Shown: one piece after another, positions 1-64,000 of the stretch
Position numbering within the stretch: position 1 is the first letter of the stretch
How the letters are laid out: every line of letters starts with the position of its first letter
From: Oscillochloris sp.
GTDB taxonomy: Bacteria > Chloroflexota > Chloroflexia > Chloroflexales > Chloroflexaceae
Direction: 5' to 3'
Assembly: GCA_012032775.1 (NCBI GenBank)
Contig: JAAUQO010000002.1
Span: forward strand, 4,659-68,658
Length of the DNA stretch: 64,000 bases
Translations under genes and position numbers: made by a program
Notes under the pieces: model-generated
The model's database searches: none
The model's input: only the letters and a program-made list of their open reading frames with translations
What the model was told of the DNA's origin: nothing

Positions 1-231
1 TGGACGGTGGTGTTCAAATACGGCTTTTAACCCTTCCGCTTCGCGAATATCGACCTCGGCCAGCTTGAACCCCGGCTGCTCCATCGCCCAGGCCAGATTA
101 CTTCGCTTGCGCCCCGGATCGTAGTAGCTGGTGAAATTCTCCACACAGACAACCTGTTCGCCGCGTCGCAACAGCGTATCAACCAGATGGCTGCCGATGA
201 ATCCGGCTCCGCCGGTTACCAGATACGTCAC
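1..231 (-). CDS. NAD-dependent epimerase/dehydratase, N-terminal part (gene runs off the window start)
   Basis: Not in the ORF track. GTG start at 229-231 with SD GGAAGGA upstream. Minus-strand translation MTYLVTGGAGFIGSHLVDTLLRRGEQVVCVENFTSYYDPGRKRSNL... carries the Rossmann GxxGxxG of sugar-nucleotide SDR enzymes. Confidence 0.75.
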   Translation of the reverse strand, partial: MTYLVTGGAGFIGSHLVDTLLRRGEQVVCVENFTSYYDPGRKRSNLAWAMEQPGFKLAEVDIREAEGLKAVFEHHRP

Positions 232-300
232 GTCTCTTATCCTTCCAAACGATCGATCAGCCGCCTGGCATCATGTCGCGAAAGCCGTATCGTCGCCTGA

Positions 301-1824
301 TCAAGCTTTTACAGGTTCTTGGGAACGGTCGCTTTGGACGCTCAGGGCGGCGACCGCCAGGATCGCCCAGATCGTACCGAGTTGAACGCCCATATTCAGC
401 ACATGCAGGTTCTCAAAAAGATTGTGCGTGGCAACAGCGGCAACCACGCCGCCGGCGCCAAGTACGGCGCCGCGCCAGAGCCAGGTGTGCGATCGGCGCA
501 TTGCGGCAAGGGCGGTTAGGGCTGTGCTGGTGATCAAGGCCAGGTACGCGATTGCGCCGATGATGCCGCTTTCGGCGGCGATATTGAGATAGTAGTTGTG
601 GGCGTGGCCGCGTGAACCGTACCACGGGCGCACCCAGAACGGCAACTCGCCTGCCGCGGGAGTGCGTTCGTAGGCGGTGGTGTAGTTGCCCGGCCCGACG
701 CCCAGCAGCGGCCGGGATTGCAGCATATTCCAGCCGGCCTGCAAGTGGGCCATGCGTTCGACCACGGCAAAGTTGGCCGGGTTAATCTCGACGCTGCGCA
801 CGTCGAAGAGTCGCAGGTTGCCGGTGATACTGGCCAGTCGTCCGGCGACACCAGCGGGTAGGAAACCGCTGCCGATGGTCAGCATAAGTGGTAGCAGCAC
901 GGCGCCAATGCCGACGAGCATCCACGCTCTGTAGCGTAATTGGCGGTTCAGCAGCAAGGTAGCCAGGAGCGCCATGGCTAGCCCGCCGCCGGCAGCGCCG
1001 ACCCATCCGCCCCGCGAGTAGCTGAGCAGCAGGGCGAGTAGCAGGATCGCGCCGCCGCCGCCTGCGCCAAGCAGCACCACCAACGGGGTGATGCGGCGGG
1101 TGCGCCAAAACTGAAATCCGGCCATGACGATCAGGCCGATCGCTAGCGGCCAGGATTGGTTCATGTAGCCGGCGAACGAGTTCGGCTGGCCGATCGTACC
1201 GAAGGCGCGGGCGCGGCCCGGCGCAATCTGAAAGCTCTCAGGCCCGGCGCCGCTTAACGATTGCCATATGCCCAACAGTCCGTTCGCAGCCGGGGCGATC
1301 AGCAAGCAACCCAGAATCAGGCCGAGTCGCCAGGGTTTTGAGGCGTTGAGATCGGGTCTGAGCGCACGTACCGCCAGTAAGTACGTTAGTAGCACCGTTG
1401 TCCAGCGTAATGTCTCGCGAAGTGCTTCGACGCGGCTAAACGGCGTAAAAGCCGTCGAGAGTGCGAGTGCCCAGATCAGGCATGCCAGCGGCCAGAAGAT
1501 CCGCCCGCCACGCAGCGGTTGCTCGGGGCGGCTGAGCGTATCGGCGCCAAGAGCGGCTAACGCCAGCAGCAAGCATGCCTGGGTGACACTCAATCCACCC
1601 GGCAGGTTTACCAGTTCTTGCAGTGGTACCGACAGAACTGCCGCCGCCAGCGGAAATACCGGATCAACCAGGGTGAGCACCAGCAATGCACTACCGCATA
1701 CCAATCCGATCGCCAGCGGCAACGGCAATAAACCGATCGCCAGGGCTAACCCGAGGATTGTGCCGCCTCCGGCCAGTTGAAGCAATCGGTGGGATTGGAT
1801 TGTAAGACGGAAGTTTGTCGTCAT
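301..1824 (-). CDS. O-antigen ligase/polymerase-like (Wzy_C-type) polytopic membrane protein
   Basis: ORF 301..1932 has many hydrophobic helices and a ...LLLSYSRGGWVGAAG... loop typical of the O-antigen ligase family. Start set at ATG 1824 (MTTNFRL) because 1825-1932 is a heptamer-repeat intergenic tract. Confidence 0.75.
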   Translation of the reverse strand: MTTNFRLTIQSHRLLQLAGGGTILGLALAIGLLPLPLAIGLVCGSALLVLTLVDPVFPLAAAVLSVPLQELVNLPGGLSVTQACLLLALAALGADTLSRPEQPLRGGRIFWPLACLIWALALSTAFTPFSRVEALRETLRWTTVLLTYLLAVRALRPDLNASKPWRLGLILGCLLIAPAANGLLGIWQSLSGAGPESFQIAPGRARAFGTIGQPNSFAGYMNQSWPLAIGLIVMAGFQFWRTRRITPLVVLLGAGGGGAILLLALLLSYSRGGWVGAAGGGLAMALLATLLLNRQLRYRAWMLVGIGAVLLPLMLTIGSGFLPAGVAGRLASITGNLRLFDVRSVEINPANFAVVERMAHLQAGWNMLQSRPLLGVGPGNYTTAYERTPAAGELPFWVRPWYGSRGHAHNYYLNIAAESGIIGAIAYLALITSTALTALAAMRRSHTWLWRGAVLGAGGVVAAVATHNLFENLHVLNMGVQLGTIWAILAVAALSVQSDRSQEPVKA

Positions 1825-2045
1825 GCCTGAAAGTGACGCCTGATTCCTGAATGCGATGCCTGATATCTGATGCCTGATGCTTGATATGTACGTTGGGACG
1901 CGCGACAACGCATTCCCTATGCCTGAATGCAATGCCTGATGCTTGATGCCTGATTTCTGAATGCGAGTTGGGGCGTGCGACGAAGCATTCCCTTGTATCC
2001 GTTGTGACCGATCGTGGGTGGGGAATGCCTTGTCGCGCCTGTATC
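1823..2045. repeat. Intergenic repeat tract: tandem heptamers (TGCCTGA/TGCTTGA) plus three copies of a GGGAATGC..GTCGCGC palindromic unit
   Basis: Six exact ATGCCTGA copies between 1823 and 1953, plus variants. Unit copies at 1895-1917 and 1970-1992 (direct) and 2020-2039 (inverted), able to form a long stem-loop just after the uxs stop. Confidence 0.8.
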
Positions 2046-2996
2046 TTACAACTCGCCGCGCCGCTGTAACTCCGCGCGGAACCAGGGAATCGTTTGCTTC
2101 AACCCTTCTTCAAGGTCGATTTCGGGTTGCCAGCCAAGGACAGTGCTGGCTTTACGAATATCGGGCTGGCGCACCTGCGGATCGTCTTTGGTGCGCAGAT
2201 CTTTGGTGACGGTGCCGGCGGGATTGCCGGTAAGCTGATTCACCAGTTCGGCGAACTCTTTGATCGTAAATTCGCCGGGATTGCCGATATTCACCGGCTC
2301 GATCTCATTGGAGTGCAGGAGCCGGTAAATCCCCTCGATCAGATCGCTCACATATTGGAAACTGCGGGTCTGCGCACCATCGCCATAGAGGGTCAGCGGC
2401 TCGCCCTTGAGGGCCTGGGCGATAAAATTCGGCACCACGCGGCCATCGCGCAGCCGCATACGCGGGCCATAGGTATTGAAGATGCGGACGATACGGGTTT
2501 CGACGCCATGATAGGTATGGTACGCCATGGTCATTGCCTCGGCGAAACGCTTGGCCTCATCGTAGACACCGCGCGGCCCAACCGGATTGACATGGCCGTA
2601 ATAGGTTTCCGGCTGCGGATGCACCTGCGGATCGCCATAAACTTCCGAGGTGGAAGCGAGCAGGAAGCGCGCGCCTTTCGCTTTGGCCAGGCCCAGGGCC
2701 TTATGGGTGCCGAGCGCGCCCACCTTAAGGGTCTGGATGGGCAGTTCAAGATAATCAATCGGTGAGGCGGGCGAGGCGAAGTGCAAGATCGCATCGAGCG
2801 GATCATCAATATAGATGTAGTTTGTGACATCGTGCTTGATGAAGGAGAAGCGTTCATGACCGGCGAGATGGGCAATATTATCGGTTGTACCGGTGATCAG
2901 ATTGTCCATTGCGATCACAGTATGCCCTTCGGCAAGAAAGCGATCACAGAGATGTGAGCCGAGAAATCCGGCGCCGCCGGTGATCAGCACGCGCAT
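2046..2996 (-). CDS. uxs: UDP-glucuronate decarboxylase (UDP-xylose synthase), extended SDR
   Basis: 316-aa [23 protein letters not shown] (GxxGxxG), [15 protein letters not shown] (YxxxK), [10 protein letters not shown]. End-to-end resemblance to the UXS family. Confidence 0.88.
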
Positions 2997-3144
2997 TGCA
3001 CATCCTCCTGATGTGGCCGATTGCAGGCCGCACTACACTGCCGCGCAAAATGCTGCGCGGAATTACGGGTATTGTAGCCGATTCGGGTGAAAGGGGGATG
3101 ATGCGAGGCAATCCGGCTATGTCAGCATTGTTAGGGAGTTCGGC

Positions 3145-4656
3145 CTAATATGCACCATCGCCGCCGATGACCGCTGGGATGATCATCAATAATACCCGTA
3201 AATCCATGCCGAGCGTCCAGTTTTCAGCATAATAAATATCGAGCCGCACCTGCTCATCGAACGAGATATTGCTGCGTCCGAGGGCTTGCGGCAGGCCGGC
3301 AAGCCCGGGCATCACCTCAAGCCGGCGATAGTGCCATGGCTCGTAGATGGCGACCTCTTCCGGCAAGGCCGGACGTGGGCCAATGACGCACATCTCGCCG
3401 CGCAACACATTGATCAACTGTGGCAATTCGTCCAGACTACTGCGGCGCAACCAGCCGCCGACGCGGGTAATCCGCGGGTCGCGGCGCATCTTGAAAAGCG
3501 GCCCATCAGCTTCGTTGGCAGTCAGCAATTCCGCTTTGCGCGCCTCGGCATCGGGCACCATTGTGCGGAACTTCAGACATGTAAAAACCTGCCCGCCTTT
3601 GCCGACCCGTGGTTGGCGGAAGAGTATCGGCCCACGGCTGTCGAGCCGGATCAGAAGTGCGATGATCAATGCCAGCGGCAATGTCACCGGCGCGCTCAGG
3701 ATCACCAGGCTCACATCGATGATGCGTTTGAGGAAGAGATTGGCCCCACGGAGGCGGATCTCTTTCGGGCGCAGCAGCGGCACGCCGCTTAGTTGCAATA
3801 TATCGACGCGATCAACACTGAGTTGGTAGAAATCGGGCGCCATCTGGAAACTGATCCCAAGGGCACGACAGGTTGCGACGAGATCCGGCAGCCGATCTTG
3901 CTCCCAAAACGGCAGGGCCAGAATAACCTGATGCACATCGTGTGCTTCGATCACCAGTTCCAGATCGTCGATGTCGCCGAGGTGGCGATAAATGCGGGTG
4001 GCGCGGCCATTTTGCACGATCGGTCGCTCATTCAGATAGCCGACAAGTGTATAGCCGAGGCCGGGCGAAGCGGCGATCCCATTCATCACCTGCTGGCCAA
4101 GGCCGGTGCCGCCAAGCACCAGCACCCGTTCGCGACCGATTCCGCGCGACCATTGCCAATGGCGAATGCCACTTGTGACGATGCGCCAGAGACTGAGCAG
4201 GGCGACGATCGAGATTCCGGCGAACAAGAAGATCAGGCGCGAGTAATAAAACGGTTTGTAGAGAAACACAAATACGATCAACACAGCGATCACCGTCAGC
4301 GTACTGCTGAAAATAATCCCTAATTGATCAAGTAACGGCATCCGATAGCGGGTACGATAAAGCCCCCGCGTGGCGAAACGCAGGCCGAGCAGGATCATCA
4401 ATGGCGCAATAATTGGGAAAAAGGCGGAGAACTCAACCTGATCCTGGGTCGCGACTTCGAACACAATTCGATCGAAGGGTTCCGGCCAGCGGGCTTCATA
4501 GCGCAGCCAATAGGCAAATCCAAAACCAACAAAGATCAAAATCTGGTCGAGTACAACCATCCCGAGCACTACAGCCCGACCGACCCGCCGCCCGGCGCGT
4601 TGCCGCAACGAAAGGTCGAGTGACGACTCGACCGAGGGGCGCAGACTACTGTCCAT
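3145..4656 (-). CDS. Polyprenyl-phosphate glycosyl-phosphotransferase (exopolysaccharide priming enzyme, WbaP/EpsB-like)
   Basis: C-terminal bacterial sugar-transferase domain (DSRGPILFRQPRVGKGGQVFTCLKFRTM ... PLFKMRRDPRITRVGGWLRRSSLDELPQLINVLRGEMCVIGPRP) and N-terminal TM helices. Start at ATG 4656 (GGAG 7 nt upstream) preferred over ORF-track 4731. Confidence 0.88.
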   Translation of the reverse strand: MDSSLRPSVESSLDLSLRQRAGRRVGRAVVLGMVVLDQILIFVGFGFAYWLRYEARWPEPFDRIVFEVATQDQVEFSAFFPIIAPLMILLGLRFATRGLYRTRYRMPLLDQLGIIFSSTLTVIAVLIVFVFLYKPFYYSRLIFLFAGISIVALLSLWRIVTSGIRHWQWSRGIGRERVLVLGGTGLGQQVMNGIAASPGLGYTLVGYLNERPIVQNGRATRIYRHLGDIDDLELVIEAHDVHQVILALPFWEQDRLPDLVATCRALGISFQMAPDFYQLSVDRVDILQLSGVPLLRPKEIRLRGANLFLKRIIDVSLVILSAPVTLPLALIIALLIRLDSRGPILFRQPRVGKGGQVFTCLKFRTMVPDAEARKAELLTANEADGPLFKMRRDPRITRVGGWLRRSSLDELPQLINVLRGEMCVIGPRPALPEEVAIYEPWHYRRLEVMPGLAGLPQALGRSNISFDEQVRLDIYYAENWTLGMDLRVLLMIIPAVIGGDGAY

Positions 4657-5204
4657 GAGTCGCTCCGGCTCGCCCTGAAACAGCAGAGCAGTAACTATAT
4701 CCGGGCGGATTGTACCACACCAGGCCGCCACTTGAAACGGTAGCAGCCCGGTGATGATGGAGAGCGACGCGCTTGAGGAGGTTACCCAACAGGGCGGGGT
4801 TGTTCGCCCTGGTTTTCAGATGTTTCGACGAACTGGCGGGAATTTCGTGTCTCAAAATACATTGAGATGGCCGGGGCAGCGGCAATCAACACCATCAGAA
4901 GAAGTAGACCAAGCCAGACCATAATCCGGTATGCTCCAACAGCTAGTTTCAAGCGAAAGCACGGCGCTTTGCTTCACAGTAATGGGGGGCGTGTGAAGCG
5001 ACTCTCACATCTTTGGGAGGGCCACCATCTTACTACAAGTTTTGTACCAACCTGACAGGTTATGAACTCATAAAGCGGTGAACTATCCAATGCGGATAGC
5101 GACTACAGGATGTAGCCGGGCGGATTTCGGCGAACTCTTCAAATTTGGAATAGATTGTAGTATTATTCACAGAGTGGCGAGTACTATCACATCAGGAGGC
5201 GACC

Positions 5205-5696
5205 GTGAGCGAAGATCCTGAGCGGTCGAATCCCGAACCTCATGATTCGGATGATACACATCCTGTCAAGCGGGTTTCCGGCGCGCGTTTCGAGAGTCTG
5301 ATCGATCAGCATATGCGCGCGGCTGAGCAGGCGGGGATCATGGACGATCTGCCGGGTGCGGGCAAACCGCTCAAGCTGGACGAAGATACGGGCGTGCCGG
5401 ATGAACTGCGGGTTGGCTTTCGGATGCTGAAAAGCGCTGGTTTTGCGCCGCCCTGGATCGAGTTGCAGCAAAGTATCCGCAATGATCAGGCGCGTCTGGA
5501 TGCATGGCTTACGCGGGCAAATGAACGCTGGCCGTTGGCCGGCGAACACGAACGGGCGCGCTTGCGCGCCGACCACGAACAAAAAATCCGCGATCTTAAC
5601 CGTATGATCTGCAACTACAATCTGACTGCTCCGCCCGCCGCCGGGCAATTACCGCTATTGCAATTGTGGCGCGAGCAGCGGAAACTCGGCGCATAA
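5205..5696 (+). CDS. DUF1992 (DnaJ-homolog subfamily C28-like) protein
   Basis: GTG start preceded by AGGAGG. ...IMDDLPGAGKPLKLDED... is the DUF1992 signature. Confidence 0.7.
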   Translation: MSEDPERSNPEPHDSDDTHPVKRVSGARFESLIDQHMRAAEQAGIMDDLPGAGKPLKLDEDTGVPDELRVGFRMLKSAGFAPPWIELQQSIRNDQARLDAWLTRANERWPLAGEHERARLRADHEQKIRDLNRMICNYNLTAPPAAGQLPLLQLWREQRKLGA

Positions 5697-8600
5697 TATT
5701 CGCCGGGATGGAGCGACGCAAGCCAGCGGGGTGGCGCGACTCACAGTGATGATTCGCTCCGCCCCGCTGTTCATGTCAGGCCGCGCGCGCGTTGGCGGAA
5801 CCTTCTCGTGTGATTCCGAGCCTTCGGCCTTCTTCTCAGCCTGAGCGACCGTTTCGCTTGGCGCGATTGTGAGGAACATGCTGCGATACGTGGCCCAGTG
5901 GGCCAGAATCTCGGCGGCGCGTGGGCTATGGGTTTGCTCCAGGTGGCGGCGCAGCAGGGCCTGAACCTGGGCTTCGTCGCGCTCGCTGAGCGTACTCACC
6001 TCGATCAATTGTGGGTTGTAGCGCCCATTGAAGCTATTGTGCTCGTCGAGGATATAGGCGCGCCCACCGGTCATGCCGGCGCCGAAGTTGCGGCCGGTCG
6101 GGCCGAGGATCAAGACCGTGCCGCCGGTCATGTATTCGCAGCCATGATCGCCGATACCTTCAACCACAGCGACGGCGCCGGAGTTGCGAACGGCGAAGCG
6201 TTCGCCTACCTGCCCCGCTGCAAAGAGCTCGCCGCCGGTTGCGCCATAGAGCAAGGTATTGCCGGCGATCACATTTTCATGCCAGGCGAAGCGAGCATCT
6301 TTGTCGGGCGCGATCGTGATGCTGCCGCCGGCCATACCCTTGCCGACATAATCGTTGGCATCGCCGACCAGCCGTAATGCCATGCCGGGCGCGTTGAATG
6401 CGCCAAAGCTCTGGCCGGCGCTGCCGCGCACATTGATCGTGATTGTGCCGGGCGGCAAGCCCTTGTCGCCGTACATCTGGCCGATCGTGCCGGCCAGTCG
6501 TGTGCCGGCCGAGCGGTCGCCGTTGCGGATCCGGTAGCTCAGCGTGACCGGACCGCGGGCGGCCAGGGCGCTGCGCGCATCGTGCAAGATACGCTCGTTC
6601 AACGAATCTGCCAGTGGCAGGGTGTTACGTTTGCCGCCGTGGCGGATCTCCAGAGTAGCCGGCGCATCTTCCAGGCCCTTGCCGCGTAACCATGCACCGG
6701 CAGCCAGTACCGGCGTCAGGTCGAGCAGATCGGCGCCGAAGACATCGGGCCGGGTGGTAAGCAGGTCGGTGCGTCCGACGGCTGCGTCGAGCGAGCGCAG
6801 ACCGAGTTGGGCCAACAGTTCGCGCACTTCCTGGGCCAGGTAGCGGAAGAAGGCCATCACCATCTCCGGCTTGCCGGGGAATTTCGCCCGCAAATCGTTG
6901 CGCTGGGTCGCGATCCCAACCGGACAAGTGTTGTTGTGGCAGGCGCGGGCCATAATGCAGCCTTCGGCCACCAGGGCGGCGGTGCCGAACGAGAACTCGT
7001 CGGCGCCGAGCAGCGCGGCGATAATCACATCGCGCCCGGTTTTCAGGCCGCCGTCGGCGCGCACCCGTACCCGGCCGCGCAGCCCGTTCAACACCAGGGT
7101 CTGCTGGGTCTCGGCCAGGCCCAATTCCCAGGGGATGCCGGCATTCTTGATGCTGCTGAGCGGCGATGCGCCGGTGCCGCCCGAGTGGCCGCTAATCAGG
7201 ATCACGTCGGCGTACCCCTTGGCGACACCGGCGGCGATCGTGCCGACGCCTGCCGTCGCCACCAGTTTCACCGACACCGCAGCTTCGGCATTCACCTGCT
7301 TCAGATCGTAGATCAGCTGCGCCAGGTCCTCGATACTGTAGATGTCGTGGTGCGGCGGCGGACTGATCAGCGAGACGCCGGGCACGGTGTGGCGGATGCG
7401 GGCGATCTCCTCGTTGACCTTGTGGCCGGGAAGTTGGCCGCCCTCGCCGGGTTTGGCGCCCTGGGCCATCTTGATCTGCAACTCGACGGCGCTGGCAAGA
7501 TAGGCCGGAGTGACGCCGAAGCGCCCCGAAGCCACCTGTTTGATGCGCGAGTTGCGTTCGTCGTGGAAGCGGGCCGGATCTTCGCCGCCTTCGCCGGAAT
7601 TGGCCAGGCCGCCGAGGCGATTCATGGCGATCGAGAGGGTTTCGTGGGCCTCGGAACTGGTCGAGCCGTGACTCATTGCAGCAGTTGAGAAGCGGCGAAC
7701 AATCGACTCGATCGGCTCGATCTCGTCGATCGGCAAGGGTGTGTCGGCAAGGTGCAATTCAAGCAGGTCGCGCGGATCGGTGGGCGGTCGGCTCTGCACC
7801 AACTCGGCATAGCGCCGGTAGGTCTTGTAGCCCTCGGGGTTCACCTGCTGCTCGTGGCCGTTACCGTGATGCGGGCCTTGCACGGCCTTATGCAGGGCGT
7901 GCACCACCTGCGGGCTGAAGGCGTGATACTCGCCGTCCTTCTTGAATTTGTAGAAACCGGGGTGCGGTAGGGCTGGCACATGCTCCGCAGTTAGCGGATT
8001 TGGAAATGCCAATCCATGGCGTGCCAGGATATCGGCACGGATTTTGGCGAGATCGATGCCGCCGATCCGGGTGGGCGTGCCGGTGAAGTAGCGATCGACC
8101 AGTTCGCTGCCGAGTCCGAGGCCCTCGAAGATCTGGGCGCCGCAGTAGCTGTCGAGGGTGCTGATGCCCATCTTCGACATAATCTTCAGCAGGCCCTTCT
8201 CCAGCGCCTTGATGTAGTTGCGCGCGGCTTCGGCGGCCAGCAACGTACTCCGGGCCGGGTCGGGCGTCTCGCCGGAAGCCTTCAGGCGCACTGCATCCTG
8301 GTCGATCACAATCCGTGCAACCGTTTCCAGAACCAGATACGGATGAACTGCTTCGGCGCCATAACCGACCAGACAGGCCAGATGATGCACCTCGCGCATT
8401 TCGCCGGTCTGGCTGATCAAGCTAACGAGCGAGCGCAGGCCGGTGCGGATCAGGTGATGATGAACGGCGCCGACGGCCAACAGCGCCGGGATTGGCGCGT
8501 ACTCGGCCGAAACACCCTGGTCGCTGATGATCAACATCCCGGCGCCGTTGCGCACCGCAGTTTCGGCGGCGGCGCAGAGCTGATCGAGGGCGGCGGCAAG

Positions 8601-10402
8601 ATCGGGATCGGCGACCGGCACCAGAGCCTGCACCGTGGCCACGGCGAATTCGGCGCCGTCGAGCGCCTGGATCGCCGCCAGTTGGCCTGCCGTCAGCAGC
8701 GGCGAATGCAACTCCAGCAGGCGAGCATGGTCGGGCGCTTCAGCAAGCAGATTGCGGCGCCGGCCGACCGCCACGCTCAGCGACATTACCAGATCTTCGC
8801 GCAGCGAATCGATCGGCGGATTCGTCACCTCGGCGAAACGCTGCTTAAAATACTGGAACAACGGGCGGCCGAGCGGCAACTGCGAGAGTACCGCCGCCGG
8901 CGTGTCGTCGCCCATCGAGCCAACCGGCTCCTGGCCGTTGAGCGCCATTGGCTTGAGGATAACATTCAGTTCTTCGCTGGTGTAGCCGTAGGTCATCTGG
9001 AGCGTTGGCAGCGCCTCGGGATCAAGCGCAGCGATCGTAGGTTGCGGCAGATCGTGCAGATCGCGCATCTGCTGCTCCAGCCAGACCTTGTAGGGCCGGC
9101 GGGCGGCAAGATTCTCCTTGACCTCTTCGTCGGTGAACATGCGGCCCTGCACTGTATCGACCACCAGCATCTGGCCGGGGCCGAGCTTGCCCTTATGCAC
9201 CACCGACGACTCATCGATCGCTACAGCGCCCATTTCGGAGCCGGAGATCACGAGGCCATCGTTGGTAACGAGGTAGCGGGCCGGGCGCAGGCCATTGCGG
9301 TCGAGCGCGGTACCGACGATCATGCCGTCGGAAAAGGTGAGTGCGGCCGGGCCGTCCCACGGCTCGATCAAACAGGCGTGATACTGATAGTAGGCGCGCA
9401 GCGAATCGGCAGATCGGGGATCTTCTCCCAGGCCTCGGGCACCAGCATATTCATCGCGTGGGGCACATCACGCCCGGCGATCACCAGTAACTCCAGGGCG
9501 TTATCGAGTTTGGCCGAGTCGGAGCCGCTCGCATCGAGCACCGGCGCGAGCAGATCGCCGGCGGGTACATCGGCGAGCCAGTTTTCGGGCAAGGCCAGAA
9601 CCGCCTCGCGGGCGCGCATCCAGTTCGCATTGCCCTGGATCGTGTTGATCTCGCCGTTATGCGAGAGCATACGGAATGGTTGGGCGCGCTCCCAGGTAGG
9701 GAAGGTATTGGTGCTGTAGCGCTGATGATAGACCGCAATCGCGGTTGTATACGCGGGATCGTGCAGATCGAGATAGAAATCGGCCAGATGCGAGCCGAGC
9801 AACAGGCCTTTGTAAACCACCGTGCGTCCGGAGAGGGATGGCACATACGCGGCGAGATTCTGAGCGCTGAAGGCGGCTTCCATGTGTTTGCGAGCCACAA
9901 AGAGTGTGCGCTCGAAGGCGACATCGTCGAGGCCGCCTGGGCGCGCAACAAGGGCCTGTACGAAGGCCGGCATCGCCGAGCGCGCCCGTTCGCCGAGTGC
10001 ATCGGCATTGATCGGCACCTCGCGCCAACATACCAACCCCAGGCCGGTGGCGCTTAGGGCAGCAACGATCGCTTGCTGGGCGGCGATACGCTGATGTTCG
10101 TCGGCAGGCAGAAAAAACATCCCCAACCCAAGCGTTTGCGGATCGGCGGTTAGATTGCGCTGTTCCAATTCACGAGCCAGCAGGCGGCGGGGAATCTGGG
10201 TCAGCACACCCGCGCCGTCACCGGTTTTCGCGTCATCGGCAACAGCACCACGATGCTCAAGATTGCTCAGGGCATCAAGCGCCATGTGCAGAATAGAATG
10301 GTCGGCTTCGCCGGAGATACGAGCGACAAAGCCGATACCACAGGCGTCGTGTTCAAAGCGCGGATCATACAGATGAGTTGCGTCAGGCTTGGGAAGGGGC
10401 AT
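5655..10402 (-). CDS. gltB: Glutamate synthase large subunit (apparent 1-nt frameshift near 9407)
   Basis: ORFs 9368..10402 and 5655..9371 together give a full GltB. It has the class-II amidotransferase start (..FEHDACGIGF), central FMN/Fe-S domain and C-terminal GXGXG domain. Restoring one C near 9407 gives ...IPDLP-DSLRAYYQYHACLIEPWDGPAA. The last ~50 codons overlap the convergent 5205..5696 gene and look poor, so a further indel is possible. Confidence 0.9.
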
Positions 10403-10435
10403 CGATCGTTCCTCTTAATCATGCGGATGACAACT

Positions 10436-10479
10436 AAAAAACACAAAAAAAGCCCACATCCTCGGCAACGAGGTGGGGC
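10436..10479 (-). terminator. Intrinsic terminator-like hairpin + U-tract inside the gltB 5' leader
   Basis: Minus strand reads GCCCCACCUCG-UUGC-CGAGGAUGUGGGC followed by UUUUUUUGUGUUUUUU. It ends ~30 nt before the gltB RBS (AAGAGGA) and ATG at 10402. Confidence 0.65.
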
Positions 10480-10726
10480 GAGCATCATCGGCCTATAGGA
10501 TTGCGAACAGTTGATCCTGTGCGCCGCGCAACCCTGCGCTTCAAGCTACTCTCGACGACGTACCACAATTTGGTTGGAAACGCACGCCGGTGGACAATTT
10601 GATTGTTGGACTGATACGATGAATGAAGGATATTGGATGATCTGCCGTTGATGTTCACCCTTTGAACATCGACAGCTAGATGCGACCCGGCAAGGATAAC
10701 CTACGCTTTACGTGGGCTTAACCATT

Positions 10727-10755
10727 ACTATACATCGTACGGTTGCGGCTGTCAA
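10727..10755 (-). promoter_or_regulatory. Sigma70-type promoter TTGACA-17-TATAGT directed toward gltB
   Basis: Minus strand has TTGACA (10755-10750), a 17-nt spacer and TATAGT (10732-10727). The predicted TSS is ~320 nt upstream of the gltB ATG. Confidence 0.6.
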
Positions 10756-10758
10756 GCT

Positions 10759-11043
10759 TTGTACCTTTTGTACAAGAAGCAACCGAACCCTGTGCTGCGG
10801 GCCTTTGGCGGGCTTGCCGGCACCGTCAGTTCGCAGTGTCGCGCCATGCAGGTGCCGCTGAGCAGCAGCAATATTCCGGTGGGGCGGCCCGGCTTTGTGC
10901 GAGCCACCCACAAGCGCGGCTTGCAAGTGCATGTCTGGACGATTTACGATCCTGCCGAGATGCGGCGCTTGGTTGATATGGAGGTTGACGGAATCATGAC
11001 CGATCGGCCGGACGTGCTTCTGGAGCTGTTAGGACGGGAGTGA
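10759..11043 (+). pseudogene. C-terminal remnant of a glycerophosphodiester phosphodiesterase (GDPD) gene
   Basis: The 94-aa ORF ends ...ATHKRGLQVHVWTIYDPAEMRRLVDMEVDGIMTDRPDVLLELL, which is only the last part of a GDPD barrel. There is no room for the missing ~170 N-terminal residues because gltB and its leader lie upstream. Confidence 0.5.
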
Positions 11044-11184
11044 GCGGCAGGTCGGTGATGCGTTCTCGAACGGATCCTCGTTGACGGCACCGGTTCGCTC
11101 GATGGTTGTGAACAGGAAGGCGATCAGGCCTGCGACGGGCACCACAAGCCAGGGTGCGCCGTCGGCTAACCGGAGTTTGTCGGG
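11029..11184 (-). pseudogene. Possible C-terminal remnant of a bestrophin/YneE-like channel gene
   Basis: Minus-strand reading without a start codon: ...GAPWLVVPVAGLIAFLFTTIERTGAVNEDPFEN. A 1-nt shift continues as RITDLPLTPV, resembling the family's IE..G..iEdPF...nDLPL C-terminal block. It overlaps the GDPD remnant tail. Weakly supported without a database search. Confidence 0.3.
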
Positions 11185-11288
11185 TTAATAGTTAAAAAAG
11201 TATTTATATTATGCTTTGTCTGACACCGACAAGCCTAAATGGCGCTACTATAGTGTTGGATAGAATCGCAATGCTCTAATGGATCACT

Positions 11289-12719
11289 ATGCACACACCA
11301 CGGATCGCCTACTGCTCGCCGGTGAACCCGGCGCCATCGGGGATTTCGGATTACAGCGAGGAGTTGCTGCCGTATCTGGGGCAGTACGCCGAAATAACGC
11401 TGTTTGTCGAGGATGGTTTGAAGCCGAGCAATCCGCAGTTGGCGCAACATCTGGAAGTGATGCCGTTACGCCGCTTGCCGCGTGAACTGCGGCGCAAACC
11501 CTACGATGCGATTGTCTACCATATCGGCAATAGTCCGGCCCATGCCGGGATCTGGCGGGCGGCGCAACGCATGCCCGGCGTGGTGGTATTGCATGATCTG
11601 GTATTGCACCATTTTATGCTCTGGTTTGCGGCGAATGTCGAGCATGACGTGCAAAAATATGTGCGGCGGATGCGCGATCGTTATGGCGAAGCCGGGGATC
11701 ATATGGCGCAGTTGATGATCCGCTCGCGCTTCACCGACGCCGCGTTTGATTTTGCCTGCAACGAGGAAGTGATCGCCGCCGCTCGGGGCTTGATCGCCCA
11801 TAGTCGCTATGTGGCCGATCAGGTGGCGGCGCAGCGCCCCGATCTGCCGCTAACGGTTGTGCCGATGGGTGTGCCACTGTCGCCGCCGGTCGATCGAGCG
11901 ACGGCGCGGGCCAGGCTTGGTTTGCCGGCTGAGGGTGTGTTGCTGGCGAGTTTCGGCCATATCAATGCCTGGAAGCGGGTTGAGCCGGCGCTGCGGGCGC
12001 TGGCCGAGTTGCGGGCCGAGGGCCGCGATCTGCGCTATGTGTTGGTTGGCAGTGTCTCGCCGAACTACAATCTCGCCGCCCTGATCGCGCGCCTCGGCTT
12101 GCATGATGTCGTTACCGCCACCGGCTATGTGTCGCATCAGGCATTCGCCGATTATGTCGCCGCCGCCGATATCTGCCTAAACCTGCGCTTTCCGACCGGC
12201 GGCGAGACGAGTGCGAGCCTGTTGCGGTTGCTTGGCGCGGCCCGGCCGACATTGGTGAGCGCGGTCGGTTCGTTCGCCGAGTTGCCGCCCGGCACTGCTG
12301 CCCAGGTCGATCCCGGCTCCGCCGAGGGCGAGGTGATCTTGCATTACTGCCGTTTGTTATTGGATCGGCCGGAATTGGCGGCGCAATTGGGTGCGCAGGC
12401 CCGCGCCTTTGTGGCCCGCGCCCATACACTCGACGCTGCGGCCCAGGGTTATGGGCGCTTTCTCGCCCGCCTGTACGGCTGGCCGGCGTTGCAACGAATC
12501 CACGCGGCGCCGCTCTGGAACCCGACGTTGCCGCCGGCTGATCCGGCGCCGGTAACGCTTGCGGCGACGCCGGTGCTGTCCGAGCAGAATCCGCCGCCCG
12601 CGCCGGTTGATCCACTGGTTGCATCCATCGCCGCCGCAGTTGCGGAGATCGGCTTACGTGAGAGCGACAGCACTATTCTGGCGACGATTGCGGCCCGGAT
12701 CGCTGAATTGCGTGGCTAG
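11289..12719 (+). CDS. Glycosyltransferase family 4 (GT-B fold)
   Basis: 476 aa. MHTPRIAYCSPVNPAPSGISDYSEELL start and ...LLASFGHINAWKRVEPALRALAEL...YVLVGS... core typical of GT4. Pro/Ala-rich C-terminal tail. Confidence 0.8.
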   Translation: MHTPRIAYCSPVNPAPSGISDYSEELLPYLGQYAEITLFVEDGLKPSNPQLAQHLEVMPLRRLPRELRRKPYDAIVYHIGNSPAHAGIWRAAQRMPGVVVLHDLVLHHFMLWFAANVEHDVQKYVRRMRDRYGEAGDHMAQLMIRSRFTDAAFDFACNEEVIAAARGLIAHSRYVADQVAAQRPDLPLTVVPMGVPLSPPVDRATARARLGLPAEGVLLASFGHINAWKRVEPALRALAELRAEGRDLRYVLVGSVSPNYNLAALIARLGLHDVVTATGYVSHQAFADYVAAADICLNLRFPTGGETSASLLRLLGAARPTLVSAVGSFAELPPGTAAQVDPGSAEGEVILHYCRLLLDRPELAAQLGAQARAFVARAHTLDAAAQGYGRFLARLYGWPALQRIHAAPLWNPTLPPADPAPVTLAATPVLSEQNPPPAPVDPLVASIAAAVAEIGLRESDSTILATIAARIAELRG

Positions 12720-12816
12720 GGCAGGAGCCATTACGAAGGCCACGAAGTTCGTTGGGACTGGCTGCCCGACCGGCTTGTCATGCCCCGCGCCGCAGGCTGC
12801 GTGTCTCCCGGCTTCA

Positions 12817-14175
12817 TCATAACAGCGGCAACATAATCTGGAAGATCGGATCACCCCAGGCGGCGTGGATCGGCCCATTTGTGCCGTCGGCGCTGTTGGC
12901 TTGCAGGTAGATGAGTTTGCGATCCGATCCCGCCGCAGCCAGTTCTTCATAACCCAACAGGCGATACATCTGCTCGCGCGGGTTGTCGAGTGCGCCGTCG
13001 CGGGGTTGCAGTGGCAGCGCGCTGCCGTTGCGCGTCGGCGATGCGTCCAGGTACAGGTTCACGCCGCCCGGCACGCTTGTACCGACAACGGTTGCCTGTA
13101 TTTCCAGCCCGCTGTTGGTCGGCGTAACACGAATCTGCTCAAGTTGCGGGCCGCTCGGAAGGCTGTACGGCGCCGCAGTTACGCGCAGCGCGTAGAGCAT
13201 CGCAGCGCGATTTTCGGGCCAGAAGCGCGTATCAACTTCGCTGTACGGCGGGTAATGGCCTTGAACGCCGATCTCGTAGGTGAAGGCGGCAACGCCTAAT
13301 TCGGCATAGGCCCAATCGTCGAGACGCCCTGAGTGGGGGTACAATTCGTAGGCGCTGATCGGCGCGTAGCCGTTGAATGCCGCCATGCGAATTGCGAGTT
13401 GACGTAAGGCTTGATCATTCGGCGCCGGCTCGTCGGTTTGCGCCCAGGGATAGAGCACCAGATTGCCGTAGGTATGCACACTGAGCAAGACGCCGGACGT
13501 TGTGTCGGGAACGGGTTGATCGCCGAATGCCGTGCGACCGGGATAGAGTTCGCGCAGCAGCGCCATAATCGCCTGAGTTTCCGGCTCGGAGGCCGGAGCG
13601 GCGCCGCGATAGTTGATCGAGCAGGGATCGTCGCTTGCGCCGACGCCACCCCAGGCATAGGGAAAATTGCGATTAAGGTCGATACCGCGACAGGCGTAAC
13701 CATCAACGATCCGGGTATTCTTGCGGGTTGGGCCGGGCAAATCACGGCCATCGGGGTTCATGAGCGGCACCACCACCACGTCGTGTTCATCAAGCATCCA
13801 TGTGATGTCGCCATCCTGGCCATAGCCGGCAAGCAGCAGATCGACAAAGCGCATTGCGATCTCGACGGTCGGCATTTCGTTGGCGTGCATGGCTGCGATT
13901 ACGGTCAGCACCGGTTTCGGGCCGGACGAATGCGTTCCAGTGATGCGTAGAGCGAAGAGATCGTGGCCGGCGCCGCCTGAATAGGTACGCTCCCACGAAT
14001 CGCCGATGTCGATCAGTCGGGCCAGGCTCGGATACTGCACAACGCGCTCATGCATCCACTGTTCGACTTCGGCCACGCTGCGATACTCGGCCGCAGCCCG
14101 AGTAGGTTGCGCCGGCAGGCAGACGACGATGATGAGGATGACGGCAATGATGTAACAATAGCGGTATAACGGCAT
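12817..14175 (-). CDS. Secreted M14 zinc carboxypeptidase
   Basis: HxxE context IAAMHANEMPTVEIAM, then NPDGR and SVHTYGNLVLYPW. Signal/anchor MPLYRYCYIIAVILIIVVCLPAQPTRAAA. Start set at ATG 14175. The protein ends ...IFQIMLPLL. Confidence 0.85.
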   Translation of the reverse strand: MPLYRYCYIIAVILIIVVCLPAQPTRAAAEYRSVAEVEQWMHERVVQYPSLARLIDIGDSWERTYSGGAGHDLFALRITGTHSSGPKPVLTVIAAMHANEMPTVEIAMRFVDLLLAGYGQDGDITWMLDEHDVVVVPLMNPDGRDLPGPTRKNTRIVDGYACRGIDLNRNFPYAWGGVGASDDPCSINYRGAAPASEPETQAIMALLRELYPGRTAFGDQPVPDTTSGVLLSVHTYGNLVLYPWAQTDEPAPNDQALRQLAIRMAAFNGYAPISAYELYPHSGRLDDWAYAELGVAAFTYEIGVQGHYPPYSEVDTRFWPENRAAMLYALRVTAAPYSLPSGPQLEQIRVTPTNSGLEIQATVVGTSVPGGVNLYLDASPTRNGSALPLQPRDGALDNPREQMYRLLGYEELAAAGSDRKLIYLQANSADGTNGPIHAAWGDPIFQIMLPLL

Positions 14176-14238
14176 AAGTCTCACTACTCTCTTTCTACGA
14201 AGGGCAAGACGTTGTTGCAGAATAACAGCTATCGCGGA

Positions 14239-15009
14239 ATGCTCGTGCTGATTGTAAGCTGCATCGTCCTTGGTGTGATTGTGCTGCGCACTCAATCAGC
14301 CTCGTGTTCCGGCTTTGCGCTGCCATTCGCCGGGCCGTGTATGCGGCTCCTTTTTATCGGCAACAGCTACACTTCGGTGAATGATTTACCGGCGATGCTG
14401 GCAGGCCTGGCGCGTTCAGGCGGGCATCGGCTTGAAACCGCTGCGCTGACGAATGGCGGATGGCGTTTGGCCGATCATCTCGCGGCGACGGAAACACTGG
14501 ACACAATTCGCTCATCGCAATGGGATTATGTGGTACTCCAGGAGCAGAGCCAGATCCCGGCGGTGGAAGCACTTCGCACAACTCAGATGTATCCGGCGGC
14601 GCGTGCCTTGATCCAGCCGATCGAGGAGTCCGGCGCGACGCCGTTGTTCTTCGTGACATGGGGCCATCGCGGTGGCTGGCCGGAACGCGGGTTGCCGGAT
14701 TATCGGCCCATGCAGGCGCAGATCCTTCAGGGCTACAGCGCTCTTGCGAGCGAGCTTGCTGTGCCGCTTGTGCCTGTCGGCAGCGCCTGGCAGGCGGCAG
14801 TCCGCGAGTACCCACAGCTCCAATTGTGGCAATCAGATGGGAGTCATCCCAGTGCGCAGGGGACGTATCTGGCCGCCTGTGTCTTTTATGCCGTTCTGTT
14901 CCAAGAAAGCCCGGAAGGATTGCGCTACACGGCAAATCTGCCCCCCGTGATCGCCCGCGACCTACAGCAGATCGCTGGGCGGATCGTGTTTCCTGTTGCC
15001 GGCGAATAG
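14239..15009 (+). CDS. SGNH/GDSL-like hydrolase family protein
   Basis: LLFIGNSYTSVNDLP (block I) and DGSHPSAQGTYLAACVFY (block V). The start is ambiguous: ATG 14239 gives a signal-like MLVLIVSCIVLGVIVL, ATG 14341 gives MRLLFIGNSY. Confidence 0.65.
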   Translation: MLVLIVSCIVLGVIVLRTQSASCSGFALPFAGPCMRLLFIGNSYTSVNDLPAMLAGLARSGGHRLETAALTNGGWRLADHLAATETLDTIRSSQWDYVVLQEQSQIPAVEALRTTQMYPAARALIQPIEESGATPLFFVTWGHRGGWPERGLPDYRPMQAQILQGYSALASELAVPLVPVGSAWQAAVREYPQLQLWQSDGSHPSAQGTYLAACVFYAVLFQESPEGLRYTANLPPVIARDLQQIAGRIVFPVAGE

Positions 15010-15131
15010 CATCTGCTGAGATTGTCCTTTTACTTTTATTTGAGGAATCAGACTATTGTCCCTCGTAGCATTGTGCCTGCGATGTTAGAGTGAATCTTTG
15101 CAAGCCTTATTTGGGAGGTAGAAACGATCTC

Positions 15132-16037
15132 ATGGCGGTACAAACACAGGCCGGCTCGACGGCGACACGCTTGCGTATTCCAACCACCGACTTGACGATG
15201 TTACTGGTGGTGCTGATCTGGGGTGCGAATTTCAGTGTGGTCAAGTCGGCGCTCAATGAGATCCCGCCGCTGGCATTTGCGGCATTGCGCTTCGGGCTTG
15301 CCGGGGCGCTGCTCTTCGGCTTGATGCTCTGGCGCGAGGGTTTGAAGCCGCTGCCGAAGGGCATGTTCTGGAAGTTGCTCTGGATCGGCCTGGTTGGAAA
15401 TTCACTCTATCAGATCGCCTTTACCCTTGGGCTGAAGTATACCGGCGCGGCCAATGCGGCGCTCCTGATCGCGACAACTCCGGCGCTGGTGGCGCTGTTC
15501 GGTGCAATGTTCGGGATCGAGCGCTTGCGCGGCAATACCATTTTCGGCATTGTACTCGCGATCGGCGGTGTGGTGCTGGTGTTACTTGCCCGCGGCCTGG
15601 AATTTTCATCCGAGGGGCTGTTGGGGGATGCGCTTCTGCTCGCCTGTGCGGTCTGCTGGACGATTTATACGCTTGGTGTGCGGAGCCTGGCAACCGGTCT
15701 TTCGCCCCTGGCGATCACCACCTGGACGATGATCACCGGCGTGCCCGGCCTGCTTCTGGTCGGCTCGCAGGAGATCCTGAATCTTGAATGGACGGCGATC
15801 AGTTCCGGCGCCTGGCTCGGCCTGGTCTACGCCTCGGTGCTGGCCCTGGTGGTGGCCTATGTACTCTGGAACAATAGTGTGCGGGTGGCAGGCAGCAATC
15901 GTACGGCGATCTATGGTTGCGCTATTCCGCTGGTGGCGGCCCTGGTTGCCTGGCCGACGCTGGGCGAGATCCCGGTGCCGTTGCAAGGTTTCGGCGCGGT
16001 TTTGATTATCGGCGGGGTGTTGTTGACCCGCCGCTAG
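15132..16037 (+). CDS. EamA/DMT-family transporter
   Basis: About 10 TM helices in two EamA-like halves (LVVLIWGANFSVVKSAL..., ...VLWNNSVRVAGSNRTAIYGCAIPLVAAL...). Start at ATG 15132 (MAVQTQ). Confidence 0.85.
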   Translation: MAVQTQAGSTATRLRIPTTDLTMLLVVLIWGANFSVVKSALNEIPPLAFAALRFGLAGALLFGLMLWREGLKPLPKGMFWKLLWIGLVGNSLYQIAFTLGLKYTGAANAALLIATTPALVALFGAMFGIERLRGNTIFGIVLAIGGVVLVLLARGLEFSSEGLLGDALLLACAVCWTIYTLGVRSLATGLSPLAITTWTMITGVPGLLLVGSQEILNLEWTAISSGAWLGLVYASVLALVVAYVLWNNSVRVAGSNRTAIYGCAIPLVAALVAWPTLGEIPVPLQGFGAVLIIGGVLLTRR

Positions 16038-16050
16038 TGATGCAGCGGTG

Positions 16051-16086
16051 CCGGTAGCGACGCGGGATTTTGTGACGCTACCGGCA
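16051..16086. terminator. Hairpin between convergent eamA-like and C11 protease genes
   Basis: GCCGGTAGCG (16051-16060) pairs with CGCTACCGGC (16077-16086), followed by ATAAGTTTTTATTT on the + strand. Confidence 0.55.
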
Positions 16087-16093
16087 TAAGTTT

Positions 16094-18579
16094 TTATTTC
16101 ACCAAAAACGGCAACAATACCCGATAGGTTCCATCGGGGCCAGACACAGTTTGCGCTTCGCTGCGTGCCACAGCGGCGCCGTTCGTATCACGGGCGACGA
16201 CCATCAGTCGGTACTCTGCGTCGGCCTCAAGATCGCTCAATTCGGCCGTGGTTGCGCCGGCTTCCACCACACTGTGTAACTGCCAACCAACGGCGAACGG
16301 CCCACGCAGGTAAATCCAGTGGCCGGCGATCTGGTCGGCGCGGCTGCCGTTCCAACGCAGCTTCAGGCGATTGCCGGCGGCGATCGTGCTGAGCGGAAGC
16401 GTTTCCAGTTCCGCAGATTCAACCAGGGCCGGCGGTACAAAGTGACACCACTCACCTACGGTTGGCGTACGCGGTCGATCGAACCATGTGGCCAGAAACT
16501 CATCCCAACTGCTGTCACGCACAAAGGCGTAGCTCGTTGTAACCTGCACCGGTTGGTTGTTTAACGGCGTCCAGACGGCGTCGAGCGGTACGGTCTCGGT
16601 GTAAATACTTGAGCGCCAGGCCACGGCATCGGGCGAGTTGGCCGGGAGCGGCGCAAGTACGGTAAAGGTTGCATTATAGTCCCAGACTTCCTCCGGCTCC
16701 AGGTAGGGATTTCCGACCCGGAAACTCTTGACAAGGTCACGCAGCAGCCTGCCGACCTCCTCGGCGGCGGCGTTGACTCCGTCAGGGTCATTCGGGCTAA
16801 AGCTGTTGCGCAAGTTCACCACAAATGGCCCCAGGCCGATCAATTCGTCGGGCGGACCGAGGCTGAGATTCTGGCGCCCGCACTGCGTGGTATCGACATA
16901 CTGCCCACTCTGGGTGGCCTGCGCAATCAAGTTGCGATGTCCGGATTGAATGGCGCGGATCAGGGCATCGGCGAGATCGCCGGCGGCGCGGCAATTGCCG
17001 CGATCTCGGTCGCACTTGCGGCGAAGATCGCATTCGGGTGGCGATCGTTCAGATTGCGTTGGTAGCGGATCACAATTGCCTCGGCGACTTGCGCCGGGGT
17101 GTTGGCGGGCGCCATCAGGGCCAGGTATTCGTCGTAGGGGGCGGCCAACCAGGCGTAATTCGGCGAGGCCACGAACATCTCGGCGCTGTTGCGAACTTCG
17201 TACAGTGTGTCGAGATTGCCCTGAAAACACTGGTCGAAGAAAATCAGATCGAGTGGATCCGTGCCGTTGGCGGTCGCTGCCAGCAACGCACGTCCCAGGG
17301 CAACCGTGCTCATATAACCGCCGTCGGTCACATCGCCGGGGGTGGCATCCATGCCTTTCGGCAGCGCCGGCAACTGGCTGCTCAAGCCTGCTTCGGCGAG
17401 GGCGCTATTCTGCTCCGGCCAGGCCAATTCCGGCGCAAGGGCCAATCCGTGGCCCATAATGCTCAGGTACTCGCGGTCGGCAGGATAGGTGCTGCGGGCA
17501 TAGGTGATAAACCACGTCAGCACTTCTTCGGCGGCGCTATTCACCTCATTCTTGCCGAACTGTGTCGCCAGTGCATCAAGATTGACGACCACACCCTGGT
17601 CAATCGCCAGCAGTCGGCTATCATTTGTGTTGGCGCCGTCCATCAGTGCGACAACCTGTGCATTCGGGTTGAGCAAGGTTCCACGGCGCAGCCGTTCAAG
17701 CACGATCGGTAGATTCGGGCTGAGATCGTTGTCGGCCGGGAAATAGACCATCAGCAACACCGACTGGTTGGTCTGGGTTACCGCCACAAGTGTTGATTCA
17801 AGACTGCGCACTTCGGCCGGGTTCGCGCTCTGAATTGGGACAACCAACTCGACCTGGATGCGATGGCTCAGTCCTGAGGCAAGGCCATCGAGAGTGTAGG
17901 CGCCGCTTTGCGCGTTGGTAGTGCGACCGTGGAAAGTGTAGGTATCGCCGCTGTCGGTTGCATAGCTGATCGCATAGTAGGCGTCGGGAAGATTTGCCGT
18001 TGTCGGCTCCCAGGTGATCGTGATTGAATTTGCGGTGATGCTGCCGACGCGCAACTCACGCGGCGGTGTTGCTTGTGTATTCACCCAATCCGGGTCGATT
18101 CGATTGAGGCATGTACGGGTATCGCTGCGCCGGCTGAAGAGCGCGTTATAGCTCAGGTTGGCGGCGATATTGCGTTTGCTCAGGCTGCAAACTGTGGGCG
18201 GAACCGGACCGATAAGTTGATTGCCGGCCAGATTGAGCGTTCGCAGCCCAGGAAAATCAGGGAGCGGGCCGAAAGCGTTGCCACGCAGTTGATTGCGCGG
18301 GAGTTCCAGGGCGGTTACCCGGTTGTTTTGACACGTCACGCCGAACCAATCACAAGGTGCGTTCGGCGATGCGGCCAACCAGTTGGTTGCGGTAAGCCAA
18401 TTCTCACCGCCGGTACGAGCGTAAAATTCCAGCAATGCCGTGCATTCCGCAACCGAGACAGCGGCAGCAGTACAAAGATCGGCCGGCGGTTGGGCGGCAC
18501 TGGGCGGCGCCCAACCGGCAATGATCAAAAGCACGCAAACCAGTATCATGTGCGACGGGCGCAACACTATGAATTGCAT
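16094..18579 (-). CDS. Secreted LRR + FN3 + clostripain-like (C11) cysteine protease with C-terminal beta-rich domains (apparent 1-nt frameshift ~16979-16992)
   Basis: ORFs 16960..18606 and 16094..17230 join across the GC run GCCGCGCCGCCGGCG (...ATEIAAIAA|AAGDLADALIRA...). Signal peptide from ATG 18579 (GGGGAG SD). Plant-type LRR cap (CDWFGVTCQNNRVTALEL), FN3 (ITITWEP), C11 His/Cys motifs (SIMGHG ... LIFFDQCFQGNLDTLYEV). The protein ends ...YRVLLPFLVK. Confidence 0.8.
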
Positions 18580-18749
18580 ACAAATCTCCCCGCCTGACGG
18601 CGTCAATTGAACAAGGGCATCTCCGGCACTTCGCTCCGATTCAGCATGTCTTCCGTGCGTTTATTGTAACGCGCTATTGCAGGCAGTACTGGCACTCGCT
18701 GTAGCAAGATGCGGTAGAATCGGCTCATCCACGCAACAGGAGTTTCCTG

Positions 18750-21164
18750 ATGGAGCAACAGGCACTCGGTGCACCAACACTGCCGCTTGCCGCCGATGGC
18801 GGTCTGGTTGAGCAAGTCAATCGCGCATTCAAAAGTTACCACAGTATTCTGGCGCTTTCGCGCTCGCCGCTGGCGAATTCGCCGCTGGTATCGCCGGCTC
18901 TGGTACGCGATGCCGTTTCGCCGACTGCCGACGAGCGCGGCCATGCCTTACGGCTCGTGTTACGTTGGGCGGTTGGAATGCTTGCGCCGGAGCCGCCGTT
19001 ACACCCGCTCGGTTCGGCGCGTCCACTTGATGATCCCTCCTGGCGCGATCCGCGCTGGTGGCGCTACAACATCCTGCGCCACCGCTATATTGAACCGTTG
19101 CATCCCGACGAGTTTATCGCCGGCGGCCGTTATACCGAAACCCTGGTGGCGCTAACCGGGATTCCCAGCCCCGATAGTTTCTTTGAAGAGCGTAATCGCG
19201 CCGTACGCGAGGCGACGGTCTGGATGCGCCAGCAGTTGGTGAGTGGTTCCGCCGATCCGGCCTTGCGCCAACTGGCTTTGGAGGAGATCCTGCTGCCGTT
19301 GCGGCGCCAGCCGACATTGCGGGCGCTGCTTGATCTTGCGGCGACATTCGAGGGCGTGTTTCCACGGGTGCTGCTGCTGGATATGGCTGAACGCGAACAT
19401 ATCCCCGCCGCAGAGACGGTGTTGGCCGGGTTGTTGGCGCAGCGGTTGTTGCGCAGCGATGAAGACGCGCAGGAATTGTGGCTTTCGCCGGCATTGCAAG
19501 CATATCTGGCCGGGCGCCAGAGCGAGCATGAGCGGCATGGACGGCATCTCTGGGCGGCGCAATATTATGCCGAGCGTGATGAAGTGCTGGCGGCGGCGCG
19601 CCACTGGCAGTTGGCCGGCAGATGGGAGGAAGCCGCCGCACAATTGTTGGTTGCGGCCGATGATCTGATCGGCGAGTTCGCGGTTCAGGAGTTGTACGAA
19701 GTTGTGCAACGCTTTCAGGCCCGCCACATTTCCACCGCTCAATGGTTGGAGGTGCAGATCTTAAGTGCCGATCTGGCGGTGCGATTGGGCCGGCGCACCG
19801 ACGCACTTTCGGCCTGCCGGCGCGCGCTGCGGGTGGCCGAAGATCCGATCGATCAGGCGGCGATCTACCGGCGTATGGCCAAACTCTACGAGCAGACCAA
19901 CCAACGCCATGCGTTGAACTACTATCAGCAGGCCGCTGAGCGATTGCCGCCGGGCCACGAGCAACTGGCGGCGTTGTACAAAGATCGGGCCTGGCTGCAT
20001 ATTCTGCGTGGCGAATGGCAAGCCGCCGATAGCGATCTGCAGGCGGCACAGGCAGCGGTACAACCCGATGATCATGCGCTGCGCGCGGCGATTTACGATG
20101 CACTGGCGAGCCTTTGCCGGCAACAGCAGCGCTTGCCCGAAGCGATCATCCACGCCCGTCTGGCACTGGCTATTCGCGAGCAACACGGCGATCCGCCGCA
20201 GATCGCCGACTCGCACAATAACCTCGGCCTGCTCTACAGCGCCCTCGGCGATACGGCGAATGCGCTTTCGGCGTTCGAAGAGGCGCTGGCGATGTACCGG
20301 CAGCTCGATAATCCCGAGCGAGCGGCAACGGCCTTAATCAATATCGGCATGGCCCACCATCTGGCCGGGCGCAGGCGCGATGCGATCGGTGCCTATGAGC
20401 ACTGCCTGGAGATTTGTAAGGTCACTGGATTAAGTCTGCTGGCGGTTCGCACCTACTACAATCTGGCCGAAGCGCATGCGGAATTGGAAGAATTCACACC
20501 GGCGGCTCGCTACATGGCGGAGGGCCGTGTGATCGCGCGCGATGCCGGGTTCGACGATGAGGTGCGTGATCTGGACGAGCTGGCCGGTCGTTTTGCGGCA
20601 TTGGCGCAGCAGGCGGAACCCCGGTTTGTTCCGGCAGAGCGTTCCGATCTTGGCGCCGATGATGCGGCGGCATTGGCGCTTGCCAGGCGGCTTGGCCGGA
20701 TCACGCCGCGCCTGTTGATGTCCGAGGCCCACGTAAGCAAGGCGACCGCCACGCGCAGGTTGAGTGATCTGGCCCGACGCGGATTATTGGAGAGCGTCGG
20801 GAAGGGCCGGGCGACGGCCTACATTCCAAGTGCCGTCGTACATGCCACAGCGGTGGGGCCGGCAAGCTTCACCGCCTTACCCAACCTCGATCCGGATCTG
20901 GCGTCTGTTCTGGAGGCCCTGCACTTTCATGCGCCGATCCTGGTCGAGAGTCTTTCCGGCGAGGCGATCGCTGTGGCTCCATTCAGTGGTGACGGCATCC
21001 TGCGCTTGCTGTTGCGCTGCCGGCGCATCCCCGAATTGCACGCCTTTTTTGCCGTCGAGCGGCGGCTGTCGGAGTTGCTGGCGCGCCGGGTTGATCTGCT
21101 GCCGGCCGAGATCGCCGCCGCGAACTATGATCCCGCCGATTTGATCTGGATTAGTTTTTCATAA
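18750..21164 (+). CDS. TPR-repeat protein with C-terminal winged-HTH and degenerate minimal nucleotidyltransferase-like domain
   Basis: 804 aa, AGGAG SD. TPR units (HNNLGLLYSALGDTANALSAFEEALAMYRQL..., ATALINIGMAHHLAGRRRDAIGAYEHCLEI...). wHTH-like MSEAHVSKATATRRLSDLARRGLLESVGKGRATAYIP. The tail ...RRLSELLARRVDLLPAE resembles MNT-type NTase but lacks the GS/DxD motifs (inference). Confidence 0.75.
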   Translation: MEQQALGAPTLPLAADGGLVEQVNRAFKSYHSILALSRSPLANSPLVSPALVRDAVSPTADERGHALRLVLRWAVGMLAPEPPLHPLGSARPLDDPSWRDPRWWRYNILRHRYIEPLHPDEFIAGGRYTETLVALTGIPSPDSFFEERNRAVREATVWMRQQLVSGSADPALRQLALEEILLPLRRQPTLRALLDLAATFEGVFPRVLLLDMAEREHIPAAETVLAGLLAQRLLRSDEDAQELWLSPALQAYLAGRQSEHERHGRHLWAAQYYAERDEVLAAARHWQLAGRWEEAAAQLLVAADDLIGEFAVQELYEVVQRFQARHISTAQWLEVQILSADLAVRLGRRTDALSACRRALRVAEDPIDQAAIYRRMAKLYEQTNQRHALNYYQQAAERLPPGHEQLAALYKDRAWLHILRGEWQAADSDLQAAQAAVQPDDHALRAAIYDALASLCRQQQRLPEAIIHARLALAIREQHGDPPQIADSHNNLGLLYSALGDTANALSAFEEALAMYRQLDNPERAATALINIGMAHHLAGRRRDAIGAYEHCLEICKVTGLSLLAVRTYYNLAEAHAELEEFTPAARYMAEGRVIARDAGFDDEVRDLDELAGRFAALAQQAEPRFVPAERSDLGADDAAALALARRLGRITPRLLMSEAHVSKATATRRLSDLARRGLLESVGKGRATAYIPSAVVHATAVGPASFTALPNLDPDLASVLEALHFHAPILVESLSGEAIAVAPFSGDGILRLLLRCRRIPELHAFFAVERRLSELLARRVDLLPAEIAAANYDPADLIWISFS

Positions 21165-21209
21165 CTTTCGGGTAGTTCCGGTGGTTTTAGCGCCGGAACT
21201 ACCCGAAAA
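21165..21209. terminator. Bidirectional hairpin between convergent genes
   Basis: TTTCGGGTAGTTCCGG (21165-21180) pairs with CCGGAACTACCCGAAA (21192-21207). Confidence 0.55.
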
Positions 21210-21214
21210 ATATC

Positions 21215-23118
21215 TTAGCTCCCGGTGCCGCGCACAAAGATATTCGGCCAGGCTTTGAAGCGAGTGAAGAATGTGTCGCGGCGTACCTCGACCCCATCCT
21301 CAATAATCACCCGATCGATCGTAATATCGCGCCCGCTCCGGGCAACATCGGTCTGGCGGACGGTGCCGCGCGGCAGTGCTGAATCCTCAACATAAACCGG
21401 TTCGGCGGGTGCGCGCACCTCGTTGCTGATCACCGGCCCTTCCATGCGTACCTCGCGGTTGGGCTTGGTGCCATAAAGTCGCACGGCAAGCACCTGATTC
21501 ACCTCATCAACCTCGGTTTGCATCAGCAACCAGTTATCGGTATCGTTGACGAACTTCAGATCGTTGACGCCGGTGTAAATCGCCGCATCGAGACCCTGGC
21601 CGTCGCCGTATGGTCCGAGGCCGAAGCGATCATACCAACTGATATAAAAGGCGTGGGCATGGCGCTCGGTGATCGGCAGACCGGCCCAGAAGGCGGCTCG
21701 GAAAACCGTGGTGCTGTCCTGACAGACACCGCCGCCCCACTCAAGCTGGGTGCGATTGCCGATGATCGCGTAGCCCTCGACAAAGCCGTTTTCGGCATTA
21801 ACCTCGCCGAGTTGGCGGTTAAACGAGAACTCTTCGCCGGGCGCGATCAGCACGCCGTCCATCTGAACGGCGCCGGCCTTGATATTGGTGATGCGGTATT
21901 CCGCCGAGCCGGCGAAACTGCTCAACCCTTCGCCGACCAGTTCGACGATCCCGAGGCTATTGAGATTGGCGGCGGTGATCTGCGGCTCGATCACATCGCC
22001 GGGAAGTTCCAGCGTGCGAGTGATCGGCGACGGTGTGAACAAAAGGTCGGCGATTTGTGCGGCGGCCTCTTCCTGACGCATACGCCAGCCGGGCACACCT
22101 TCGGTCACAATCTGCACCTGGCCGGCTGCGAAACGCAAACGCGGCTCGGCGGTGCCGGTATCGGCCTGCTGGGCCAGGCCTTCGACGGCGCGGACGAGCA
22201 ATTCTTGATCGACTTGCACTTCGAGCATCTCATCGACAGGTGTGATCCGCAGCAATTCAGCCAACCGGTCGGGCGTGAAGACCCAGCGATTTTCGGCGTG
22301 GATCAACTCAATCGGCGATTGCAGCAATTCAGCGGCGCGGCTCTGGGCCACGACCAATGCCGTATCATGATCAATGGATCGAGTTGGCGGGTACGGAGCG
22401 ATACTTCTTGAGAGTTGAGATTCTGCATTGCCAGCAGAATATCGTTGGCGGTGGCATCGACCAGCAGTTGCGTGCCGGGAGTACTGGGCGTACCGACGAT
22501 GCGGGCGGCGGCGATGCTGAGTGCGGCATCCTGCGGCGCTTGCTCGATCACCGGCGAGAGACTGAGCAGGTAATTCTGCATCGTGGGTAGATCGATCACC
22601 ACGCGCGGCGAGATCTCAAGCCCCTGTTGATACAACTGCCAGAGTTCACGGAGCCGGGTGATCGGATCGCCGCGCCGCCCGGCGGAGACGGCGGCAGCGG
22701 CGGCGCCGGTGATATCGAACTGCGCACCGAGATCGCTCAGGGTCGGCTGCCATGTTTGCGAGCGATACACCAGTGTCAGTGGTTGGCGCACAAAGTCATC
22801 GTGGCGGGCGGCGATCTCGGCGGCGATCTCGGCGCTGCTGCGACCGGCCATCGGCATGCCCTGCACGCTCACGCCGGGTAGTGCCTGGTCGGGATAGAAT
22901 AGATTCAGTGCGTAGGGTAGCGCAAAAGGTGCCGCTACCAGCAGGAGCAGCAATGGTACGAGTGCCGGCCACAGCGAGCGGCGGCGGGTGGATCGACGGC
23001 GGCGCGGTGGGCGTTTCGGCGGTGGTCGGCGCGGCGGCGGATCATCATCGGGCGGCTCGCCATGGCCATGGCGACGACGGATCGGGCCGTATTCCTGGAA
23101 GTAGCGATCGGATGACAT
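21215..23118 (-). CDS. VanW-family protein, membrane anchored (apparent 1-nt frameshift ~22369)
   Basis: ORFs 22303..23118 and 21215..22357 rejoin as ...RTRQLDPLI-HDTALVVAQSRAAELLQ... if one base is restored. Basic Pro-rich N-terminus plus a TM segment. VanW core FSFNRQLGEVNAENGFVEGYAIIGN...GGGVCQDSTTVFRAAFWAGLPITERHAH. Confidence 0.82.
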
Positions 23119-23224
23119 ACGCTATGTGTTCGCCCGGCGCGCTGCACCGGCTCTGTAAGAATTCAGGTGTACAAACGGGCCTTGTATGCTTCTCATTGTA
23201 CAAAATCCACCGCGCGATGCAAGT

Positions 23225-23253
23225 TTGACATTCATTACGCTTTTCGCTATACT
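23225..23253 (+). promoter_or_regulatory. Consensus-like promoter TTGACA-17-TATACT for tRNA-Lys
   Basis: TTGACA at 23225-23230, 17-nt spacer, TATACT at 23248-23253, ~13 nt before the tRNA 5' end. Confidence 0.65.
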
Positions 23254-23266
23254 AGATAACCGTTGC

Positions 23267-23341
<75 letters not shown>

Positions 23342-23346
23342 GATAC

Positions 23347-23380
23347 ACGGCGACAGCTACCAGGCTGTTGCCGTTTTTGT
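23347..23380 (+). terminator. Rho-independent terminator after tRNA-Lys
   Basis: ACGGCGACAGC-TACCAG-GCUGUUGCCGU followed by UUUUGUAUUU. Confidence 0.7.
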
Positions 23381-23526
23381 ATTTCCGGCGGCGTCCATAC
23401 GCTGTTCCGCAGGATCTGCCGAAGTTCGGGAATAGCTGCTGTTAATCGTACATTTGTGTTTATCTGTAGTCCTGTGCAATAATTACGCAGCAGCGCAGAG
23501 GTTCATTGGTGTAAGGGACAGCAGCT

Positions 23527-25742
23527 ATGCGGCTCGATGATTTTTTCCACCTGCCAGCGGTTACCGACGCCTTTGCGCGTCTGATGCAGGATCAGGCCGG
23601 GCTGATTGTGATTGCCGGCCTGGATCTGCTGCCGCTCAAGGGTGAAGCAGAGAGTACCCTGCTGCCGAGTGGGCGTACCACGATCTTTCGCGTCCTGGCG
23701 GAGACGTTGCTCCAGTCCGGCGACGCTCCGGCAGCTTTGGTGGCGGTTGATGGGCATGCTTTTCGCCCACCGCGCGCCCAGCGCCGGCGCTTGACGGTGT
23801 GGCGGGTGCCGCCGCACGAACCCTATGCAGCCTATGTGGCTCAGGCGATCGCCCAGGGTGCGCGCCTGCTGCTGGTTGATCACCTGACAGTTGAAACATC
23901 TACGGCAATCGTTGCTGCGCTGCGGGCCGGGATGCAGGTGATCACCCAGATTACCAGCGCGGCCCGCGGCGTTACCCTGGTGCGTGAGATCGAACAATTG
24001 GGTGTTGCCGATCATCAGCTCCCGGATCGCTTCTGGGTGCTGAATATCCGCCGCCTCGCGCAACTCTGCCCGGCCTGCCGCAAATCCCAGCCGATCACAC
24101 CATTGCAACGCCTTACGCTGACGGCGGTCGGCCGGCCCGGTCTCGACCCCGATGCGAGCTACAGCGTTGCCGCCGGATGTGATCATTGCCAGCGGCTTGG
24201 GCGGGTCGGCAGTGTGGCCTTGTTCGATATCGGCCGGCTGGAACGCTGTGCTAACGGCGCCATGCATTTTGAGGCGGTGCTCGCCCTTGAACAGTATGCG
24301 CGCGAGCTTGCGCTTCAGGGTGTGCTGGCATTTGATGATGTGGTTGATCTTGATGCGGTGATGAATCGCCAGTTGACGCAGCAATTTGCCCTTCACCAGC
24401 AGACCCTCGCTCAGACGAATCAGGTTCTGGAGCGCCGGTTGGTGGAATTGCAGCATGCCAACGAGGTGCTTGAGCAGCGCACGGCGGCCATGATCTCGTT
24501 TCAAACAATCGGTCAGGCGCTGATCTCATCGACGAATCTGCACGACCTTGCCCAACGGGTTTGTCGGCATGTATGCGAGTTGTGCCACGCCGACCGGGCG
24601 GTGTTTTACATGTTCGATCCGGCCCAGCAGGCGCTGATTCTGGCGGTTAGCGGCTGGGACGCAGCGTATGTTGGCCGGGCAGTAGCCGGGTCGCAATTAT
24701 TGACCCGGAAGCATGAACCGCGGGCATTTAAGGGATGGCCACCGGGGATCCGGCGCAGCATGCCGATGTACTCGGCGGCGAGTTGCGCGCCGGGCTGTGT
24801 GTTCCGCTGATTGCCGAGCATCAGCAGGTGGGGATGGTGCTGATCCACACAATGAGTCGCCGGCGATTCGCGCCGGGCGAGATCGCACTCCTACAGACGT
24901 TTGCCCATCAGGCGGCGCTGCTGATTCAGCGTACACGGTTGTTGGATGATTTGCGAACGCATATTGTGCGTTTGCAGGAAGCACAAGCAGCACTGGTGGA
25001 GCAAGAGCGGATCGCCCGTGAAATGGAGCTTGCCGCCGAGGTGCAGCGCAGCATTCTGCCGCAGGTGTACCCCGCGATGCCGGGCCTTGGTTTTGCCGCC
25101 CTGAATCGGCCCGCCCGCATGGTCGGCGGTGATTTTTACGATATCTTCGCCCTTGATGCGACCAACGTCGGCGTCGTGATCGCCGATGTTTCGGGCAAAG
25201 GGATTGCGGCGGCACTCTATATGGCGTTGACGCGGAGTCTGGTGTTCGCCGAAGCGCAGCGCGAACGCTCGCCGCGCGAGGTGTTGCTTAACGTGAATCG
25301 TTTGTTGCGGGCGGTCGGCGATCCACAGATGTTTGTGACGGTATTTTATGGCGTGATTAATACCGAAAGCCGGGAATTGATCTATGCCAGGGCCGGCCAT
25401 GATTACCCGCTGCATATGCATGGCGAGCGGCTCGAATTGCTCGCCGGGCGCGGGCTTGTGTTGGGAATCCTTGATGTGGAGGCGGAACAACTGAGCGAAG
25501 AGCGGATCATCCTTGGCGCCGGCGACCGCCTTATCCTCTATACCGACGGTTTGACCGACGTGCTCGATCCGCATAACCGGCGGCTGGAACTGCCCGGCTT
25601 GATCGCCATCCTTCAGGAACAGCGCCATGCATCGCCCGCACAGATCTGTGCCGCCACATTTGCTGCGCTCCAGGCATATCAGGGCGCTGCCGAGCAATTC
25701 GACGACATGACCCTGGTGGTGGTCGGCGTCGGGGGTGCCTAA
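23527..25742 (+). CDS. Fusion protein: degenerate GspE/PilB-type ATPase domain + coiled coil + GAF + PP2C/SpoIIE phosphatase (apparent 1-nt frameshift at GGG run 24732-24734)
   Basis: ORFs 23527..24810 and 24735..25742 rejoin as ...EPRAFKG-MATGDPAQHADVLGGELRAGLCVPLI. The N-terminal domain aligns by eye to the secretion-ATPase C-terminal domain, including the tetracysteine LCPACRK...GCDHCQRLGRVG, but has altered Walker A (PSGRTT), Walker B and His box. GAF (SFQTIGQALISS...). PP2C (MVGGDFYDIF...VIADVSGKGIAAALYM...LILYTDGLTD...QFDDMTLVVV). Confidence 0.75.
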
Positions 25743-25762
25743 CCCGGTTTCTAGGCTGCGGG

Positions 25763-26261
25763 TTGTGGCGCAGAATTGGTCGCCCGACGGACAAACGATC
25801 TTTCGGCGACTGCTACAACGGCACCCAGGAATTTGTTTGCCTTCACTGTGGGCTTTGTCGCCGAACTGGCCGGAGTCCAGAATCGCAACCACTGCCCCTA
25901 CTGCCTCTGGTCGCGCCATCTGGATTGGCGCAGCGCCGGGGATCGCCTATCGAATTGCCGGGCCGGGATGCGCCCGGTTGGCTTGACGACGAAGCGTAGC
26001 CGGAATAAGTACGCGCGTGAGCGCGACGGCGAATTGATGCTTGTGCATTGCTGTACGGGTTGCGGCGAACTGGTGCTGAACCGGATCGCCGCCGATGATT
26101 GGCCTGAGCCGATCCTAGGGCTTTGTGAGCAAGGGATTGACGATAATGCCGCACTTGCGACTGCCATGGCAGCGGCCGGGATCGCGCTTCTGAATGCACA
26201 GGATCGGGCATTGGTGCGGCGCCGGTTATTTGGCGCCGGAGAACCGTTGGGCGGCGACTAA
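25763..26261 (+). CDS. RNHCP-domain zinc-ribbon protein (apparent 1-nt insertion in TTT run 25854-25856)
   Basis: The frame starting 25763 gives ...QEFVCLHCGL. The frame of ORF 25776..26261 continues VAELAGVQNRNHCPYCLWSRHLD...GDRLSNCRAGMRPVG...VHCCTGCGE, which is the RNHCP signature. Confidence 0.65.
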
Positions 26262-26311
26262 ATCCCGGCAATGCTTTTTGGCCGATACGGAAATGCGCGG
26301 GGCTGTTGCTG

Positions 26312-27355
26312 TTACACGCGATAGCAGGCCACGCCATGCTTGTTGGCGAATTCCAGCGGCGGATGTGGTTGTTCGGCACAGACTTCGGCCGCCAGCGGGC
26401 AGCGATCGTAAAATCGGCACCGCGCCGGCGGATCGATCGGTTTGCTGATTCCGCCGCGCAGCACGATCGGTTCGCGCTTTACCCGCGGATCAGGGATTGG
26501 TACGGCGGAAAGGAGCGCTTTCGTGTACGGGTGTTGCGGCTGATGCAGTACCTCCTCGGTCGGCCCGATCTCGACGATCTTGCCCAGATACATCACGGCG
26601 ATGCGATCGGCCATGTAGCGCGCCACGGCCAGATCGTGGGTGATGTAGAGATAGGTAACACCCAATCGTTCGGCCAGGCTCTGCATAAGTTGCATAATCC
26701 CGGTGCGTACGGAAACATCGAGCATCGAGGTTGGTTCATCGGCGACGACGAATAACGGCTGCACCACCAGTGCCCGCGCGATCGCGATGCGCTGTCGCTG
26801 GCCGCCGGAAAGTTCGTGGGGGTAGCGAAACATGTAGCTTGAGGGCGGTGTCAGCCCGACGAGATGCAGTATCTCCGCCACGCGTTCCTGGCGATCAAGC
26901 AGATCGCCGATCCCTTGCACCGCCAGCGGCTCGGCGACTGTGTCGTAGATCGTGCGGCGTGGATTGAGTGACTCGTAGGGATCTTGAAAGATCATCTGCA
27001 CATGGCGCCGGAAACGTTTCAATTCGCGGCCACGCATCAACGCCAGATCACTCACGGCGCCGTCGAAATGCATCTGGACGCTGCCGGCACTTGGATCGAG
27101 CAATCGCACCAGCAGTTTGCCGGTGGTGGTTTTGCCGGAACCGGATTCGCCGACCAGGGCCAGGTTGCTGCCGCGCTGGATACTGAAGCTCAGATCATCG
27201 ACGGCATGGATGAAGGAGATCGGTGCGCGGAAGCGCCCGCCGCCGATTGGAAACGTTTTCGTGAGTGCGCTGACGCGCACCAGTTCATTATGGGTCAGGC
27301 CCGCCGGGCTTTGGGTCGGTTCGACCTGCGTTCTCGTCATTTTGTTTCTTTCCAT
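26312..27355 (-). CDS. Opp/Dpp-type ABC transporter ATP-binding protein (OppF/DppF-like)
   Basis: Walker A GESGSGKTT, signature LSGGQRQR, Walker B FVVADEPTSMLD, C-terminal oligopeptide-type extension with Cys motif. Start at ATG 27355 or 27340. Confidence 0.9.
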   Translation of the reverse strand: MERNKMTRTQVEPTQSPAGLTHNELVRVSALTKTFPIGGGRFRAPISFIHAVDDLSFSIQRGSNLALVGESGSGKTTTGKLLVRLLDPSAGSVQMHFDGAVSDLALMRGRELKRFRRHVQMIFQDPYESLNPRRTIYDTVAEPLAVQGIGDLLDRQERVAEILHLVGLTPPSSYMFRYPHELSGGQRQRIAIARALVVQPLFVVADEPTSMLDVSVRTGIMQLMQSLAERLGVTYLYITHDLAVARYMADRIAVMYLGKIVEIGPTEEVLHQPQHPYTKALLSAVPIPDPRVKREPIVLRGGISKPIDPPARCRFYDRCPLAAEVCAEQPHPPLEFANKHGVACYRV

Positions 27356-27369
27356 CCGCGTAAGCCGCG

Positions 27370-28335
27370 CTAATTGAGTGGATGCCAGCAGGCGGCGCGG
27401 TGGCCGTCGCCGTGATCGACCAGGGGCGGAACTTCGTTGCGGCAACGGTTGGTAGCCAGGGCGCAGCGCGGATGAAAGCGGCAACCCGCCGGCGGATGCA
27501 GCAGATTCGGCGCCTCGCCGGCCAGGCTTATCAGCGGGCGTTTCGGGCCGGTGACACTGGGGAATGCGTGCATCAAGGCGTTGGTGTATGGGTGGTGCGG
27601 CGTGTGAAAGATCGCATCGGCACGCGCCAACTCCACAATCCGCCCGGCATACATCACCCCGATCCGGTCGCTCACCTCGGCGATCACCGCGATGTCGTGC
27701 GAGATATAGATCATGCTCATGCCGATCTTCTGCTGCAAGTGCTTCAACTCGCGCAGCAGATTGTCTTGCACAATCACATCAAGGGCGGTGGTCGGCTCAT
27801 CGGCGACAATGATGTCGGGGTTGCAGGCCAGCGCCATGGCAATCACGGCGCGCTGGCGCATCCCGCCGGAGTATTCGTGGGGGTAGCGATCCATCAGGCG
27901 CGGCTCCAACCCCACCAGGGTGAAGAGTTCGGCCACACGATTGCGGGACTGGGCGTAGGTGTCCACGCCCTGATGCGCTTCCAGGGCCTCGATAATCTGC
28001 TCGCCGACGGTATACACCGGGTTGAGCGCATTCATGGCCGCCTGAAAGACCATCGCAATATGGCGCCAGCGGTAGCGTCGCATCTGCGACTCGCTTAGGG
28101 CCACCAGATCGACATCTTTGAAGCGAATCTGCCCGCGCGTGATCTCGCCGTTCTCGGCCAGCAAGCGCAGCAACGCACTTGCCACCGATGTCTTGCCGCA
28201 GCCCGACTCACCGACCAGGCCCAGTGATTCGCCCGCATCCAGGCTGAAACTCACCCCATCGACGGCACTTACATCGCCGGCGCGGGTGCGATAGGTGAGG
28301 GTGAGATTCTCGACTTGTAGTATTGGTTCCGGCAT
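27370..28335 (-). CDS. Opp/Dpp-type ABC transporter ATP-binding protein (OppD/DppD-like)
   Basis: Walker A GESGCGKTS, signature YSGGMRQR, Walker B IIVADEPTTALD. Start at ATG 28335 (MPEPILQVENL). The ORF-track extension to 28491 reads through the repeat element. Confidence 0.9.
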   Translation of the reverse strand: MPEPILQVENLTLTYRTRAGDVSAVDGVSFSLDAGESLGLVGESGCGKTSVASALLRLLAENGEITRGQIRFKDVDLVALSESQMRRYRWRHIAMVFQAAMNALNPVYTVGEQIIEALEAHQGVDTYAQSRNRVAELFTLVGLEPRLMDRYPHEYSGGMRQRAVIAMALACNPDIIVADEPTTALDVIVQDNLLRELKHLQQKIGMSMIYISHDIAVIAEVSDRIGVMYAGRIVELARADAIFHTPHHPYTNALMHAFPSVTGPKRPLISLAGEAPNLLHPPAGCRFHPRCALATNRCRNEVPPLVDHGDGHRAACWHPLN

Positions 28336-28387
28336 AAAGCGGTATTCCTTATCGACTGTCCGAACCGCAGCATCCAGCAAGATCGAA

Positions 28388-28495
28388 TATAGCAATCCTT
28401 CCAGGACCGAGAACCGAGAACCGAGAACCGAGAACCAGGAACCGCTGGAGCAAGGCGCAGAACCGACTGCACAACCCGAATAGGATCGCAATAGC
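28388..28495 (-). repeat. Copy A of a ~100-bp TIR-bounded element with (GGTTCTC)n heptamer array
   Basis: Ends TATAGCAATCC... / ...GGATCGCAATAG. Contains GAACCGA x4. Homologous along its length to 36245..36342 and 55479..55576. Lies between the permease and ATPase genes of the ABC operon. Confidence 0.85.
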
Positions 28496-28513
28496 AGCGA
28501 ATGCCTTCTGCCT

Positions 28514-29485
28514 TCACCGACTGCGCAAGCGTGGATTCACAACTTCATCGAGCGCGCGGCCAACCAGGTAAAATGCGGCGCACAGCAATGTAATCGCGAG
28601 GCCGGCGGGCATGATCAGCCACCATGTCTCGAAATTCAGCAGGTAGCCGCTGGTCTGTGCGGTGAAGATCATCAGGCCCCAGGACATGCGCGCGTCGAGC
28701 AGGCCCAGGTACGAAAGCACCGCTTCGGAGGCGATTGCATCGGTAACGGTGAACATCATGTAGAGGAAACTCAGCGGCAGCAGGTTCGGCACAATATGGT
28801 GCAACATAATGTGAACATGCCCGCCGCCGGCCACCCGCGCCGCTTCGACATAGGTGCGAACCTTGACGGTCAGGGCCTGTGATTTGAGGATGATCGTGGT
28901 GGCGCCGAAACCCGCCAGGATGCCGATCATCAGTGCCAGGCCACCCAGATCGAGTTTGATAAAGCCGCCGATCACAATCAGGAGTACGGTGAACGGCAGC
29001 GTGATCATCAGATCGGCCAGGCGCATGAAAAAGGCGTCGATCAAACCGCCGAAGTAGGCCGCAATTGCGCCGACCGACGTACCGATCACTACGGTCACCA
29101 GGGCTGCGATCATGCCGAGCACAAATTCCGCCCGCGTCGAGTACATCAACTGGCTGAGCACATCGCGTCCGTATGGGTCGGTGCCGAGCCAATGGCGGGC
29201 CTGCGGCGGCGCCGGGTGACTGATAATCAATGGATCATAGCCGTTCACCGGGTCGTAGATCGCCGGCGGCCAGATGGTGTTGATCAAGATCGGGTGGATG
29301 AGCGCCATCACGGCGAAGCTGAGAATGATCGCCAGGCCCACCAGTCCGATCCGGTTTTCGGCGAAGATCGCCCAACCGGCCCGCACACCGCGCCACCAGA
29401 GCAGCAGGCGCACCTGCCAGAGCGGTCGCCGACGCAGGGCTTCGATCTCCTGGCTGGCCAGGCTTGTCAGTGGCTTACTACTCAT
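28514..29485 (-). CDS. ABC transporter permease (OppC/DppC-like)
   Basis: 323 aa, about 6 TM helices, BPD-transporter core (...DLMITLPFTVLLIVIGGF...). Confidence 0.9.
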   Translation of the reverse strand: MSSKPLTSLASQEIEALRRRPLWQVRLLLWWRGVRAGWAIFAENRIGLVGLAIILSFAVMALIHPILINTIWPPAIYDPVNGYDPLIISHPAPPQARHWLGTDPYGRDVLSQLMYSTRAEFVLGMIAALVTVVIGTSVGAIAAYFGGLIDAFFMRLADLMITLPFTVLLIVIGGFIKLDLGGLALMIGILAGFGATTIILKSQALTVKVRTYVEAARVAGGGHVHIMLHHIVPNLLPLSFLYMMFTVTDAIASEAVLSYLGLLDARMSWGLMIFTAQTSGYLLNFETWWLIMPAGLAITLLCAAFYLVGRALDEVVNPRLRSR

Positions 29486-29495
29486 AGTATTCCTC

Positions 29496-29536
29496 GTTTG
29501 GCGGTGTTAGCGGTGAATCCGGCAACACCGCCAAAC
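29496..29536 (-). promoter_or_regulatory. Intercistronic 13-bp stem-loop between the two permease genes
   Basis: GTTTGGCGGTGTT (29496-29508) pairs with AACACCGCCAAAC (29524-29536). Confidence 0.5.
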
Positions 29537-29565
29537 AACGACAGGACTTACGCAGGTGGTCGTGA

Positions 29566-30717
29566 TCACGCATATCTGATGCGTGGATCGAGGTAGACAT
29601 ACAGAATGTCGGCCGCCAGGTGGGCCAGAAGTGACAGCAGGCCGATAAACACGATTCCGCCCATCGTCATCGGGATGTCTTGCACCTGTACCGCTTGCAG
29701 CAGGGTTAAACCCATGCCCGGATACGAGAAGACCGTTTCGGTGATGACGCCGCCGCCGATCGCGCCGGCCAGGGCAAACACCAACGCTGTGACGACCGGT
29801 AGCATGGCATTGCGGGCGGCATGCTTGTCGCGGATCACCGCTTCCGGCAGGCCCTTCGCCCGCGCCGCCATGATGTAATCTTCGCGGAGGGTTTCGAGCA
29901 TACTGTTGCGGGTAAGCAGCATAATCCCGGCGAACGAGATCAGGGTTACCGTCAGCACCGGCAATGTGATATGCCAGAGGATGTCGCGGGCGTACGGCCC
30001 GAGTTCGGAACTCCCCCAGACCGCCAGAAGCACGCCGATTGTTGCCGCTGCGCCGCCCCAACGGGTCAGGGTTTTCGTCCGGCCCATCAGGCGCCGGCTG
30101 AGCAACGCGATCATAAGCAGGGCGAGACCGGCGAGGAAGGCGCTTAGCAACATCCAGCCAAAGACGGTGTTGGCGTCGGTGGGTGCGCGGCGCCAGAAGA
30201 CCGGCGTAATAAACTGACCGAGCGGCATCCATTTGAAGCTGTAGGCGAACAGCCAGATCATCATCAGGCCGAACCAGGGCGTAAAGACGGTATACAATGT
30301 CACGCCGCCGATAGTGGCGACATATTCCAGCGCCCGACCGCGCCGCCAGGCCAGCAACTTACCGGCCAGAAAGCCGACGTAGTAGGCCGTGATGGTAGAA
30401 GTCAGGAACAACACCAGGGTGCGCGGCGCTCGCTCGAAGATGACATCGACCACCGGACGCGGGTAGTATTGAAAGGAGACGCCGAGATTGCCGCTGAGCA
30501 AGGCGCCCATGTAGCGCAGGAAGCGCTCGTGGGGCGGCTTATCCAGGCCGTAGATCCGCACCAGCGCCGCTCGCTCCTCGCCGGTGAGCTTGGGATCTTC
30601 CAGAAATTGCTGCCCAAAATCACCCGGCATCGCTTCCAGCAGCAGGTACGACAGACTCAGCAGCAGCAGGAACGTAAACGCCATCTGGGCGATACGACGG
30701 GAGATATATTTCAACAT
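29566..30717 (-). CDS. ABC transporter permease (OppB/DppB-like)
   Basis: 383 aa. MLKYISRRIAQMAFTFLLL start and ...DYIMAARAKGLPEAVIRDKHAARNAMLPVVT... EAA-loop region. Confidence 0.9.
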   Translation of the reverse strand: MLKYISRRIAQMAFTFLLLLSLSYLLLEAMPGDFGQQFLEDPKLTGEERAALVRIYGLDKPPHERFLRYMGALLSGNLGVSFQYYPRPVVDVIFERAPRTLVLFLTSTITAYYVGFLAGKLLAWRRGRALEYVATIGGVTLYTVFTPWFGLMMIWLFAYSFKWMPLGQFITPVFWRRAPTDANTVFGWMLLSAFLAGLALLMIALLSRRLMGRTKTLTRWGGAAATIGVLLAVWGSSELGPYARDILWHITLPVLTVTLISFAGIMLLTRNSMLETLREDYIMAARAKGLPEAVIRDKHAARNAMLPVVTALVFALAGAIGGGVITETVFSYPGMGLTLLQAVQVQDIPMTMGGIVFIGLLSLLAHLAADILYVYLDPRIRYA

Positions 30718-30728
30718 AGGAAGTGTTA

Positions 30729-30767
30729 TTTGTATGGGTTGACGGCGACGCCGTCAACCCATACAAA
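30729..30767 (-). promoter_or_regulatory. Near-perfect 19/19 palindromic hairpin directly after the SBP stop codon
   Basis: TTTGTATGGGTTGACGGCG-A-CGCCGTCAACCCATACAAA. The SBP stop is at 30769-30771. Confidence 0.6.
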
Positions 30768-30768
30768 G

Positions 30769-32817
30769 CTAGTTTTGAACCGACACCACAGTCGGCAGGC
30801 CGCCGAGGTACTGCAAGCCGCTCAGGGTTTCGGTATACGGGTACTGCAACGCATCGCCGCGGAATGCCTCGATAATGCCGGTTTCAAACAGCACCACATA
30901 CGGCAGTTCGTTCGAGAGGATCTGCTGCAAGTTGTCGGCGACCGTCTTGCAATCCTCGTAGGTGGCGCAGGTCAGGATTTCGTCGGCGAGTTGATCGAAT
31001 TCGGGGTTGCTGTAGCCGCCCGAGTTAAAATCGCCTTTGTCGGTGCGATCACTATGGAAGAATGCCTGCAAGTCGTTCGGGAAGATGCCGACCGACCAAC
31101 CGGCCAGTGCTATGTCGAAGTCTTGCTCCAACACCATCTGGTTGCGCAGTACGTTAAATGCCTTCAGGTCGGTTGTGACCGGAATGCCGATATCCTGCAT
31201 CCAGCGTTCGATCCAGATCGCAAATGTGGAGCGCAGCGGATCGTAGCTCGGTACGGGCGCCAGGAGCTTCAGATCCGGTACGGGCTGCCCGTCCGGCAGC
31301 AGCAAACGACTGACATTCTCGGTCTGCTGGCTTTCTTCGTTATAAACCGGCGGGCTGCCGGCTTCCCAGCTAAAGCCGGCGGCGCTCAGCAGTTCGACGG
31401 CTTTCGCCACGCGCTCGCCGCTACTCATCGCGTTGCCGTCTTCATTCATGCCCCAGAGCGGCACATCGCCGTTGTACCAGGCGGCATTGCCGGGGGCGAC
31501 AAAGGTGTTGGCCGGGTGGGCCACGCCCTGTAGCACATTCTGGGTCACGAATTCTTTGTCGATCAGGGTGGCGATCGCCTGGCGGAATGCGATACTATCC
31601 ATCGGCTGGCGGCGGGTGTTGAAGGTCATGTAGCGATAGCCGTTGATCGGGTTCTGGATAACGGTGATCCCCGGCTGATTCTCAACTTGATTGCGTAAGC
31701 CGCCTGCAAGCCGAGCGGGTTGAGGATAAAGTCGATCTCGCCGTTCTTCAGGGCCAGAATGGCCGCATCCTGCGAGCCGTAAACCGTATAGACCGTACTT
31801 TCGCTGTGCGGGCCGATCACATAGTCGGCGATCATCTCGCTCACCGGCTCGCCGATGCCGATCTCGTAGTTGTTGCCCTGCTCGACATACGCACCATTGG
31901 CGAACACCGATACCGCCGCGCCGTTTTGGAAGAAGCTGGGGTTGGCGATATTCTCGATGAATGCGCCCGGCTCGCGGCTGCCCTGCATCCAGCCGGCGGC
32001 GGTCGGTTCGTCGGCCGGCTCGTAGTTGTAAAGAATATTCATCGCCTCGGTCAGGCGCTCCTCGTAGGCGGTCTGATCCTCGGCGCTCGCGCCTTCCGGC
32101 AGCGGATCAAGGGCGCCCACGGCGACCCGCGCATCGGCGACAATCGGCGCCCAGTAGGCCTCCTGCATGATCGGCCCCTGGAGCGCGCCCCACTCATGCA
32201 CGGCCAGCCCCGGCTCCTGCGAGTAGTACAGCTTGACGGTGTACTCATCGGGAGCCTCGACCCGATCGAGGAAATTCCAGTCGAAGATCGAACCCCAGTT
32301 GCCGGGCAGTTCCATCTCAACCACGGTATTCGCGGTAAAGGCGAAGTCACGGGCCGTTACCGGGGTGCCGTCGCTCCAGGTGGCGTTGTCGCGCAGCGTG
32401 ATCTCGGAAACCCAGAAATCGCCCTCTTTCGCCAGCGGACGGGTCGGCATCTCAAGCGCCAACTGCGGAATAATCTCGAAGCGGCGGTCGGAGAGGGCGT
32501 ACAGCGCGATCCGTTGCGGGTTCAGGATGTACGAATTCCACTGCGTGCCGTTCGGCCCCAGATACGACCAGTAGTTGGTCGTGGTGATGTCGGAGAAGAT
32601 CCCGATGCGGTAGGGCGCATCACTCATCTCAGCCGCAGCGGGCGCGGTGGTCGGCTCGGCGGGTGCAGGTTGGGCGGCGGTCGGCTCGGCGGGTTGGGCG
32701 GCGGTCGGTTCAGCGGGGCGCCGCAGTCGGCGCAGGTGGGGCATCTGCACAGGCAGCCAGAATCAGGGCGCTGATCAGCAGTAGCGCTGCCAGCAAGCGG
32801 TTGCGGTGATGAGTCAT
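30769..32817 (-). CDS. ABC transporter substrate-binding lipoprotein, family 5 (peptide/nickel type), two apparent frameshifts (~31703 and GGGG run 32715-32718)
   Basis: Three ORF pieces (32710..32910, 31626..32750, 30769..31629) rejoin. Lipobox MTHHRNRLLAALLLISALILAAC. Tandem AEPTAAQP linker. SBP_bac_5 body with junction ...ILNPLGLQ-GGLRNQVENQPGITVIQNPINGYRYMTFNTRR. SD AGGAAGG before ATG 32817. Confidence 0.85.
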
Positions 32818-33185
32818 CGAGCGCACCTTCCTGTTGTGGGGCATGGCAAAGCCCGCGCACGGAGGCCGGGGGGGTATGCCTGCCGCAAGCGTCGCAATAT
32901 GGGACGACAATCCGGGTACTGCTCGATTATAGGGGGATTAGCGCGGAAAGTAGTTAAGCCGGTGCAAAGAATATGTCAAGTGTGTAAAGATTCAAGCGCA
33001 ATGCCCGCTGCCTGATTCCCGGCATCCGACGACGCTGCTCGCGTGGCTCAGACACCGGGAATCAGGCATCAATACGGGGATCGGCGGCATGTGGCCGAAG
33101 GCGGGTTTACGCAGACTTGTTTGCGTGACAGTTCAGCTATACCGCATTGCAACGAGGAATTTTAATATTGCCTTCTGCGTTGAGA

Positions 33186-33959
33186 TTAGCGTGCAGGCGG
33201 TTCAAGGATCTTGAAGATAGCGCCCTGAGGATCGCTTAGGGCAGCGATCCGGCCAAACGGCGAATCATCGATGTTGCCCATGATCTTGCCGCCGTGCTCA
33301 GTCACCGTCGCGACGGTTGCGTCGGCGTTGGCCACCATAAAGTACATCACCCAGTGCGCCGGCATGTTGCCCCAGGCCGGATCGATCTGCATAATGCCGG
33401 CCATCTGAGTTTCGCCATGCTTCAAGGCATAGTACTCCAGGTCGCCCGGCAGCGGCTCGGCCTCGGCGCCCAGCAGTGCAGCGTAAAAATCCCGTGCCTG
33501 TTGCGCATTCGGCGAGTACAACTCATACCATGTCGTAGCGCCGAGTTCATCGCTGAGCGTAAATCCGATATGGTCTTTCGATTTCCAGAGGCCAAAGACA
33601 CCGCCGGTCGGATCGCTACATATGGCCCAGCCGCCGAATGTCCCGACCTCCATTGGCGGAGCGATTACGGTTGCCCCGAGTTCCACCGCTTTTGCCACAT
33701 CGGCCTCAAGATCAGCGCTGGCGAAGTATAAACTCCAGCTTGCCGGCACCGGCGGCGCACCTTCCGGCGGGCCGGATAAACCGGCAGTGATGCCCGATCC
33801 AATCCGTGCGTTGGTGTACCCGCCGAACTCCGGCCCGCTGATGTCGTACTCCCAATGAAATACTGCCTGATAAAAGGCCCGGGCTGCGTCAATCTCCGGG
33901 GTTATAAGATCGGTCCATGTCGGCATACCGGCCGGTTTCGGGCGATCGTACGTGGTCAT
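33186..33959 (-). CDS. Two-domain VOC (glyoxalase/bleomycin-resistance fold) protein
   Basis: Strong SD AAGGAGGAAGC before ATG 33959. Duplicated ...YFxxxDxxAxVxKxxxxGGxV...GxxAxxxDPxGxxFxLxx pattern. Confidence 0.8.
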   Translation of the reverse strand: MTTYDRPKPAGMPTWTDLITPEIDAARAFYQAVFHWEYDISGPEFGGYTNARIGSGITAGLSGPPEGAPPVPASWSLYFASADLEADVAKAVELGATVIAPPMEVGTFGGWAICSDPTGGVFGLWKSKDHIGFTLSDELGATTWYELYSPNAQQARDFYAALLGAEAEPLPGDLEYYALKHGETQMAGIMQIDPAWGNMPAHWVMYFMVANADATVATVTEHGGKIMGNIDDSPFGRIAALSDPQGAIFKILEPPAR

Positions 33960-34134
33960 GCTTCCTCCTTGGTTGCACTTACGCATCAGGCCGCGAGGCT
34001 CAGGGATAGCCATGAACGGTCTTCAACCCGGTCGAAAAACCGTTCGCTGAGGATTATGGTGTTGAGGTGAAATTGTAGAACAAATGTACCATGCCTTACA
34101 GCGATATGCAATCCCCAAATCGGGCCGATCCGTA

Positions 34135-35730
34135 TCACTCATCAGTGGCTATGGCGAAATGCAAGACCTGCGGTAGTCGAACCGTAAAGCTCGAACCAAT
34201 CCCCGGTGCGCTCTCAAGATCAATATCGCCGCCGAGTAACTGACATAATCGCCGGCTGATCACCAACCCGAGTCCGGTACCGCCGTATTTGCGATTGAAC
34301 GAATCATCGATCTGCGAAAACGGCTGGAACAGCTTGTGCATGTGATCGGCTGCGATTCCAATCCCACTATCTTCTATCCGAAACAGCACCCAGGTCTTCT
34401 CTGCCTGCACTTCCTGGCTAACCGTTAACCGTATCAAGCCGTTTTCTGTGAATTTCGCCGCGTTACGTAATACATTCAGCAAAACCTGATGCAGTTTTAA
34501 TGGATCAGTCAGTATCACAAGGTTGTGCGGGAGTGTTTCGATCACAAAGCGATTGCCGTTTTCTGCGGCCAGTCGATCGACCAGCGGCACCAGATCATGC
34601 ACCAGATCGGCAATATTGGTTGGTTGCACGGTAACAGGCACAGGCTCCGCATCGATCTGGGCATATTCAAGCACGTCGTTGATGATGCCAAGCAAGTGCA
34701 TGGCGGCGCTGTGGATATGATGTATGCCCCTGCTTACCTCATCAGAGGCCTTATTCGCGATCATCGGCTCCAACAATTGGCTATAACCGATAATCGAAGT
34801 CAGCGGTGTTCGCAGTTCGTGGCTCATCATCGAGAGAAATGAGGTTTTGGCTTGATTCGCCGCTTCGGCAATGTTCCGGGCGCGGGTAAGCTCCAGTTCA
34901 ACCCGCTGATGTTCGAGGATGGCGGTCGTCTGCGCCGCAAGCGAACGATCGCGTTCCGCCAGGTTGGCCGCCGTTTGGGCGAGTGCGCGCTGCAAATCGC
35001 CGATCTCGTCCTGGCGGTTGCTGATGCACGGTGCGGTGAATTGGCCCTGGCCGATCGCCGTAGCTACCTCGGCCAGTTTGCGTACCGGTTGTACAATCTG
35101 GCGATGCAGCAAACCCACGGCGGCAACAGCCATCACGCCAATTGCCAGAAAGCCGAGTGGTGCGGCGATCAGCGCACTCCGCACCGGCATTACCACAGCT
35201 TTGGCGCCGTCGGCGAGCGTTTGCGATACAAAGAGCCGGCGCCTGCCGATCAGCAGATCGCATTCGCGCTCGATCTGTTCCAAAGATGCTCGCGTAACCT
35301 CCGCCGACGATTTGATCGCCGGGTTTGCCAACTCGACCCCGATCGCGGCGTGCAGTTGTTCGATCCGGCTCAGTAGTACGCGCCGGGGCGCGGCAATCCG
35401 GCTATCCGGTTGATCCACAGCTTGCCAACTGCTCTCGCTTAACATGGCAAGGAGCACACGCGACTGAGCGATATGGAGCCCGGCCGCCGCCAATTCCTCC
35501 GACGAACGCCCAAGGTGCGCGTTCGACAATTCATTAACGGCACGCACTACTTGCAGATCGAATTGTTCGTAGGCCGCAGCTTGCGGAAGCACGCTTTCGG
35601 CAAGATAATCGACAGCCGCTGCGGTTTTCGACACACCGTAGATGGCCTGAAATGCGATTATGGCAAGCAGTACAAGGAACGCACCGATCACCGCCGTGAC
35701 TCTGGTTGTAATGGAATGCACGTGTGTCAT
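34135..35730 (-). CDS. Membrane sensor histidine kinase with HAMP domain
   Basis: N-terminal TM, second TM plus HAMP, H-box MSHELRTPLTSIIGYSQLL, N/G boxes (LNVLRNAAKFT, GGTGLGLVISRRL). Confidence 0.88.
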   Translation of the reverse strand: MTHVHSITTRVTAVIGAFLVLLAIIAFQAIYGVSKTAAAVDYLAESVLPQAAAYEQFDLQVVRAVNELSNAHLGRSSEELAAAGLHIAQSRVLLAMLSESSWQAVDQPDSRIAAPRRVLLSRIEQLHAAIGVELANPAIKSSAEVTRASLEQIERECDLLIGRRRLFVSQTLADGAKAVVMPVRSALIAAPLGFLAIGVMAVAAVGLLHRQIVQPVRKLAEVATAIGQGQFTAPCISNRQDEIGDLQRALAQTAANLAERDRSLAAQTTAILEHQRVELELTRARNIAEAANQAKTSFLSMMSHELRTPLTSIIGYSQLLEPMIANKASDEVSRGIHHIHSAAMHLLGIINDVLEYAQIDAEPVPVTVQPTNIADLVHDLVPLVDRLAAENGNRFVIETLPHNLVILTDPLKLHQVLLNVLRNAAKFTENGLIRLTVSQEVQAEKTWVLFRIEDSGIGIAADHMHKLFQPFSQIDDSFNRKYGGTGLGLVISRRLCQLLGGDIDLESAPGIGSSFTVRLPQVLHFAIATDE

Positions 35731-35772
35731 CCTATCGTGGCGGCGATGAATCTACCGTGGGTCGGCCTCAGG

Positions 35773-36165
35773 CTATGCCGAGGAATGGATGAGCGTGTCG
35801 TAGATCATTCGACCGGCCCGTCGGGCTACCATGCGCACCCACCCCAGGCGTGAAGTATCGTCGAAGGCTACAACCAGAGCCAGGTTATAGCCAAGGTGTA
35901 ATACCAGTAAGGTGTGATCATCATACTCCTGCACAATACTGCTGTAGGAGGATCGCGCTCCTAATTGTTCGACCAATGCAACTCGGGCCACGGTACTGGC
36001 CGCACTCAGTAATGCGACATGCTCGGCGTCGATATAGCTCAAACGACTCCAGGAACTGATCGGGTGGCCGTCGGTATTGGTTAGCAGCACGAGTAATGCG
36101 CCAACCTCGTACCCCGTATCGCTCAGTAATTCACGGATACGCTGCTGTTGCTCGACAGTAATCAT
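35773..36165 (-). CDS. Roadblock/LC7 (MglB-like) domain protein
   Basis: About 130 aa from ATG 36165. MITVEQQQRIRELLSDTGYEVGALLVLLTNTDGHPIS...HTLLVLHLGYNLALVVAFDD pattern typical of Roadblock/LC7. Confidence 0.65.
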   Translation of the reverse strand: MITVEQQQRIRELLSDTGYEVGALLVLLTNTDGHPISSWSRLSYIDAEHVALLSAASTVARVALVEQLGARSSYSSIVQEYDDHTLLVLHLGYNLALVVAFDDTSRLGWVRMVARRAGRMIYDTLIHSSA

Positions 36166-36244
36166 CGTGATATTTCCGAACGATAATCGTCGGCAGTTGG
36201 TTTGTGGATGCACATTCCGTATCGTAGGTTGCGCTTGATTGAAC

Positions 36245-36342
36245 ATATAGCAATCCTATCTGAGTTGTGAAGGTGGTTCTGCGTACTGATACTGCGGTTC
36301 TTGGTTCTTGGTTCTCGGTTCTGGTAGGATTGCTATAGCAGG
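36245..36342 (+). repeat. Copy B of the TIR-bounded heptamer-array element
   Basis: ATATAGCAATCCTATC ... GGTTCTT GGTTCTC GGTTCTG GTAGGATTGCTATAGCAGG. Lies between the hybrid kinase stop (36371) and the Roadblock start (36165). Confidence 0.85.
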
Positions 36343-36370
36343 CCGGTGTACGTAGCGAAGATACGCTCAG

Positions 36371-37564
36371 CTACAAAGGTGGGAAGCGGCTGTCGCTCAT
36401 CAAGGCCCGGCCGTCGAGGCCGACAACCATATCGCCGTCCCTGGGTTGGGTCGCCGCCGGCAAGGTGACATAAAAAGTCGTGCCTACGCGGAACGAACTT
36501 TTAAACCAGATCGCACCGCCCTGTGCTTCCACCAGGAGGCGCGTCACATACATGCCCAGACCGGTGCCGGTTTCTTTCCGGGCTTCAAGATCGGGCGCTC
36601 GGAAAAACTTATCAAAAACGTGGCGCTGATCGGCAGCGCTGATCCCGAGACCATTATCCTGTACCTCAAATTCAAGCATGCCGGTATCGATATAGCGTAC
36701 GCTCATCGCGATGCTGCCGCCGATCTGGGTGTATTTACTTGCGTTATTCAACAGGTTGGTAAGAATCTGCACCGTGCGCATCAGATCGGCCCGCAAGTTC
36801 GGCAATCCGGCTGGAATCGTGATACTGAGCTGTTGTTCTTTCTCGCGAATCGCCTGAGCAACCACCTGAACCGCCATATTGCAGGCCGTCGAGACGTTGA
36901 ACTCGTTGTAGACAAGGGCAAGATGACCCGATTCGATGTGCGAAATATCGCTCAGATCGCTAAGGAGATTGGCCATATGTTTGATGAGCATACCGATCGT
37001 ACGCAATGCCTCTGTCTGATCGTCGTTGATCTGGCCGAGCATACCGAACTGCAATTCCTCGCTGTGGACAAGGATTGCGGTAAGGGGGTTGCGCAGTTCA
37101 TGTGAGACAAGGGCAATAAACTCGTTGCGCTCCTGATGCGCGGCGAGTGTTGCCATATAGGCCGCTTGTTCGCGTTCGCGGAGCCGGCGTTGTGCTACAC
37201 AACTGTTGATCCGGGCTTCCAACAGTCTGCGATCCACCGGTTTGAAAAGATAGTCGCTTGCACCAAGCTCGATACAGCGGGCTACACTTTCAATATCGGT
37301 ATCCGCCGATGTCACTACCACCGGTACATGTTGCAATTCCGGATCTTCACGCATCTTCGTGAGCAGTTGGAAGCCGTTCATCTGTGGCATCATGATGTCG
37401 AGTAACACCATGTCGAAGTCTTTACAGCGCAATAAGGCGAGCGCCTCGGCACCATGTTCGGCGCTCATCGAGCTGTGCCCCTGTGCGGCAACCATCCGCT
37501 CCAATACCAGGCGATTCGTTGCAGTATCATCGACGATCAAAATTCTTGCTGGTGCGGTAAACAC
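36371..37564 (-). CDS. Hybrid response regulator-histidine kinase (REC + HisKA + HATPase)
   Basis: REC (ILIVDDTATNRLV...DMVLLDIMMPQMNG...LFKP), H-box VSHELRNPLTAI, G box GTGLGMYVTRLL. The ORF track extends to 37774, but that 70-aa Arg-rich extension looks non-coding. Likely GTG start at 37564. Confidence 0.82.
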   Translation of the reverse strand: MFTAPARILIVDDTATNRLVLERMVAAQGHSSMSAEHGAEALALLRCKDFDMVLLDIMMPQMNGFQLLTKMREDPELQHVPVVVTSADTDIESVARCIELGASDYLFKPVDRRLLEARINSCVAQRRLREREQAAYMATLAAHQERNEFIALVSHELRNPLTAILVHSEELQFGMLGQINDDQTEALRTIGMLIKHMANLLSDLSDISHIESGHLALVYNEFNVSTACNMAVQVVAQAIREKEQQLSITIPAGLPNLRADLMRTVQILTNLLNNASKYTQIGGSIAMSVRYIDTGMLEFEVQDNGLGISAADQRHVFDKFFRAPDLEARKETGTGLGMYVTRLLVEAQGGAIWFKSSFRVGTTFYVTLPAATQPRDGDMVVGLDGRALMSDSRFPPL

Positions 37565-37780
37565 AATGTGATTCCTGTAGCCTAAGGTTGCTTGCCGTCG
37601 TACAGTAAAGATGGGTTGCCGAAAGAGCGTCGCCCGCAAGGCACGTACGCTCGCTGCTTGGCTTACAACCGTGATGCCGGTTGAACTATCTTTGACATCG
37701 TTGGCGGAAAAAGGTCGTCGGCATGGAGCTCGCAGATCCCTGGAGGCAGCCGAATCAGGTGCAATTCTCAGCATGAGCCA

Positions 37781-38626
37781 TCAGTCGGCCGGTGGATGAA
37801 TAAGCCGGTAGCCTGTACTGCGTACATTTTGAATGTATGCTGGGTCGAGTTTATGCCGAAGGTTATGGATATGGGTTTTCAGTAACTGGTGCGCCGTTGC
37901 CTGGTCAACCCGCTGTTGATAAACACAATAGACAATCGCATTATAGCTGATCAGACTGCCTTTTGCATCAGCCAGACACATCAGGAGTGCATACTCGGTT
38001 GGTGTCAGGTTCGGGGATCGACCGGCGAAAGTGACAGTACGATTGCGCTGATCGATCGTTAAAGCGCCGATCTTTATGATGCTCGGCGAACGTGCCGAGG
38101 ATGCTTCCACTTCAGTTGGTGTGGTTTCAGCCCTGGTCGGTTTATCTACATCGACAATGTAGAATTGTGCCAACCCCTGGGCAATTGTGCGAATGGCATT
38201 GTTCTGGTTGAGTGTGACTGCCCGAAGCTCGGCGGCCCGGCGTATGCAACTCAAAAGATCCGTCGGCTTACATGGCTTAAGCAGATAATCGAACGCATCT
38301 GAACGCAACGCCTCGATCGCTGTCTGCATCGTCCCGTAGCCGGTCAGCAAGACAACTTCCGGCGGAAAGGGCAATGTACGGGCTTTTTTCAGCACCTCGA
38401 TTCCGTCCACCTCGCGTAGTAATAAATCGGTAAGGACAATATCAAATTCATTCCCCGATTTGGAGCGTTCCAGTAAGCTAAGTGCTTCTTCGCCGTTGGC
38501 TACCGCCTCGACCTGGTACCCTGATTGTGTAAGAACCCGTTCTAGCGATAGGCGAGCTGTGTCATCATCTTCGACCAGCAAGATTCGATAGAATGAGTGT
38601 GTGGTCATAAGATCATCCGTCTGCAT
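37781..38626 (-). CDS. OmpR/PhoB-type response regulator with extended linker
   Basis: REC (ILLVEDDDTARLSL...DIVLTDLLLREVDG...LLKP) and winged-helix output (LTPTEYALLMCLADAKGSLISY...RSTGYRLI). Start uncertain (ATG 38626 or 38608). Confidence 0.85.
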   Translation of the reverse strand: MQTDDLMTTHSFYRILLVEDDDTARLSLERVLTQSGYQVEAVANGEEALSLLERSKSGNEFDIVLTDLLLREVDGIEVLKKARTLPFPPEVVLLTGYGTMQTAIEALRSDAFDYLLKPCKPTDLLSCIRRAAELRAVTLNQNNAIRTIAQGLAQFYIVDVDKPTRAETTPTEVEASSARSPSIIKIGALTIDQRNRTVTFAGRSPNLTPTEYALLMCLADAKGSLISYNAIVYCVYQQRVDQATAHQLLKTHIHNLRHKLDPAYIQNVRSTGYRLIHPPAD

Positions 38627-39198
38627 CCCACTGCTTACCCCATACTCCTGCGACCGATGTGGTGTGTAGAATGGTGGTGGTTGCATTGTACTAGTATGTC
38701 GATTGCGTGCAGTTAAGAATCAGACGAATAGTGTATCGAAATTTTGACCTTACCCCAGGGAGTGCTATTCATTTCTGATTGTAAGTCAAATTCCGTCGAT
38801 CCCGGTTCATGAACGAGTGATATTGAGTTCAATTTCGGTTGAGCCTACTAAGAATTATAGTATTCTGAGCGTTCCATCCCGGCTGCATTGGGCAAGGCTA
38901 TACCGCGCATGTACGGGTTGTGAAACCTTGATGCCCGTGGCTACTGCGGGTGGTCGTATTGAACGGCATAAGCAATTTCTTAACCGTTTCTGAACTAAAT
39001 AGCAATGGTAGAATTCCTTACCATGTTCTATGATTTTTACATGTTTGTATTGTAATTAGCTCCAGTTTATTGATCTACCGCTTATTCGGCGTTCGCCTCT
39101 GCTCCATCGTAATCAACATTCAATAGCCTCGAATGTTCCTTCGCATGCCAGGGCATTTTCACGTATCCTTGTTTTGGGTTTAGCATTTTGCACGTAGG

Positions 39199-42100
39199 AT
39201 GGTGCTCATGGATAGCCTTGGAAGTTCGCCGGCGGACTTGCTCGCACGGATTGCGGAACTCGAGGCGCAACTCGTCGAACAGGCCGCCGAGTTGCAGCTA
39301 CAGCGACGCCTGAATCATACCCTCCGTTCGATCACCGAGAATATCCCTGATGTGATCGTTCAGCTTGGCCCCGACTTGCAGGCTCGCTATGTGAGCCCGA
39401 ATTTCGTGCGCTACACCGGCTTAACGATCGATTCGTTCTTCAATCCCGCCGGTCCTGCATCCGAAAGCCCCTTCCGGCCGGTCTTTGTTGCGATGCGGCA
39501 GGCCGCCGTGCGCGCTTTTGCCGAACGAACGCCGCAAGCCTTTGAGTTTAGCTGGCCGATGGATGATACGGATTGCGCGCGGCAGTATGAAGCGCGGGTG
39601 GTGCCCGAGGCCGGGCCGGCGGGCGCAGTTGAAACGGTATTGCTGATCGCCCGCGAAGTAACTGAGCAACGCATAGCCGAGGCCGCGCTCCGGGCGAGTG
39701 TGGAGCGGCTGCACTTAATGTTAAGCGGTATGCCGGTGATGCTTGATGCCTTTGACGAGAATCGTCGTCTGACGGTCTGGAACGCCGAGTGCGAGCACGT
39801 GACCGGCTACAGCGCCGCAGAGTTGCTTGGCCGCGATGATGTGATCAGCTTGCTCTATCCCGATCCTGAGTATCGGGCCGCTCTGATCGCAGCATGGCAG
39901 CGCCAGGGCAGCGATTTTCGCAATTGGGAGTTGACGCTGACCCGTAAGGACGGCACAGAGCGTTTGATCTCGTGGTCGAATGTCTCAAACTCATTGCCGG
40001 TGCCGGGCTGGTCGTTCTGGGCCGTCGGTGTCGATGTAACCGAGCAGCGCCGGGCCGAAGCGGCGCTCCGCGCGAGTGAAGAGCGATTACGTTTCGCCCT
40101 CCATGCCGGCTCAATGTTCGGCTGGGAGTTGGACTTCGCCCAGGATGCGATTATCTGGCTCGGCGATCCGGCGGTGCATATCAACCGGTTTGAAAGCCAT
40201 CAGATCGCGGCCTGGCTGCGCGCGCTCGTTCCACCCGACGATATACTTATTATGCAGCAGGCGTTGGACAATGTGCATCTGGGCAGAGAACAAATGTTGG
40301 GCCTGGAGTATCGCTATTTGCGGGCCGATGGGACGCTGGGTTGGCTTGAAAGCCATGGGCAACGCGCATCTGCCGAGGGCGAACCATTGCGCTTGATTGG
40401 TGTTACCCGTGATATTACGCGCCGCAAGCGCCTGGAGGCCGAGATACTGCAACGTGAGCGCGAGTTCGCCTTGCTCCTTGAGAACTCGCCGGCCGCGATC
40501 ATCAGATACCGGTTTGCACCGGCACCGGCATACGAATACATTAGCCCTGCGATCGAGCGCATCGCCGGATACGCTCCGGTTGAACTTCTGGCCGACCCGA
40601 TGTTTCTGAGCCGGATCAGCCATCCCGACGATCGCGCTGTGGTTGAGGCACTCAATCGGATCGATCAGGTGCCTTCTGAGGTAACGCTGCGCCTGTTCCA
40701 TCGTGATGGGCATCTGATCTGGGTAGAACTGACCATCACGCCAATCTATTCCGACGACGGAACCCTGATCGCATTCGAAGGGATTTTGCACGATATCAGT
40801 GCGCACAAGGAATTAGAGCAAACCCTTCGCCGCCAGTCACAGCTCCACGAGGCATTAGCCGGCGCACTCCGGATCTTGCATTGCCATGGCTACGACGAGG
40901 AATTGCGGCAAAGCATCCTGGTGCATGTGGCGATTCAGTTACGCCTTGGATTGGCCGCGCAGCACATCCTGATGTATGAACAATCCAGCGATCAAACATT
41001 TCATCGGCTGGTGGCGATCGATGCAGCCGGCACGATGGATCAGCGTGCGCACTCGTTGGTGCTGGCGGATCTTCCGCCGTCGATTCAACAGTGTATCAAC
41101 ACGGGTGAGTTGCTTTTCGAGCTTGCCGCAGTGCCGATCTTCGGTATTGACGACCGCCAACAGCTTCAACACCTGGTGTTACCGATCGGGTGGTCGGATA
41201 TCACCTGGGGCTTATTGGCGATCGGCCTTCCGGCGGGCAAAAAGCTCGATATGGAGAGCAAGATCCTGATTCGTACGATTGTCGATATGACGCGTACCAC
41301 CATCCGGCGCTGGCTGGCGGTCGATGCGCTTCAGATCAGCGAGCGCCGTTTGCGTCTGGCGATCGCGGCCGCCCATATGGGCACCTGGGATCTCGATATC
41401 GCCAGCGGCGAGGTTACGATCTCCGAGCGCTGCGCTGAACTACTTATGCTACCGTCGGGCACAACAACGATGTTGATCAATCAGGGTTTTGAACGCTTAC
41501 ACCCCGACGATCGCCCGATCATTGAGTCGAGTCTTGTTGCCCTGACCAGGAATGGCGAGCCGCTCAGGCGTGAGAGCCGGCTGTTGTTGCCCGACGGCTC
41601 GGTGCGCTGGCTTCTGGGCCAGGGGCAACTCCAGTTGCGCAGCAACGGCACCCCTGAGCGATTGGTCGGTGTGGTGATCGATATCACCGATCAACGGCAG
41701 GCCGAGGAAGCGAACCGCCGGTTGAATGCCGGGTTGGAACAGCGAGTCGCCGAGCGCACCTCCGAACTTGCCGCCGCTAATCGCGCATTGCGCCAGGAGA
41801 TTGCCGAAAGGATCAAGGTCGAGGCTGCTTTGCGCGAGAGCCAGCGCTTTGTCGAGCGCGTCTTAGCGGCATCGCCATCACGGGTAAGTATCTTCGATTA
41901 CGCCACCCGTCAGGTGATCTACTCGACCGGCACATTTACGGTTGCGCTGGGATATAGCGCCGAAGAGTTGGAGCGTATGGGCGGGCCATTTCCGTTGCCC
42001 GCACTTATCCATCCCGATGACATGGCTAAGATTTCGGCGCAGGTGCAGCAGCAGTTCGCCATGGCCGATGATGATGTTCTTGTGTGCGAATTTCGTATGC

Positions 42101-43336
42101 GCCATGCCGACGGCACTTGGCGCTGGTTTGTGACGTACGATGTGATCTTTAGTCGTGACGACGACGCGGCCAACTCAGGTGCTTCGTCAGGTGCTCGATA
42201 TCACTGCGCGTAAAAAGGCCGAGATGCAACTTGCCGTGGCTTTCGCTCGGCTTGAACAACTTAATGCCGACTTACAGCATTCCAGCAATTTGTTGCACAC
42301 AATCATTAACAGCCTGGAGGATTGCCTTGCGTTGCTCGACGTTCAAGGCCGGCTACTGATGGTTAATCGGGCATTTAGTGAACTTTGCCGTAGCGATGCT
42401 GCGGCGCTGATCGGCTGCAATTGGGACGCGATTGATCCATTCGGGATTGAGTTGATGCGCCCCGAGATCCGCGAAGGCAAGAGTTTTACCAGTCGCGAGC
42501 AGTTGGAGCGCGATGGATTCAGGCGATTTTTTGATCTCCAGGTTATTCCCCTGACTCCATTTCTTCATGCCGAATACCAGATAGTGTTGTACCTCACCGA
42601 TGTGACCGAGCAGCTTCAATTGCAGGAACTGAATGTTCGCAGCGAACGACTGGCGGCGATGGGTCGTCTTGCCGCCACTGTAGCCCACGAAGTTAACTCG
42701 CCGCTTCAGGCCATCCAGAACTTCCTGTTCCTGGCTGCGAACGACAATCCTCAGGAGCGCGACGGCTCGTTGAACATGATCGCCGAAGAGATCGACCGTA
42801 TCGGCGGGCTGATTCGGCGATTGCTCGAATTGCAACGGCCCGGCGATGATACGATCCGCCGGCTCGATATGAATACCCTGATCGAGCGGGTTCTGCGCCT
42901 CACGACAAGTACACTCAACCGCTATCAGGTGCAAATTAGTTTGCAGCTCAGTCGCCAGCCCGTTATTGTTATGGGTCACAGTAATCAGTTTACCCAGGTG
43001 CTGCTGAATTTGATCATGAATGCGATCGATGCCATGCCGAACGGCGGGACATTGACGATCCGCTCGAAGCGGCGCTCGTTGCGTCGCGAAGACAAGTTGC
43101 CCCGACCGTTACCCGCCAGGGTTGTTGAGATCGAGGTGTCCGATACCGGAGCCGGGATCCCTGCCGAAGCCTTTCCACTGCTTTTCGAAGCCTTTTATAC
43201 CACAAAGCCTTATGGAACCGGCCTGGGCCTGGCCACGAGCCGGCAGATTGTCGAGCAATTGGGCGGATGCATGACTGTGTGCAATCTGGAAGGCGGCGGC
43301 GCCGCGTTTACCATTCTGTTGCCGACGTTGGAGTAG
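39199..43336 (+). CDS. Giant cytoplasmic multi-PAS/GAF sensor histidine kinase (apparent frameshift ~42157-42170)
   Basis: ORFs 39199..42213 and 42155..43336 rejoin as ...VIFSRDDD-(G)RPTQVLRQVLDITARKKAE. Repeated PAS ends (DVTEQRRAEAALRASEERL, DITRRKRLEAE, DISAHKELE, DITDQRQAEE), a central GAF-like segment, H-box VAHEVNSPLQAI and HATPase (GTGLGLATSRQI). ATG 39208 has better SD spacing than 39199. Confidence 0.85.
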
Positions 43337-43361
43337 GCAACCCGGCCGGCAGAACCGTTTT

Positions 43362-43402
43362 TGTGCTGCGAGCCGGCGATTTCGTTACCGGCTCGCAGCA
43401 CA
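43362..43402. terminator. 15-bp hairpin between convergent kinase and amidohydrolase genes
   Basis: TGTGCTGCGAGCCGG (43362-43376) pairs with CCGGCTCGCAGCACA (43388-43402). No clean U-tract on either strand. Confidence 0.5.
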
Positions 43403-43484
43403 AAGGTTGTCGTTGTCGCGCCATCCCTGCATACGGGCAATAGGCCGAATGTGCTCCTGGTTACGGCCTACAGTTAGCGAACTT

Positions 43485-44903
43485 TTAGCGCGGCATCACG
43501 CCTTCCGGCAGCGGTGAAACGTAGGGCTTCCCGCCTTTGCGCCGCTTGAACTCGGCCTGGGCTTCAGCCAGCAGATCCGGCTTTGTGAACAGATCGATCC
43601 CGGCCAGCGCCATGCCCTTGGCGGCCAGCAGCATACCTTTGGCGCCGATGCTCGATCCCGACGAGGCCACGATCTGCCAGCTATGGGCCGGGGTGCCGAA
43701 GGGCCAGCAGGCCGTGGTAAGTTGGCCGGTGGGGGTGATCTGGCTGACATCGCCGACTTCGGTGGAGCCGGGCATGGTGATCGGAGTTGTGTTGGGCGCG
43801 AAGATCCCGCCCCAGAGCGGCTGATCGATCAACTCAGGCCCAAGTTCGTCGCGGACGCGCCGCTGATGCAGGGCGAATGATTGCGCCAAAGATCCGGATC
43901 CGAAGCTGCTCTGGATCTCCCTGGCAAAAGCCTGTTCTTCGGGCGTAAACTCAATTGGCCCACAGAGTTCGAGTTTCTCCAACAACAGTTGCCCTAACAC
44001 ATCATTCGGCAGCAGGTCGTAGCAACCGGTGACAAAGTCGATCTCGTGGCGCGTGCCGCTCATCAGCGCGGCGCCCTGGGCAATATCGCGCATACGAGCG
44101 TAGATCGCCTCGACCTGATCGCGCCGGGGCGCCCGTACGTAGTACCAGATCTGGGCGAAGGCCGGCACCACATTCGGCGCCTGACCACCGTGGGTGATCA
44201 CGCTATGAATGCGTGCCTCGGGGATAATATGTTCGCGCAAATAGTTCACGCCGATATCCATCAACATTGCGCCGTCCAGCGCGCTGCGGCCGTTATGCGG
44301 ATCGACGGCTGCATGCGAGGTGGTGCCGTAGAAATTGACCTTGAACGAGTTCATGGCCAGCGACGAGCCGGCCCAGATTGTGTTCATGTCGCCGGGGTGC
44401 CATGCGATCGCTGCATCCAGATCGTCGAAGGCGCCGGCGCGGGCCATAAATGTCTTGCCGACCAATGTTTCCTCGGCGGGGCAGCCGTAAAATCGAATGG
44501 TGCCGGGCAATTCTTCGGCTTCCAGGTGGGCCTTGATCGCCAGCGCCGCGCCGAAACTGGCCACCCCGAAGAGATTGTGGCCGCAGCCGTGGCCCGGGCC
44601 TTCCTGCTTGATCGGGCTGCGCGCGGAACTGAGTTGCTGCGAGAGGCCGGGCAGTGCGTCGTACTCACCCAGGATGCCGATCACCGGTGTGCCGTTGCCC
44701 CAACTTGCCACAAATGCCGTCGGCATATCGCCGCTGCCCCACTCAATCGTGAAGCCCGCCGCCGCCAGTTCCCTGGCCAGCAACTCACTCGCGAAGCTTT
44801 CCTGCAGCGCGATCTCGGGGTGATCCCAGATCTCGCGGGCCAGATAGGTTAGCTTTTCGTCCTGATCGTCCAGATACTCGATTGTGGTGGTACGAGTCGT
44901 CAC
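43485..44903 (-). CDS. M20-family amidohydrolase (AbgB / aminobenzoyl-glutamate hydrolase subunit B-like)
   Basis: 472 aa, GTG start with AAGGGGG SD. ...EIWDHPEIALQE...GILGEYDALPGLSQ...GHGCGHNLFG... characteristic of the M20D AbgB-like group. Confidence 0.82.
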   Translation of the reverse strand: MTTRTTTIEYLDDQDEKLTYLAREIWDHPEIALQESFASELLARELAAAGFTIEWGSGDMPTAFVASWGNGTPVIGILGEYDALPGLSQQLSSARSPIKQEGPGHGCGHNLFGVASFGAALAIKAHLEAEELPGTIRFYGCPAEETLVGKTFMARAGAFDDLDAAIAWHPGDMNTIWAGSSLAMNSFKVNFYGTTSHAAVDPHNGRSALDGAMLMDIGVNYLREHIIPEARIHSVITHGGQAPNVVPAFAQIWYYVRAPRRDQVEAIYARMRDIAQGAALMSGTRHEIDFVTGCYDLLPNDVLGQLLLEKLELCGPIEFTPEEQAFAREIQSSFGSGSLAQSFALHQRRVRDELGPELIDQPLWGGIFAPNTTPITMPGSTEVGDVSQITPTGQLTTACWPFGTPAHSWQIVASSGSSIGAKGMLLAAKGMALAGIDLFTKPDLLAEAQAEFKRRKGGKPYVSPLPEGVMPR

Positions 44904-45044
44904 GTAAGCCCCCTTTGATCAATGCAACATGCAGAATGCGGAATACCGGCCATGGATGTGCTGCATTATAGGCGACGTTGCGGATACTGCCGTACATCGG
45001 CTCAACCAATAGCACGGCGCGAAGAATCACAGATCGCGATACTC

Positions 45045-45097
45045 TTGGAATATGCCGTTGCACTATGCTATAGTTCTCTTGTGAATTGTGTCACAAT
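45045..45097 (+). promoter_or_regulatory. Putative promoter TTGGAA-18-TATAGT with a 6-1-6 palindrome (ATTGTGTCACAAT) just downstream
   Basis: TTGGAA at 45045-45050, TATAGT at 45069-45074, palindrome at 45085-45097, ahead of ATG 45114. Confidence 0.45.
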
Positions 45098-45113
45098 AAA
45101 TTGCGAGGCGATC

Positions 45114-45617
45114 ATGACCGACTTACAACAGCAATTTGAGCGGCTGGATACGCGCATTACCGTCTGGATGGCCGATCATAGTGTTGCGTTTTTACGGATT
45201 GGATTGGGGATCGTGTTTTTGTGGTTTGGGGCGTTGAAACTGTTTCCGGGGCTAAGCCCGGCGCAAGATCTGGCCACACGCACAATTGAAGTATTGAGCC
45301 TGGGGTTGATCGCGCCGGCTCTGAGCCTGCCCATCCTGGCGCTCTGGGAGTGTATGATTGGGATCGGGTTGATCAGCGGGCGCTGGATGCGCGCGACGTT
45401 ACTGCTGCTTTTGCTCCAGATGCTTGGCACGGTCACACCGCTGGTTTTGTTCCCAACTGAAGTGTTCAGCCAGGTGCCGTATGCGCCGACGCTGGAGGGC
45501 CAGTACATCATCAAGAATATTGTGCTGGTTAGTGCTGCCCTGGTGATCGGCAGCACGGTTCGTGGTGGGCGGATTGTCGCCGAGCCGGGATCGCAGCCAT
45601 TCAACGACGGGCGCTAA
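45114..45617 (+). CDS. DoxX/DUF417-like integral membrane protein
   Basis: Start at ATG 45114 (MTDLQQQFERL). Four hydrophobic helices, ...GLGIVFLWFGALKLFPG... and ...EGQYIIKNIVLVSAALVIG motifs. Confidence 0.6.
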   Translation: MTDLQQQFERLDTRITVWMADHSVAFLRIGLGIVFLWFGALKLFPGLSPAQDLATRTIEVLSLGLIAPALSLPILALWECMIGIGLISGRWMRATLLLLLLQMLGTVTPLVLFPTEVFSQVPYAPTLEGQYIIKNIVLVSAALVIGSTVRGGRIVAEPGSQPFNDGR

Positions 45618-45700
45618 AAACGGTTCATGCGGTTCGATCAGCGAATCTGAGAAGTTCTGGGTGCAGCGGCAGGCTATGGCTGTTCGTGAGGAGGTGCGTG

Positions 45701-46129
45701 ATGGAGAACTCGCCGACGTGTCGGGTGGTGCGTGACGACGACAGCTACGAGGGAAAGCAAGGATTGACCTATATGGCCGGAATTTCGGCCGAGCGAGTTG
45801 GCGCCCAGGCGATCTGTATGCATCTGTTGCGTTTGCCGCCCGGCGCACGCGCCAAAGCGCATCTCCATCAGTCTCACGAAACCGCGATCTATGTGCTGAG
45901 TGGGCGAGCCGGAATGTGGTTCGGCGAGAATCTGGCCGAGCATCTGGTGGTACAGGCCGGCGAGTATCTGTACATCCCGGCCGGTGTGCCGCATCTGCCG
46001 TACAATCCCGGCCCCACTGAAGCAGTGGCGGTGCTGGCGCGCACCGACCCGAACGAGCAGGAGAGCGTGCTGTTGCGGCCTGATCTTGATGCGATCCACG
46101 GCCCTGATGAAGTTGGCCCCGGTATGTAA
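45701..46129 (+). CDS. Cupin-domain protein
   Basis: GAGGAGG SD before ATG 45701. ...PPGARAKAHLHQSHETAIYVLSGRAGMWFGE...GEYLYIPAGVPHLPYN equals cupin motifs 1 and 2. Confidence 0.72.
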   Translation: MENSPTCRVVRDDDSYEGKQGLTYMAGISAERVGAQAICMHLLRLPPGARAKAHLHQSHETAIYVLSGRAGMWFGENLAEHLVVQAGEYLYIPAGVPHLPYNPGPTEAVAVLARTDPNEQESVLLRPDLDAIHGPDEVGPGM

Positions 46130-46139
46130 GATACAGGGT

Positions 46140-46169
46140 CGGGCAGGCGATAGGGCATGGGCCTGCCCG
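46140..46169. terminator. Hairpin between convergent cupin and VanW genes
   Basis: CGGGCAGGC (46140-46148) pairs with GCCTGCCCG (46161-46169). Confidence 0.5.
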
Positions 46170-46191
46170 GCTGTAGCCTGTCTCCGGTTGT

Positions 46192-47436
46192 CTAACTCCT
46201 GGCTTGCGGTTCCTGGCGCCCGTCGTCTGCATCCTCCGGCGGTATAGGCGGGGTTTCGTAGCTGGTGATCGTGCGTTCACGGCGAACGCTGCCGTCGGCG
46301 GCGGTGATGCGACGGACGTTGTGGATCTCTAGTCCGCCGTTCCGCTCGACGGGCGGATCGACGGCAACCGTGCGCCCATCGTTGCGGCCCCAGATGGTGA
46401 GACTGGCCCGGCCGCCGGTAACATGGGTGCTGAGATACAACCGGTGTTCGCTGTTGTTGGCAATCCGCAGATCAAGGCCGGGTAGATAGATCGCCGCGTC
46501 CATCCCCGGCAGATCGTCGTAGGCGCTGAGCCGGTAGCGGTGGGCCTGGCGCTCTACAATCGGCAAACCGGCCATCCACGCAGCCCGGTAGAGCAGTGTC
46601 GAAACGCTACAAATACCACCGCCGACCACATTGTTCACCACTTCGCCGCCGACAATCGCCGTGCCGGGTTTGTAGCCTGCCTCGGCTGTGATCGGCCCGA
46701 TTGCGCCTAAGAAGCTGAATGTGCCGCCCGGCTCAATCATTACGCCGTCTAATGTCGCGGCCGCCAATTCGATATTGTGGCCGTCGTTGGTGTGGGGCGG
46801 GTAGTGGATTGAAACCGTTGCCAGCGCTGTGAGCGCCGGGCCGGGCATGCGTTCGGCCGGCGTGAGTGCGCGTTCGGCCAGCCATGATCCCAATGGTGCT
46901 TGCCGCACTTCATCCTCGCGGTAGCTCAAAATCGTCCGTTCGAAATACTGCACCAGCAACGCTTCTCCGGCGGCTGTGATCTCGACAAACTCCTGCGAGA
47001 TCGGGTGGCCGAGCAACGCCGTGCCGCCGTTGTGCTGATGGTACCAACCAAAGGCGCCGCCGAGCGTATGCCCCGATGCGGCGACATACACGTATCCCGG
47101 CGCCGGAATGGTGTCGGCGGGCAACCAACTGAATGGCGGCTCGTGTTCGCGGCCGGCGGCCAGGATACTGCCGAGCCGCGTCGGCAGCACAACCGTGCCA
47201 TGCAATTCCAACCGCGCATTGGTGAAATACTGCACCGGAATGCCGAGTTCTTTATCGGTAAGCCTGTCGCTCAACGGCTCGCCGAATCGCTCGATTCCAC
47301 CGTGCGCCTGCACAAACTCCAGGAATATCCCATCGACGATAAAGCCGTTCCGATCGAGCACCGGCGCTGTCGCCGCCGCCGCCCGGCCTGGGAAAATTGA
47401 AAGTATCAATGCGCCAACAAGCAACATCGCCCGCAT
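46192..47436 (-). CDS. Secreted VanW-family protein (second paralog in window)
   Basis: Signal peptide MRAMLLVGALILSIFPGRAAAA (ATG 47436, SD GTGAGG). VanW core GTFSFLGAIGPITAEAGYKPG...GGGICSVSTLLYRAAWMAGLPIVERQAH. Confidence 0.82.
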   Translation of the reverse strand: MRAMLLVGALILSIFPGRAAAATAPVLDRNGFIVDGIFLEFVQAHGGIERFGEPLSDRLTDKELGIPVQYFTNARLELHGTVVLPTRLGSILAAGREHEPPFSWLPADTIPAPGYVYVAASGHTLGGAFGWYHQHNGGTALLGHPISQEFVEITAAGEALLVQYFERTILSYREDEVRQAPLGSWLAERALTPAERMPGPALTALATVSIHYPPHTNDGHNIELAAATLDGVMIEPGGTFSFLGAIGPITAEAGYKPGTAIVGGEVVNNVVGGGICSVSTLLYRAAWMAGLPIVERQAHRYRLSAYDDLPGMDAAIYLPGLDLRIANNSEHRLYLSTHVTGGRASLTIWGRNDGRTVAVDPPVERNGGLEIHNVRRITAADGSVRRERTITSYETPPIPPEDADDGRQEPQARS

Positions 47437-47592
47437 GATATGCCTCACCTACCCGGCGGCCCATACCGCCGCTCGCAGGTTGTACCGTCGAAAAGTCCAC
47501 GATGATACGGGGAAAGGCAGGAAAGGTTTATGCATGTTGCTCCGTCCTTCTTATGCGAACGACAACATCCCCATCACAGAAGGAGAACGATC

Positions 47593-50500
47593 GTGCGACA
47601 TACCCACCCCCTGGCAATGCTCGCTCTTTGTATGCTGTTGGTATTTACCGGCACAATGCCGGCAACTGCGCCGCGTGCCTATGCCGGCCCCGGCGACTCG
47701 CCGCCGCAGCGCAGTAGTGTGTATAACGGCAGCAGTCGCGTGCAATACACCTACCGCCCGGACTTCAACATTAGTGGTGCGATGACGATCGAGGCATGGG
47801 TGTACCGCGAGGATTCCGCCCGTTGCGAAACGATCCTCTCCAACAATTACGCCAACTCGTACTGGTTGGGTTTCTGCCCGCGCCCGCGTTTCTACCGCCT
47901 CGGCGGTTCGGCGATCGATGCAACCCGTGATGTGCCGGCCTATCAGTGGACGCATGTGGCGGTGAGCTACGACGGCGCCACGGTGCGCTTTTACATCGAC
48001 GGCGAAGCGGCCGGTTCGGCGGCCCTTACGGCGAGCGGCAGCGGCGCGGCAAATCCGCTCATCGTCGGCGGCGACAGTGGCGGCTTTTACTTCGACGGCG
48101 CCCTGGATGAGGTACGGCTCTGGACGACGGCGCGTACCCAGGATGCAATTCAGGCCGGGATGTTCGCCGAGATCCGCGCTGCCGACGGCCTGTTGGCCGC
48201 GTTCGGCAATGGCGGCAACCTGGAGGAGATCGCCGGGATCAGCGGCAGCGTCTCGGGAACTGTTGCCACGCAAGTGATCGGTATGCTGCCGAGCGATTTA
48301 ACGATCCCGCAACTGCCGATTGCGCCGACGATCGACGGGAGTGTGGCCGCCGCCAGCGAATATATCGGCGCCGAACGCATGGTGCTGCGCTACCGCGACG
48401 GCGAGACCCTGCGCGATATGCCCGCGTACCTGGGTTACGACGCCGACAATCTCTACATCGGCGTACGCTTCGACGACCCGGCCAGTATTGCCGTCGAAGA
48501 TACGAACGACTACATCGCGCTCATGCTCGATCCGAACGGTTCGCGTGACGAATTGGCACAAGCCGACGATGTCCAGATCCGGGTGCCGCTCTACGCAAGT
48601 GCGCCGAGTTGGCTGGTTGGCGACGGAGCCGGCGGTTGGGTTGCACCGGCCGCGCCGCCGGAGTCCGGCCCCAGTGGCCTGTGGGATGCCGCTATCGGCT
48701 CCTGTGCCTCGGAGTTCGCGCCGCTGTGCGTCGAGATCCGGGTGAGCCGGTCGCTCTTTGGGCCTTTAAGTGAGATCGACAATCTGGCATTAGGACATTT
48801 CCGGCTCGATCTTGGTGGCGGCGACGCGGATTATCTGGCGCCGGGACAGGCCCAGGTCGCCGCGCCGGCTACATGGTCGCCGGTGGTATATGGCGGCTTC
48901 AGCGCAACCCTGCCGCGCGCACGCTTCTATGGTTGGGTGCATGATGTTGCGCTGGGATTTACCCCGATCGCCGGGTATGATGTGCTGCTTTACTACGGCT
49001 CGACGCCACTGTATCGCACGACAACCGGCGCCGACGGCAGCTTCTTCTTCAATGTCCCGATCCCGACCGGCGCAACCCTGCGGATCGCCATCCCCGGCTG
49101 CACCGGCTGTCGCTACGAGACTGCCACCAGCGGGCGAATCGATCTGGCGCCGACCAACCTCGGCTCGCTGCAAGTCGATTTCCCCGGCTGCGACAGCGGA
49201 ACTTGTCGTTATGATACCGTGCAATTCCGCCTGTTGCAGCCGATCGGCGTGACCAGCATCACAGGTTACAGTGTTGATCGCGGTTCGCCGCCGGTGCGCC
49301 TGCGTAACGATAGCGACCTGCGTACACCCGCCACGCGGCTACGGATCAACGGCGTGAATCTGCACGAGGCGATGGATGTCTACCTGGCCCGCGACATCCT
49401 CAACTGCACCCAACGCCCGCCGCGCGACGAATGCGAACGGAGCATTGTCCCGGTGCTGGATCGGGCGCTCGACGGCACATGGATCGAGGTGGAAGTGCCT
49501 GAATTCGCGGCGCCGATCCCGTACGGCGGTTACTACTGGGGGATCTATGATCGCTGGGTGCGGCCCGGCAACTCGGGAATTGGTACTGCGCCCTGGATCT
49601 ACGGCGCTGATTTCAGCCTCGTGCCGCCGAGCTACCCCGAGTTGTACGGGTTCGGCTTCGAGAACGAGGACGACGGCGCCGATATCGACGAGTTCTTGTC
49701 GGTGTACGGCAACAACGCCTATGTCTGCATCGGCCTGAAGGTCGGCGACACCTGCGCCGGCGTACGCGCTCCCGACCCGCTCTACTGGGGAATCTGGTTC
49801 CCGGTGTTCCACATCTGGATCGACCAGGCCAATGGCAGTTGCGTCGGGATGGCCGCCACCAGCCTGTTGATGGCTCGCTCGCTGCTTGATCCTGAGCGGT
49901 ATGATGCAAACGTGTTGTATCCGGCTGGATTTACCACGATCGGTAAACCGAAACGCTGGGATTACGGCACCTTCGGGCCGGTCTTCCAGGCGCCCGCGCC
50001 CGCCAACAACTGGAGCGAGATTCGCCGCAATCACGGTGTGCAAACCAGTGCCGAATTTCTGTCGGCCAGCATCGACGGGATGATCGCTGGGCCGACTGCG
50101 GTATTGGCACAGGTACGATCGGCCCCAACCAACTATGTGTTGTGTATGTCGCCGGGGCTTGGTTCGGGCCATTGTGTGACACCATTTGGGGTTGAGGACA
50201 TCAGCCCGACGCAGACCAACATCAAGATCTACGACAACAACTTCCCGAACAATCCGAACCGGATCGTCACGATCGACCCGAGCGCCGATACATTTACCTT
50301 CGCGCGTAGCAGCGGCGACTGGAGCGGTCGGATGATCTACGCAATTCCGATCAATGTCTGGCAGCGCGGGCGTTCCATGCCGCTCGACATTCCCGGCATC
50401 GTCACAACCGCGATTTTCGGCGCGGCCGACGGCATCTACAGCACCTCCGACGGCGGGCGCTGGGGCTTCGAGGATGACGGAACTGCGGTTGAGAGTATCC

Positions 50501-51219
50501 CCGGCGCAATCAGTTTCTCGCCCCTCAGCCAGGGCGCCGCAGCCGGCCGGGCCGCAGTTCTGGGCTTGCCGACCGCTGCGCCGTCACCCGAGGCGGATAT
50601 TCGCACCCACGGCGGCGATTACCTGTTCTTCGCGATGCAAGACGGCGTGGTGCTGCAACTCGCAGTTGATGCTGCGACGGACGGCGAGCGTGACGCTGCG
50701 GCACTTGGTTACGACGGCGGGAGTTTGCGCTCGCTTACTTTTAGCCCGCAGAGCGAACGTAACGCAATCGAGCCGCGGGTGGGCATGGAGTTGGGTGAGC
50801 GGGCGCGTGTGCTGTTCCGCTGGCGTGGGCTGAATATGCCCGGCGGCAGCGGCGAGTTCACGGCCCTGCCCGAAGCCCGTGGTGCGGAGTTCAGCAATGA
50901 TACCGGTAGTGAGCTGAGCTACGAGATTGTGTTGGAAGTGATCGACGGTGAAAGCGGCACGGCAGCCAGCCGCACCTTCGGCCCGTTCACCGTCCCAAAT
51001 GGCGCAACCCATCGCATGGTTATCGCCGATTGGCCGGCGAGCACCCAGTTGCTTTCGACGATCGATCTGAATGGCGACGGCACCCCGGAGAGTAGTGCGC
51101 CGGTCACAGGCACTATCTGCACGCCGCAGGATACCGACGGCGACGGTGCGCCCGATCTGTGTATTGCCGCTGCGCCTGCTGTGAACAACACGATCTACCT
51201 ACCGTTGCTGGCCAAATAG
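47593..51219 (+). CDS. Very large secreted multidomain protein (LamG/ConA-like lectin, CBM9-like, carboxypeptidase-regulatory-like and possible papain-like domains, Asp-rich Ca-binding-like repeats)
   Basis: GTG 47593 with GAAGGAGA SD and signal peptide. LamG block ...AMTIEAWVYRED...WTHVAVSYDGATVRFYIDGE...FDGALDEVRLWTTAR. Later DLNGDGTPE...DTDGDGAPD. The protein ends ...NNTIYLPLLAK. Confidence 0.8.
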   Translation: MRHTHPLAMLALCMLLVFTGTMPATAPRAYAGPGDSPPQRSSVYNGSSRVQYTYRPDFNISGAMTIEAWVYREDSARCETILSNNYANSYWLGFCPRPRFYRLGGSAIDATRDVPAYQWTHVAVSYDGATVRFYIDGEAAGSAALTASGSGAANPLIVGGDSGGFYFDGALDEVRLWTTARTQDAIQAGMFAEIRAADGLLAAFGNGGNLEEIAGISGSVSGTVATQVIGMLPSDLTIPQLPIAPTIDGSVAAASEYIGAERMVLRYRDGETLRDMPAYLGYDADNLYIGVRFDDPASIAVEDTNDYIALMLDPNGSRDELAQADDVQIRVPLYASAPSWLVGDGAGGWVAPAAPPESGPSGLWDAAIGSCASEFAPLCVEIRVSRSLFGPLSEIDNLALGHFRLDLGGGDADYLAPGQAQVAAPATWSPVVYGGFSATLPRARFYGWVHDVALGFTPIAGYDVLLYYGSTPLYRTTTGADGSFFFNVPIPTGATLRIAIPGCTGCRYETATSGRIDLAPTNLGSLQVDFPGCDSGTCRYDTVQFRLLQPIGVTSITGYSVDRGSPPVRLRNDSDLRTPATRLRINGVNLHEAMDVYLARDILNCTQRPPRDECERSIVPVLDRALDGTWIEVEVPEFAAPIPYGGYYWGIYDRWVRPGNSGIGTAPWIYGADFSLVPPSYPELYGFGFENEDDGADIDEFLSVYGNNAYVCIGLKVGDTCAGVRAPDPLYWGIWFPVFHIWIDQANGSCVGMAATSLLMARSLLDPERYDANVLYPAGFTTIGKPKRWDYGTFGPVFQAPAPANNWSEIRRNHGVQTSAEFLSASIDGMIAGPTAVLAQVRSAPTNYVLCMSPGLGSGHCVTPFGVEDISPTQTNIKIYDNNFPNNPNRIVTIDPSADTFTFARSSGDWSGRMIYAIPINVWQRGRSMPLDIPGIVTTAIFGAADGIYSTSDGGRWGFEDDGTAVESIPGAISFSPLSQGAAAGRAAVLGLPTAAPSPEADIRTHGGDYLFFAMQDGVVLQLAVDAATDGERDAAALGYDGGSLRSLTFSPQSERNAIEPRVGMELGERARVLFRWRGLNMPGGSGEFTALPEARGAEFSNDTGSELSYEIVLEVIDGESGTAASRTFGPFTVPNGATHRMVIADWPASTQLLSTIDLNGDGTPESSAPVTGTICTPQDTDGDGAPDLCIAAAPAVNNTIYLPLLAK

Positions 51220-51238
51220 GCGAGCGGAAGATCTTTTA

Positions 51239-51277
51239 TCGATGTGGTTGGGCGACTTTGCCGCCCAACCACATCGA
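51239..51277 (+). terminator. 16-bp hairpin downstream of the LamG-protein gene
   Basis: TCGATGTGGTTGGGCG (51239-51254) pairs with CGCCCAACCACATCGA (51262-51277). Confidence 0.6.
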
Positions 51278-51564
51278 AATGATCGTCTTTACCGTATTTA
51301 TAATTGAACATATGTTCGTATGGTATACTTACCCTGAATCCATTCAAGCAACCAATGGATAGATCACCGAACCAATACGATCCACTCGGTTATGGTTTCG
51401 CGGTTCTTACCGTAGGCACCGACAAAAATGACATCGCCGTCCATATCATGGCTCGGTTCGAAGGAAACGATCTGGAAGCGATCATCAACAGCTTGGATCG
51501 GCGGACAGGTCAGCCCGGCATCTGCGAGGATGAGCATAAAGTGTATGAAGCTGCGAGGTGGAGC

Positions 51565-54305
51565 ATGACGTTTGTGAGTCCGCTCACGATCGAGCCGGCG
51601 ACATTCACCGATGAGTTGCAGTTCGTGATGGATTGCTTGCGCGAGGTGTTGCACGATGTTGGTGAGCCGGAACTCGCCCGCGTGCTGCCATGGAATGATG
51701 GTGATACGTCGCCGCAGCTCACTGCGGTCTCGCCTGAGCGGCTGGTACAGGCACTCTCGATCGCGTTTCAGTTGCTCGCCATGGTTGAACAGCGGGCGGC
51801 GGTACAATACCGGCGTAATCTTGAAACACGTCAGGGTCTGCCGGCGGTGCCGGCACTCTGGGGCGATACCCTACAGCAATTGCAAACATGTGGCCTCAAA
51901 GACCGTGAAATTGCCGCCGCCCTGCCTGAGATGCAAGTCGAGATTGTGTTGACCGCCCATCCAACCGAGGCCAAGCGTGCGACGGTGTTGGAGCATCATC
52001 GGGCGATGTACCTTATATTGGTGCGCCGGGCCGATCCCCGTTGGACACCATACGAGCAACAGGCGATCCGCCGTGAGATGCTGGCCCGCCTGACGACACT
52101 CTGGTGCACCGGCGAAATCTTTCTTGATAAGCCCGATATTGCCTCTGAACGGCGAAACATTATTCATTACCTGCGCTCGGTCTTCCCGGATGTGCTCACC
52201 TTGTTTGATGAGCGCTTGCGCCAGGCCTGGGCCGCCGCGCAGTTCGATCCCTCTTTGCTTGCCGATCCGGCCCAACTGCCGCAGATCTACTTTGGAACAT
52301 GGGTCGGCGGCGATCGGGACGGGCATCCGTTTGTGACCGCCGAGGTAACGCGGGAGACATTCGCTGCGTTGCGCTTGCAGGCATTACGCCTGCTTGAAGA
52401 TCAGTTGCGCGAGCTGGCGCGTTTCCTGAGCCTATCGGATCAGTTGCAATCGCCGCCGCCGCCGTTACTCACCCGGATCAGTGAGTCCGCGATCAGGCTT
52501 GGGAGTGTCGGGGCTGTGGCAATTGAGCGAAATCCGAACGAACCATGGCGTCAGTGGTTAAATATGATGTTGGCCCGCTTGCCGCTGCCGGAAAATCAAA
52601 CCGCCCACCACTACACCAGTGTCGCCGAACTCAGCGCCGATCTCGAGGTGCTTGCCGCAGGGTTGGAAACCATCGGGGCCAAAATCCTCGCCGAACAAAC
52701 GGTGCATCCGGCGCTGCGCAGTGTACGCACCTTCGGATTTCATCTGGCGACGCTTGATATTCGTCAGAACAGCCGCGTCCATGATCTGGCGCTGAGCCAG
52801 TTACTTGCCGCCGCCGGCTTCACCGAGCACGATGTCCTGGCATGGGATGAGCCGCGTCGCCTGGTGTTACTGGAGCAAGAGTTGGTTTCGCCACGGCCTT
52901 TTACTCGTGCGGAAGACGGGATTGGCCCGGAAGCCGACATGGTCTTGAGCAGCTATCGTACGCTCGTGGCTGAGTTGCGTGCCCATGGGCCGGACGGCAT
53001 CGGTGGATTGATCGTCAGTATGACCCGTAGCGTCGCCGATCTGCTGGCGGTCTACCTTTTTGCCCGTGAGGTCGGATTGCTGATGGATACGCCCGCAGGC
53101 CCGGCTTGTCCGCTCACGGTGGTGCCGTTGTTCGAGACGATCGATGATCTGGAACGCAGCCCGCAGATTCTGGCCGCGTTTCTCGATCACCCATTCACCA
53201 GGCGTAGTTTGGAAGCGCAACGCAGCTTGCGTGGCGGGCGCGATCTGGTGCAGCAGGTGATGGTAGGTTACAGCGACAGTAACAAGGACGGCGGCCTGGT
53301 TGCGAGTTTGTGGGCGCTTTATCGGGCGCAGGCGGCCCTGGCTGAAGTAGGTCGGGCGCGGGGTGTGCGGGTGCGCTTCTTTCACGGCCGCGGCGGTACG
53401 ATCAGTCGTGGCGCCGGGCCGATCCATCGCTTTCTGAAAGCGCTGCCCGCCGGCGCGGTGGGTGGTGATGTGCGTCTGACCGAGCAAGGTGAGACGATCG
53501 CCCAGAAGTATGCCAATCGGGTGACGGCCGGCTATAACCTGGAATTGCTGCTTTCCGGCGTAACACGGGCGGCTCTGTTGGAGCGCCACGTTTCCAACAT
53601 GCCCCACGAACTTGAGCCGGCGATGGATCAGCTTGCCGCCTGGAGTCGGACTGCCTACACTGAACTCCTCACAGCCGACGGATTCTTGCCATTCTTTCGC
53701 CAGGCCACCCCGGTCGATGCCCTGGAAGAGAGCCGGATCGGATCACGCCCGGCTCGGCGCACCGGTCAGGCGACATTAGCCGACTTACGGGCGATTCCCT
53801 GGGTGTTTAGTTGGAGCCAATCGCGCTTTTTTCTCTCCGGCTGGTATGGCGTCGGCACGGCACTGGCGCAACTTCAACAGCGCGATGCGGAAAGATTTGC
53901 AGCATTAGGACAACACCTGATTACCTGGGCGCCGTTGCACTATATTCTGAGTAATGCCGCCACCAGTGTGGCGATCGCGACCGCGAGATTATGGAGTGGT
54001 ATGCCGCCCTGGTGGATGATCCGGCGGTGCGACAGGCCATACTCCAGCGCATTCTCGTGGAGTACGAGCGCACGCAACAGATGCTGGAACTGGTGTATGG
54101 TGCGCCATTGGCCGAGCGACGGCCGAATGTGCAGGCGATGGTGCAGGTGCGTGCGCCGGGTTTGCGTGTATTGCACCGCCAGCAGGTCTCGTTGCTGCGA
54201 GCCTGGCGCACCCGGCGTGCCCGCGGCGACAATGCAGCCGATCTTTTGCCGCAATTGTTACTCACGATCAACGCAATCGCCGGTGGCCTCGGATCAACCG
54301 GGTAA
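51565..54305 (+). CDS. ppc: Phosphoenolpyruvate carboxylase (apparent 1-nt deletion ~53979)
   Basis: ORF 51304..54456 loses PEPC similarity after ...NAATSVAIA. ORF 53991..54305 supplies the true C-terminus (...DREIMEWYAALV...LLLTINAIAGGLGSTG). Conserved blocks VLTAHPTE, GYSDSNKDGG, FHGRGGTISRGAGP. Preferred start is ATG 51565 (GAGG 6 nt upstream). An in-frame upstream ATG at 51355 would add 70 aa. Confidence 0.9.
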
Positions 54306-54326
54306 GCTGCGACGCGCGTTGTTTGC

Positions 54327-55326
54327 TTACGCCTTGCGTGCGGCAAGTTGTTCCAGCAATCGGCAGTACTCCACCGCTTGCACACTCCACTTGATCCGGT
54401 CGTACACCTGGGTTGCGTTACGGGCCAGGGTTGCGCGGCGCTCCGGCTGCCGGTAGAGACTCAGTGCAATACGGGCCAACTCTTCCGGATCGTTGTTGTC
54501 GAAAAAGGCGATGCACTTGTCGTCGAAGTAATCTTCGAGCGCGGTCGAGCGGCTGATGATCGCCGGCTTATCGATCGAGATATACTCGAACATTTTGGTG
54601 GTATGTACCCAGCGGGTGGCCGCATCCTGACGCAGTGTAACCAGGCCGACATCGGCGGTTTGCAGCGCCGCCGCAAGCTCGGCATATGGCGCGAAGCCAC
54701 GAAAGCGTACGCTGCCGTTCAGCCCGAGATCTTCCGCCAGGGCTTTGAGTGGCTCCAGGGCTGTGCCTTTGCCGAAAATCTCCAACTGCGCGTCCGGAAT
54801 CTCGCGGCGCAGGATCGCCATTGCGCGCACAGCGGTGTCGATCCCGTAACGATCCTCAATTGAGCCGTGGGTGATCAGATGAAATGAGCCATTCGACGAT
54901 CGCACAGGGTTATCGACGCCGGTGATGAAACGATCGTGCTCCGGTGTATTCAGGGTTACCGTGAATGTTTCGGCCGGCGCCCCGCGCGCCACAAAGACAC
55001 GGATCATCGCTTTGTTGCAGGTAACGGCGTAATTCGGCGGCCGAACGCTCGATCCCGAAGCGCTGCTGCAAGGCCTGGATCGCCGGCCCGCTTTCGGCGA
55101 TCTCGGCATAGGTATTCTTGAGCCGAACGGCATATTCCAGCAGTCCATAATCAAGATCGGCCGAACGGGGTGAGACACGCATGGTGGCGGTGGCGCTATA
55201 GTTTGGCGTGAGCAGCCATGCGCCTGCGGCGGCAACCGCAATTGCGGCGATCACCGTGAACACGATAATCCAACGCCGGCGTAGCAAGATGTCAACATAA
55301 TGTTGTAGATGCATAGGTTGTCGCAT
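54327..55326 (-). pseudogene. Chimeric remnant: Wzz-type chain-length-determinant N-terminus joined to the C-terminal half of a GT4 glycosyltransferase (also frameshifted ~55030-55042)
   Basis: ORF 54910..55416 gives MHLQHYVDILLRRRWIIVFTVIAAIAVAAAGAWLLTPNYSATATMRV... (Wzz N-terminus plus TM). ORF 54327..55241 continues ...AMIRVFVARGAPAE, then the GT4 C-domain (FHLITHGSIEDRYGIDTAVRAMAIL...LEIFGKG...VRFRGF...). The GT4 N-domain and the Wzz C-terminal part are absent. Confidence 0.5.
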
Positions 55327-55478
55327 TCGCTTGCGACTGGTTGCAGCGGTGAGAGGGATGTTTGAATCGGGGTGCCGCCCGCAAGCAGCCGGATCCTGAC
55401 AGCATGTTTCGTCCACGCAGCCCTAATAATCCATACAATCGGCGGGGAGTGCCGGTTCAGGACATTGCGTAACTGCGG

Positions 55479-55576
55479 ATATAGCGATCCTATCCGGGTT
55501 GTGCAGTCGGTTCTGCGTACTGTTACCGCAGTTCCTGGTTCTGGGTTTTCGGTTCTGGTAGGATTGCTATAGCAGG
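55479..55576 (+). repeat. Copy C of the TIR-bounded heptamer-array element
   Basis: ATATAGCGATCCTATCCGGGTTGTGCAGTCGGTTCTGCG...GGTTCTGGTAGGATTGCTATAGCAGG. Lies in the divergent region between the Wzz/GT remnant and the ECF sigma gene. Confidence 0.85.
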
Positions 55577-55997
55577 AAACAAGGGCATCATGGCCGGGAT
55601 GTTCCTGCTGTCGATGATTGGCAAGACGCGTTCCAAGAGTTGTGCTATCGACACCGCAATCAGGACGTTATGAAATTGGAGGTTGAGTTGAAATGTAAAC
55701 CGGACGAATCTGATAGAGGGTAACTCCACAGCTCAAAAATACCATAGCACGGGCGCGATAGCTTGATCAAGCCAACTACACGCTATCGATAATGAATACT
55801 TTGTTATATAATTCGCACGCTCTACCCACTCGGTGCTGCTTTTGAATGCTAAGAAACAACTTTTAGCCCTATGGATCGTACCTGGTGAATTTTGGTGTCC
55901 GGCCTTTGGCTACTGTCCGGTTTCCAAGGCGATGTTGAAAACAAAGATTGATTCCCTTGTATGTTACAATCCAGTTGTGAGCGATCATGCTGATGAT

Positions 55998-56585
55998 ATG
56001 CAACTCTATGCCGCCTGCGGCGATGAGGGTAGTCTACGCCAGGTAGATGCCTTCGAGCAGTTGTGGGCATTCTTGTACCGTCGCGCATGGGCGATGGTGC
56101 ATGATCGCCGCAGCGCTGAGCAACTCGCCGCCGATTGTACCCAGGTGGCGCTGATCAAAATCCATCGCAGCTATGGGCAATGCCGTGAGCCGGAGCGCTT
56201 TCGGGCCTGGGCGGCCCAGATTATGCGGCGCACGGTGATCGATGAGCTACGCCGGCCTGAACATCGGCCGCAAGTCGATCTTGAGGTTGCCGCCGCGCTC
56301 CCGTCCGATAATCCGTCACCGGAAGCGATCCTGGCTGATGCCGATCTTGCGCGTGTGCTCCGTGCAGCGATCACGGGCCACGGCCTGAGTGATCGCTCGC
56401 AGCGGGTGGTGATCGGACGCTTTTTCGCCGAGCAAAGCGATGAAGTACTTGCCGCTGCCGAACAAGCCCTGGGTGCCGCGGATCTGCGGCCAAGCCACAT
56501 CCAGGTTACGCGGGCCAAAAATCTGGCTAAACTGCGCGCCGATCCGGCGCTGCTGGCGCAATTGCAGGATCTCCTTGCCGGTTAA
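55998..56585 (+). CDS. ECF-type sigma-70 family sigma factor
   Basis: About 195 aa from ATG 55998. Region 2 (...FEQLWAFLYRRAWAMV...DCTQVALIKIHRSY) and region 4 (LSDRSQRVVIGRFFAEQSDEVLAAA...VTRAKNLAKLR). Confidence 0.8.
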   Translation: MQLYAACGDEGSLRQVDAFEQLWAFLYRRAWAMVHDRRSAEQLAADCTQVALIKIHRSYGQCREPERFRAWAAQIMRRTVIDELRRPEHRPQVDLEVAAALPSDNPSPEAILADADLARVLRAAITGHGLSDRSQRVVIGRFFAEQSDEVLAAAEQALGAADLRPSHIQVTRAKNLAKLRADPALLAQLQDLLAG

Positions 56586-56720
56586 GGAAAGGTTTTCCCA
56601 CAGCCCCGCGTCATTATAGTAGCAGATGCGCGGTCGCCTGTTCAGAAGGCCGGTGTACACAGTCGCTTCGCCAGGCGGATGAGCCGCCGCTATGAACCGA
56701 ACCACAGTAAGGATACGGCT

Positions 56721-57467
56721 ATGGCCGAAGGAGAGCACAACCGGGCAGCGCAGCGTTTGGCGGAGATCCTGACGGTCGGCCATGATCCCGCCGCCTGCAT
56801 GGCGTGCCTGGACAATCTGGAATTGTATGTCGCCGCGCAACTCGCCGGCGATGATTACCGCGCCCGCTTCCCAATCGCGGCCGATCATCTTGATCGTTGC
56901 GTCGAGTGTGCCGAAGCCTACGCGCTCACCTACGACGATCTGCTTGAAGCGCTGCAACCGGCGCCGGATCTGCCGTTGCCGACGCCTGATTTTAGTTTTC
57001 TTGAACCGTATGCCGCCGGTGCATTAAGCCCCGCTGCGTTGCGTCGCAATCGAACGACCAGCTTGCCGAAGCTGATCGCCGCCGCCCTTACACCCCTGGC
57101 AAACGGCCTGCGCTTGCAGCTTTCTCAGGCCATTCTGGCGGCCCTTATGCCGCCGGTGCCGTTAGCGCTCCGAGATGCCGCCGAGCAGGCGCCCCTCACG
57201 GAGCTTTTGATCCCTGCGCCCGCTCCCGGGATCGCGCGCCTGGAACTACGGATTTATGCCGATCTGGTTGATCCGGCGCGGCGTGATCTGCGGGTGCGCG
57301 TCGAGCTACCCGATCGCGACTGGCCGGATCTGGCCGGGATTGGGTGTACGCTGCACCTCTCGACAGGTCCGTATCAGATCATCAGCGACCCATGGGGCGA
57401 GGCGGTCGTTACCGGCATTCGGGCCGAGGAACTGGATAACCTTGCGCTGGAAATACGGCGCCCGTAG
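56721..57467 (+). CDS. Putative zinc-binding (ZAS-type, HxxxCxxC) anti-sigma factor, apparently cytoplasmic
   Basis: AAGGA SD before ATG 56721. CMAC ... LYVAAQL ... HLDRCVEC (nt 56886-56909) matches the zf-HC2 anti-sigma signature. It lies directly downstream of the ECF sigma gene. Confidence 0.65.
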   Translation: MAEGEHNRAAQRLAEILTVGHDPAACMACLDNLELYVAAQLAGDDYRARFPIAADHLDRCVECAEAYALTYDDLLEALQPAPDLPLPTPDFSFLEPYAAGALSPAALRRNRTTSLPKLIAAALTPLANGLRLQLSQAILAALMPPVPLALRDAAEQAPLTELLIPAPAPGIARLELRIYADLVDPARRDLRVRVELPDRDWPDLAGIGCTLHLSTGPYQIISDPWGEAVVTGIRAEELDNLALEIRRP

Positions 57468-57505
57468 CGCAAAAAAACAGCTTGTTCCAGCCTGCCGCAG
57501 GCAGA

Positions 57506-59917
57506 TCATCCCGTTACGTCGGCGGCTCGCCCGAGTGATTGCCTAACGCGTGTAATCTGATAGGCGGCCCAGAACTCAGGCGCGCTGAAGGGTTGGCTGC
57601 CGTCGGCTCTGGTATACGCTCGCAAGGCTAGTTGGGCCGTGCGTAACATCGCCGCCGGGTAGGGTTGATCGCCGGCTGCTTCGAGTTCGCGGTAAAAATA
57701 CTCCATCAATAAGCGGGCCGATTCATCCTCGACCGGCCATTGGGTCACCAGAACTGCCTGTGCGCCGGCGCTTAGAAAGGCTCGCACCAACCCGATCGGT
57801 TCATCGCCGCGCAGCACCCGGCTCATCCCGCTGCGGCAGGCGCTCAATGTAACCAGTTCGGCGTGTAAGCGTGGCCCGGCCAGCACATCAGCCGCCGTAA
57901 GGCGCTGTCCATCGCCCAGCAGCAGCGCCGATTCAAGCGGTTCATCGAGCCGGAATTCGCCGTGGCATGCCAGGTGTAAGCGCCGATAGTGCGGTGCTTC
58001 GGCCAGTAATCGCGCTGCGGCGTCGGCCCCCGGCGCAAACAGGTCGCCGCCGCAAATCCGTACCACCACCTGGGCCTCGACAGCGGTATGGCGCAAGTCG
58101 CCGCTGTCGTCGCCAAGCGCCAGACACATGCGCGCTGCGCTCGCGCTGGGTTTGGGCGAGCGCAGTAACATCGTGACACTCGGCGTATAACTCAGTTCGA
58201 GCGCCTGCTCGATCAGTGCTGTGCCGTCGGGATGGTGCAGCGCGACAAAGGGTAATTGGTGCAAGGGGCCGTGCGGCACGATCGTGACCCGCTCGGCGCT
58301 GCGCAGCAGATCGCTTACCGGGCCGAACAGGGCCTCGGAGCAACGCCGCAAAATCGCCGGCCGTAAAAAGCGCCTTCCGTCGCTCAGGTATGCCGAGGTT
58401 CCGTGGAGTATATTCGGATCAAGTGGACAGATGTGGGCGCGTAATCCGCTGTGGGTAAGTGCGAAAAGCACAATTCCGGCCGGCACCGCCACCGCTTCAC
58501 GGACGCCGCTTGCCTCGGGTGGAATCGCTGCCAGCAGCGCTCGTTCCGGCCCGGCCACACCTGTTGTAAAGTAGGCCAGTACCAATTCGCCCGGCTGCAG
58601 GGCCGCACATGCGCTCGCCGCATCGATCGGCATAACCGGTTCGGCAACTGCGCCGGCCCGCCGCGCCAGCAGATCGGCAAAGGCGCGCGCGCGCGCACGC
58701 TCGGCATAGTGAAAGGCCGTGGCCGGATCATCGTCGGCAAGGGCGGACAGCACACCCTCTTCGAAAATTGTCTGCCAGCGCCCCATCAACCCGATCAAGA
58801 GTCCCTGGTCGGCCAGGGGCGCCCGATGGGCCTCGACGGCTGCGGCCGCTTCAGCCAGATCAGCGCGCGCTGCGGCATGATCGCCCAGCCGGCGCCGCGC
58901 ATGTGCTACGCGGTAACGCAACATCGGCGCAATATCACTTCGCCCGATGTTGGCGGCCAGTTCCAGTGCCGCACCATACTCCAGCAGCGCCGCCTGCTCG
59001 TAGCCCTGCGCCTGTTGGGCCAGTCCACGATGCAGCAGCGTATCCACCACATACACCCGCGTCTCCATCAGGTCGAGCGCAACGGCAAAACTGCCTAACG
59101 CATCGGCAACTGCGCCGCTCAGCAGTTGCACCTCGCCGATATTGTTGCGCACCCGGCCCAGCAGATCGGCGGCATCGGCGGCGGTGAAGACCAGTGCCGC
59201 CGCTTCGGATGCCGCCAGCGACTCGTTCCAGCGTCCCAGGTCACGATACACCAGGCCCAATTCCATACGGCTCAACGCACCGCGATACTCGTCGCCCAGG
59301 GCTGCAAAGCGTTCGGCGGCGGCCAGAAATGCTTGCTCGGCAGCGGCATAATCCTGTAATTCATAGGCTAAAATACCGCTGTTCAGTAATGCCCTGGCAT
59401 GGCGCCCGGTATCGCCGCGCCGCTGCCAGATCGTCATACTCGCGTCGTACCAGGCGCGGGCCTGCTGATAATCGCCTTGCATACGGGCGAATACCGCGCC
59501 GCTGTTCAAGGCGCGCCCACGCACCCCTTCGTCCAGATCAGGTTCGTTCAGCAAGGCGGCAAATCCGCTGCGGGCCTCGGCCAGTTGATCGCGCAGCCCG
59601 GCGCCGAGCGCACGGTAAAAACGGAGCAACTGACGGTGTCGGGCCAGATACAATTGCGCAAGCGGAACTTGCTGCACCAGTTCAGTCAATTCCGTCGGCG
59701 CCTGCTGGATCGTCAGTTCAAGTGTTTGTTCAAGTAGTTCGACATAACGCTGCTCAGACGCAGGATCGTCGCTCAGTAAGTGGCTCGCCAGGATGGGTAA
59801 GATTGCCGCCAGTGTTGTCCGGCGGCGCGCCGGCTCCAGATTCACCAACGCCGAATCATCACCGGCGGCGAGTGTCTGGGCAACCCTGTGTAATAGCTGG
59901 TCTGCGTGATCGTTCAT
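57506..59917 (-). CDS. TPR-repeat protein with C-terminal CHAT (caspase-fold) protease domain
   Basis: 803 aa with multiple TPR-like units in the N-terminal two thirds. C-terminal CHAT with His and Cys motifs (RLHLACHGEF ... ELVTLSACRSGMS ... AFLSAGAQAVLVTQWPV). Confidence 0.85.
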   Translation of the reverse strand: MNDHADQLLHRVAQTLAAGDDSALVNLEPARRRTTLAAILPILASHLLSDDPASEQRYVELLEQTLELTIQQAPTELTELVQQVPLAQLYLARHRQLLRFYRALGAGLRDQLAEARSGFAALLNEPDLDEGVRGRALNSGAVFARMQGDYQQARAWYDASMTIWQRRGDTGRHARALLNSGILAYELQDYAAAEQAFLAAAERFAALGDEYRGALSRMELGLVYRDLGRWNESLAASEAAALVFTAADAADLLGRVRNNIGEVQLLSGAVADALGSFAVALDLMETRVYVVDTLLHRGLAQQAQGYEQAALLEYGAALELAANIGRSDIAPMLRYRVAHARRRLGDHAAARADLAEAAAAVEAHRAPLADQGLLIGLMGRWQTIFEEGVLSALADDDPATAFHYAERARARAFADLLARRAGAVAEPVMPIDAASACAALQPGELVLAYFTTGVAGPERALLAAIPPEASGVREAVAVPAGIVLFALTHSGLRAHICPLDPNILHGTSAYLSDGRRFLRPAILRRCSEALFGPVSDLLRSAERVTIVPHGPLHQLPFVALHHPDGTALIEQALELSYTPSVTMLLRSPKPSASAARMCLALGDDSGDLRHTAVEAQVVVRICGGDLFAPGADAAARLLAEAPHYRRLHLACHGEFRLDEPLESALLLGDGQRLTAADVLAGPRLHAELVTLSACRSGMSRVLRGDEPIGLVRAFLSAGAQAVLVTQWPVEDESARLLMEYFYRELEAAGDQPYPAAMLRTAQLALRAYTRADGSQPFSAPEFWAAYQITRVRQSLGRAADVTG

Positions 59918-60082
59918 ACTACCCCGGCAATCAGGAAAGGTCTGCTCGCTTTAGCTCGTCATGGGGTTGGGAGTGTAGGTATAGCCGGTTTTTAAATACA
60001 TGTCAAACGACCCTGATAGACCCTGTATCCTGTATCCGTACCCTTAGCCTGTACCTGCATCCGCAATCTGAAGGAGATATGC

Positions 60083-62131
60083 ATGCTCCGTTCGCTCTTG
60101 TTGATGCTGATTCTGGTGGCGCCGCTGGCGTTCATCGCACCTACCGCAGCACAGCCGGATGGGCCGCCGATCGCGATCGATCTCACGGTATCATTAGAAT
60201 GGGAGCCGGGCGAACTCACGCTTGCCGAAATACTGCCGGCCGATTGTGCTTCACGCAGCAACACCGCCTACAGCGAAGATCTACGCCAGGGGTTACGTGC
60301 GGCAGCCGCCTATTTGTACAGTTACACCCGCGGCACGATCACACTCGGCAATGTGCAGATCTTCAGTGGCGGCGCCCAGTGGGAGCAGGCCGATATTCGC
60401 GTGCTGGCGAGTAGCGGCTACCGGCCGAGTGCATTCGTTGGCGGCAGTGTCGCTACCCCGACTCTGCGCGAGGTTACGCCCGGTCGAGCCGTGATCTACT
60501 ACCCCGGCCCAACGCTGCTCGGCCGGCTCTGGGATGGTAATCCCGAGCGGCGTGGCGCCCGTTGCGGCCCATGGTCGTCGCCGTCCGGCTGGCGCACGAT
60601 CGGCCACGAATTGGCCCACCAGGTGCTGTTTCTCTACGATCAGTATGCCACACTGGAAGGCGCACCCCGGCGCTGTAGCTTCACCGGTTTGGCGCGCAAT
60701 GTACGCCCGAATCTGCTGGGCGGCGCCGATACGCTGATGTCCTACCATTACAGCGCCGATGAATTGTTGCTTACTTCCCCGGCCGGAAATCCGGCCTGTG
60801 CCGGTACCGCGCACGAGCACATCTACGCCGATCGCAGTGAGTGGCAGGCGCTGCGCACCGTATTCCCGTCTCTGCCGGAAACCCCGCCGCCACCTCCAGG
60901 TTCCGATCTGCCGGAACTGCTCGGCGAGATCGATCGGCTTGGACTGGCCGATGTGCAGTTCGCCACTGCGCCACCGGATCGCGATACAACGGCGCCATTG
61001 GTACTCACTGCACCTGCGCCCGCGCCCGCCACGCCGGTCTACGCCGAAGTGTATCTGGTCGAGCGCGACCCGAATAATGGCTTGCAGCAGATTATCGGTC
61101 AGGGTTGGGCGTTGCCCGGCGAATCCATTGCCCCGCCGCTGCTGGGAATCGCGCCGCAGAATGCCAGCCGGGCGGTCGCATTTGTCGAAGATGTTTCGGG
61201 CGGCATGCGCTACGCAAGCCCGCCGAGTGATAGCGGTGCCGGCATCGAGCCTGCAACGGCCGCCGTCAATCTCGGCCTCAGCGCAAGCACCTGGCGTCCG
61301 CAGATCCGGATTATCCCCGAACTCCGGCCGACACTGGTGCTGAGCCAGGATGTGCGGGCAACCGAGGTTGCTGCGCTCCGGGTGGAATTGCAGGATTGCA
61401 ACCGCATGACGAAGAACGTCGAGTTTACGTACTGCCCGGCCGGCGGCAGATGCAGCGGCCCCGCCCTTGTTACCGCCGACGGGGACAATATACTGCGCTA
61501 CACCTTCTACTTCCCGCTGACAAACGGCGCGGCGCCGGCAGCCAGTGTCCGTGGCTATATCCACGCCCGTGAAACGAGTCGTGGTGAAGAGGCGGTGGTC
61601 TGGTATCAAATCGGCGGCGGTGTGGGGCCGGCCCACGGCGATGCCCATGCACCACTGGTAGACGGCCTGTTGAATACCGATCTTGCGCCGGCAACACCCG
61701 GCCCCGCGCGTGATTCGCGGTTGCTCCACAGCCCTACCGCAGTTTGTACGCAATTGCCGGTTACTTCAGGAGTAACGATCTTAGGCAGTCCGTTCAATGT
61801 CGAGCCGGTTGTCGCGACCGAGCAGCAAAGCCGCAGTTGGGGCAGCGATCCGGCTGATCCGCCGCTCAGTATCAGAATGGGCTACACGCCCGATCTTCTG
61901 GCGCGCCTGGGGGTGAATGAGGAAGATCTGGTGTTGTTGCGTTTGAACGCCGATAATCCGCAATTCCCGCCGTTTTGGGAACTGGTCTCGCCGTTGCAAC
62001 TTGCCGGACACGATCGCGAGCTTGATTGGCTGGCGCTGAACGCAATTCCATTTCGCGGCGCAGGTGCGATCGTGGCCCTTGGTTACCGCAATACACACCG
62101 GCTGGGCTTGCCGTTGCTGGCGCAGCCCTGA
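60083..62131 (+). CDS. Secreted putative zinc metalloprotease (HEXXH) with large C-terminal region
   Basis: AAGGAG SD. Signal peptide MLRSLLLMLILVAPLAFIAPTAAQP. Motif WRTIGHELAHQVLFLYDQY. The protein ends ...HRLGLPLLAQP. Confidence 0.7.
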   Translation: MLRSLLLMLILVAPLAFIAPTAAQPDGPPIAIDLTVSLEWEPGELTLAEILPADCASRSNTAYSEDLRQGLRAAAAYLYSYTRGTITLGNVQIFSGGAQWEQADIRVLASSGYRPSAFVGGSVATPTLREVTPGRAVIYYPGPTLLGRLWDGNPERRGARCGPWSSPSGWRTIGHELAHQVLFLYDQYATLEGAPRRCSFTGLARNVRPNLLGGADTLMSYHYSADELLLTSPAGNPACAGTAHEHIYADRSEWQALRTVFPSLPETPPPPPGSDLPELLGEIDRLGLADVQFATAPPDRDTTAPLVLTAPAPAPATPVYAEVYLVERDPNNGLQQIIGQGWALPGESIAPPLLGIAPQNASRAVAFVEDVSGGMRYASPPSDSGAGIEPATAAVNLGLSASTWRPQIRIIPELRPTLVLSQDVRATEVAALRVELQDCNRMTKNVEFTYCPAGGRCSGPALVTADGDNILRYTFYFPLTNGAAPAASVRGYIHARETSRGEEAVVWYQIGGGVGPAHGDAHAPLVDGLLNTDLAPATPGPARDSRLLHSPTAVCTQLPVTSGVTILGSPFNVEPVVATEQQSRSWGSDPADPPLSIRMGYTPDLLARLGVNEEDLVLLRLNADNPQFPPFWELVSPLQLAGHDRELDWLALNAIPFRGAGAIVALGYRNTHRLGLPLLAQP

Positions 62132-62403
62132 ACAAGCTTGTCACACATCGCCAATACTGTTGCGCCCTGTTCCTGCCAGCGCCGCCGGCCGAGCATGCCT
62201 TCGAGCAGATGCACCAGGCTCTCGTACGAGTTAAAGCTGGCCTCGATCTGATCGGGCAGGCGCACCAGCGTACCGCGATAGTGCTTGTCGAGACACAGAG
62301 CCAACGTGTACCCGGAAACCGTAATGTGTGTGCTCATCGGCTTTTCCACTGCTTCCATATCGTTTGTTGATCGAACGGCTATCGTATGTGTGTGATCCGT
62401 CAC
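62083..62403 (-). CDS. Hypothetical small protein (weakly supported)
   Basis: 106-aa ORF. The segment MSTHITVSGYTLALCLDKHYRGTLVRLPDQIEASFNSYESLVHLLEGML has protein-like composition. No clear SD, and the 3' end overlaps the convergent 60083..62131 gene by 49 nt. Confidence 0.3.
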   Translation of the reverse strand: MTDHTHTIAVRSTNDMEAVEKPMSTHITVSGYTLALCLDKHYRGTLVRLPDQIEASFNSYESLVHLLEGMLGRRRWQEQGATVLAMCDKLVQGCASNGKPSRCVLR

Positions 62404-62515
62404 AATCTTGTGGTCTTACGATAGCCGCTCCAACCGCCTGTTCGATCAACCTGCGGGTGGATGTTGGGTGGATCCGGGCTCATACTGCATCAGTTCTGCG
62501 CCGCATTCGTCCCGG

Positions 62516-62545
62516 TTGACCATGCCTTGCCGCGCGTGCTATACT
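62516..62545 (+). promoter_or_regulatory. Promoter TTGACC-18-TATACT upstream of the ANTAR regulator gene
   Basis: TTGACC at 62516-62521, TATACT at 62540-62545, ~55 nt before ATG 62605. Confidence 0.55.
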
Positions 62546-62604
62546 GCGGTGCATATGTCGCCTGTGCCGAATTGGCGCTAACGTTTGAAAGAGTGAGGTT
62601 TGCC

Positions 62605-63180
62605 ATGGCGCAGCCGCGTCTGGTAATTGCGGACGATGAGTCGATCATCCGCATGAATTTGAAAGAAACGCTCGTAGGTCTGGGCTACCTTGTGGTAGGC
62701 GAGGCCGGCGATGGCGTATCGGTGATAAATCTGGCTCGTGAGTTGCGGCCTGATCTGGTGTTGATGGATATCAAAATGCCCAAGCTCGACGGTATCCAGG
62801 CGGCTAAAATTCTCACCGAGGAGAAGATCGCGCCGGTGCTGCTGCTGACCGCATATTCCGATCGGGATCTGGTTGAGCGGGCCAAAGAGGCCGGCGTAGT
62901 CAATTATGTGGTCAAGCCATTCCGCGAGGCCGAGTTGCTGCCGGCGATTGAAATTGCGATGGCCCGCTATCAGGAATTCCTGGAGATGGATACCGCAATC
63001 TCCGATCTGAAGGAGACACTCGATACGCGTAAGTTGGTTGAGCGCGCCAAGGGCATCTTGATGGACACGCAAGGTCTTAAAGAGGCCGAAGCCTTCCGCA
63101 AGATCCAACAACTGTCGATGAATACCCGGAAATCGATGAAGGAGATCGCGCAGGCGATCTTGTTGGCAAACGAGATCTAG
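62605..63180 (+). CDS. ANTAR-domain response regulator (REC + ANTAR, AmiR/PdtaR-like RNA-binding antiterminator)
   Basis: MAQPRLVIADDESIIRMNLKE...DLVLMDIKMPKLDG...VKPF (REC), then ...LDTRKLVERAKGILMDTQGLKEAEAFRKIQQLSMNTRKSMKEIAQAIL (ANTAR). Confidence 0.9.
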   Translation: MAQPRLVIADDESIIRMNLKETLVGLGYLVVGEAGDGVSVINLARELRPDLVLMDIKMPKLDGIQAAKILTEEKIAPVLLLTAYSDRDLVERAKEAGVVNYVVKPFREAELLPAIEIAMARYQEFLEMDTAISDLKETLDTRKLVERAKGILMDTQGLKEAEAFRKIQQLSMNTRKSMKEIAQAILLANEI

Positions 63181-63185
63181 TTTCT

Positions 63186-63785
63186 GTGTCCGATCAGACG
63201 CCTACTCCGGCGGGAAACCATTCCCCCTTCTTTGGTCGCATTGCGGCTGCACTGCCGTTTGTTCTTACGGCAGTCGCAGCCGTCTTTGTGAGTCTTGCGT
63301 TTCAATTTTTCCTTCGCCCCGATCCTGCCCCGGCGGTCTTTTTCACCGTGACCCCAGCCGCTCCTTCCAGCGCCGCAGTTGCCCCAACTGCTGCTGAAGT
63401 GCGCCCTACGCCAAGCCCCGCGCCGACCCCCCGCGAGGGTGATGTGGGAATATTGCGGCTGGAAGTGATCGATCTGGAGGAGGAGGATCGCCGACTCTGG
63501 ACGGCGTTGTATTTGCTGCGTGCCGCTGCACAGATCGACGACACGATTGTGGTTTTACAGGTGAATGATTTCGGCGAGGCTGATCGCACCCTGATGGCGG
63601 CCCGCCGTTCGCTCGACCGAGCCTATGAGTTGAGTAGCGAGCAGGACAAAGGCCCGATCGACTCATTTCGCCTGCAAGCCGGCCAGATTCGCGATGATCT
63701 CGGGCTGCGCCCGGAAGGCGCCGATCGCCGCTTGCGCCAACTCCGCCAACTCATCCTTGCCCTTGTAGACGAAACGACGGAGTAA
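63186..63785 (+). CDS. Hypothetical single-pass membrane protein, tightly coupled to the ANTAR gene
   Basis: GTG 63186 lies 5 nt after the ANTAR stop. TM FFGRIAAALPFVLTAVAAVFVSLAFQFF, a Pro/Ala-rich linker, then a helical domain. No family recognised. Confidence 0.5.
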   Translation: MSDQTPTPAGNHSPFFGRIAAALPFVLTAVAAVFVSLAFQFFLRPDPAPAVFFTVTPAAPSSAAVAPTAAEVRPTPSPAPTPREGDVGILRLEVIDLEEEDRRLWTALYLLRAAAQIDDTIVVLQVNDFGEADRTLMAARRSLDRAYELSSEQDKGPIDSFRLQAGQIRDDLGLRPEGADRRLRQLRQLILALVDETTE

Positions 63786-63787
63786 CG

Positions 63788-63823
63788 CCGGGTCGAGTCG
63801 CAAGATTTTGTGGTTCGACCCGG
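63788..63823. terminator. Hairpin between convergent genes
   Basis: CCGGGTCGA (63788-63796) pairs with TCGACCCGG (63815-63823). Confidence 0.45.
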
Positions 63824-63837
63824 TGTCGCCGCACCGC

Positions 63838-64000
63838 TCATGCCTTCACATACGGCAACAGAATCGTGAATCGACTCCCTTCGCCCAGCGTACTTTCAAC
63901 ATGAATACGCCCACCGTGTAGTTCTATAATCTGGCGCACAAGGGCTAAGCCAAGGCCACTGCCGCCCTTTGCTCGCCCGGAAGAGGGACCGATCTGCTCG
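63838..64000 (-). CDS. Histidine kinase, C-terminal HATPase fragment (gene starts beyond window end)
   Basis: Minus-strand translation ...[46 protein letters not shown] (G2 box and C-terminus of HATPase_c). Confidence 0.75.

Follow-up and report, generated by a model that had tools for sequence, protein, structure and literature searches.

Four proteins encoded in a 64,000-nt stretch of an Oscillochloris sp. contig (JAAUQO010000002.1; the whole stretch is referred to here as the window) end in nearly the same few hydrophobic residues, which raises the question of whether such an ending could be a signal. A preliminary description of the window had all four with signal peptides and ending in LP[LF]L plus zero to three residues. 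Translation gives exactly those ends, and signal-peptide-like N-termini are found on all four. The carriers and their tails are:

12817–14175, minus strand: M14 zinc carboxypeptidase with signal peptide, tail carrier 1 (Pfam Peptidase_M14, E = 5.5e-56); C-terminus by translation ...IFQIMLPLL-stop
12820–12837, minus strand: its tail, IMLPLL, stop codon at 12817–12819 (translation)
16094–18606, minus strand: LRR-FN3-clostripain (C11) protease gene, tail carrier 2 (Pfam Peptidase_C11, fn3, LRRNT_2); C-terminus by translation ...YRVLLPFLVK-stop
16097–16120, minus strand: its tail, VLLPFLVK, stop codon at 16094–16096 (translation)
47530–51219 (start at 47530 or 47593), plus strand: Laminin_G_3-domain secreted protein (the LamG giant protein), ~1200 aa, tail carrier 3 (Pfam Laminin_G_3, E = 2.9e-27; signal-peptide-like N-terminus); C-terminus by translation ...NTIYLPLLAK-stop
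51193–51216, plus strand: its tail, IYLPLLAK, stop codon at 51217–51219 (translation)
60083–62131, plus strand: HEXXH (GHExxH) metalloprotease-like secreted protein, tail carrier 4, of a family restricted to Chloroflexota; C-terminus by translation ...HRLGLPLLAQP-stop
62102–62128, plus strand: its tail, LGLPLLAQP, stop codon at 62129–62131 (translation)

The shared ending is real, and far above chance expectation. Of the window's stop-to-stop ORFs that reach 300 aa, 44 in all, 4 match the pattern LP[LFIVM][LIVM].{0,4}$; none of the other 1182 six-frame ORFs, with a length cutoff of 30 aa, does. The motif core occurs 13 times in the 19,594 residues of the 44-gene set; four of these are C-terminal, vs. 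0.10 expected (Poisson P = 4e-6). By location, tails are on four of eight extracytoplasmic proteins and none of the 35 others (Fisher P = 6e-4), in agreement with the earlier statement that no cytoplasmic protein in the window ends this way. That description had also warned that sequence corrections might move the true stop codons. Among the four carriers only the C11 gene is split by a frameshift: the window lacks one G after 16987 that is present in a Logan assembly, made independently from the same stromatolite-metagenome run. The mended gene is a single 837-aa ORF with a signal peptide, and its LLPFLVK ending is still terminal. Because this ORF retains its tail and the other three genes are unsplit, the stops in the window are real, and a frameshift artefact is ruled out.

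Across homologues, the consensus is [RKQ]-[VIL]-[YWF]-L-P-[LVI]-[VIL]-x-[RK]-COOH, nine residues in all: one basic, three hydrophobic, Pro, three that are hydrophobic or of any kind, and Arg or Lys before the stop. Leu-Pro is near-invariant, and the residue two after Pro is beta-branched or aliphatic, occasionally Thr. In ~75–80% of tails Pro is five residues from the C-terminal end, with four residues following it; in ~20%, there are 1–7 additional residues beyond the R/K. The motif does therefore sit at the extreme C-terminus, usually with exactly four residues between Pro and stop, and there is no downstream transmembrane helix, both as first described. The accompanying claim that there is no basic tail must be withdrawn: the terminal R/K is part of the motif in relatives, and Lys is last in two of the four window tails. 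The window's four tails are somewhat degenerate relative to this consensus. That of the M14 protein is truncated, with just two residues beyond Pro and no terminal R/K, and that of the HEXXH protein has Gly in the aromatic position and lacks the basic end.

The codons of the tail differ from genome to genome, and selection is therefore at the amino-acid level. A DNA-level element at gene ends, such as a repeat or terminator, was rejected because neither the tail codons nor the DNA beyond them stay constant from gene to gene or genome to genome. A motif-only metagenome scan for YLPLVxR followed by TRR, in which TGG serves as a built-in control for stop preference, yielded a true stop 73 times and TGG eight times.

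Each of the four families keeps the tail in homologues at 30–55% identity. It is terminal in 61 of 120 M14 homologues, the closest of which end ..ALPLLMHR and ..LPLIRR. In the HEXXH family, the ending [WFY]LP[LV][IVL]xR is shared by 31 of 42 homologues, and some 10 orthologues stop at ..ALGYR, immediately ahead of the tail position. The C11 C-terminal region is tail-ended in 48 of 72 representatives, whatever their last domain and in very different architectures, and a LamG orthologue in a Chloroflexaceae MAG (L001 4609–8265) ends ..PDLCVAAAPESGNRVYLPLVRR. In a small family designated GGFW, the best 120 homologues all carry this tail, with no alternative anchors among them. The tail is modular, being joined to different last domains and present or absent among orthologues; when 97 tail ORFs were grouped according to the 100 aa preceding it, 66 unrelated groups resulted. 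In the AF2 model of the M14 protein the fold runs to residue 441, with residues 442–452 as coil (pLDDT ~60), leaving the tail unstructured, exposed, and outside the fold; a model for a small tail protein (pLDDT 58) was too poor for use. Given the modeled coil and the 66 unrelated groups, the idea that the tail is the final strand of a C-terminal domain common to the carriers was rejected.

The tail is found in the classes Chloroflexia and Anaerolineae, including Ardenticatenaceae, a taxonomic range taken from MAG labels. Its presence or absence goes by lineage: where one orthologue lacks the tail, as in Herpetosiphon and relatives, so do the adjoining genes. Of the other ORFs, 5 of 93 have the tail in tail-positive lineages and none of 170 in tail-negative lineages (P = 0.005).

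The proposed enrichment among signal-peptide proteins, evident in the window counts above, is seen again in independent loci not used for motif discovery: 14 of 161 signal-peptide-like ORFs have tails, vs. 5 of 542 others (P = 2.7e-6), where signal peptides were called by a crude heuristic whose background rate is ~23–30% in the two ORF sets used. The tail is thus on many unrelated signal-peptide proteins, as is a generic sorting tag. It also stands where known anchors do. By definition, “choice-of-anchor” domains are those followed by surface anchors of alternative kinds (10.1101/2023.03.06.531300), and one of them, NCBIfam NF041518 (choice_anch_Q), ends 5–8 residues ahead of the motif in three loci (L042, L043, and L040). 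One CSLREA_Nterm protein carries the tail as well, and a Pro/Thr-rich spacer precedes ~9% of tails, compared to 1% of background windows.

On balance, the tail is probably a modular tag of a few C-terminal residues by which Sec-exported Chloroflexota proteins are sorted or retained at the surface. The initial suggestion, a tag recognized in sorting, anchoring, or processing, holds up in part: the sequence is conserved across unrelated families, modular, terminal, signal-peptide-linked, distributed by lineage, and found in the anchor slot, with all three functions as candidates. As to partner and mechanism, we infer the following. The proteins, which have N-terminal signal peptides, would cross the membrane by means of them. 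The unstructured consensus peptide, sometimes preceded by a Pro/Thr-rich spacer, extends from the last folded domain, and a putative lineage-specific envelope component would read it as a free-ended linear peptide. Candidates for this reader are receptors and processing enzymes of the wall, a shared outer layer, or a protein layer. A cultured Chloroflexota filament has both a shared outer layer and a protein layer outside the wall (PMC13319060), a plausible compartment for tail-bearing proteins. Hydrolases and adhesin-like proteins would thus be held on the filament surface instead of being lost. Having no transmembrane helix, the tag cannot act like LPXTG, PEP-CTERM, GlyGly-CTERM, or PGF-CTERM, signals that stay in the membrane until an intramembrane or membrane-bound sortase acts on them; the simplest mechanism would be for the free C-terminus to dock non-covalently. 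More tentatively, Chloroflexota may own a phylum-wide surface-display system, in which a nine-residue, helix-less tag is read by a putative receptor or transpeptidase of the outer layer or wall. The tag would perhaps be carried by ~5% of genes in positive lineages, extrapolating from the 5 of 93 flanking ORFs and the 4 of 44 window genes.

The tail could instead be a processing site, although we consider this unlikely. An Arg/Lys-specific or sortase-like extracytoplasmic enzyme would read L-P-x-phi and either trim beyond the R/K or cut after the fourth residue to free a dipeptide (compare cleavage of LPXTG between T and G), resulting in activation, release, or covalent wall attachment. The fixed spacing of four residues beyond Pro is consistent with this, as are the 1–7 extra residues in about a fifth of tails, the beta-branched or aliphatic residue (at times Thr, as in LPXT) two after Pro, and the frequency of clan CD proteases (C11) among the carriers themselves. 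The motif is also now and then internal or directly after a signal peptide (L040, L042, L067, L104, P0319), and these rare copies, between two domains or next to the signal peptide, lie where cleavage would make sense and are as compatible with a cleavage site as with docking. There is, however, no leaving group where R/K is the last residue, and no transmembrane segment to hold the substrate. Nor is there a candidate enzyme close by: a regular expression for the sortase active site (TLxTC-like) had no match in the ~1000 ORFs of the fetched loci, and clustering of neighboring ORFs showed no peptidase conserved beside the carriers other than further carriers. All-against-all clustering of 1020 neighboring ORFs yielded no partner of any kind for the tail; the recurrent neighbors are kinases, S8 proteases, an FHA-ABC transporter, sigma factors, and glycosyltransferases.

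Rather improbably, the tail might need no protein partner, its seven mostly hydrophobic residues and basic flanks attaching directly to the outer leaflet or to an anionic polymer of the wall. Its symmetric layout (basic, three hydrophobic or aromatic, Pro, two hydrophobic, one variable, basic) and its exposed, unstructured state in the AF2 model would suit such an anchor, but the near-invariant Leu-Pro and fixed spacing suggest a specific binding site over bulk hydrophobicity, seven residues with a central Pro are presumably too short for stable insertion, and lineage-wide loss is more easily explained by loss of a partner. A role in stability instead of localization, as a cap against carboxypeptidase trimming at Pro or a degron for a tail-specific protease, is very doubtful. 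Pro near a terminus commonly blocks exopeptidases, and the carriers, many of them proteases, are exported into a protease-rich space; a cap, however, needs neither conserved basic and aromatic flanks nor exact spacing, and the anchor-slot position, Pro/Thr spacers, and lineage-wide loss would be left unexplained. That the tail is a chance occurrence, or was produced by gene calling, by frameshifts, or by some DNA element at gene ends, has a negligible likelihood and is refuted: assembly frameshifts do occur in the window, but the window P value, conservation in four families, codon variation, the excess of stops over the TGG control, and survival of the tail in the mended C11 ORF all stand against it.

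The description of the tail as not belonging to a named system still stands as far as Pfam, NCBIfam, and searchable papers are concerned. Pfam and NCBIfam scans of the four window proteins gave no model for the tail, and no sorting-signal family was found among NCBIfam hits at E ≤ 1; two small tail proteins from metagenome loci had nothing for the tail by NCBIfam (E ≤ 10) or Pfam. No description was found in the literature on Chloroflexota C-terminal signals, sortases and LPXTG, or Anaerolineae anchors. Soils, sediments, mats, and wastewater all harbor abundant Chloroflexota, whose envelope is unusual. If a surface tag is indeed what they have here, it would be a new class of prokaryotic sorting signal beside LPXTG, PEP-CTERM, PGF-CTERM, GlyGly-CTERM, and the T9SS CTD, adding a form of sorting or retention without a membrane-spanning segment. 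As a simple mark on a large share of the surface and secreted proteome, it would allow better annotation of thousands of “hypothetical” MAG proteins; tail-positive vs. tail-negative lineages would offer a handle for phylogenetic profiling of envelope machinery; and the tail itself may serve as a very small display tag.

Of known systems, LPXTG/sortase of Gram-positive bacteria likewise has a C-terminal tag with a Leu-Pro core and basic end on signal-peptide hydrolases and adhesins, often preceded by a Pro/Thr-rich spacer and positioned after “choice-of-anchor” domains. The tail, however, reads L-P-[LVI]-[VIL]-x-[RK], lacking Gly and with Thr rare at the fourth position; the four residues after Pro in 75–80% of tails replace a hydrophobic transmembrane segment and basic tail; and no sortase was seen near the carriers (active-site motif, ~1000 ORFs). 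PEP-CTERM/exosortase, GlyGly-CTERM/rhombosortase, PGF-CTERM/archaeosortase, and MYXO-CTERM/myxosortase also have lineage-restricted modular C-terminal tags, present throughout a genome or missing from it altogether, on many unrelated secreted substrates. These signals are tripartite, with a motif, a transmembrane helix, and a basic (Arg-rich) cluster, and are cut by an intramembrane or membrane enzyme, whereas nine residues can form no such helix; exosortase-type NCBIfam/TIGRFAM models were not reported for the four window proteins (E ≤ 1) or the small tail proteins (E ≤ 10), and we know of no cognate enzyme for the Chloroflexota tail. The T9SS CTD of Bacteroidota is similarly typical of its phylum, sits at the C-terminus of secreted hydrolases and adhesins, and serves as another “choice of anchor,” but it is a folded domain of ~80 residues (about 70–100) removed by PorU, while the tail is nine unstructured residues with no shared preceding domain and no Pfam or NCBIfam match. 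Free-C-terminus motifs (PDZ ligands such as the OMP YxF for DegS, the ssrA/Tsp tag, and the PTS1 SKL) are, like the tail, very short, unstructured, and at a fixed distance from the carboxyl end. They differ in that R/K is last in most tails, where a canonical PDZ ligand has a hydrophobic residue, and in that the tail's role appears to be extracytoplasmic retention of many proteins; by analogy with them, the tail is probably read by a peptide-binding groove.

The tail is carried by four secreted proteins of the window, with these ends on translation, each directly before the stop codon:

12817-14175, minus strand: M14 carboxypeptidase (Pfam Peptidase_M14), ending ...IFQIMLPLL
16094-18606, minus strand: LRR-FN3-C11 protease (Pfam Peptidase_C11, fn3 and LRRNT_2), ending ...YRVLLPFLVK
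47530-51219, plus strand: LamG protein (Pfam Laminin_G_3), ending ...NTIYLPLLAK
60083-62131, plus strand: HEXXH protein, ending ...HRLGLPLLAQP

Translation reproduced exactly the C-termini given in the preliminary description, and the signal peptides it assigned were also recovered: by the crude heuristic used throughout, a signal-peptide-like N-terminal segment is present in 4/4. Among all six-frame stop-to-stop ORFs of the window, these four genes are the sole matches to LP[LFIVM][LIVM].{0,4}$ (4 of the 44 ORFs that reach 300 aa; 0 of 1182 others). The core motif occurs 13 times in the 19,594 residues of the 44-gene set, with 4 occurrences C-terminal where 0.10 would be expected (P=4e-6). 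The tail is absent from cytoplasmic window proteins, as had been claimed: four of the 8 extracytoplasmic proteins carry it, compared with none of the 35 others (P=6e-4), the closest near-match being a histidine kinase ending ..FTILLPTLE, outside LP[LF]L. Such a pattern in the window would hardly arise by chance.

The window derives from a stromatolite metagenome and contains single-base assembly errors; several genes are split. The concern that frameshifts might move the true stops applies to only one tail gene, that of the C11 protease. In a Logan assembly made independently from the same run, one more G stands after 16987; with it, this gene becomes a single 837-aa ORF (signal peptide, LRR, FN3, C11, FN3-like domain, tail) that retains the end LLPFLVK. 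Also apparently split in the window are genes for a glutamate synthase (5655-10402), an OppA-like binding protein (30769-32750), and a VanW/PG_binding_4 protein (21215-23118).

The HEXXH family is confined to Chloroflexota (Chloroflexaceae, Roseiflexaceae, Herpetosiphonaceae, and Ardenticatenaceae); ..[WFY]LP[LV][IVL]xR ends 31 of 42 members (28-56% identity), while about 10 orthologues end at a conserved ..ALGYR, immediately before the tail position. For M14, the tail is present in 61/120 homologues, among them Chloroflexaceae- and Anaerolineales-labelled proteins; homologues from Blastocatellia have none. It ends 48 of 72 C11 representatives (C-terminal 296 residues, clustered at 50% identity), among them nearly all of the strong, complete matches; C11 carriers range from 200 to 3000 residues and differ in their last domains. 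A LamG orthologue in a Chloroflexaceae MAG ends ..NRVYLPLVRR. A fifth family, of small secreted proteins without a Pfam or NCBIfam match, has the tail in 118 of its 120 top members and was found in metagenome loci fetched from outside the window (L-numbers):

Small ~92-aa family: L123 205-612; L070; L088; L090; L115 3951-4322; L157-L159 10001-10279

Its sequence reads GGYDLSWWTVDGGGG..GTIGQPDAG..GGFWxGG plus the tail, with 882 database matches. The genes sit between those of large beta-helix secreted proteins, and the domain is fused N-terminally to some C11 proteases (homologues P0306 and P0308). In L158/L159 a gene for an FGE-sulfatase-domain protein (10308-11108), with a Pro/Thr linker at its start and no signal peptide, begins 29 nt past the small protein's stop and has its own Shine-Dalgarno-like sequence.

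Pooled, the tails give the consensus [RKQ]-[VIL]-[YWF]-L-P-[LVI]-[VIL]-x-[RK]-COOH, relative to which the window tails are somewhat degenerate. Exactly four residues follow Pro in 75-80%; the others have 1-7 extra. Genes were called as ORFs, and taxonomic assignments follow MAG labels; carriers include M14, C11, S8, and HEXXH peptidases, beta-helix/pectate-lyase-like, LRR/FN3, LamG, and PKD/CLIPPER proteins, and the small GGFW protein.

Independently of family, metagenome contigs were scanned for DNA encoding YLPLVxR with TRR as the next codon. TRR comprises the three stops and, as internal control, TGG; 120 stretches were returned, and 81 matches in 80 loci were examined. A real stop follows 73 times and TGG 8 times, although Trp codons are several-fold commoner than stops within coding sequence, so the terminal preference is strong. 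The matches terminate long ORFs, and 25 of 38 complete ones are signal-peptide-like, the remainder being mostly fragments. The preliminary description had proposed comparing signal-peptide with other ORFs, and in independent loci (every fetched Chloroflexota-type locus, all seeds and the window removed) the enrichment is clear: 14/161 signal-peptide-like ORFs have the tail vs. 5/542 others (odds ratio 10, P=2.7e-6, heuristic calls), with four of the latter five being loose regex matches. Of the occurrences of the strict motif, 86 are C-terminal and 10 lie elsewhere. Per-genome prevalence is extrapolated.

By the 100 residues preceding the tail, 97 tail ORFs fall into 66 unrelated groups. AlphaFold2 predicts the window M14 protein (pLDDT 91.6) to be folded as far as residue 441, where a beta-sandwich ends, with residues 442-452 as coil (pLDDT ~60). 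A strongly Pro/Thr/Ser-rich spacer precedes ~9% of tails vs. 1% of background windows. Tail codons differ from genome to genome, and the DNA of the four window tails and their downstream regions is dissimilar; selection is therefore on the peptide, and a DNA element at gene ends is ruled out.

In several tail proteins the NCBIfam "choice-of-anchor Q" domain (NF041518) ends 5-8 residues ahead of the motif, in one case together with a CSLREA_Nterm domain. The "choice-of-anchor" name refers to domains preceding alternative surface anchors, LPXTG, PEP-CTERM, or T9SS (10.1101/2023.03.06.531300); the Chloroflexota tail therefore occupies the anchor slot. Loci of tail-positive HEXXH orthologues have the tail on 5/93 other ORFs, vs. 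0/170 in tail-negative loci (Herpetosiphon species and some related MAGs; P=0.005), and the tag has thus been gained or lost genome-wide, as expected if it depends on a partner. No partner was found among recurrent neighbours of tail genes, which belong to ordinary families.

The HEXXH gene neighbourhood is conserved (window 55833-59917, L036; L001-L026), with genes for a sigma-70 region-2 protein, a CHAT-TPR protein, and an uncharacterised protein, called at 248-262 aa in L036 and in the window and at 339 aa in the L013 cluster example. Polysaccharide-type genes (window 301-4731 and 11289-12719) adjoin the M14 and C11 tail genes, including a Wzy_C/O-antigen-ligase-like membrane protein and a GT4 glycosyltransferase (both Pfam); by eye, 2046-2996 resembles an NAD-dependent epimerase and 3145-4731 a sugar transferase. 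At 36000-40000 GC is 0.53, vs. ~0.60 elsewhere, with response-regulator and kinase-like genes at 36371-38686.

The tag is short, unstructured, terminal, selected at the peptide level, linked to signal peptides, modular, lineage-dependent, and in the anchor slot. An envelope component would recognise it, holding the protein at the surface. For a cultured Chloroflexota filament a shared outer layer is described, along with a protein layer external to the wall (PMC13319060); such layers offer a compartment and a possible docking surface.

The motif might instead be a processing site, for example for a sortase-like cut after L-P-x-phi freeing a dipeptide. Extra residues sometimes follow the R/K, and the motif may lie between domains, as in L040 (4011-6236, between a beta-helix/choice-of-anchor Q part and an unassigned second C-terminal domain of ~250 aa) and homologue P0319 (~residue 1010 of 2550, ahead of 1500 aa of FG-GAP-type repeats), before a 30-aa extension (L042 1470-3110), or right behind the signal peptide (L067 698-1873 and L104). 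These positions could reflect gene fusions or a cleavage site, but ~1000 ORFs contain no sortase-like active-site motif, and processing seems unlikely. Direct binding of the tail to lipid or wall is a more doubtful proposal still, and a protective cap or degron is very improbable.

The tail was described as belonging to no recognised named system, and this stands: no Pfam or NCBIfam model covers it, NCBIfam scans of tail proteins reported no sorting-signal family, and full-text literature searches returned no description. We rate it as a variant among C-terminal sorting or retention signals, previously undescribed in the searches made; if dedicated machinery were found, it would count as a new class of signal. 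LPXTG, PEP-CTERM, GlyGly, PGF, and MYXO signals include a transmembrane helix, whereas the Chloroflexota tag, as originally noted, has none downstream of the motif, and it is therefore not a member of any of these classes.

Follow-up and report, generated by a model that had tools for sequence, protein, structure and literature searches.

A conserved gene cassette of Chloroflexota combines an ECF sigma factor and a probable anti-sigma factor with a TPR-CHAT protein

The genes for an ECF sigma factor, a small cysteine-containing protein, a convergently encoded TPR-CHAT protein and a divergently encoded secreted HEXXH protein are a conserved four-gene regulatory unit of Chloroflexota. This cassette seems to be related to the known sigma switches that are gated by proteases, but to work without CRISPR and wholly within the cytoplasm. 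A new finding is the ECF-type promoter motif GGAAAG-N17-CGTC, which precedes both the small and the HEXXH gene.

Gene order and conservation of the cassette

The DNA stretch analysed (64 kb, here called the window) stems from a metagenome-assembled Oscillochloris sp. genome. The open reading frames, gaps and motifs listed in the first-pass annotation are all present where it had placed them. The first gene (55998..56585, plus strand) codes for an ECF (group IV) sigma factor of 195 amino acids, as had been claimed: it matches Sigma70_r2 (E=1e-9) and scores 59.2 bits against TIGR02937 sigma70-ECF (cut-off 42.9). Its relatives form at least 120 clusters of proteins of approximately 200 amino acids with 46-65% identity. 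The small gene (56721..57467, plus strand) follows after the 135 nucleotides given before, and the 38 nucleotides reported between its stop and the end of the convergent TPR-CHAT gene (57506..59917, minus strand) were likewise found. The HEXXH gene (60083..62131, plus strand) is divergent from the latter.

Of 19 distinct loci, 16 have sigma gene, small gene and convergent TPR-CHAT gene next to each other, ordered and oriented as in the window, although the surrounding genes differ; the clustering of the four genes is therefore not due to chance. Conserved synteny in related genomes, without which the original proposal would have fallen, is thus seen across Chloroflexota. The loci come from two classes, Chloroflexia and Anaerolineae, with Herpetosiphonaceae, Chloroflexaceae and Promineifilaceae among the families; one is from the cultured Herpetosiphon geysericola. 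The small gene invariably comes after the sigma gene, and the 3′ ends of the small gene and the CHAT gene frequently overlap. A divergent HEXXH gene was confirmed in 12 of the 16 loci with the three-gene arrangement; in three of the four others the sequence ends at most approximately 550 nucleotides from the CHAT start (in L012 inside the CHAT gene), and L002, where the gene is also unconfirmed, has merely the last approximately 460 nucleotides past the estimated CHAT start. Three loci (L010, L014 and L037) kept sigma gene and small gene together with the promoter, while CHAT and HEXXH genes are both missing from the surrounding 8 kb; the sigma/small gene pair can thus occur without the protease gene beside it. 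CHAT and HEXXH genes travel as a pair that is gained or lost together. The cassette appears to be chromosomal and vertically inherited across families. Its flanks are housekeeping genes, different at every locus.

A tandem-repeat scan, Rfam and a Pfam scan of the large open reading frames revealed no CRISPR array and no cas gene in the window, in agreement with the first-pass annotation. A cas7-11 gene nearby would have turned the cassette into a type III-E locus; neither such a gene nor an array was found, be it in the window or at the related loci.

The probable anti-sigma factor and the TPR-CHAT protein

The small gene encodes a soluble two-domain protein of 248 amino acids, for which AlphaFold2 models gave pLDDT values of 86 and 90. 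Residues 1-78 form a helical, zinc-anti-sigma-like domain with C26, C29, H56, C60 and C63. A disordered linker (residues 79-103) carries the conserved motif P-x-P-D-[LF]-S-F-L at positions 87-94 (nt 56979-57002), which resembles 'APADFTANV' after helix III of RsiW. The remainder (residues 104-248) combines helices with an Ig-like beta-sandwich, where the motifs WPDLAG and TDxWG occur. Since the most hydrophobic 19-residue stretch reaches a Kyte-Doolittle score of only 1.47, the protein has no membrane helix, as had been noted.

Assignment of this protein as a zinc anti-sigma factor stands in part. The C26xxC29 and H56LDRC60VEC63 (nt 56886-56909) motifs described before are present, and the C-H-C-C ligand spacing is exactly that of RsiW: hhalign with RsiW (PDB 5WUQ) gave an ungapped alignment (P=4e-4) in which C29/H56/C60/C63 pair with C3/H30/C34/C37. 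H56, C60 and C63 are invariant in an alignment of 16 close homologues, and the zinc ligands are kept in 84-96 of 105 family members, approximately 10% of the family having lost ligands. In Solirubrobacterales, short homologues of the N-domain (80 amino acids) are for the most part encoded immediately behind an ECF sigma gene, the adjacent upstream open reading frame matching a sigma profile in 11 of 15 loci. Profile searches with the small protein, on the other hand, found no anti-sigma factor among PDB sequences, and Foldseek with its model listed RsiW and RslA among 17 matches, neither of the two being significant (E about 6). The only recurrent Pfam match in the family is zf-HC2 (7 of 105 members, best E=1.6e-5), which does not match the window protein itself even at E=10. 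Altogether, profiles and folds support an anti-sigma domain no more than moderately. Genomic context and motif together suggest that the protein binds the sigma factor and is probably an anti-sigma factor. By analogy, the linker motif may correspond to helix IV, which binds sigma-2, and not be where the protein is cleaved. One family member carries a Peptidase_M14 domain. A comparison with Csx30, suggested by the first-pass annotation, showed neither sequence nor fold similarity, and the small protein was rejected as a Csx30 relative.

The TPR-CHAT protein (803 amino acids; CHAT E=6.6e-55, TPR_12 E=8e-13) is a caspase-like protease by domain content, in which TPR repeats (residues 136-345, approximately) precede the CHAT domain (523-788). 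As it has neither a signal peptide nor a membrane helix, it is classified as cytoplasmic. The motifs LACHGEF (residues 649-655) and LSACRSG (691-697), reported before as intact-looking, match the catalytic His and Cys in alignments with Csx29 structures; His652 (nt 57962-57964) and Cys694 (nt 57836-57838) are predicted to form the catalytic dyad. Conservation of this dyad had been named as decisive, and both residues are invariant in 15 orthologues, which argues for an active protease. Csx29 structures gave the best alignment in a PDB sequence search with the protein, in which DdvA was not matched. As a Csx29 orthologue the protein was rejected (53.5 bits against a cut-off of 300).

An ECF-type promoter and the predicted regulon

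The predicted promoter of the small gene (56586..56612, plus strand, 36 bits) consists of GGAAAG (-35), a 17-nucleotide spacer and CGTC (-10), and its -35 element starts directly after the TAA stop of the sigma gene. GGAAAG-N17-CGTC is also located in the divergent intergenic region between CHAT and HEXXH genes, as predicted promoter of the latter (59934..59960, plus strand, 28.8 bits). A third match (47520..47546, plus strand, 24.1 bits) precedes a gene for a secreted LamG-domain protein (47617..51219, plus strand, 1200 amino acids; Laminin_G_3 E=2.8e-27, hydrophobic N-terminus); since the first ATG of the long open reading frame (47530) falls within this match, the true start is probably at 47617. 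These are exactly the three matches of at least 14 bits on both strands of the window, each upstream of a gene in the right orientation. Shuffled sequence gave approximately 0.3 matches at this threshold, and 185 kb of Solirubrobacterales loci, used as a control, contain just two.

In an unbiased enumeration, the exact motif preceded the small gene at 13 of 17 loci and the HEXXH gene at 8 of 11; sigma and CHAT genes were preceded by it at none of 13 loci each. A position-weight-matrix scan detected the promoter at the small gene in nearly all loci and at most HEXXH orthologues; it gave no match upstream of the sigma gene in any locus, nor upstream of CHAT. The spacer is 17 nucleotides long in 18 of 20 instances. 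Loci that were not part of the matrix training (L035, L037 and L038) scored 20-31 bits, and in L035 and L038 the motif is found at the HEXXH gene as well. Of the two genes for which the first-pass annotation had suggested a search for a shared ECF-type promoter, sigma and HEXXH, the HEXXH gene alone carries the motif.

The HEXXH protein (682 amino acids) has the signal peptide and the HELAH motif that had been described (N-terminal Kyte-Doolittle score 2.41; HELAH at residues 175-179). Its family comprises 42 clusters without Pfam domains except for an occasional CBM96, and H175, E176, H179, D186, Y188, M219, Y223 and seven cysteines are invariant in the alignment. The Herpetosiphon geysericola member has the UniRef name 'Peptidase M43', and a sequence search of the PDB found no relatives; the protein is possibly a metzincin-like metalloprotease. 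Because HEXXH and small genes have the ECF-type promoter in common, the HEXXH gene is probably an output of the switch and not a bystander. The motif is also located before genes for other secreted proteins, namely the LamG protein here, S8 subtilases (those of L008 and L009 among the promoter-bearing genes) and other exported proteins in other genomes. A YLPLLAK-type C-terminal tail is common to the LamG protein and the HEXXH family, and the LamG gene is a candidate for a further regulon member. Judged by the motif, the regulon most likely consists of secreted hydrolases and the sigma factor's own inhibitor.

A proposed switch and its relation to known systems

In the model that we prefer, the ECF sigma factor would be kept inactive by the soluble neighbour-encoded protein, the N-terminal zinc-binding helical domain acting as anti-sigma domain. 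Free sigma would drive the divergent gene for the metalloprotease-like HEXXH protein from GGAAAG-N17-CGTC, further secreted proteins depending on the genome, and the anti-sigma gene. The sigma gene would not be among the targets; negative feedback would therefore be built in, and positive autoregulation would not occur. The TPR-CHAT protein would be expressed independently of the ECF promoter and act as the input: its TPR array would sense an intracellular cue, and the His652/Cys694 centre would cut the anti-sigma in the linker or the C-terminal domain and release sigma, as Csx29 does with Csx30. This cleavage is proposed from gene linkage and analogy only. Taken as a whole, the model is held tentatively, at slightly below an even chance; gene adjacency is the sole tie between CHAT and the anti-sigma, and three loci do without an adjacent CHAT or HEXXH gene.

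Thiol oxidation can switch zinc anti-sigma factors without any protease, which also speaks against the model. In a rather unlikely competitor, sigma and small protein would form a self-contained redox- or thiol-sensing switch of the RsrA-SigR or ChrR-SigE type, in which oxidation or a signal sensed by the beta-sandwich frees sigma. TPR-CHAT would then leave the anti-sigma intact and serve another function connected with the HEXXH gene, for example in the quality control of exported proteins. The CxxC plus HxxxCxxC layout resembles redox-sensitive zinc anti-sigma factors, and the domain order, with a beta-rich sensor domain C-terminal to a soluble anti-sigma domain, is the one that Campbell and colleagues (in 2007) reportedly described for ChrR. 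The joint gain and loss of CHAT and HEXXH, and the three loci that keep sigma, small protein and promoter without adjacent CHAT, would fit as well. The tight convergence of CHAT with the small gene, often with overlap, in 16 of 19 loci of two classes argues against it, however; the loss of zinc ligands in approximately 10% of the family is hard to square with an obligatory redox sensor, and a cytoplasmic CHAT protein outside ECF promoter control is better explained as input than as output.

We consider it improbable that TPR-CHAT targets sigma itself or works non-proteolytically, for example by titrating the small protein as a TPR scaffold or as an anti-anti-sigma with partner switching, in an ECF54-like manner. 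Proteolytic control has been proposed for ECF54 on account of neighbouring CHAT, subtilase and carboxypeptidase proteins (PMC8999054), the subtilases of L008 and L009 are under the same promoter, and the Peptidase_M14 domain of one small-protein relative points the same way; but the cassette, in contrast to ECF54, includes a protein that can be recognised as an anti-sigma candidate, the invariant dyad favours proteolysis, and nothing indicates a cleavage motif in the sigma factor. A similarly low probability is given to a function in phage defence or abortive infection, as a module of the craspase, gasdermin or CHAT type in which CHAT would sense infection and sigma would start a defence programme. 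CHAT proteases and protease-released ECF sigmas do recur in defence (Csx29, SAVED-CHAT, CalpL, DdvA), the CHAT domain weakly matches PADLOC BovA (E=9e-7), and BrxC/D-like ATPases are encoded near L010. PADLOC did not match the other three cassette proteins, however, the variable housekeeping flanks and the apparent chromosomal, vertical inheritance speak against defence, and the predicted regulon holds secreted hydrolases and large exported proteins rather than nucleases or membrane-disrupting effectors.

ChrR-SigE (ECF11) and RsrA-SigR (ECF12) share with the cassette a soluble anti-sigma with an HxxxCxxC motif, and ChrR has a C-terminal beta-rich sensor domain after its anti-sigma domain. To our knowledge, no dedicated caspase-like protease is encoded beside either pair. 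Autoregulation of their sigma-anti-sigma operons acts ahead of the sigma gene, whereas in the cassette only the anti-sigma gene of the pair has the ECF promoter. ECF54 resembles the cassette in its described genomic context and differs in its phylum (Actinobacteria) and in being described without anti-sigma factor, a later survey highlighting a 4Fe-4S protein (PMC7826278).

In type III-E craspase, Csx29 cuts Csx30, and inhibition of CASP-sigma is relieved (PMC10028731). There, as in the cassette, one locus encodes an ECF sigma, a soluble inhibitor of it with two domains (a probable one in the cassette) and, as a protein of its own, a cytoplasmic TPR-CHAT; cleavage of the inhibitor (proposed for the cassette) frees sigma, and the CHAT domains align with matched dyads. 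The cassette differs in having no cas7-11, csx31 or CRISPR array and a zinc-anti-sigma-like protein in place of a Csx30-like one; target RNA on Cas7-11 is therefore ruled out as its activator, and the TPR array must respond to another cue. DdvA of Myxococcus xanthus combines zinc anti-sigma domain, membrane helix and periplasmic TPR-CHAT in one protein (PDB 8ROT/8RW5/8RLZ), and RseP finishes sigma release (PMC11506125). It is thus a single membrane-spanning polypeptide, whereas the cassette has two separate cytoplasmic proteins without membrane helix; the DdvS regulon consists of CBASS and a type III-B CRISPR system instead of the secreted hydrolases predicted here, and DdvA-like proteins are reported only from Myxococcota and one Comamonas species, whereas the cassette is found in Chloroflexota. 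Both systems pair an ECF sigma with a zinc anti-sigma domain of the CHCC type (a probable one in the cassette), proteolytic release of sigma would in both begin with a TPR-CHAT module that has a His-Cys dyad, and type III-E CRISPR is not involved. DdvA-DdvS and Csx29-Csx30-CASP-sigma are the nearest known systems, and DdvA is a nearer precedent for the cassette than Csx29.

Organization and conservation of the cassette

An ORF listing and profile scans placed the four genes of the cassette where the first-pass annotation had located them. The first gene (55998-56585, forward strand) encodes a protein of 195 amino acids that is matched by Pfam Sigma70_r2 (E = 1e-9, 38.5 bits against a cut-off of 24) and by the NCBIfam sigma70-ECF model TIGR02937 (59.2 bits against a cut-off of 42.9, residues 17-153); the Pfam region-4 model had no match on it. 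Judged by its size and these above-threshold profiles it is classified as an ECF (group IV) sigma factor, and its family comprises at least 120 clusters of proteins of about 200 amino acids with 46-65% identity. After a gap of 135 nt follows the gene for a small cysteine-containing protein of 248 amino acids (56721-57467, forward strand). The TPR-CHAT gene (57506-59917, reverse strand, 803 amino acids; CHAT domain PF12770, E = 6.6e-55) converges on the small gene, its 3′ end being located 38 nt away. Divergent from the TPR-CHAT gene lies a gene for a protein of 682 amino acids (60083-62131, forward strand), which has a hydrophobic, signal-like N-terminus, in keeping with the signal peptide noted previously, and the previously noted HELAH motif (residues 175-179); we refer to it as the HEXXH protein.

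Apart from the cassette, the large ORFs in the window are chromosomal genes of ordinary kinds, namely those for glutamate synthase, PAS kinases, PEP carboxylase and polysaccharide synthesis, and a single tRNA is the only RNA family present. The PEP carboxylase ORF (51304-54456, forward strand) looks frameshifted near its 3′ end: the long frame finishes with approximately 150 residues of meaningless Arg/Cys-rich sequence, and another frame (53991-54305, forward strand) carries on the PEPC-like sequence, ending with NAIAGGLGSTG. Either an assembly error in the metagenome-assembled genome or a pseudogene could explain this. A scan for sigma-70 promoters and terminators between 55200 and 60200 gave nothing informative.

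Related loci came from three sources: the neighbourhoods of small-protein homologues, a search of single genomes representing each species with the alignment of the small protein, and the neighbourhoods of sigma and HEXXH homologues; they were analysed with tblastn and hmmsearch. Among 19 distinct loci with sufficient flanking sequence, 16 have sigma gene, small gene and convergent TPR-CHAT gene side by side, and the genes flanking them are unrelated between loci, which bears out the gene order as conserved synteny. The small gene always sits after the sigma gene. A divergent HEXXH gene was confirmed in 12 of these 16 loci; in three of the other four the available sequence ends within approximately 550 nt of the CHAT start (in L012, inside the CHAT gene), and the fourth, L002, has only about 460 nt left beyond the estimated CHAT start. 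Represented among the loci are Chloroflexaceae, Herpetosiphonaceae, other Chloroflexales, Promineifilaceae and Anaerolineae, and one locus (L034, LGKP01000005.1) belongs to a cultured organism, Herpetosiphon geysericola. Three loci (L010, L014 and L037) keep the sigma gene and the small gene and have neither a CHAT nor a HEXXH gene within 8 kb. CHAT and HEXXH genes thus behave as a sub-module that accompanies the sigma/small gene pair in most loci but can be missing.

A different arrangement was observed in a metagenome-assembled member of the Anaerolineaceae (L018, 14-7075). Alongside an NB-ARC ATPase and a TPR protein, this locus encodes a longer sigma factor (275 amino acids) and two ZAS-like proteins in tandem, in both of which the D-[LF]-S-F-L motif of the linker is kept; after them comes a polytopic membrane protein that contains HEVAH and has weak M48/M56 matches. 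An association with CHAT was rejected here, since the profile match corresponds to TPR repeats next to the NB-ARC ATPase. The locus suggests that the same anti-sigma N-terminal module is combined with other sensors and proteases.

A candidate zinc anti-sigma factor and a predicted protease

The small protein had been described as an anti-sigma-like protein with CxxC and HxxxCxxC motifs and no obvious membrane segment. Both features are present: the protein contains C26xxC29 and H56LDRC60VEC63 (nt 56886-56909), and its highest 19-residue Kyte-Doolittle mean is 1.47, so that no membrane helix is indicated. Neither Pfam nor NCBIfam contained a family matching it. Exhaustive HMMER searches collected 126 representative clusters at E≤1e-30 and 540 at E≤1e-10, more than an initial word-indexed search had suggested. 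All of 16 close homologues have H56, C60 and C63, and nearly all have C26 and C29; 84-96 of 105 family members retain the zinc ligands. C29 precedes H56 by 27 residues, followed by xxxC60xxC63, a spacing identical to that of C3/H30/C34/C37 in the zinc anti-sigma factor RsiW. An alignment with RsiW (sequence identical to PDB 5WUQ chain C) using hhalign was ungapped over 40 columns (P = 4e-4, probability 34%) and paired exactly these residues.

Searches with Pfam models returned zf-HC2 as the sole recurrent match in the family (7 of 105 members at E≤0.01, best 1.6e-5); the window protein itself gave no zf-HC2 match, even at E = 10. Sequence-profile searches of the PDB with three small-protein alignments (A1, A2 and A5) yielded nothing meaningful. 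AlphaFold2, run with the family alignment, modelled the small protein with a pLDDT of 86 (90 for the N-domain alone) as a helical-bundle N-domain (residues 1-78), a low-confidence linker (79-103) and a C-terminal part of two helices and a beta-sandwich. Foldseek matches of the N-domain model included RsiW (5WUQ, TM 0.41-0.45) and RslA (3HUG, 26% identity), neither being significant (E 5.6-6.8), and with the full model the beta-sandwich found only generic Ig-like beta-sandwiches. Relatives consisting of the N-domain only (80 amino acids) occur in Solirubrobacterales, where they mostly lie directly after an ECF sigma gene (sigma detected at 11 of 15 loci). Taken together, the small protein is probably a zinc-binding anti-sigma factor.

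Of all short motifs in the family, the most strongly conserved is P-x-P-D-[LF]-S-F-L in the linker (F93 in 100 and L94 in 101 of 105 members). It could be a protease recognition site; it may equally be a sigma-2-binding element, because it resembles the start of helix IV in RsiW (APADFTANV). We downgraded the motif as a cleavage site for this reason and did not use it as evidence for cleavage. Two members of the A5 alignment, P0297 (479 amino acids) and P0300 (376 amino acids), resemble the rest of the family in the N-domain and linker only, their C-terminal parts being different. A Peptidase_M14 carboxypeptidase domain (E = 7e-17) was found in one family member and a CarboxypepD_reg match in another.

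[quoted passage not shown] Neither a signal peptide nor a membrane helix was found in the protein. Because of the conserved dyad and the lack of export or membrane signals, TPR-CHAT should be a catalytically competent cytoplasmic enzyme.

A shared promoter motif and the predicted regulon

For each of the four genes, all pairs of a 5-mer and a 4-mer lying 15-19 nt apart were enumerated in the 220 nt that precede it in the various loci. One bipartite element stood out, GGAAAG-N17-CGTC, which was found in exact form upstream of the small gene in 13 of 17 loci and upstream of the HEXXH gene in 8 of 11. It was absent upstream of the sigma gene (0 of 13 loci) and of the CHAT gene (0 of 13). The spacer is 17 nt long in 18 of 20 instances, and in the sigma-small intergenic region the −35 element directly follows the sigma stop codon. 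A position weight matrix built from these sites found one before the small gene and one before the HEXXH gene at nearly all loci, scored 20-31 bits on three loci outside the training set and produced just two 14-bit matches in 185 kb of control loci. Of the two genes at which a search for a shared ECF-type promoter had been suggested earlier, the HEXXH gene (60083) has the motif and the sigma gene (55998) lacks it.

ECF promoters typically combine a GGAAC-like −35 and a CGT-containing −10 element, 16-17 nt apart, and GGAAAG-N17-CGTC has the textbook shape of such a promoter. Since the motif is co-inherited with the sigma gene, the cassette sigma factor is its obvious candidate reader.

In the 64-kb window the matrix predicted exactly three sites, at 56586, 59934 and 47520. 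The third lies in front of a gene on the forward strand for a LamG-domain protein (1200 amino acids) with a signal-peptide-like sequence, MLALCMLLVFTG...; it overlaps the first ATG of the ORF (47530) and is located approximately 70 nt upstream of the methionine at 47617, which is probably the true start. Additional sites in related loci precede genes for S8 subtilases with an I9 propeptide (L008 and L009), a Tat-signal repeat protein (L005), a CBM96/FTP protein (L013, a weak site), an NB-ARC/LysM protein (L016) and unannotated proteins (L038). Altogether, the predicted circuit has a sigma factor without autoregulation and an anti-sigma factor induced by that sigma factor, which would amount to negative feedback, and its predicted targets are for the most part secreted hydrolases and large exported proteins. 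Two neighbouring genes were also observed: one for an ANTAR-type response regulator (62461-63180, forward strand) lies just 3′ of the HEXXH gene in the window, and one for a stand-alone receiver-domain protein (L034, 4274-4741, reverse strand) lies just before the sigma gene of Herpetosiphon geysericola; the promoter motif was found at neither.

The HEXXH family consists of 42 clusters, and its alignment (A4) contains the invariant residues H175-E-x-x-H179, D186 and M219-x-Y. No match was obtained in Pfam, NCBIfam or a PDB profile search with this alignment. Metzincins of the M43 type have a HEXXHXXGXXH/D zinc site and a Met-turn; in the HEXXH family D186 follows H179 by seven residues and not by six as in that motif, and an M43 assignment is suggested solely by the UniRef name of one distant member. 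The family also carries a short tail, [YWF]-L-P-[LM]-[LVI]-x-[RK] (62099-62131 in the window), which is found at the extreme C-terminus of unrelated large secreted proteins with no membrane helix after it. Other carriers are the LamG protein of the window (51187-51219, IYLPLLAK) and a BACON_2 protein adjoining the sigma gene at L003 (3151-6777, reverse strand, LYLPMLSR). The tail may serve Chloroflexota as a C-terminal tag for sorting or secretion of a type not described so far.

A proposed protease-gated switch and its relation to known systems

The best-supported model is a protease-gated switch of three steps. The small protein would sequester the sigma factor; the TPR array would sense a cue and thereby activate the CHAT protease, which would cleave the small protein; and the freed sigma factor would transcribe the HEXXH gene, genes for other exported proteins and fresh anti-sigma factor, the latter resetting the switch. 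Gene context and the promoter motif point to sequestration and to transcription by the freed sigma factor. Cleavage of the small protein by CHAT is proposed from the tight, conserved and often overlapping convergent linkage of the two genes and by analogy with two precedents. Csx29 cleaves Csx30 and so relieves the inhibition of CASP-sigma (PMC10028731), and in DdvA of Myxococcus xanthus a CHCC zinc anti-sigma domain is fused to a TPR-CHAT module for which cutting in trans has been proposed (PMC11506125).

This linkage is what a purely redox-gated zinc anti-sigma switch has to be weighed against, a rival for which the three loci with the sigma/small pair and no CHAT gene are the main argument. 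Another rival keeps the TPR-CHAT protein in the circuit and lets it act on the sigma factor or serve as a scaffold. The cassette might also be a defence module, yet PADLOC returned a weak BovA match on the CHAT domain and nothing else, and the reading as a known defence system was set aside for that reason. Within the protease-gated model, we tentatively suggest, as a possibility short of the probable, that free-standing TPR-CHAT is the signal-sensing protease dedicated to a soluble zinc-finger anti-sigma factor, with secreted hydrolases bearing an LPL-x-x-R/K tail as output. If true, this would be the first CRISPR-independent and membrane-independent cascade from caspase to anti-sigma factor to ECF sigma factor, and what caspase-type proteolysis licenses would be feeding or predation outside the cell instead of immunity. 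The hosts are filamentous, partly predatory Chloroflexota.

Protease-gated release of ECF sigma factors is familiar for membrane anti-sigma factors, for instance DegS/RseP-RseA, and CRISPR-linked cases were found recently (Csx29-Csx30, CalpL-CalpT, DdvA). A conserved stand-alone cytoplasmic version would make CHAT proteases general inputs to transcription signalling, beyond immune accessories, and would offer a point of entry to bacterial TPR-CHAT proteins, a large group that is almost uncharacterised. The model can be tested through the predicted promoter and regulon, the feedback layout (anti-sigma gene under sigma control, sigma gene not), the candidate binding or cleavage motif and the cultured Herpetosiphon host. 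Conservation, a predicted regulon and this tractability give the cassette moderate to high interest, and two sizeable unannotated families, one anti-sigma-like and one of secreted HEXXH proteins, have been defined along the way.

Full-text literature searches found no description of a stand-alone cassette of cytoplasmic TPR-CHAT, zinc anti-sigma factor and ECF sigma factor. In type III-E craspase loci cas7-11 (gRAMP) and an array lie next to the TPR-CHAT gene, whereas the cassette has neither: as the first-pass annotation had stated for the window, no CRISPR array was detected across it and no cas genes, including those of the cas7-11 type, were found among its large ORFs, nor did any appear in the neighbourhoods of the related loci. 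The TPR-CHAT protein reaches 53.5 bits with the Csx29 model NF041237 (cut-off 300), in the CHAT domain only, and E = 2e-5 in a phmmer comparison with Csx29 structures; orthology to Csx29 was rejected on the NF041237 score. A kinship of the small protein with Csx30, raised earlier, was not borne out, as Csx30 appeared neither in PDB profile searches up to E = 10 nor among the top 50 Foldseek matches listed. A type III-E locus was rejected on all four counts. DdvA unites zinc anti-sigma domain, membrane helix and TPR-CHAT in one polypeptide, whereas the cassette encodes two soluble products without a membrane helix in separate genes on opposite strands. Reminiscent of the cassette by gene context is ECF54 of Actinobacteria, which is accompanied by CHAT, subtilase and carboxypeptidase genes and by no recognised anti-sigma factor (PMC8999054). 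Functionally, the cassette would belong to a known kind, the protease-gated ECF switches.
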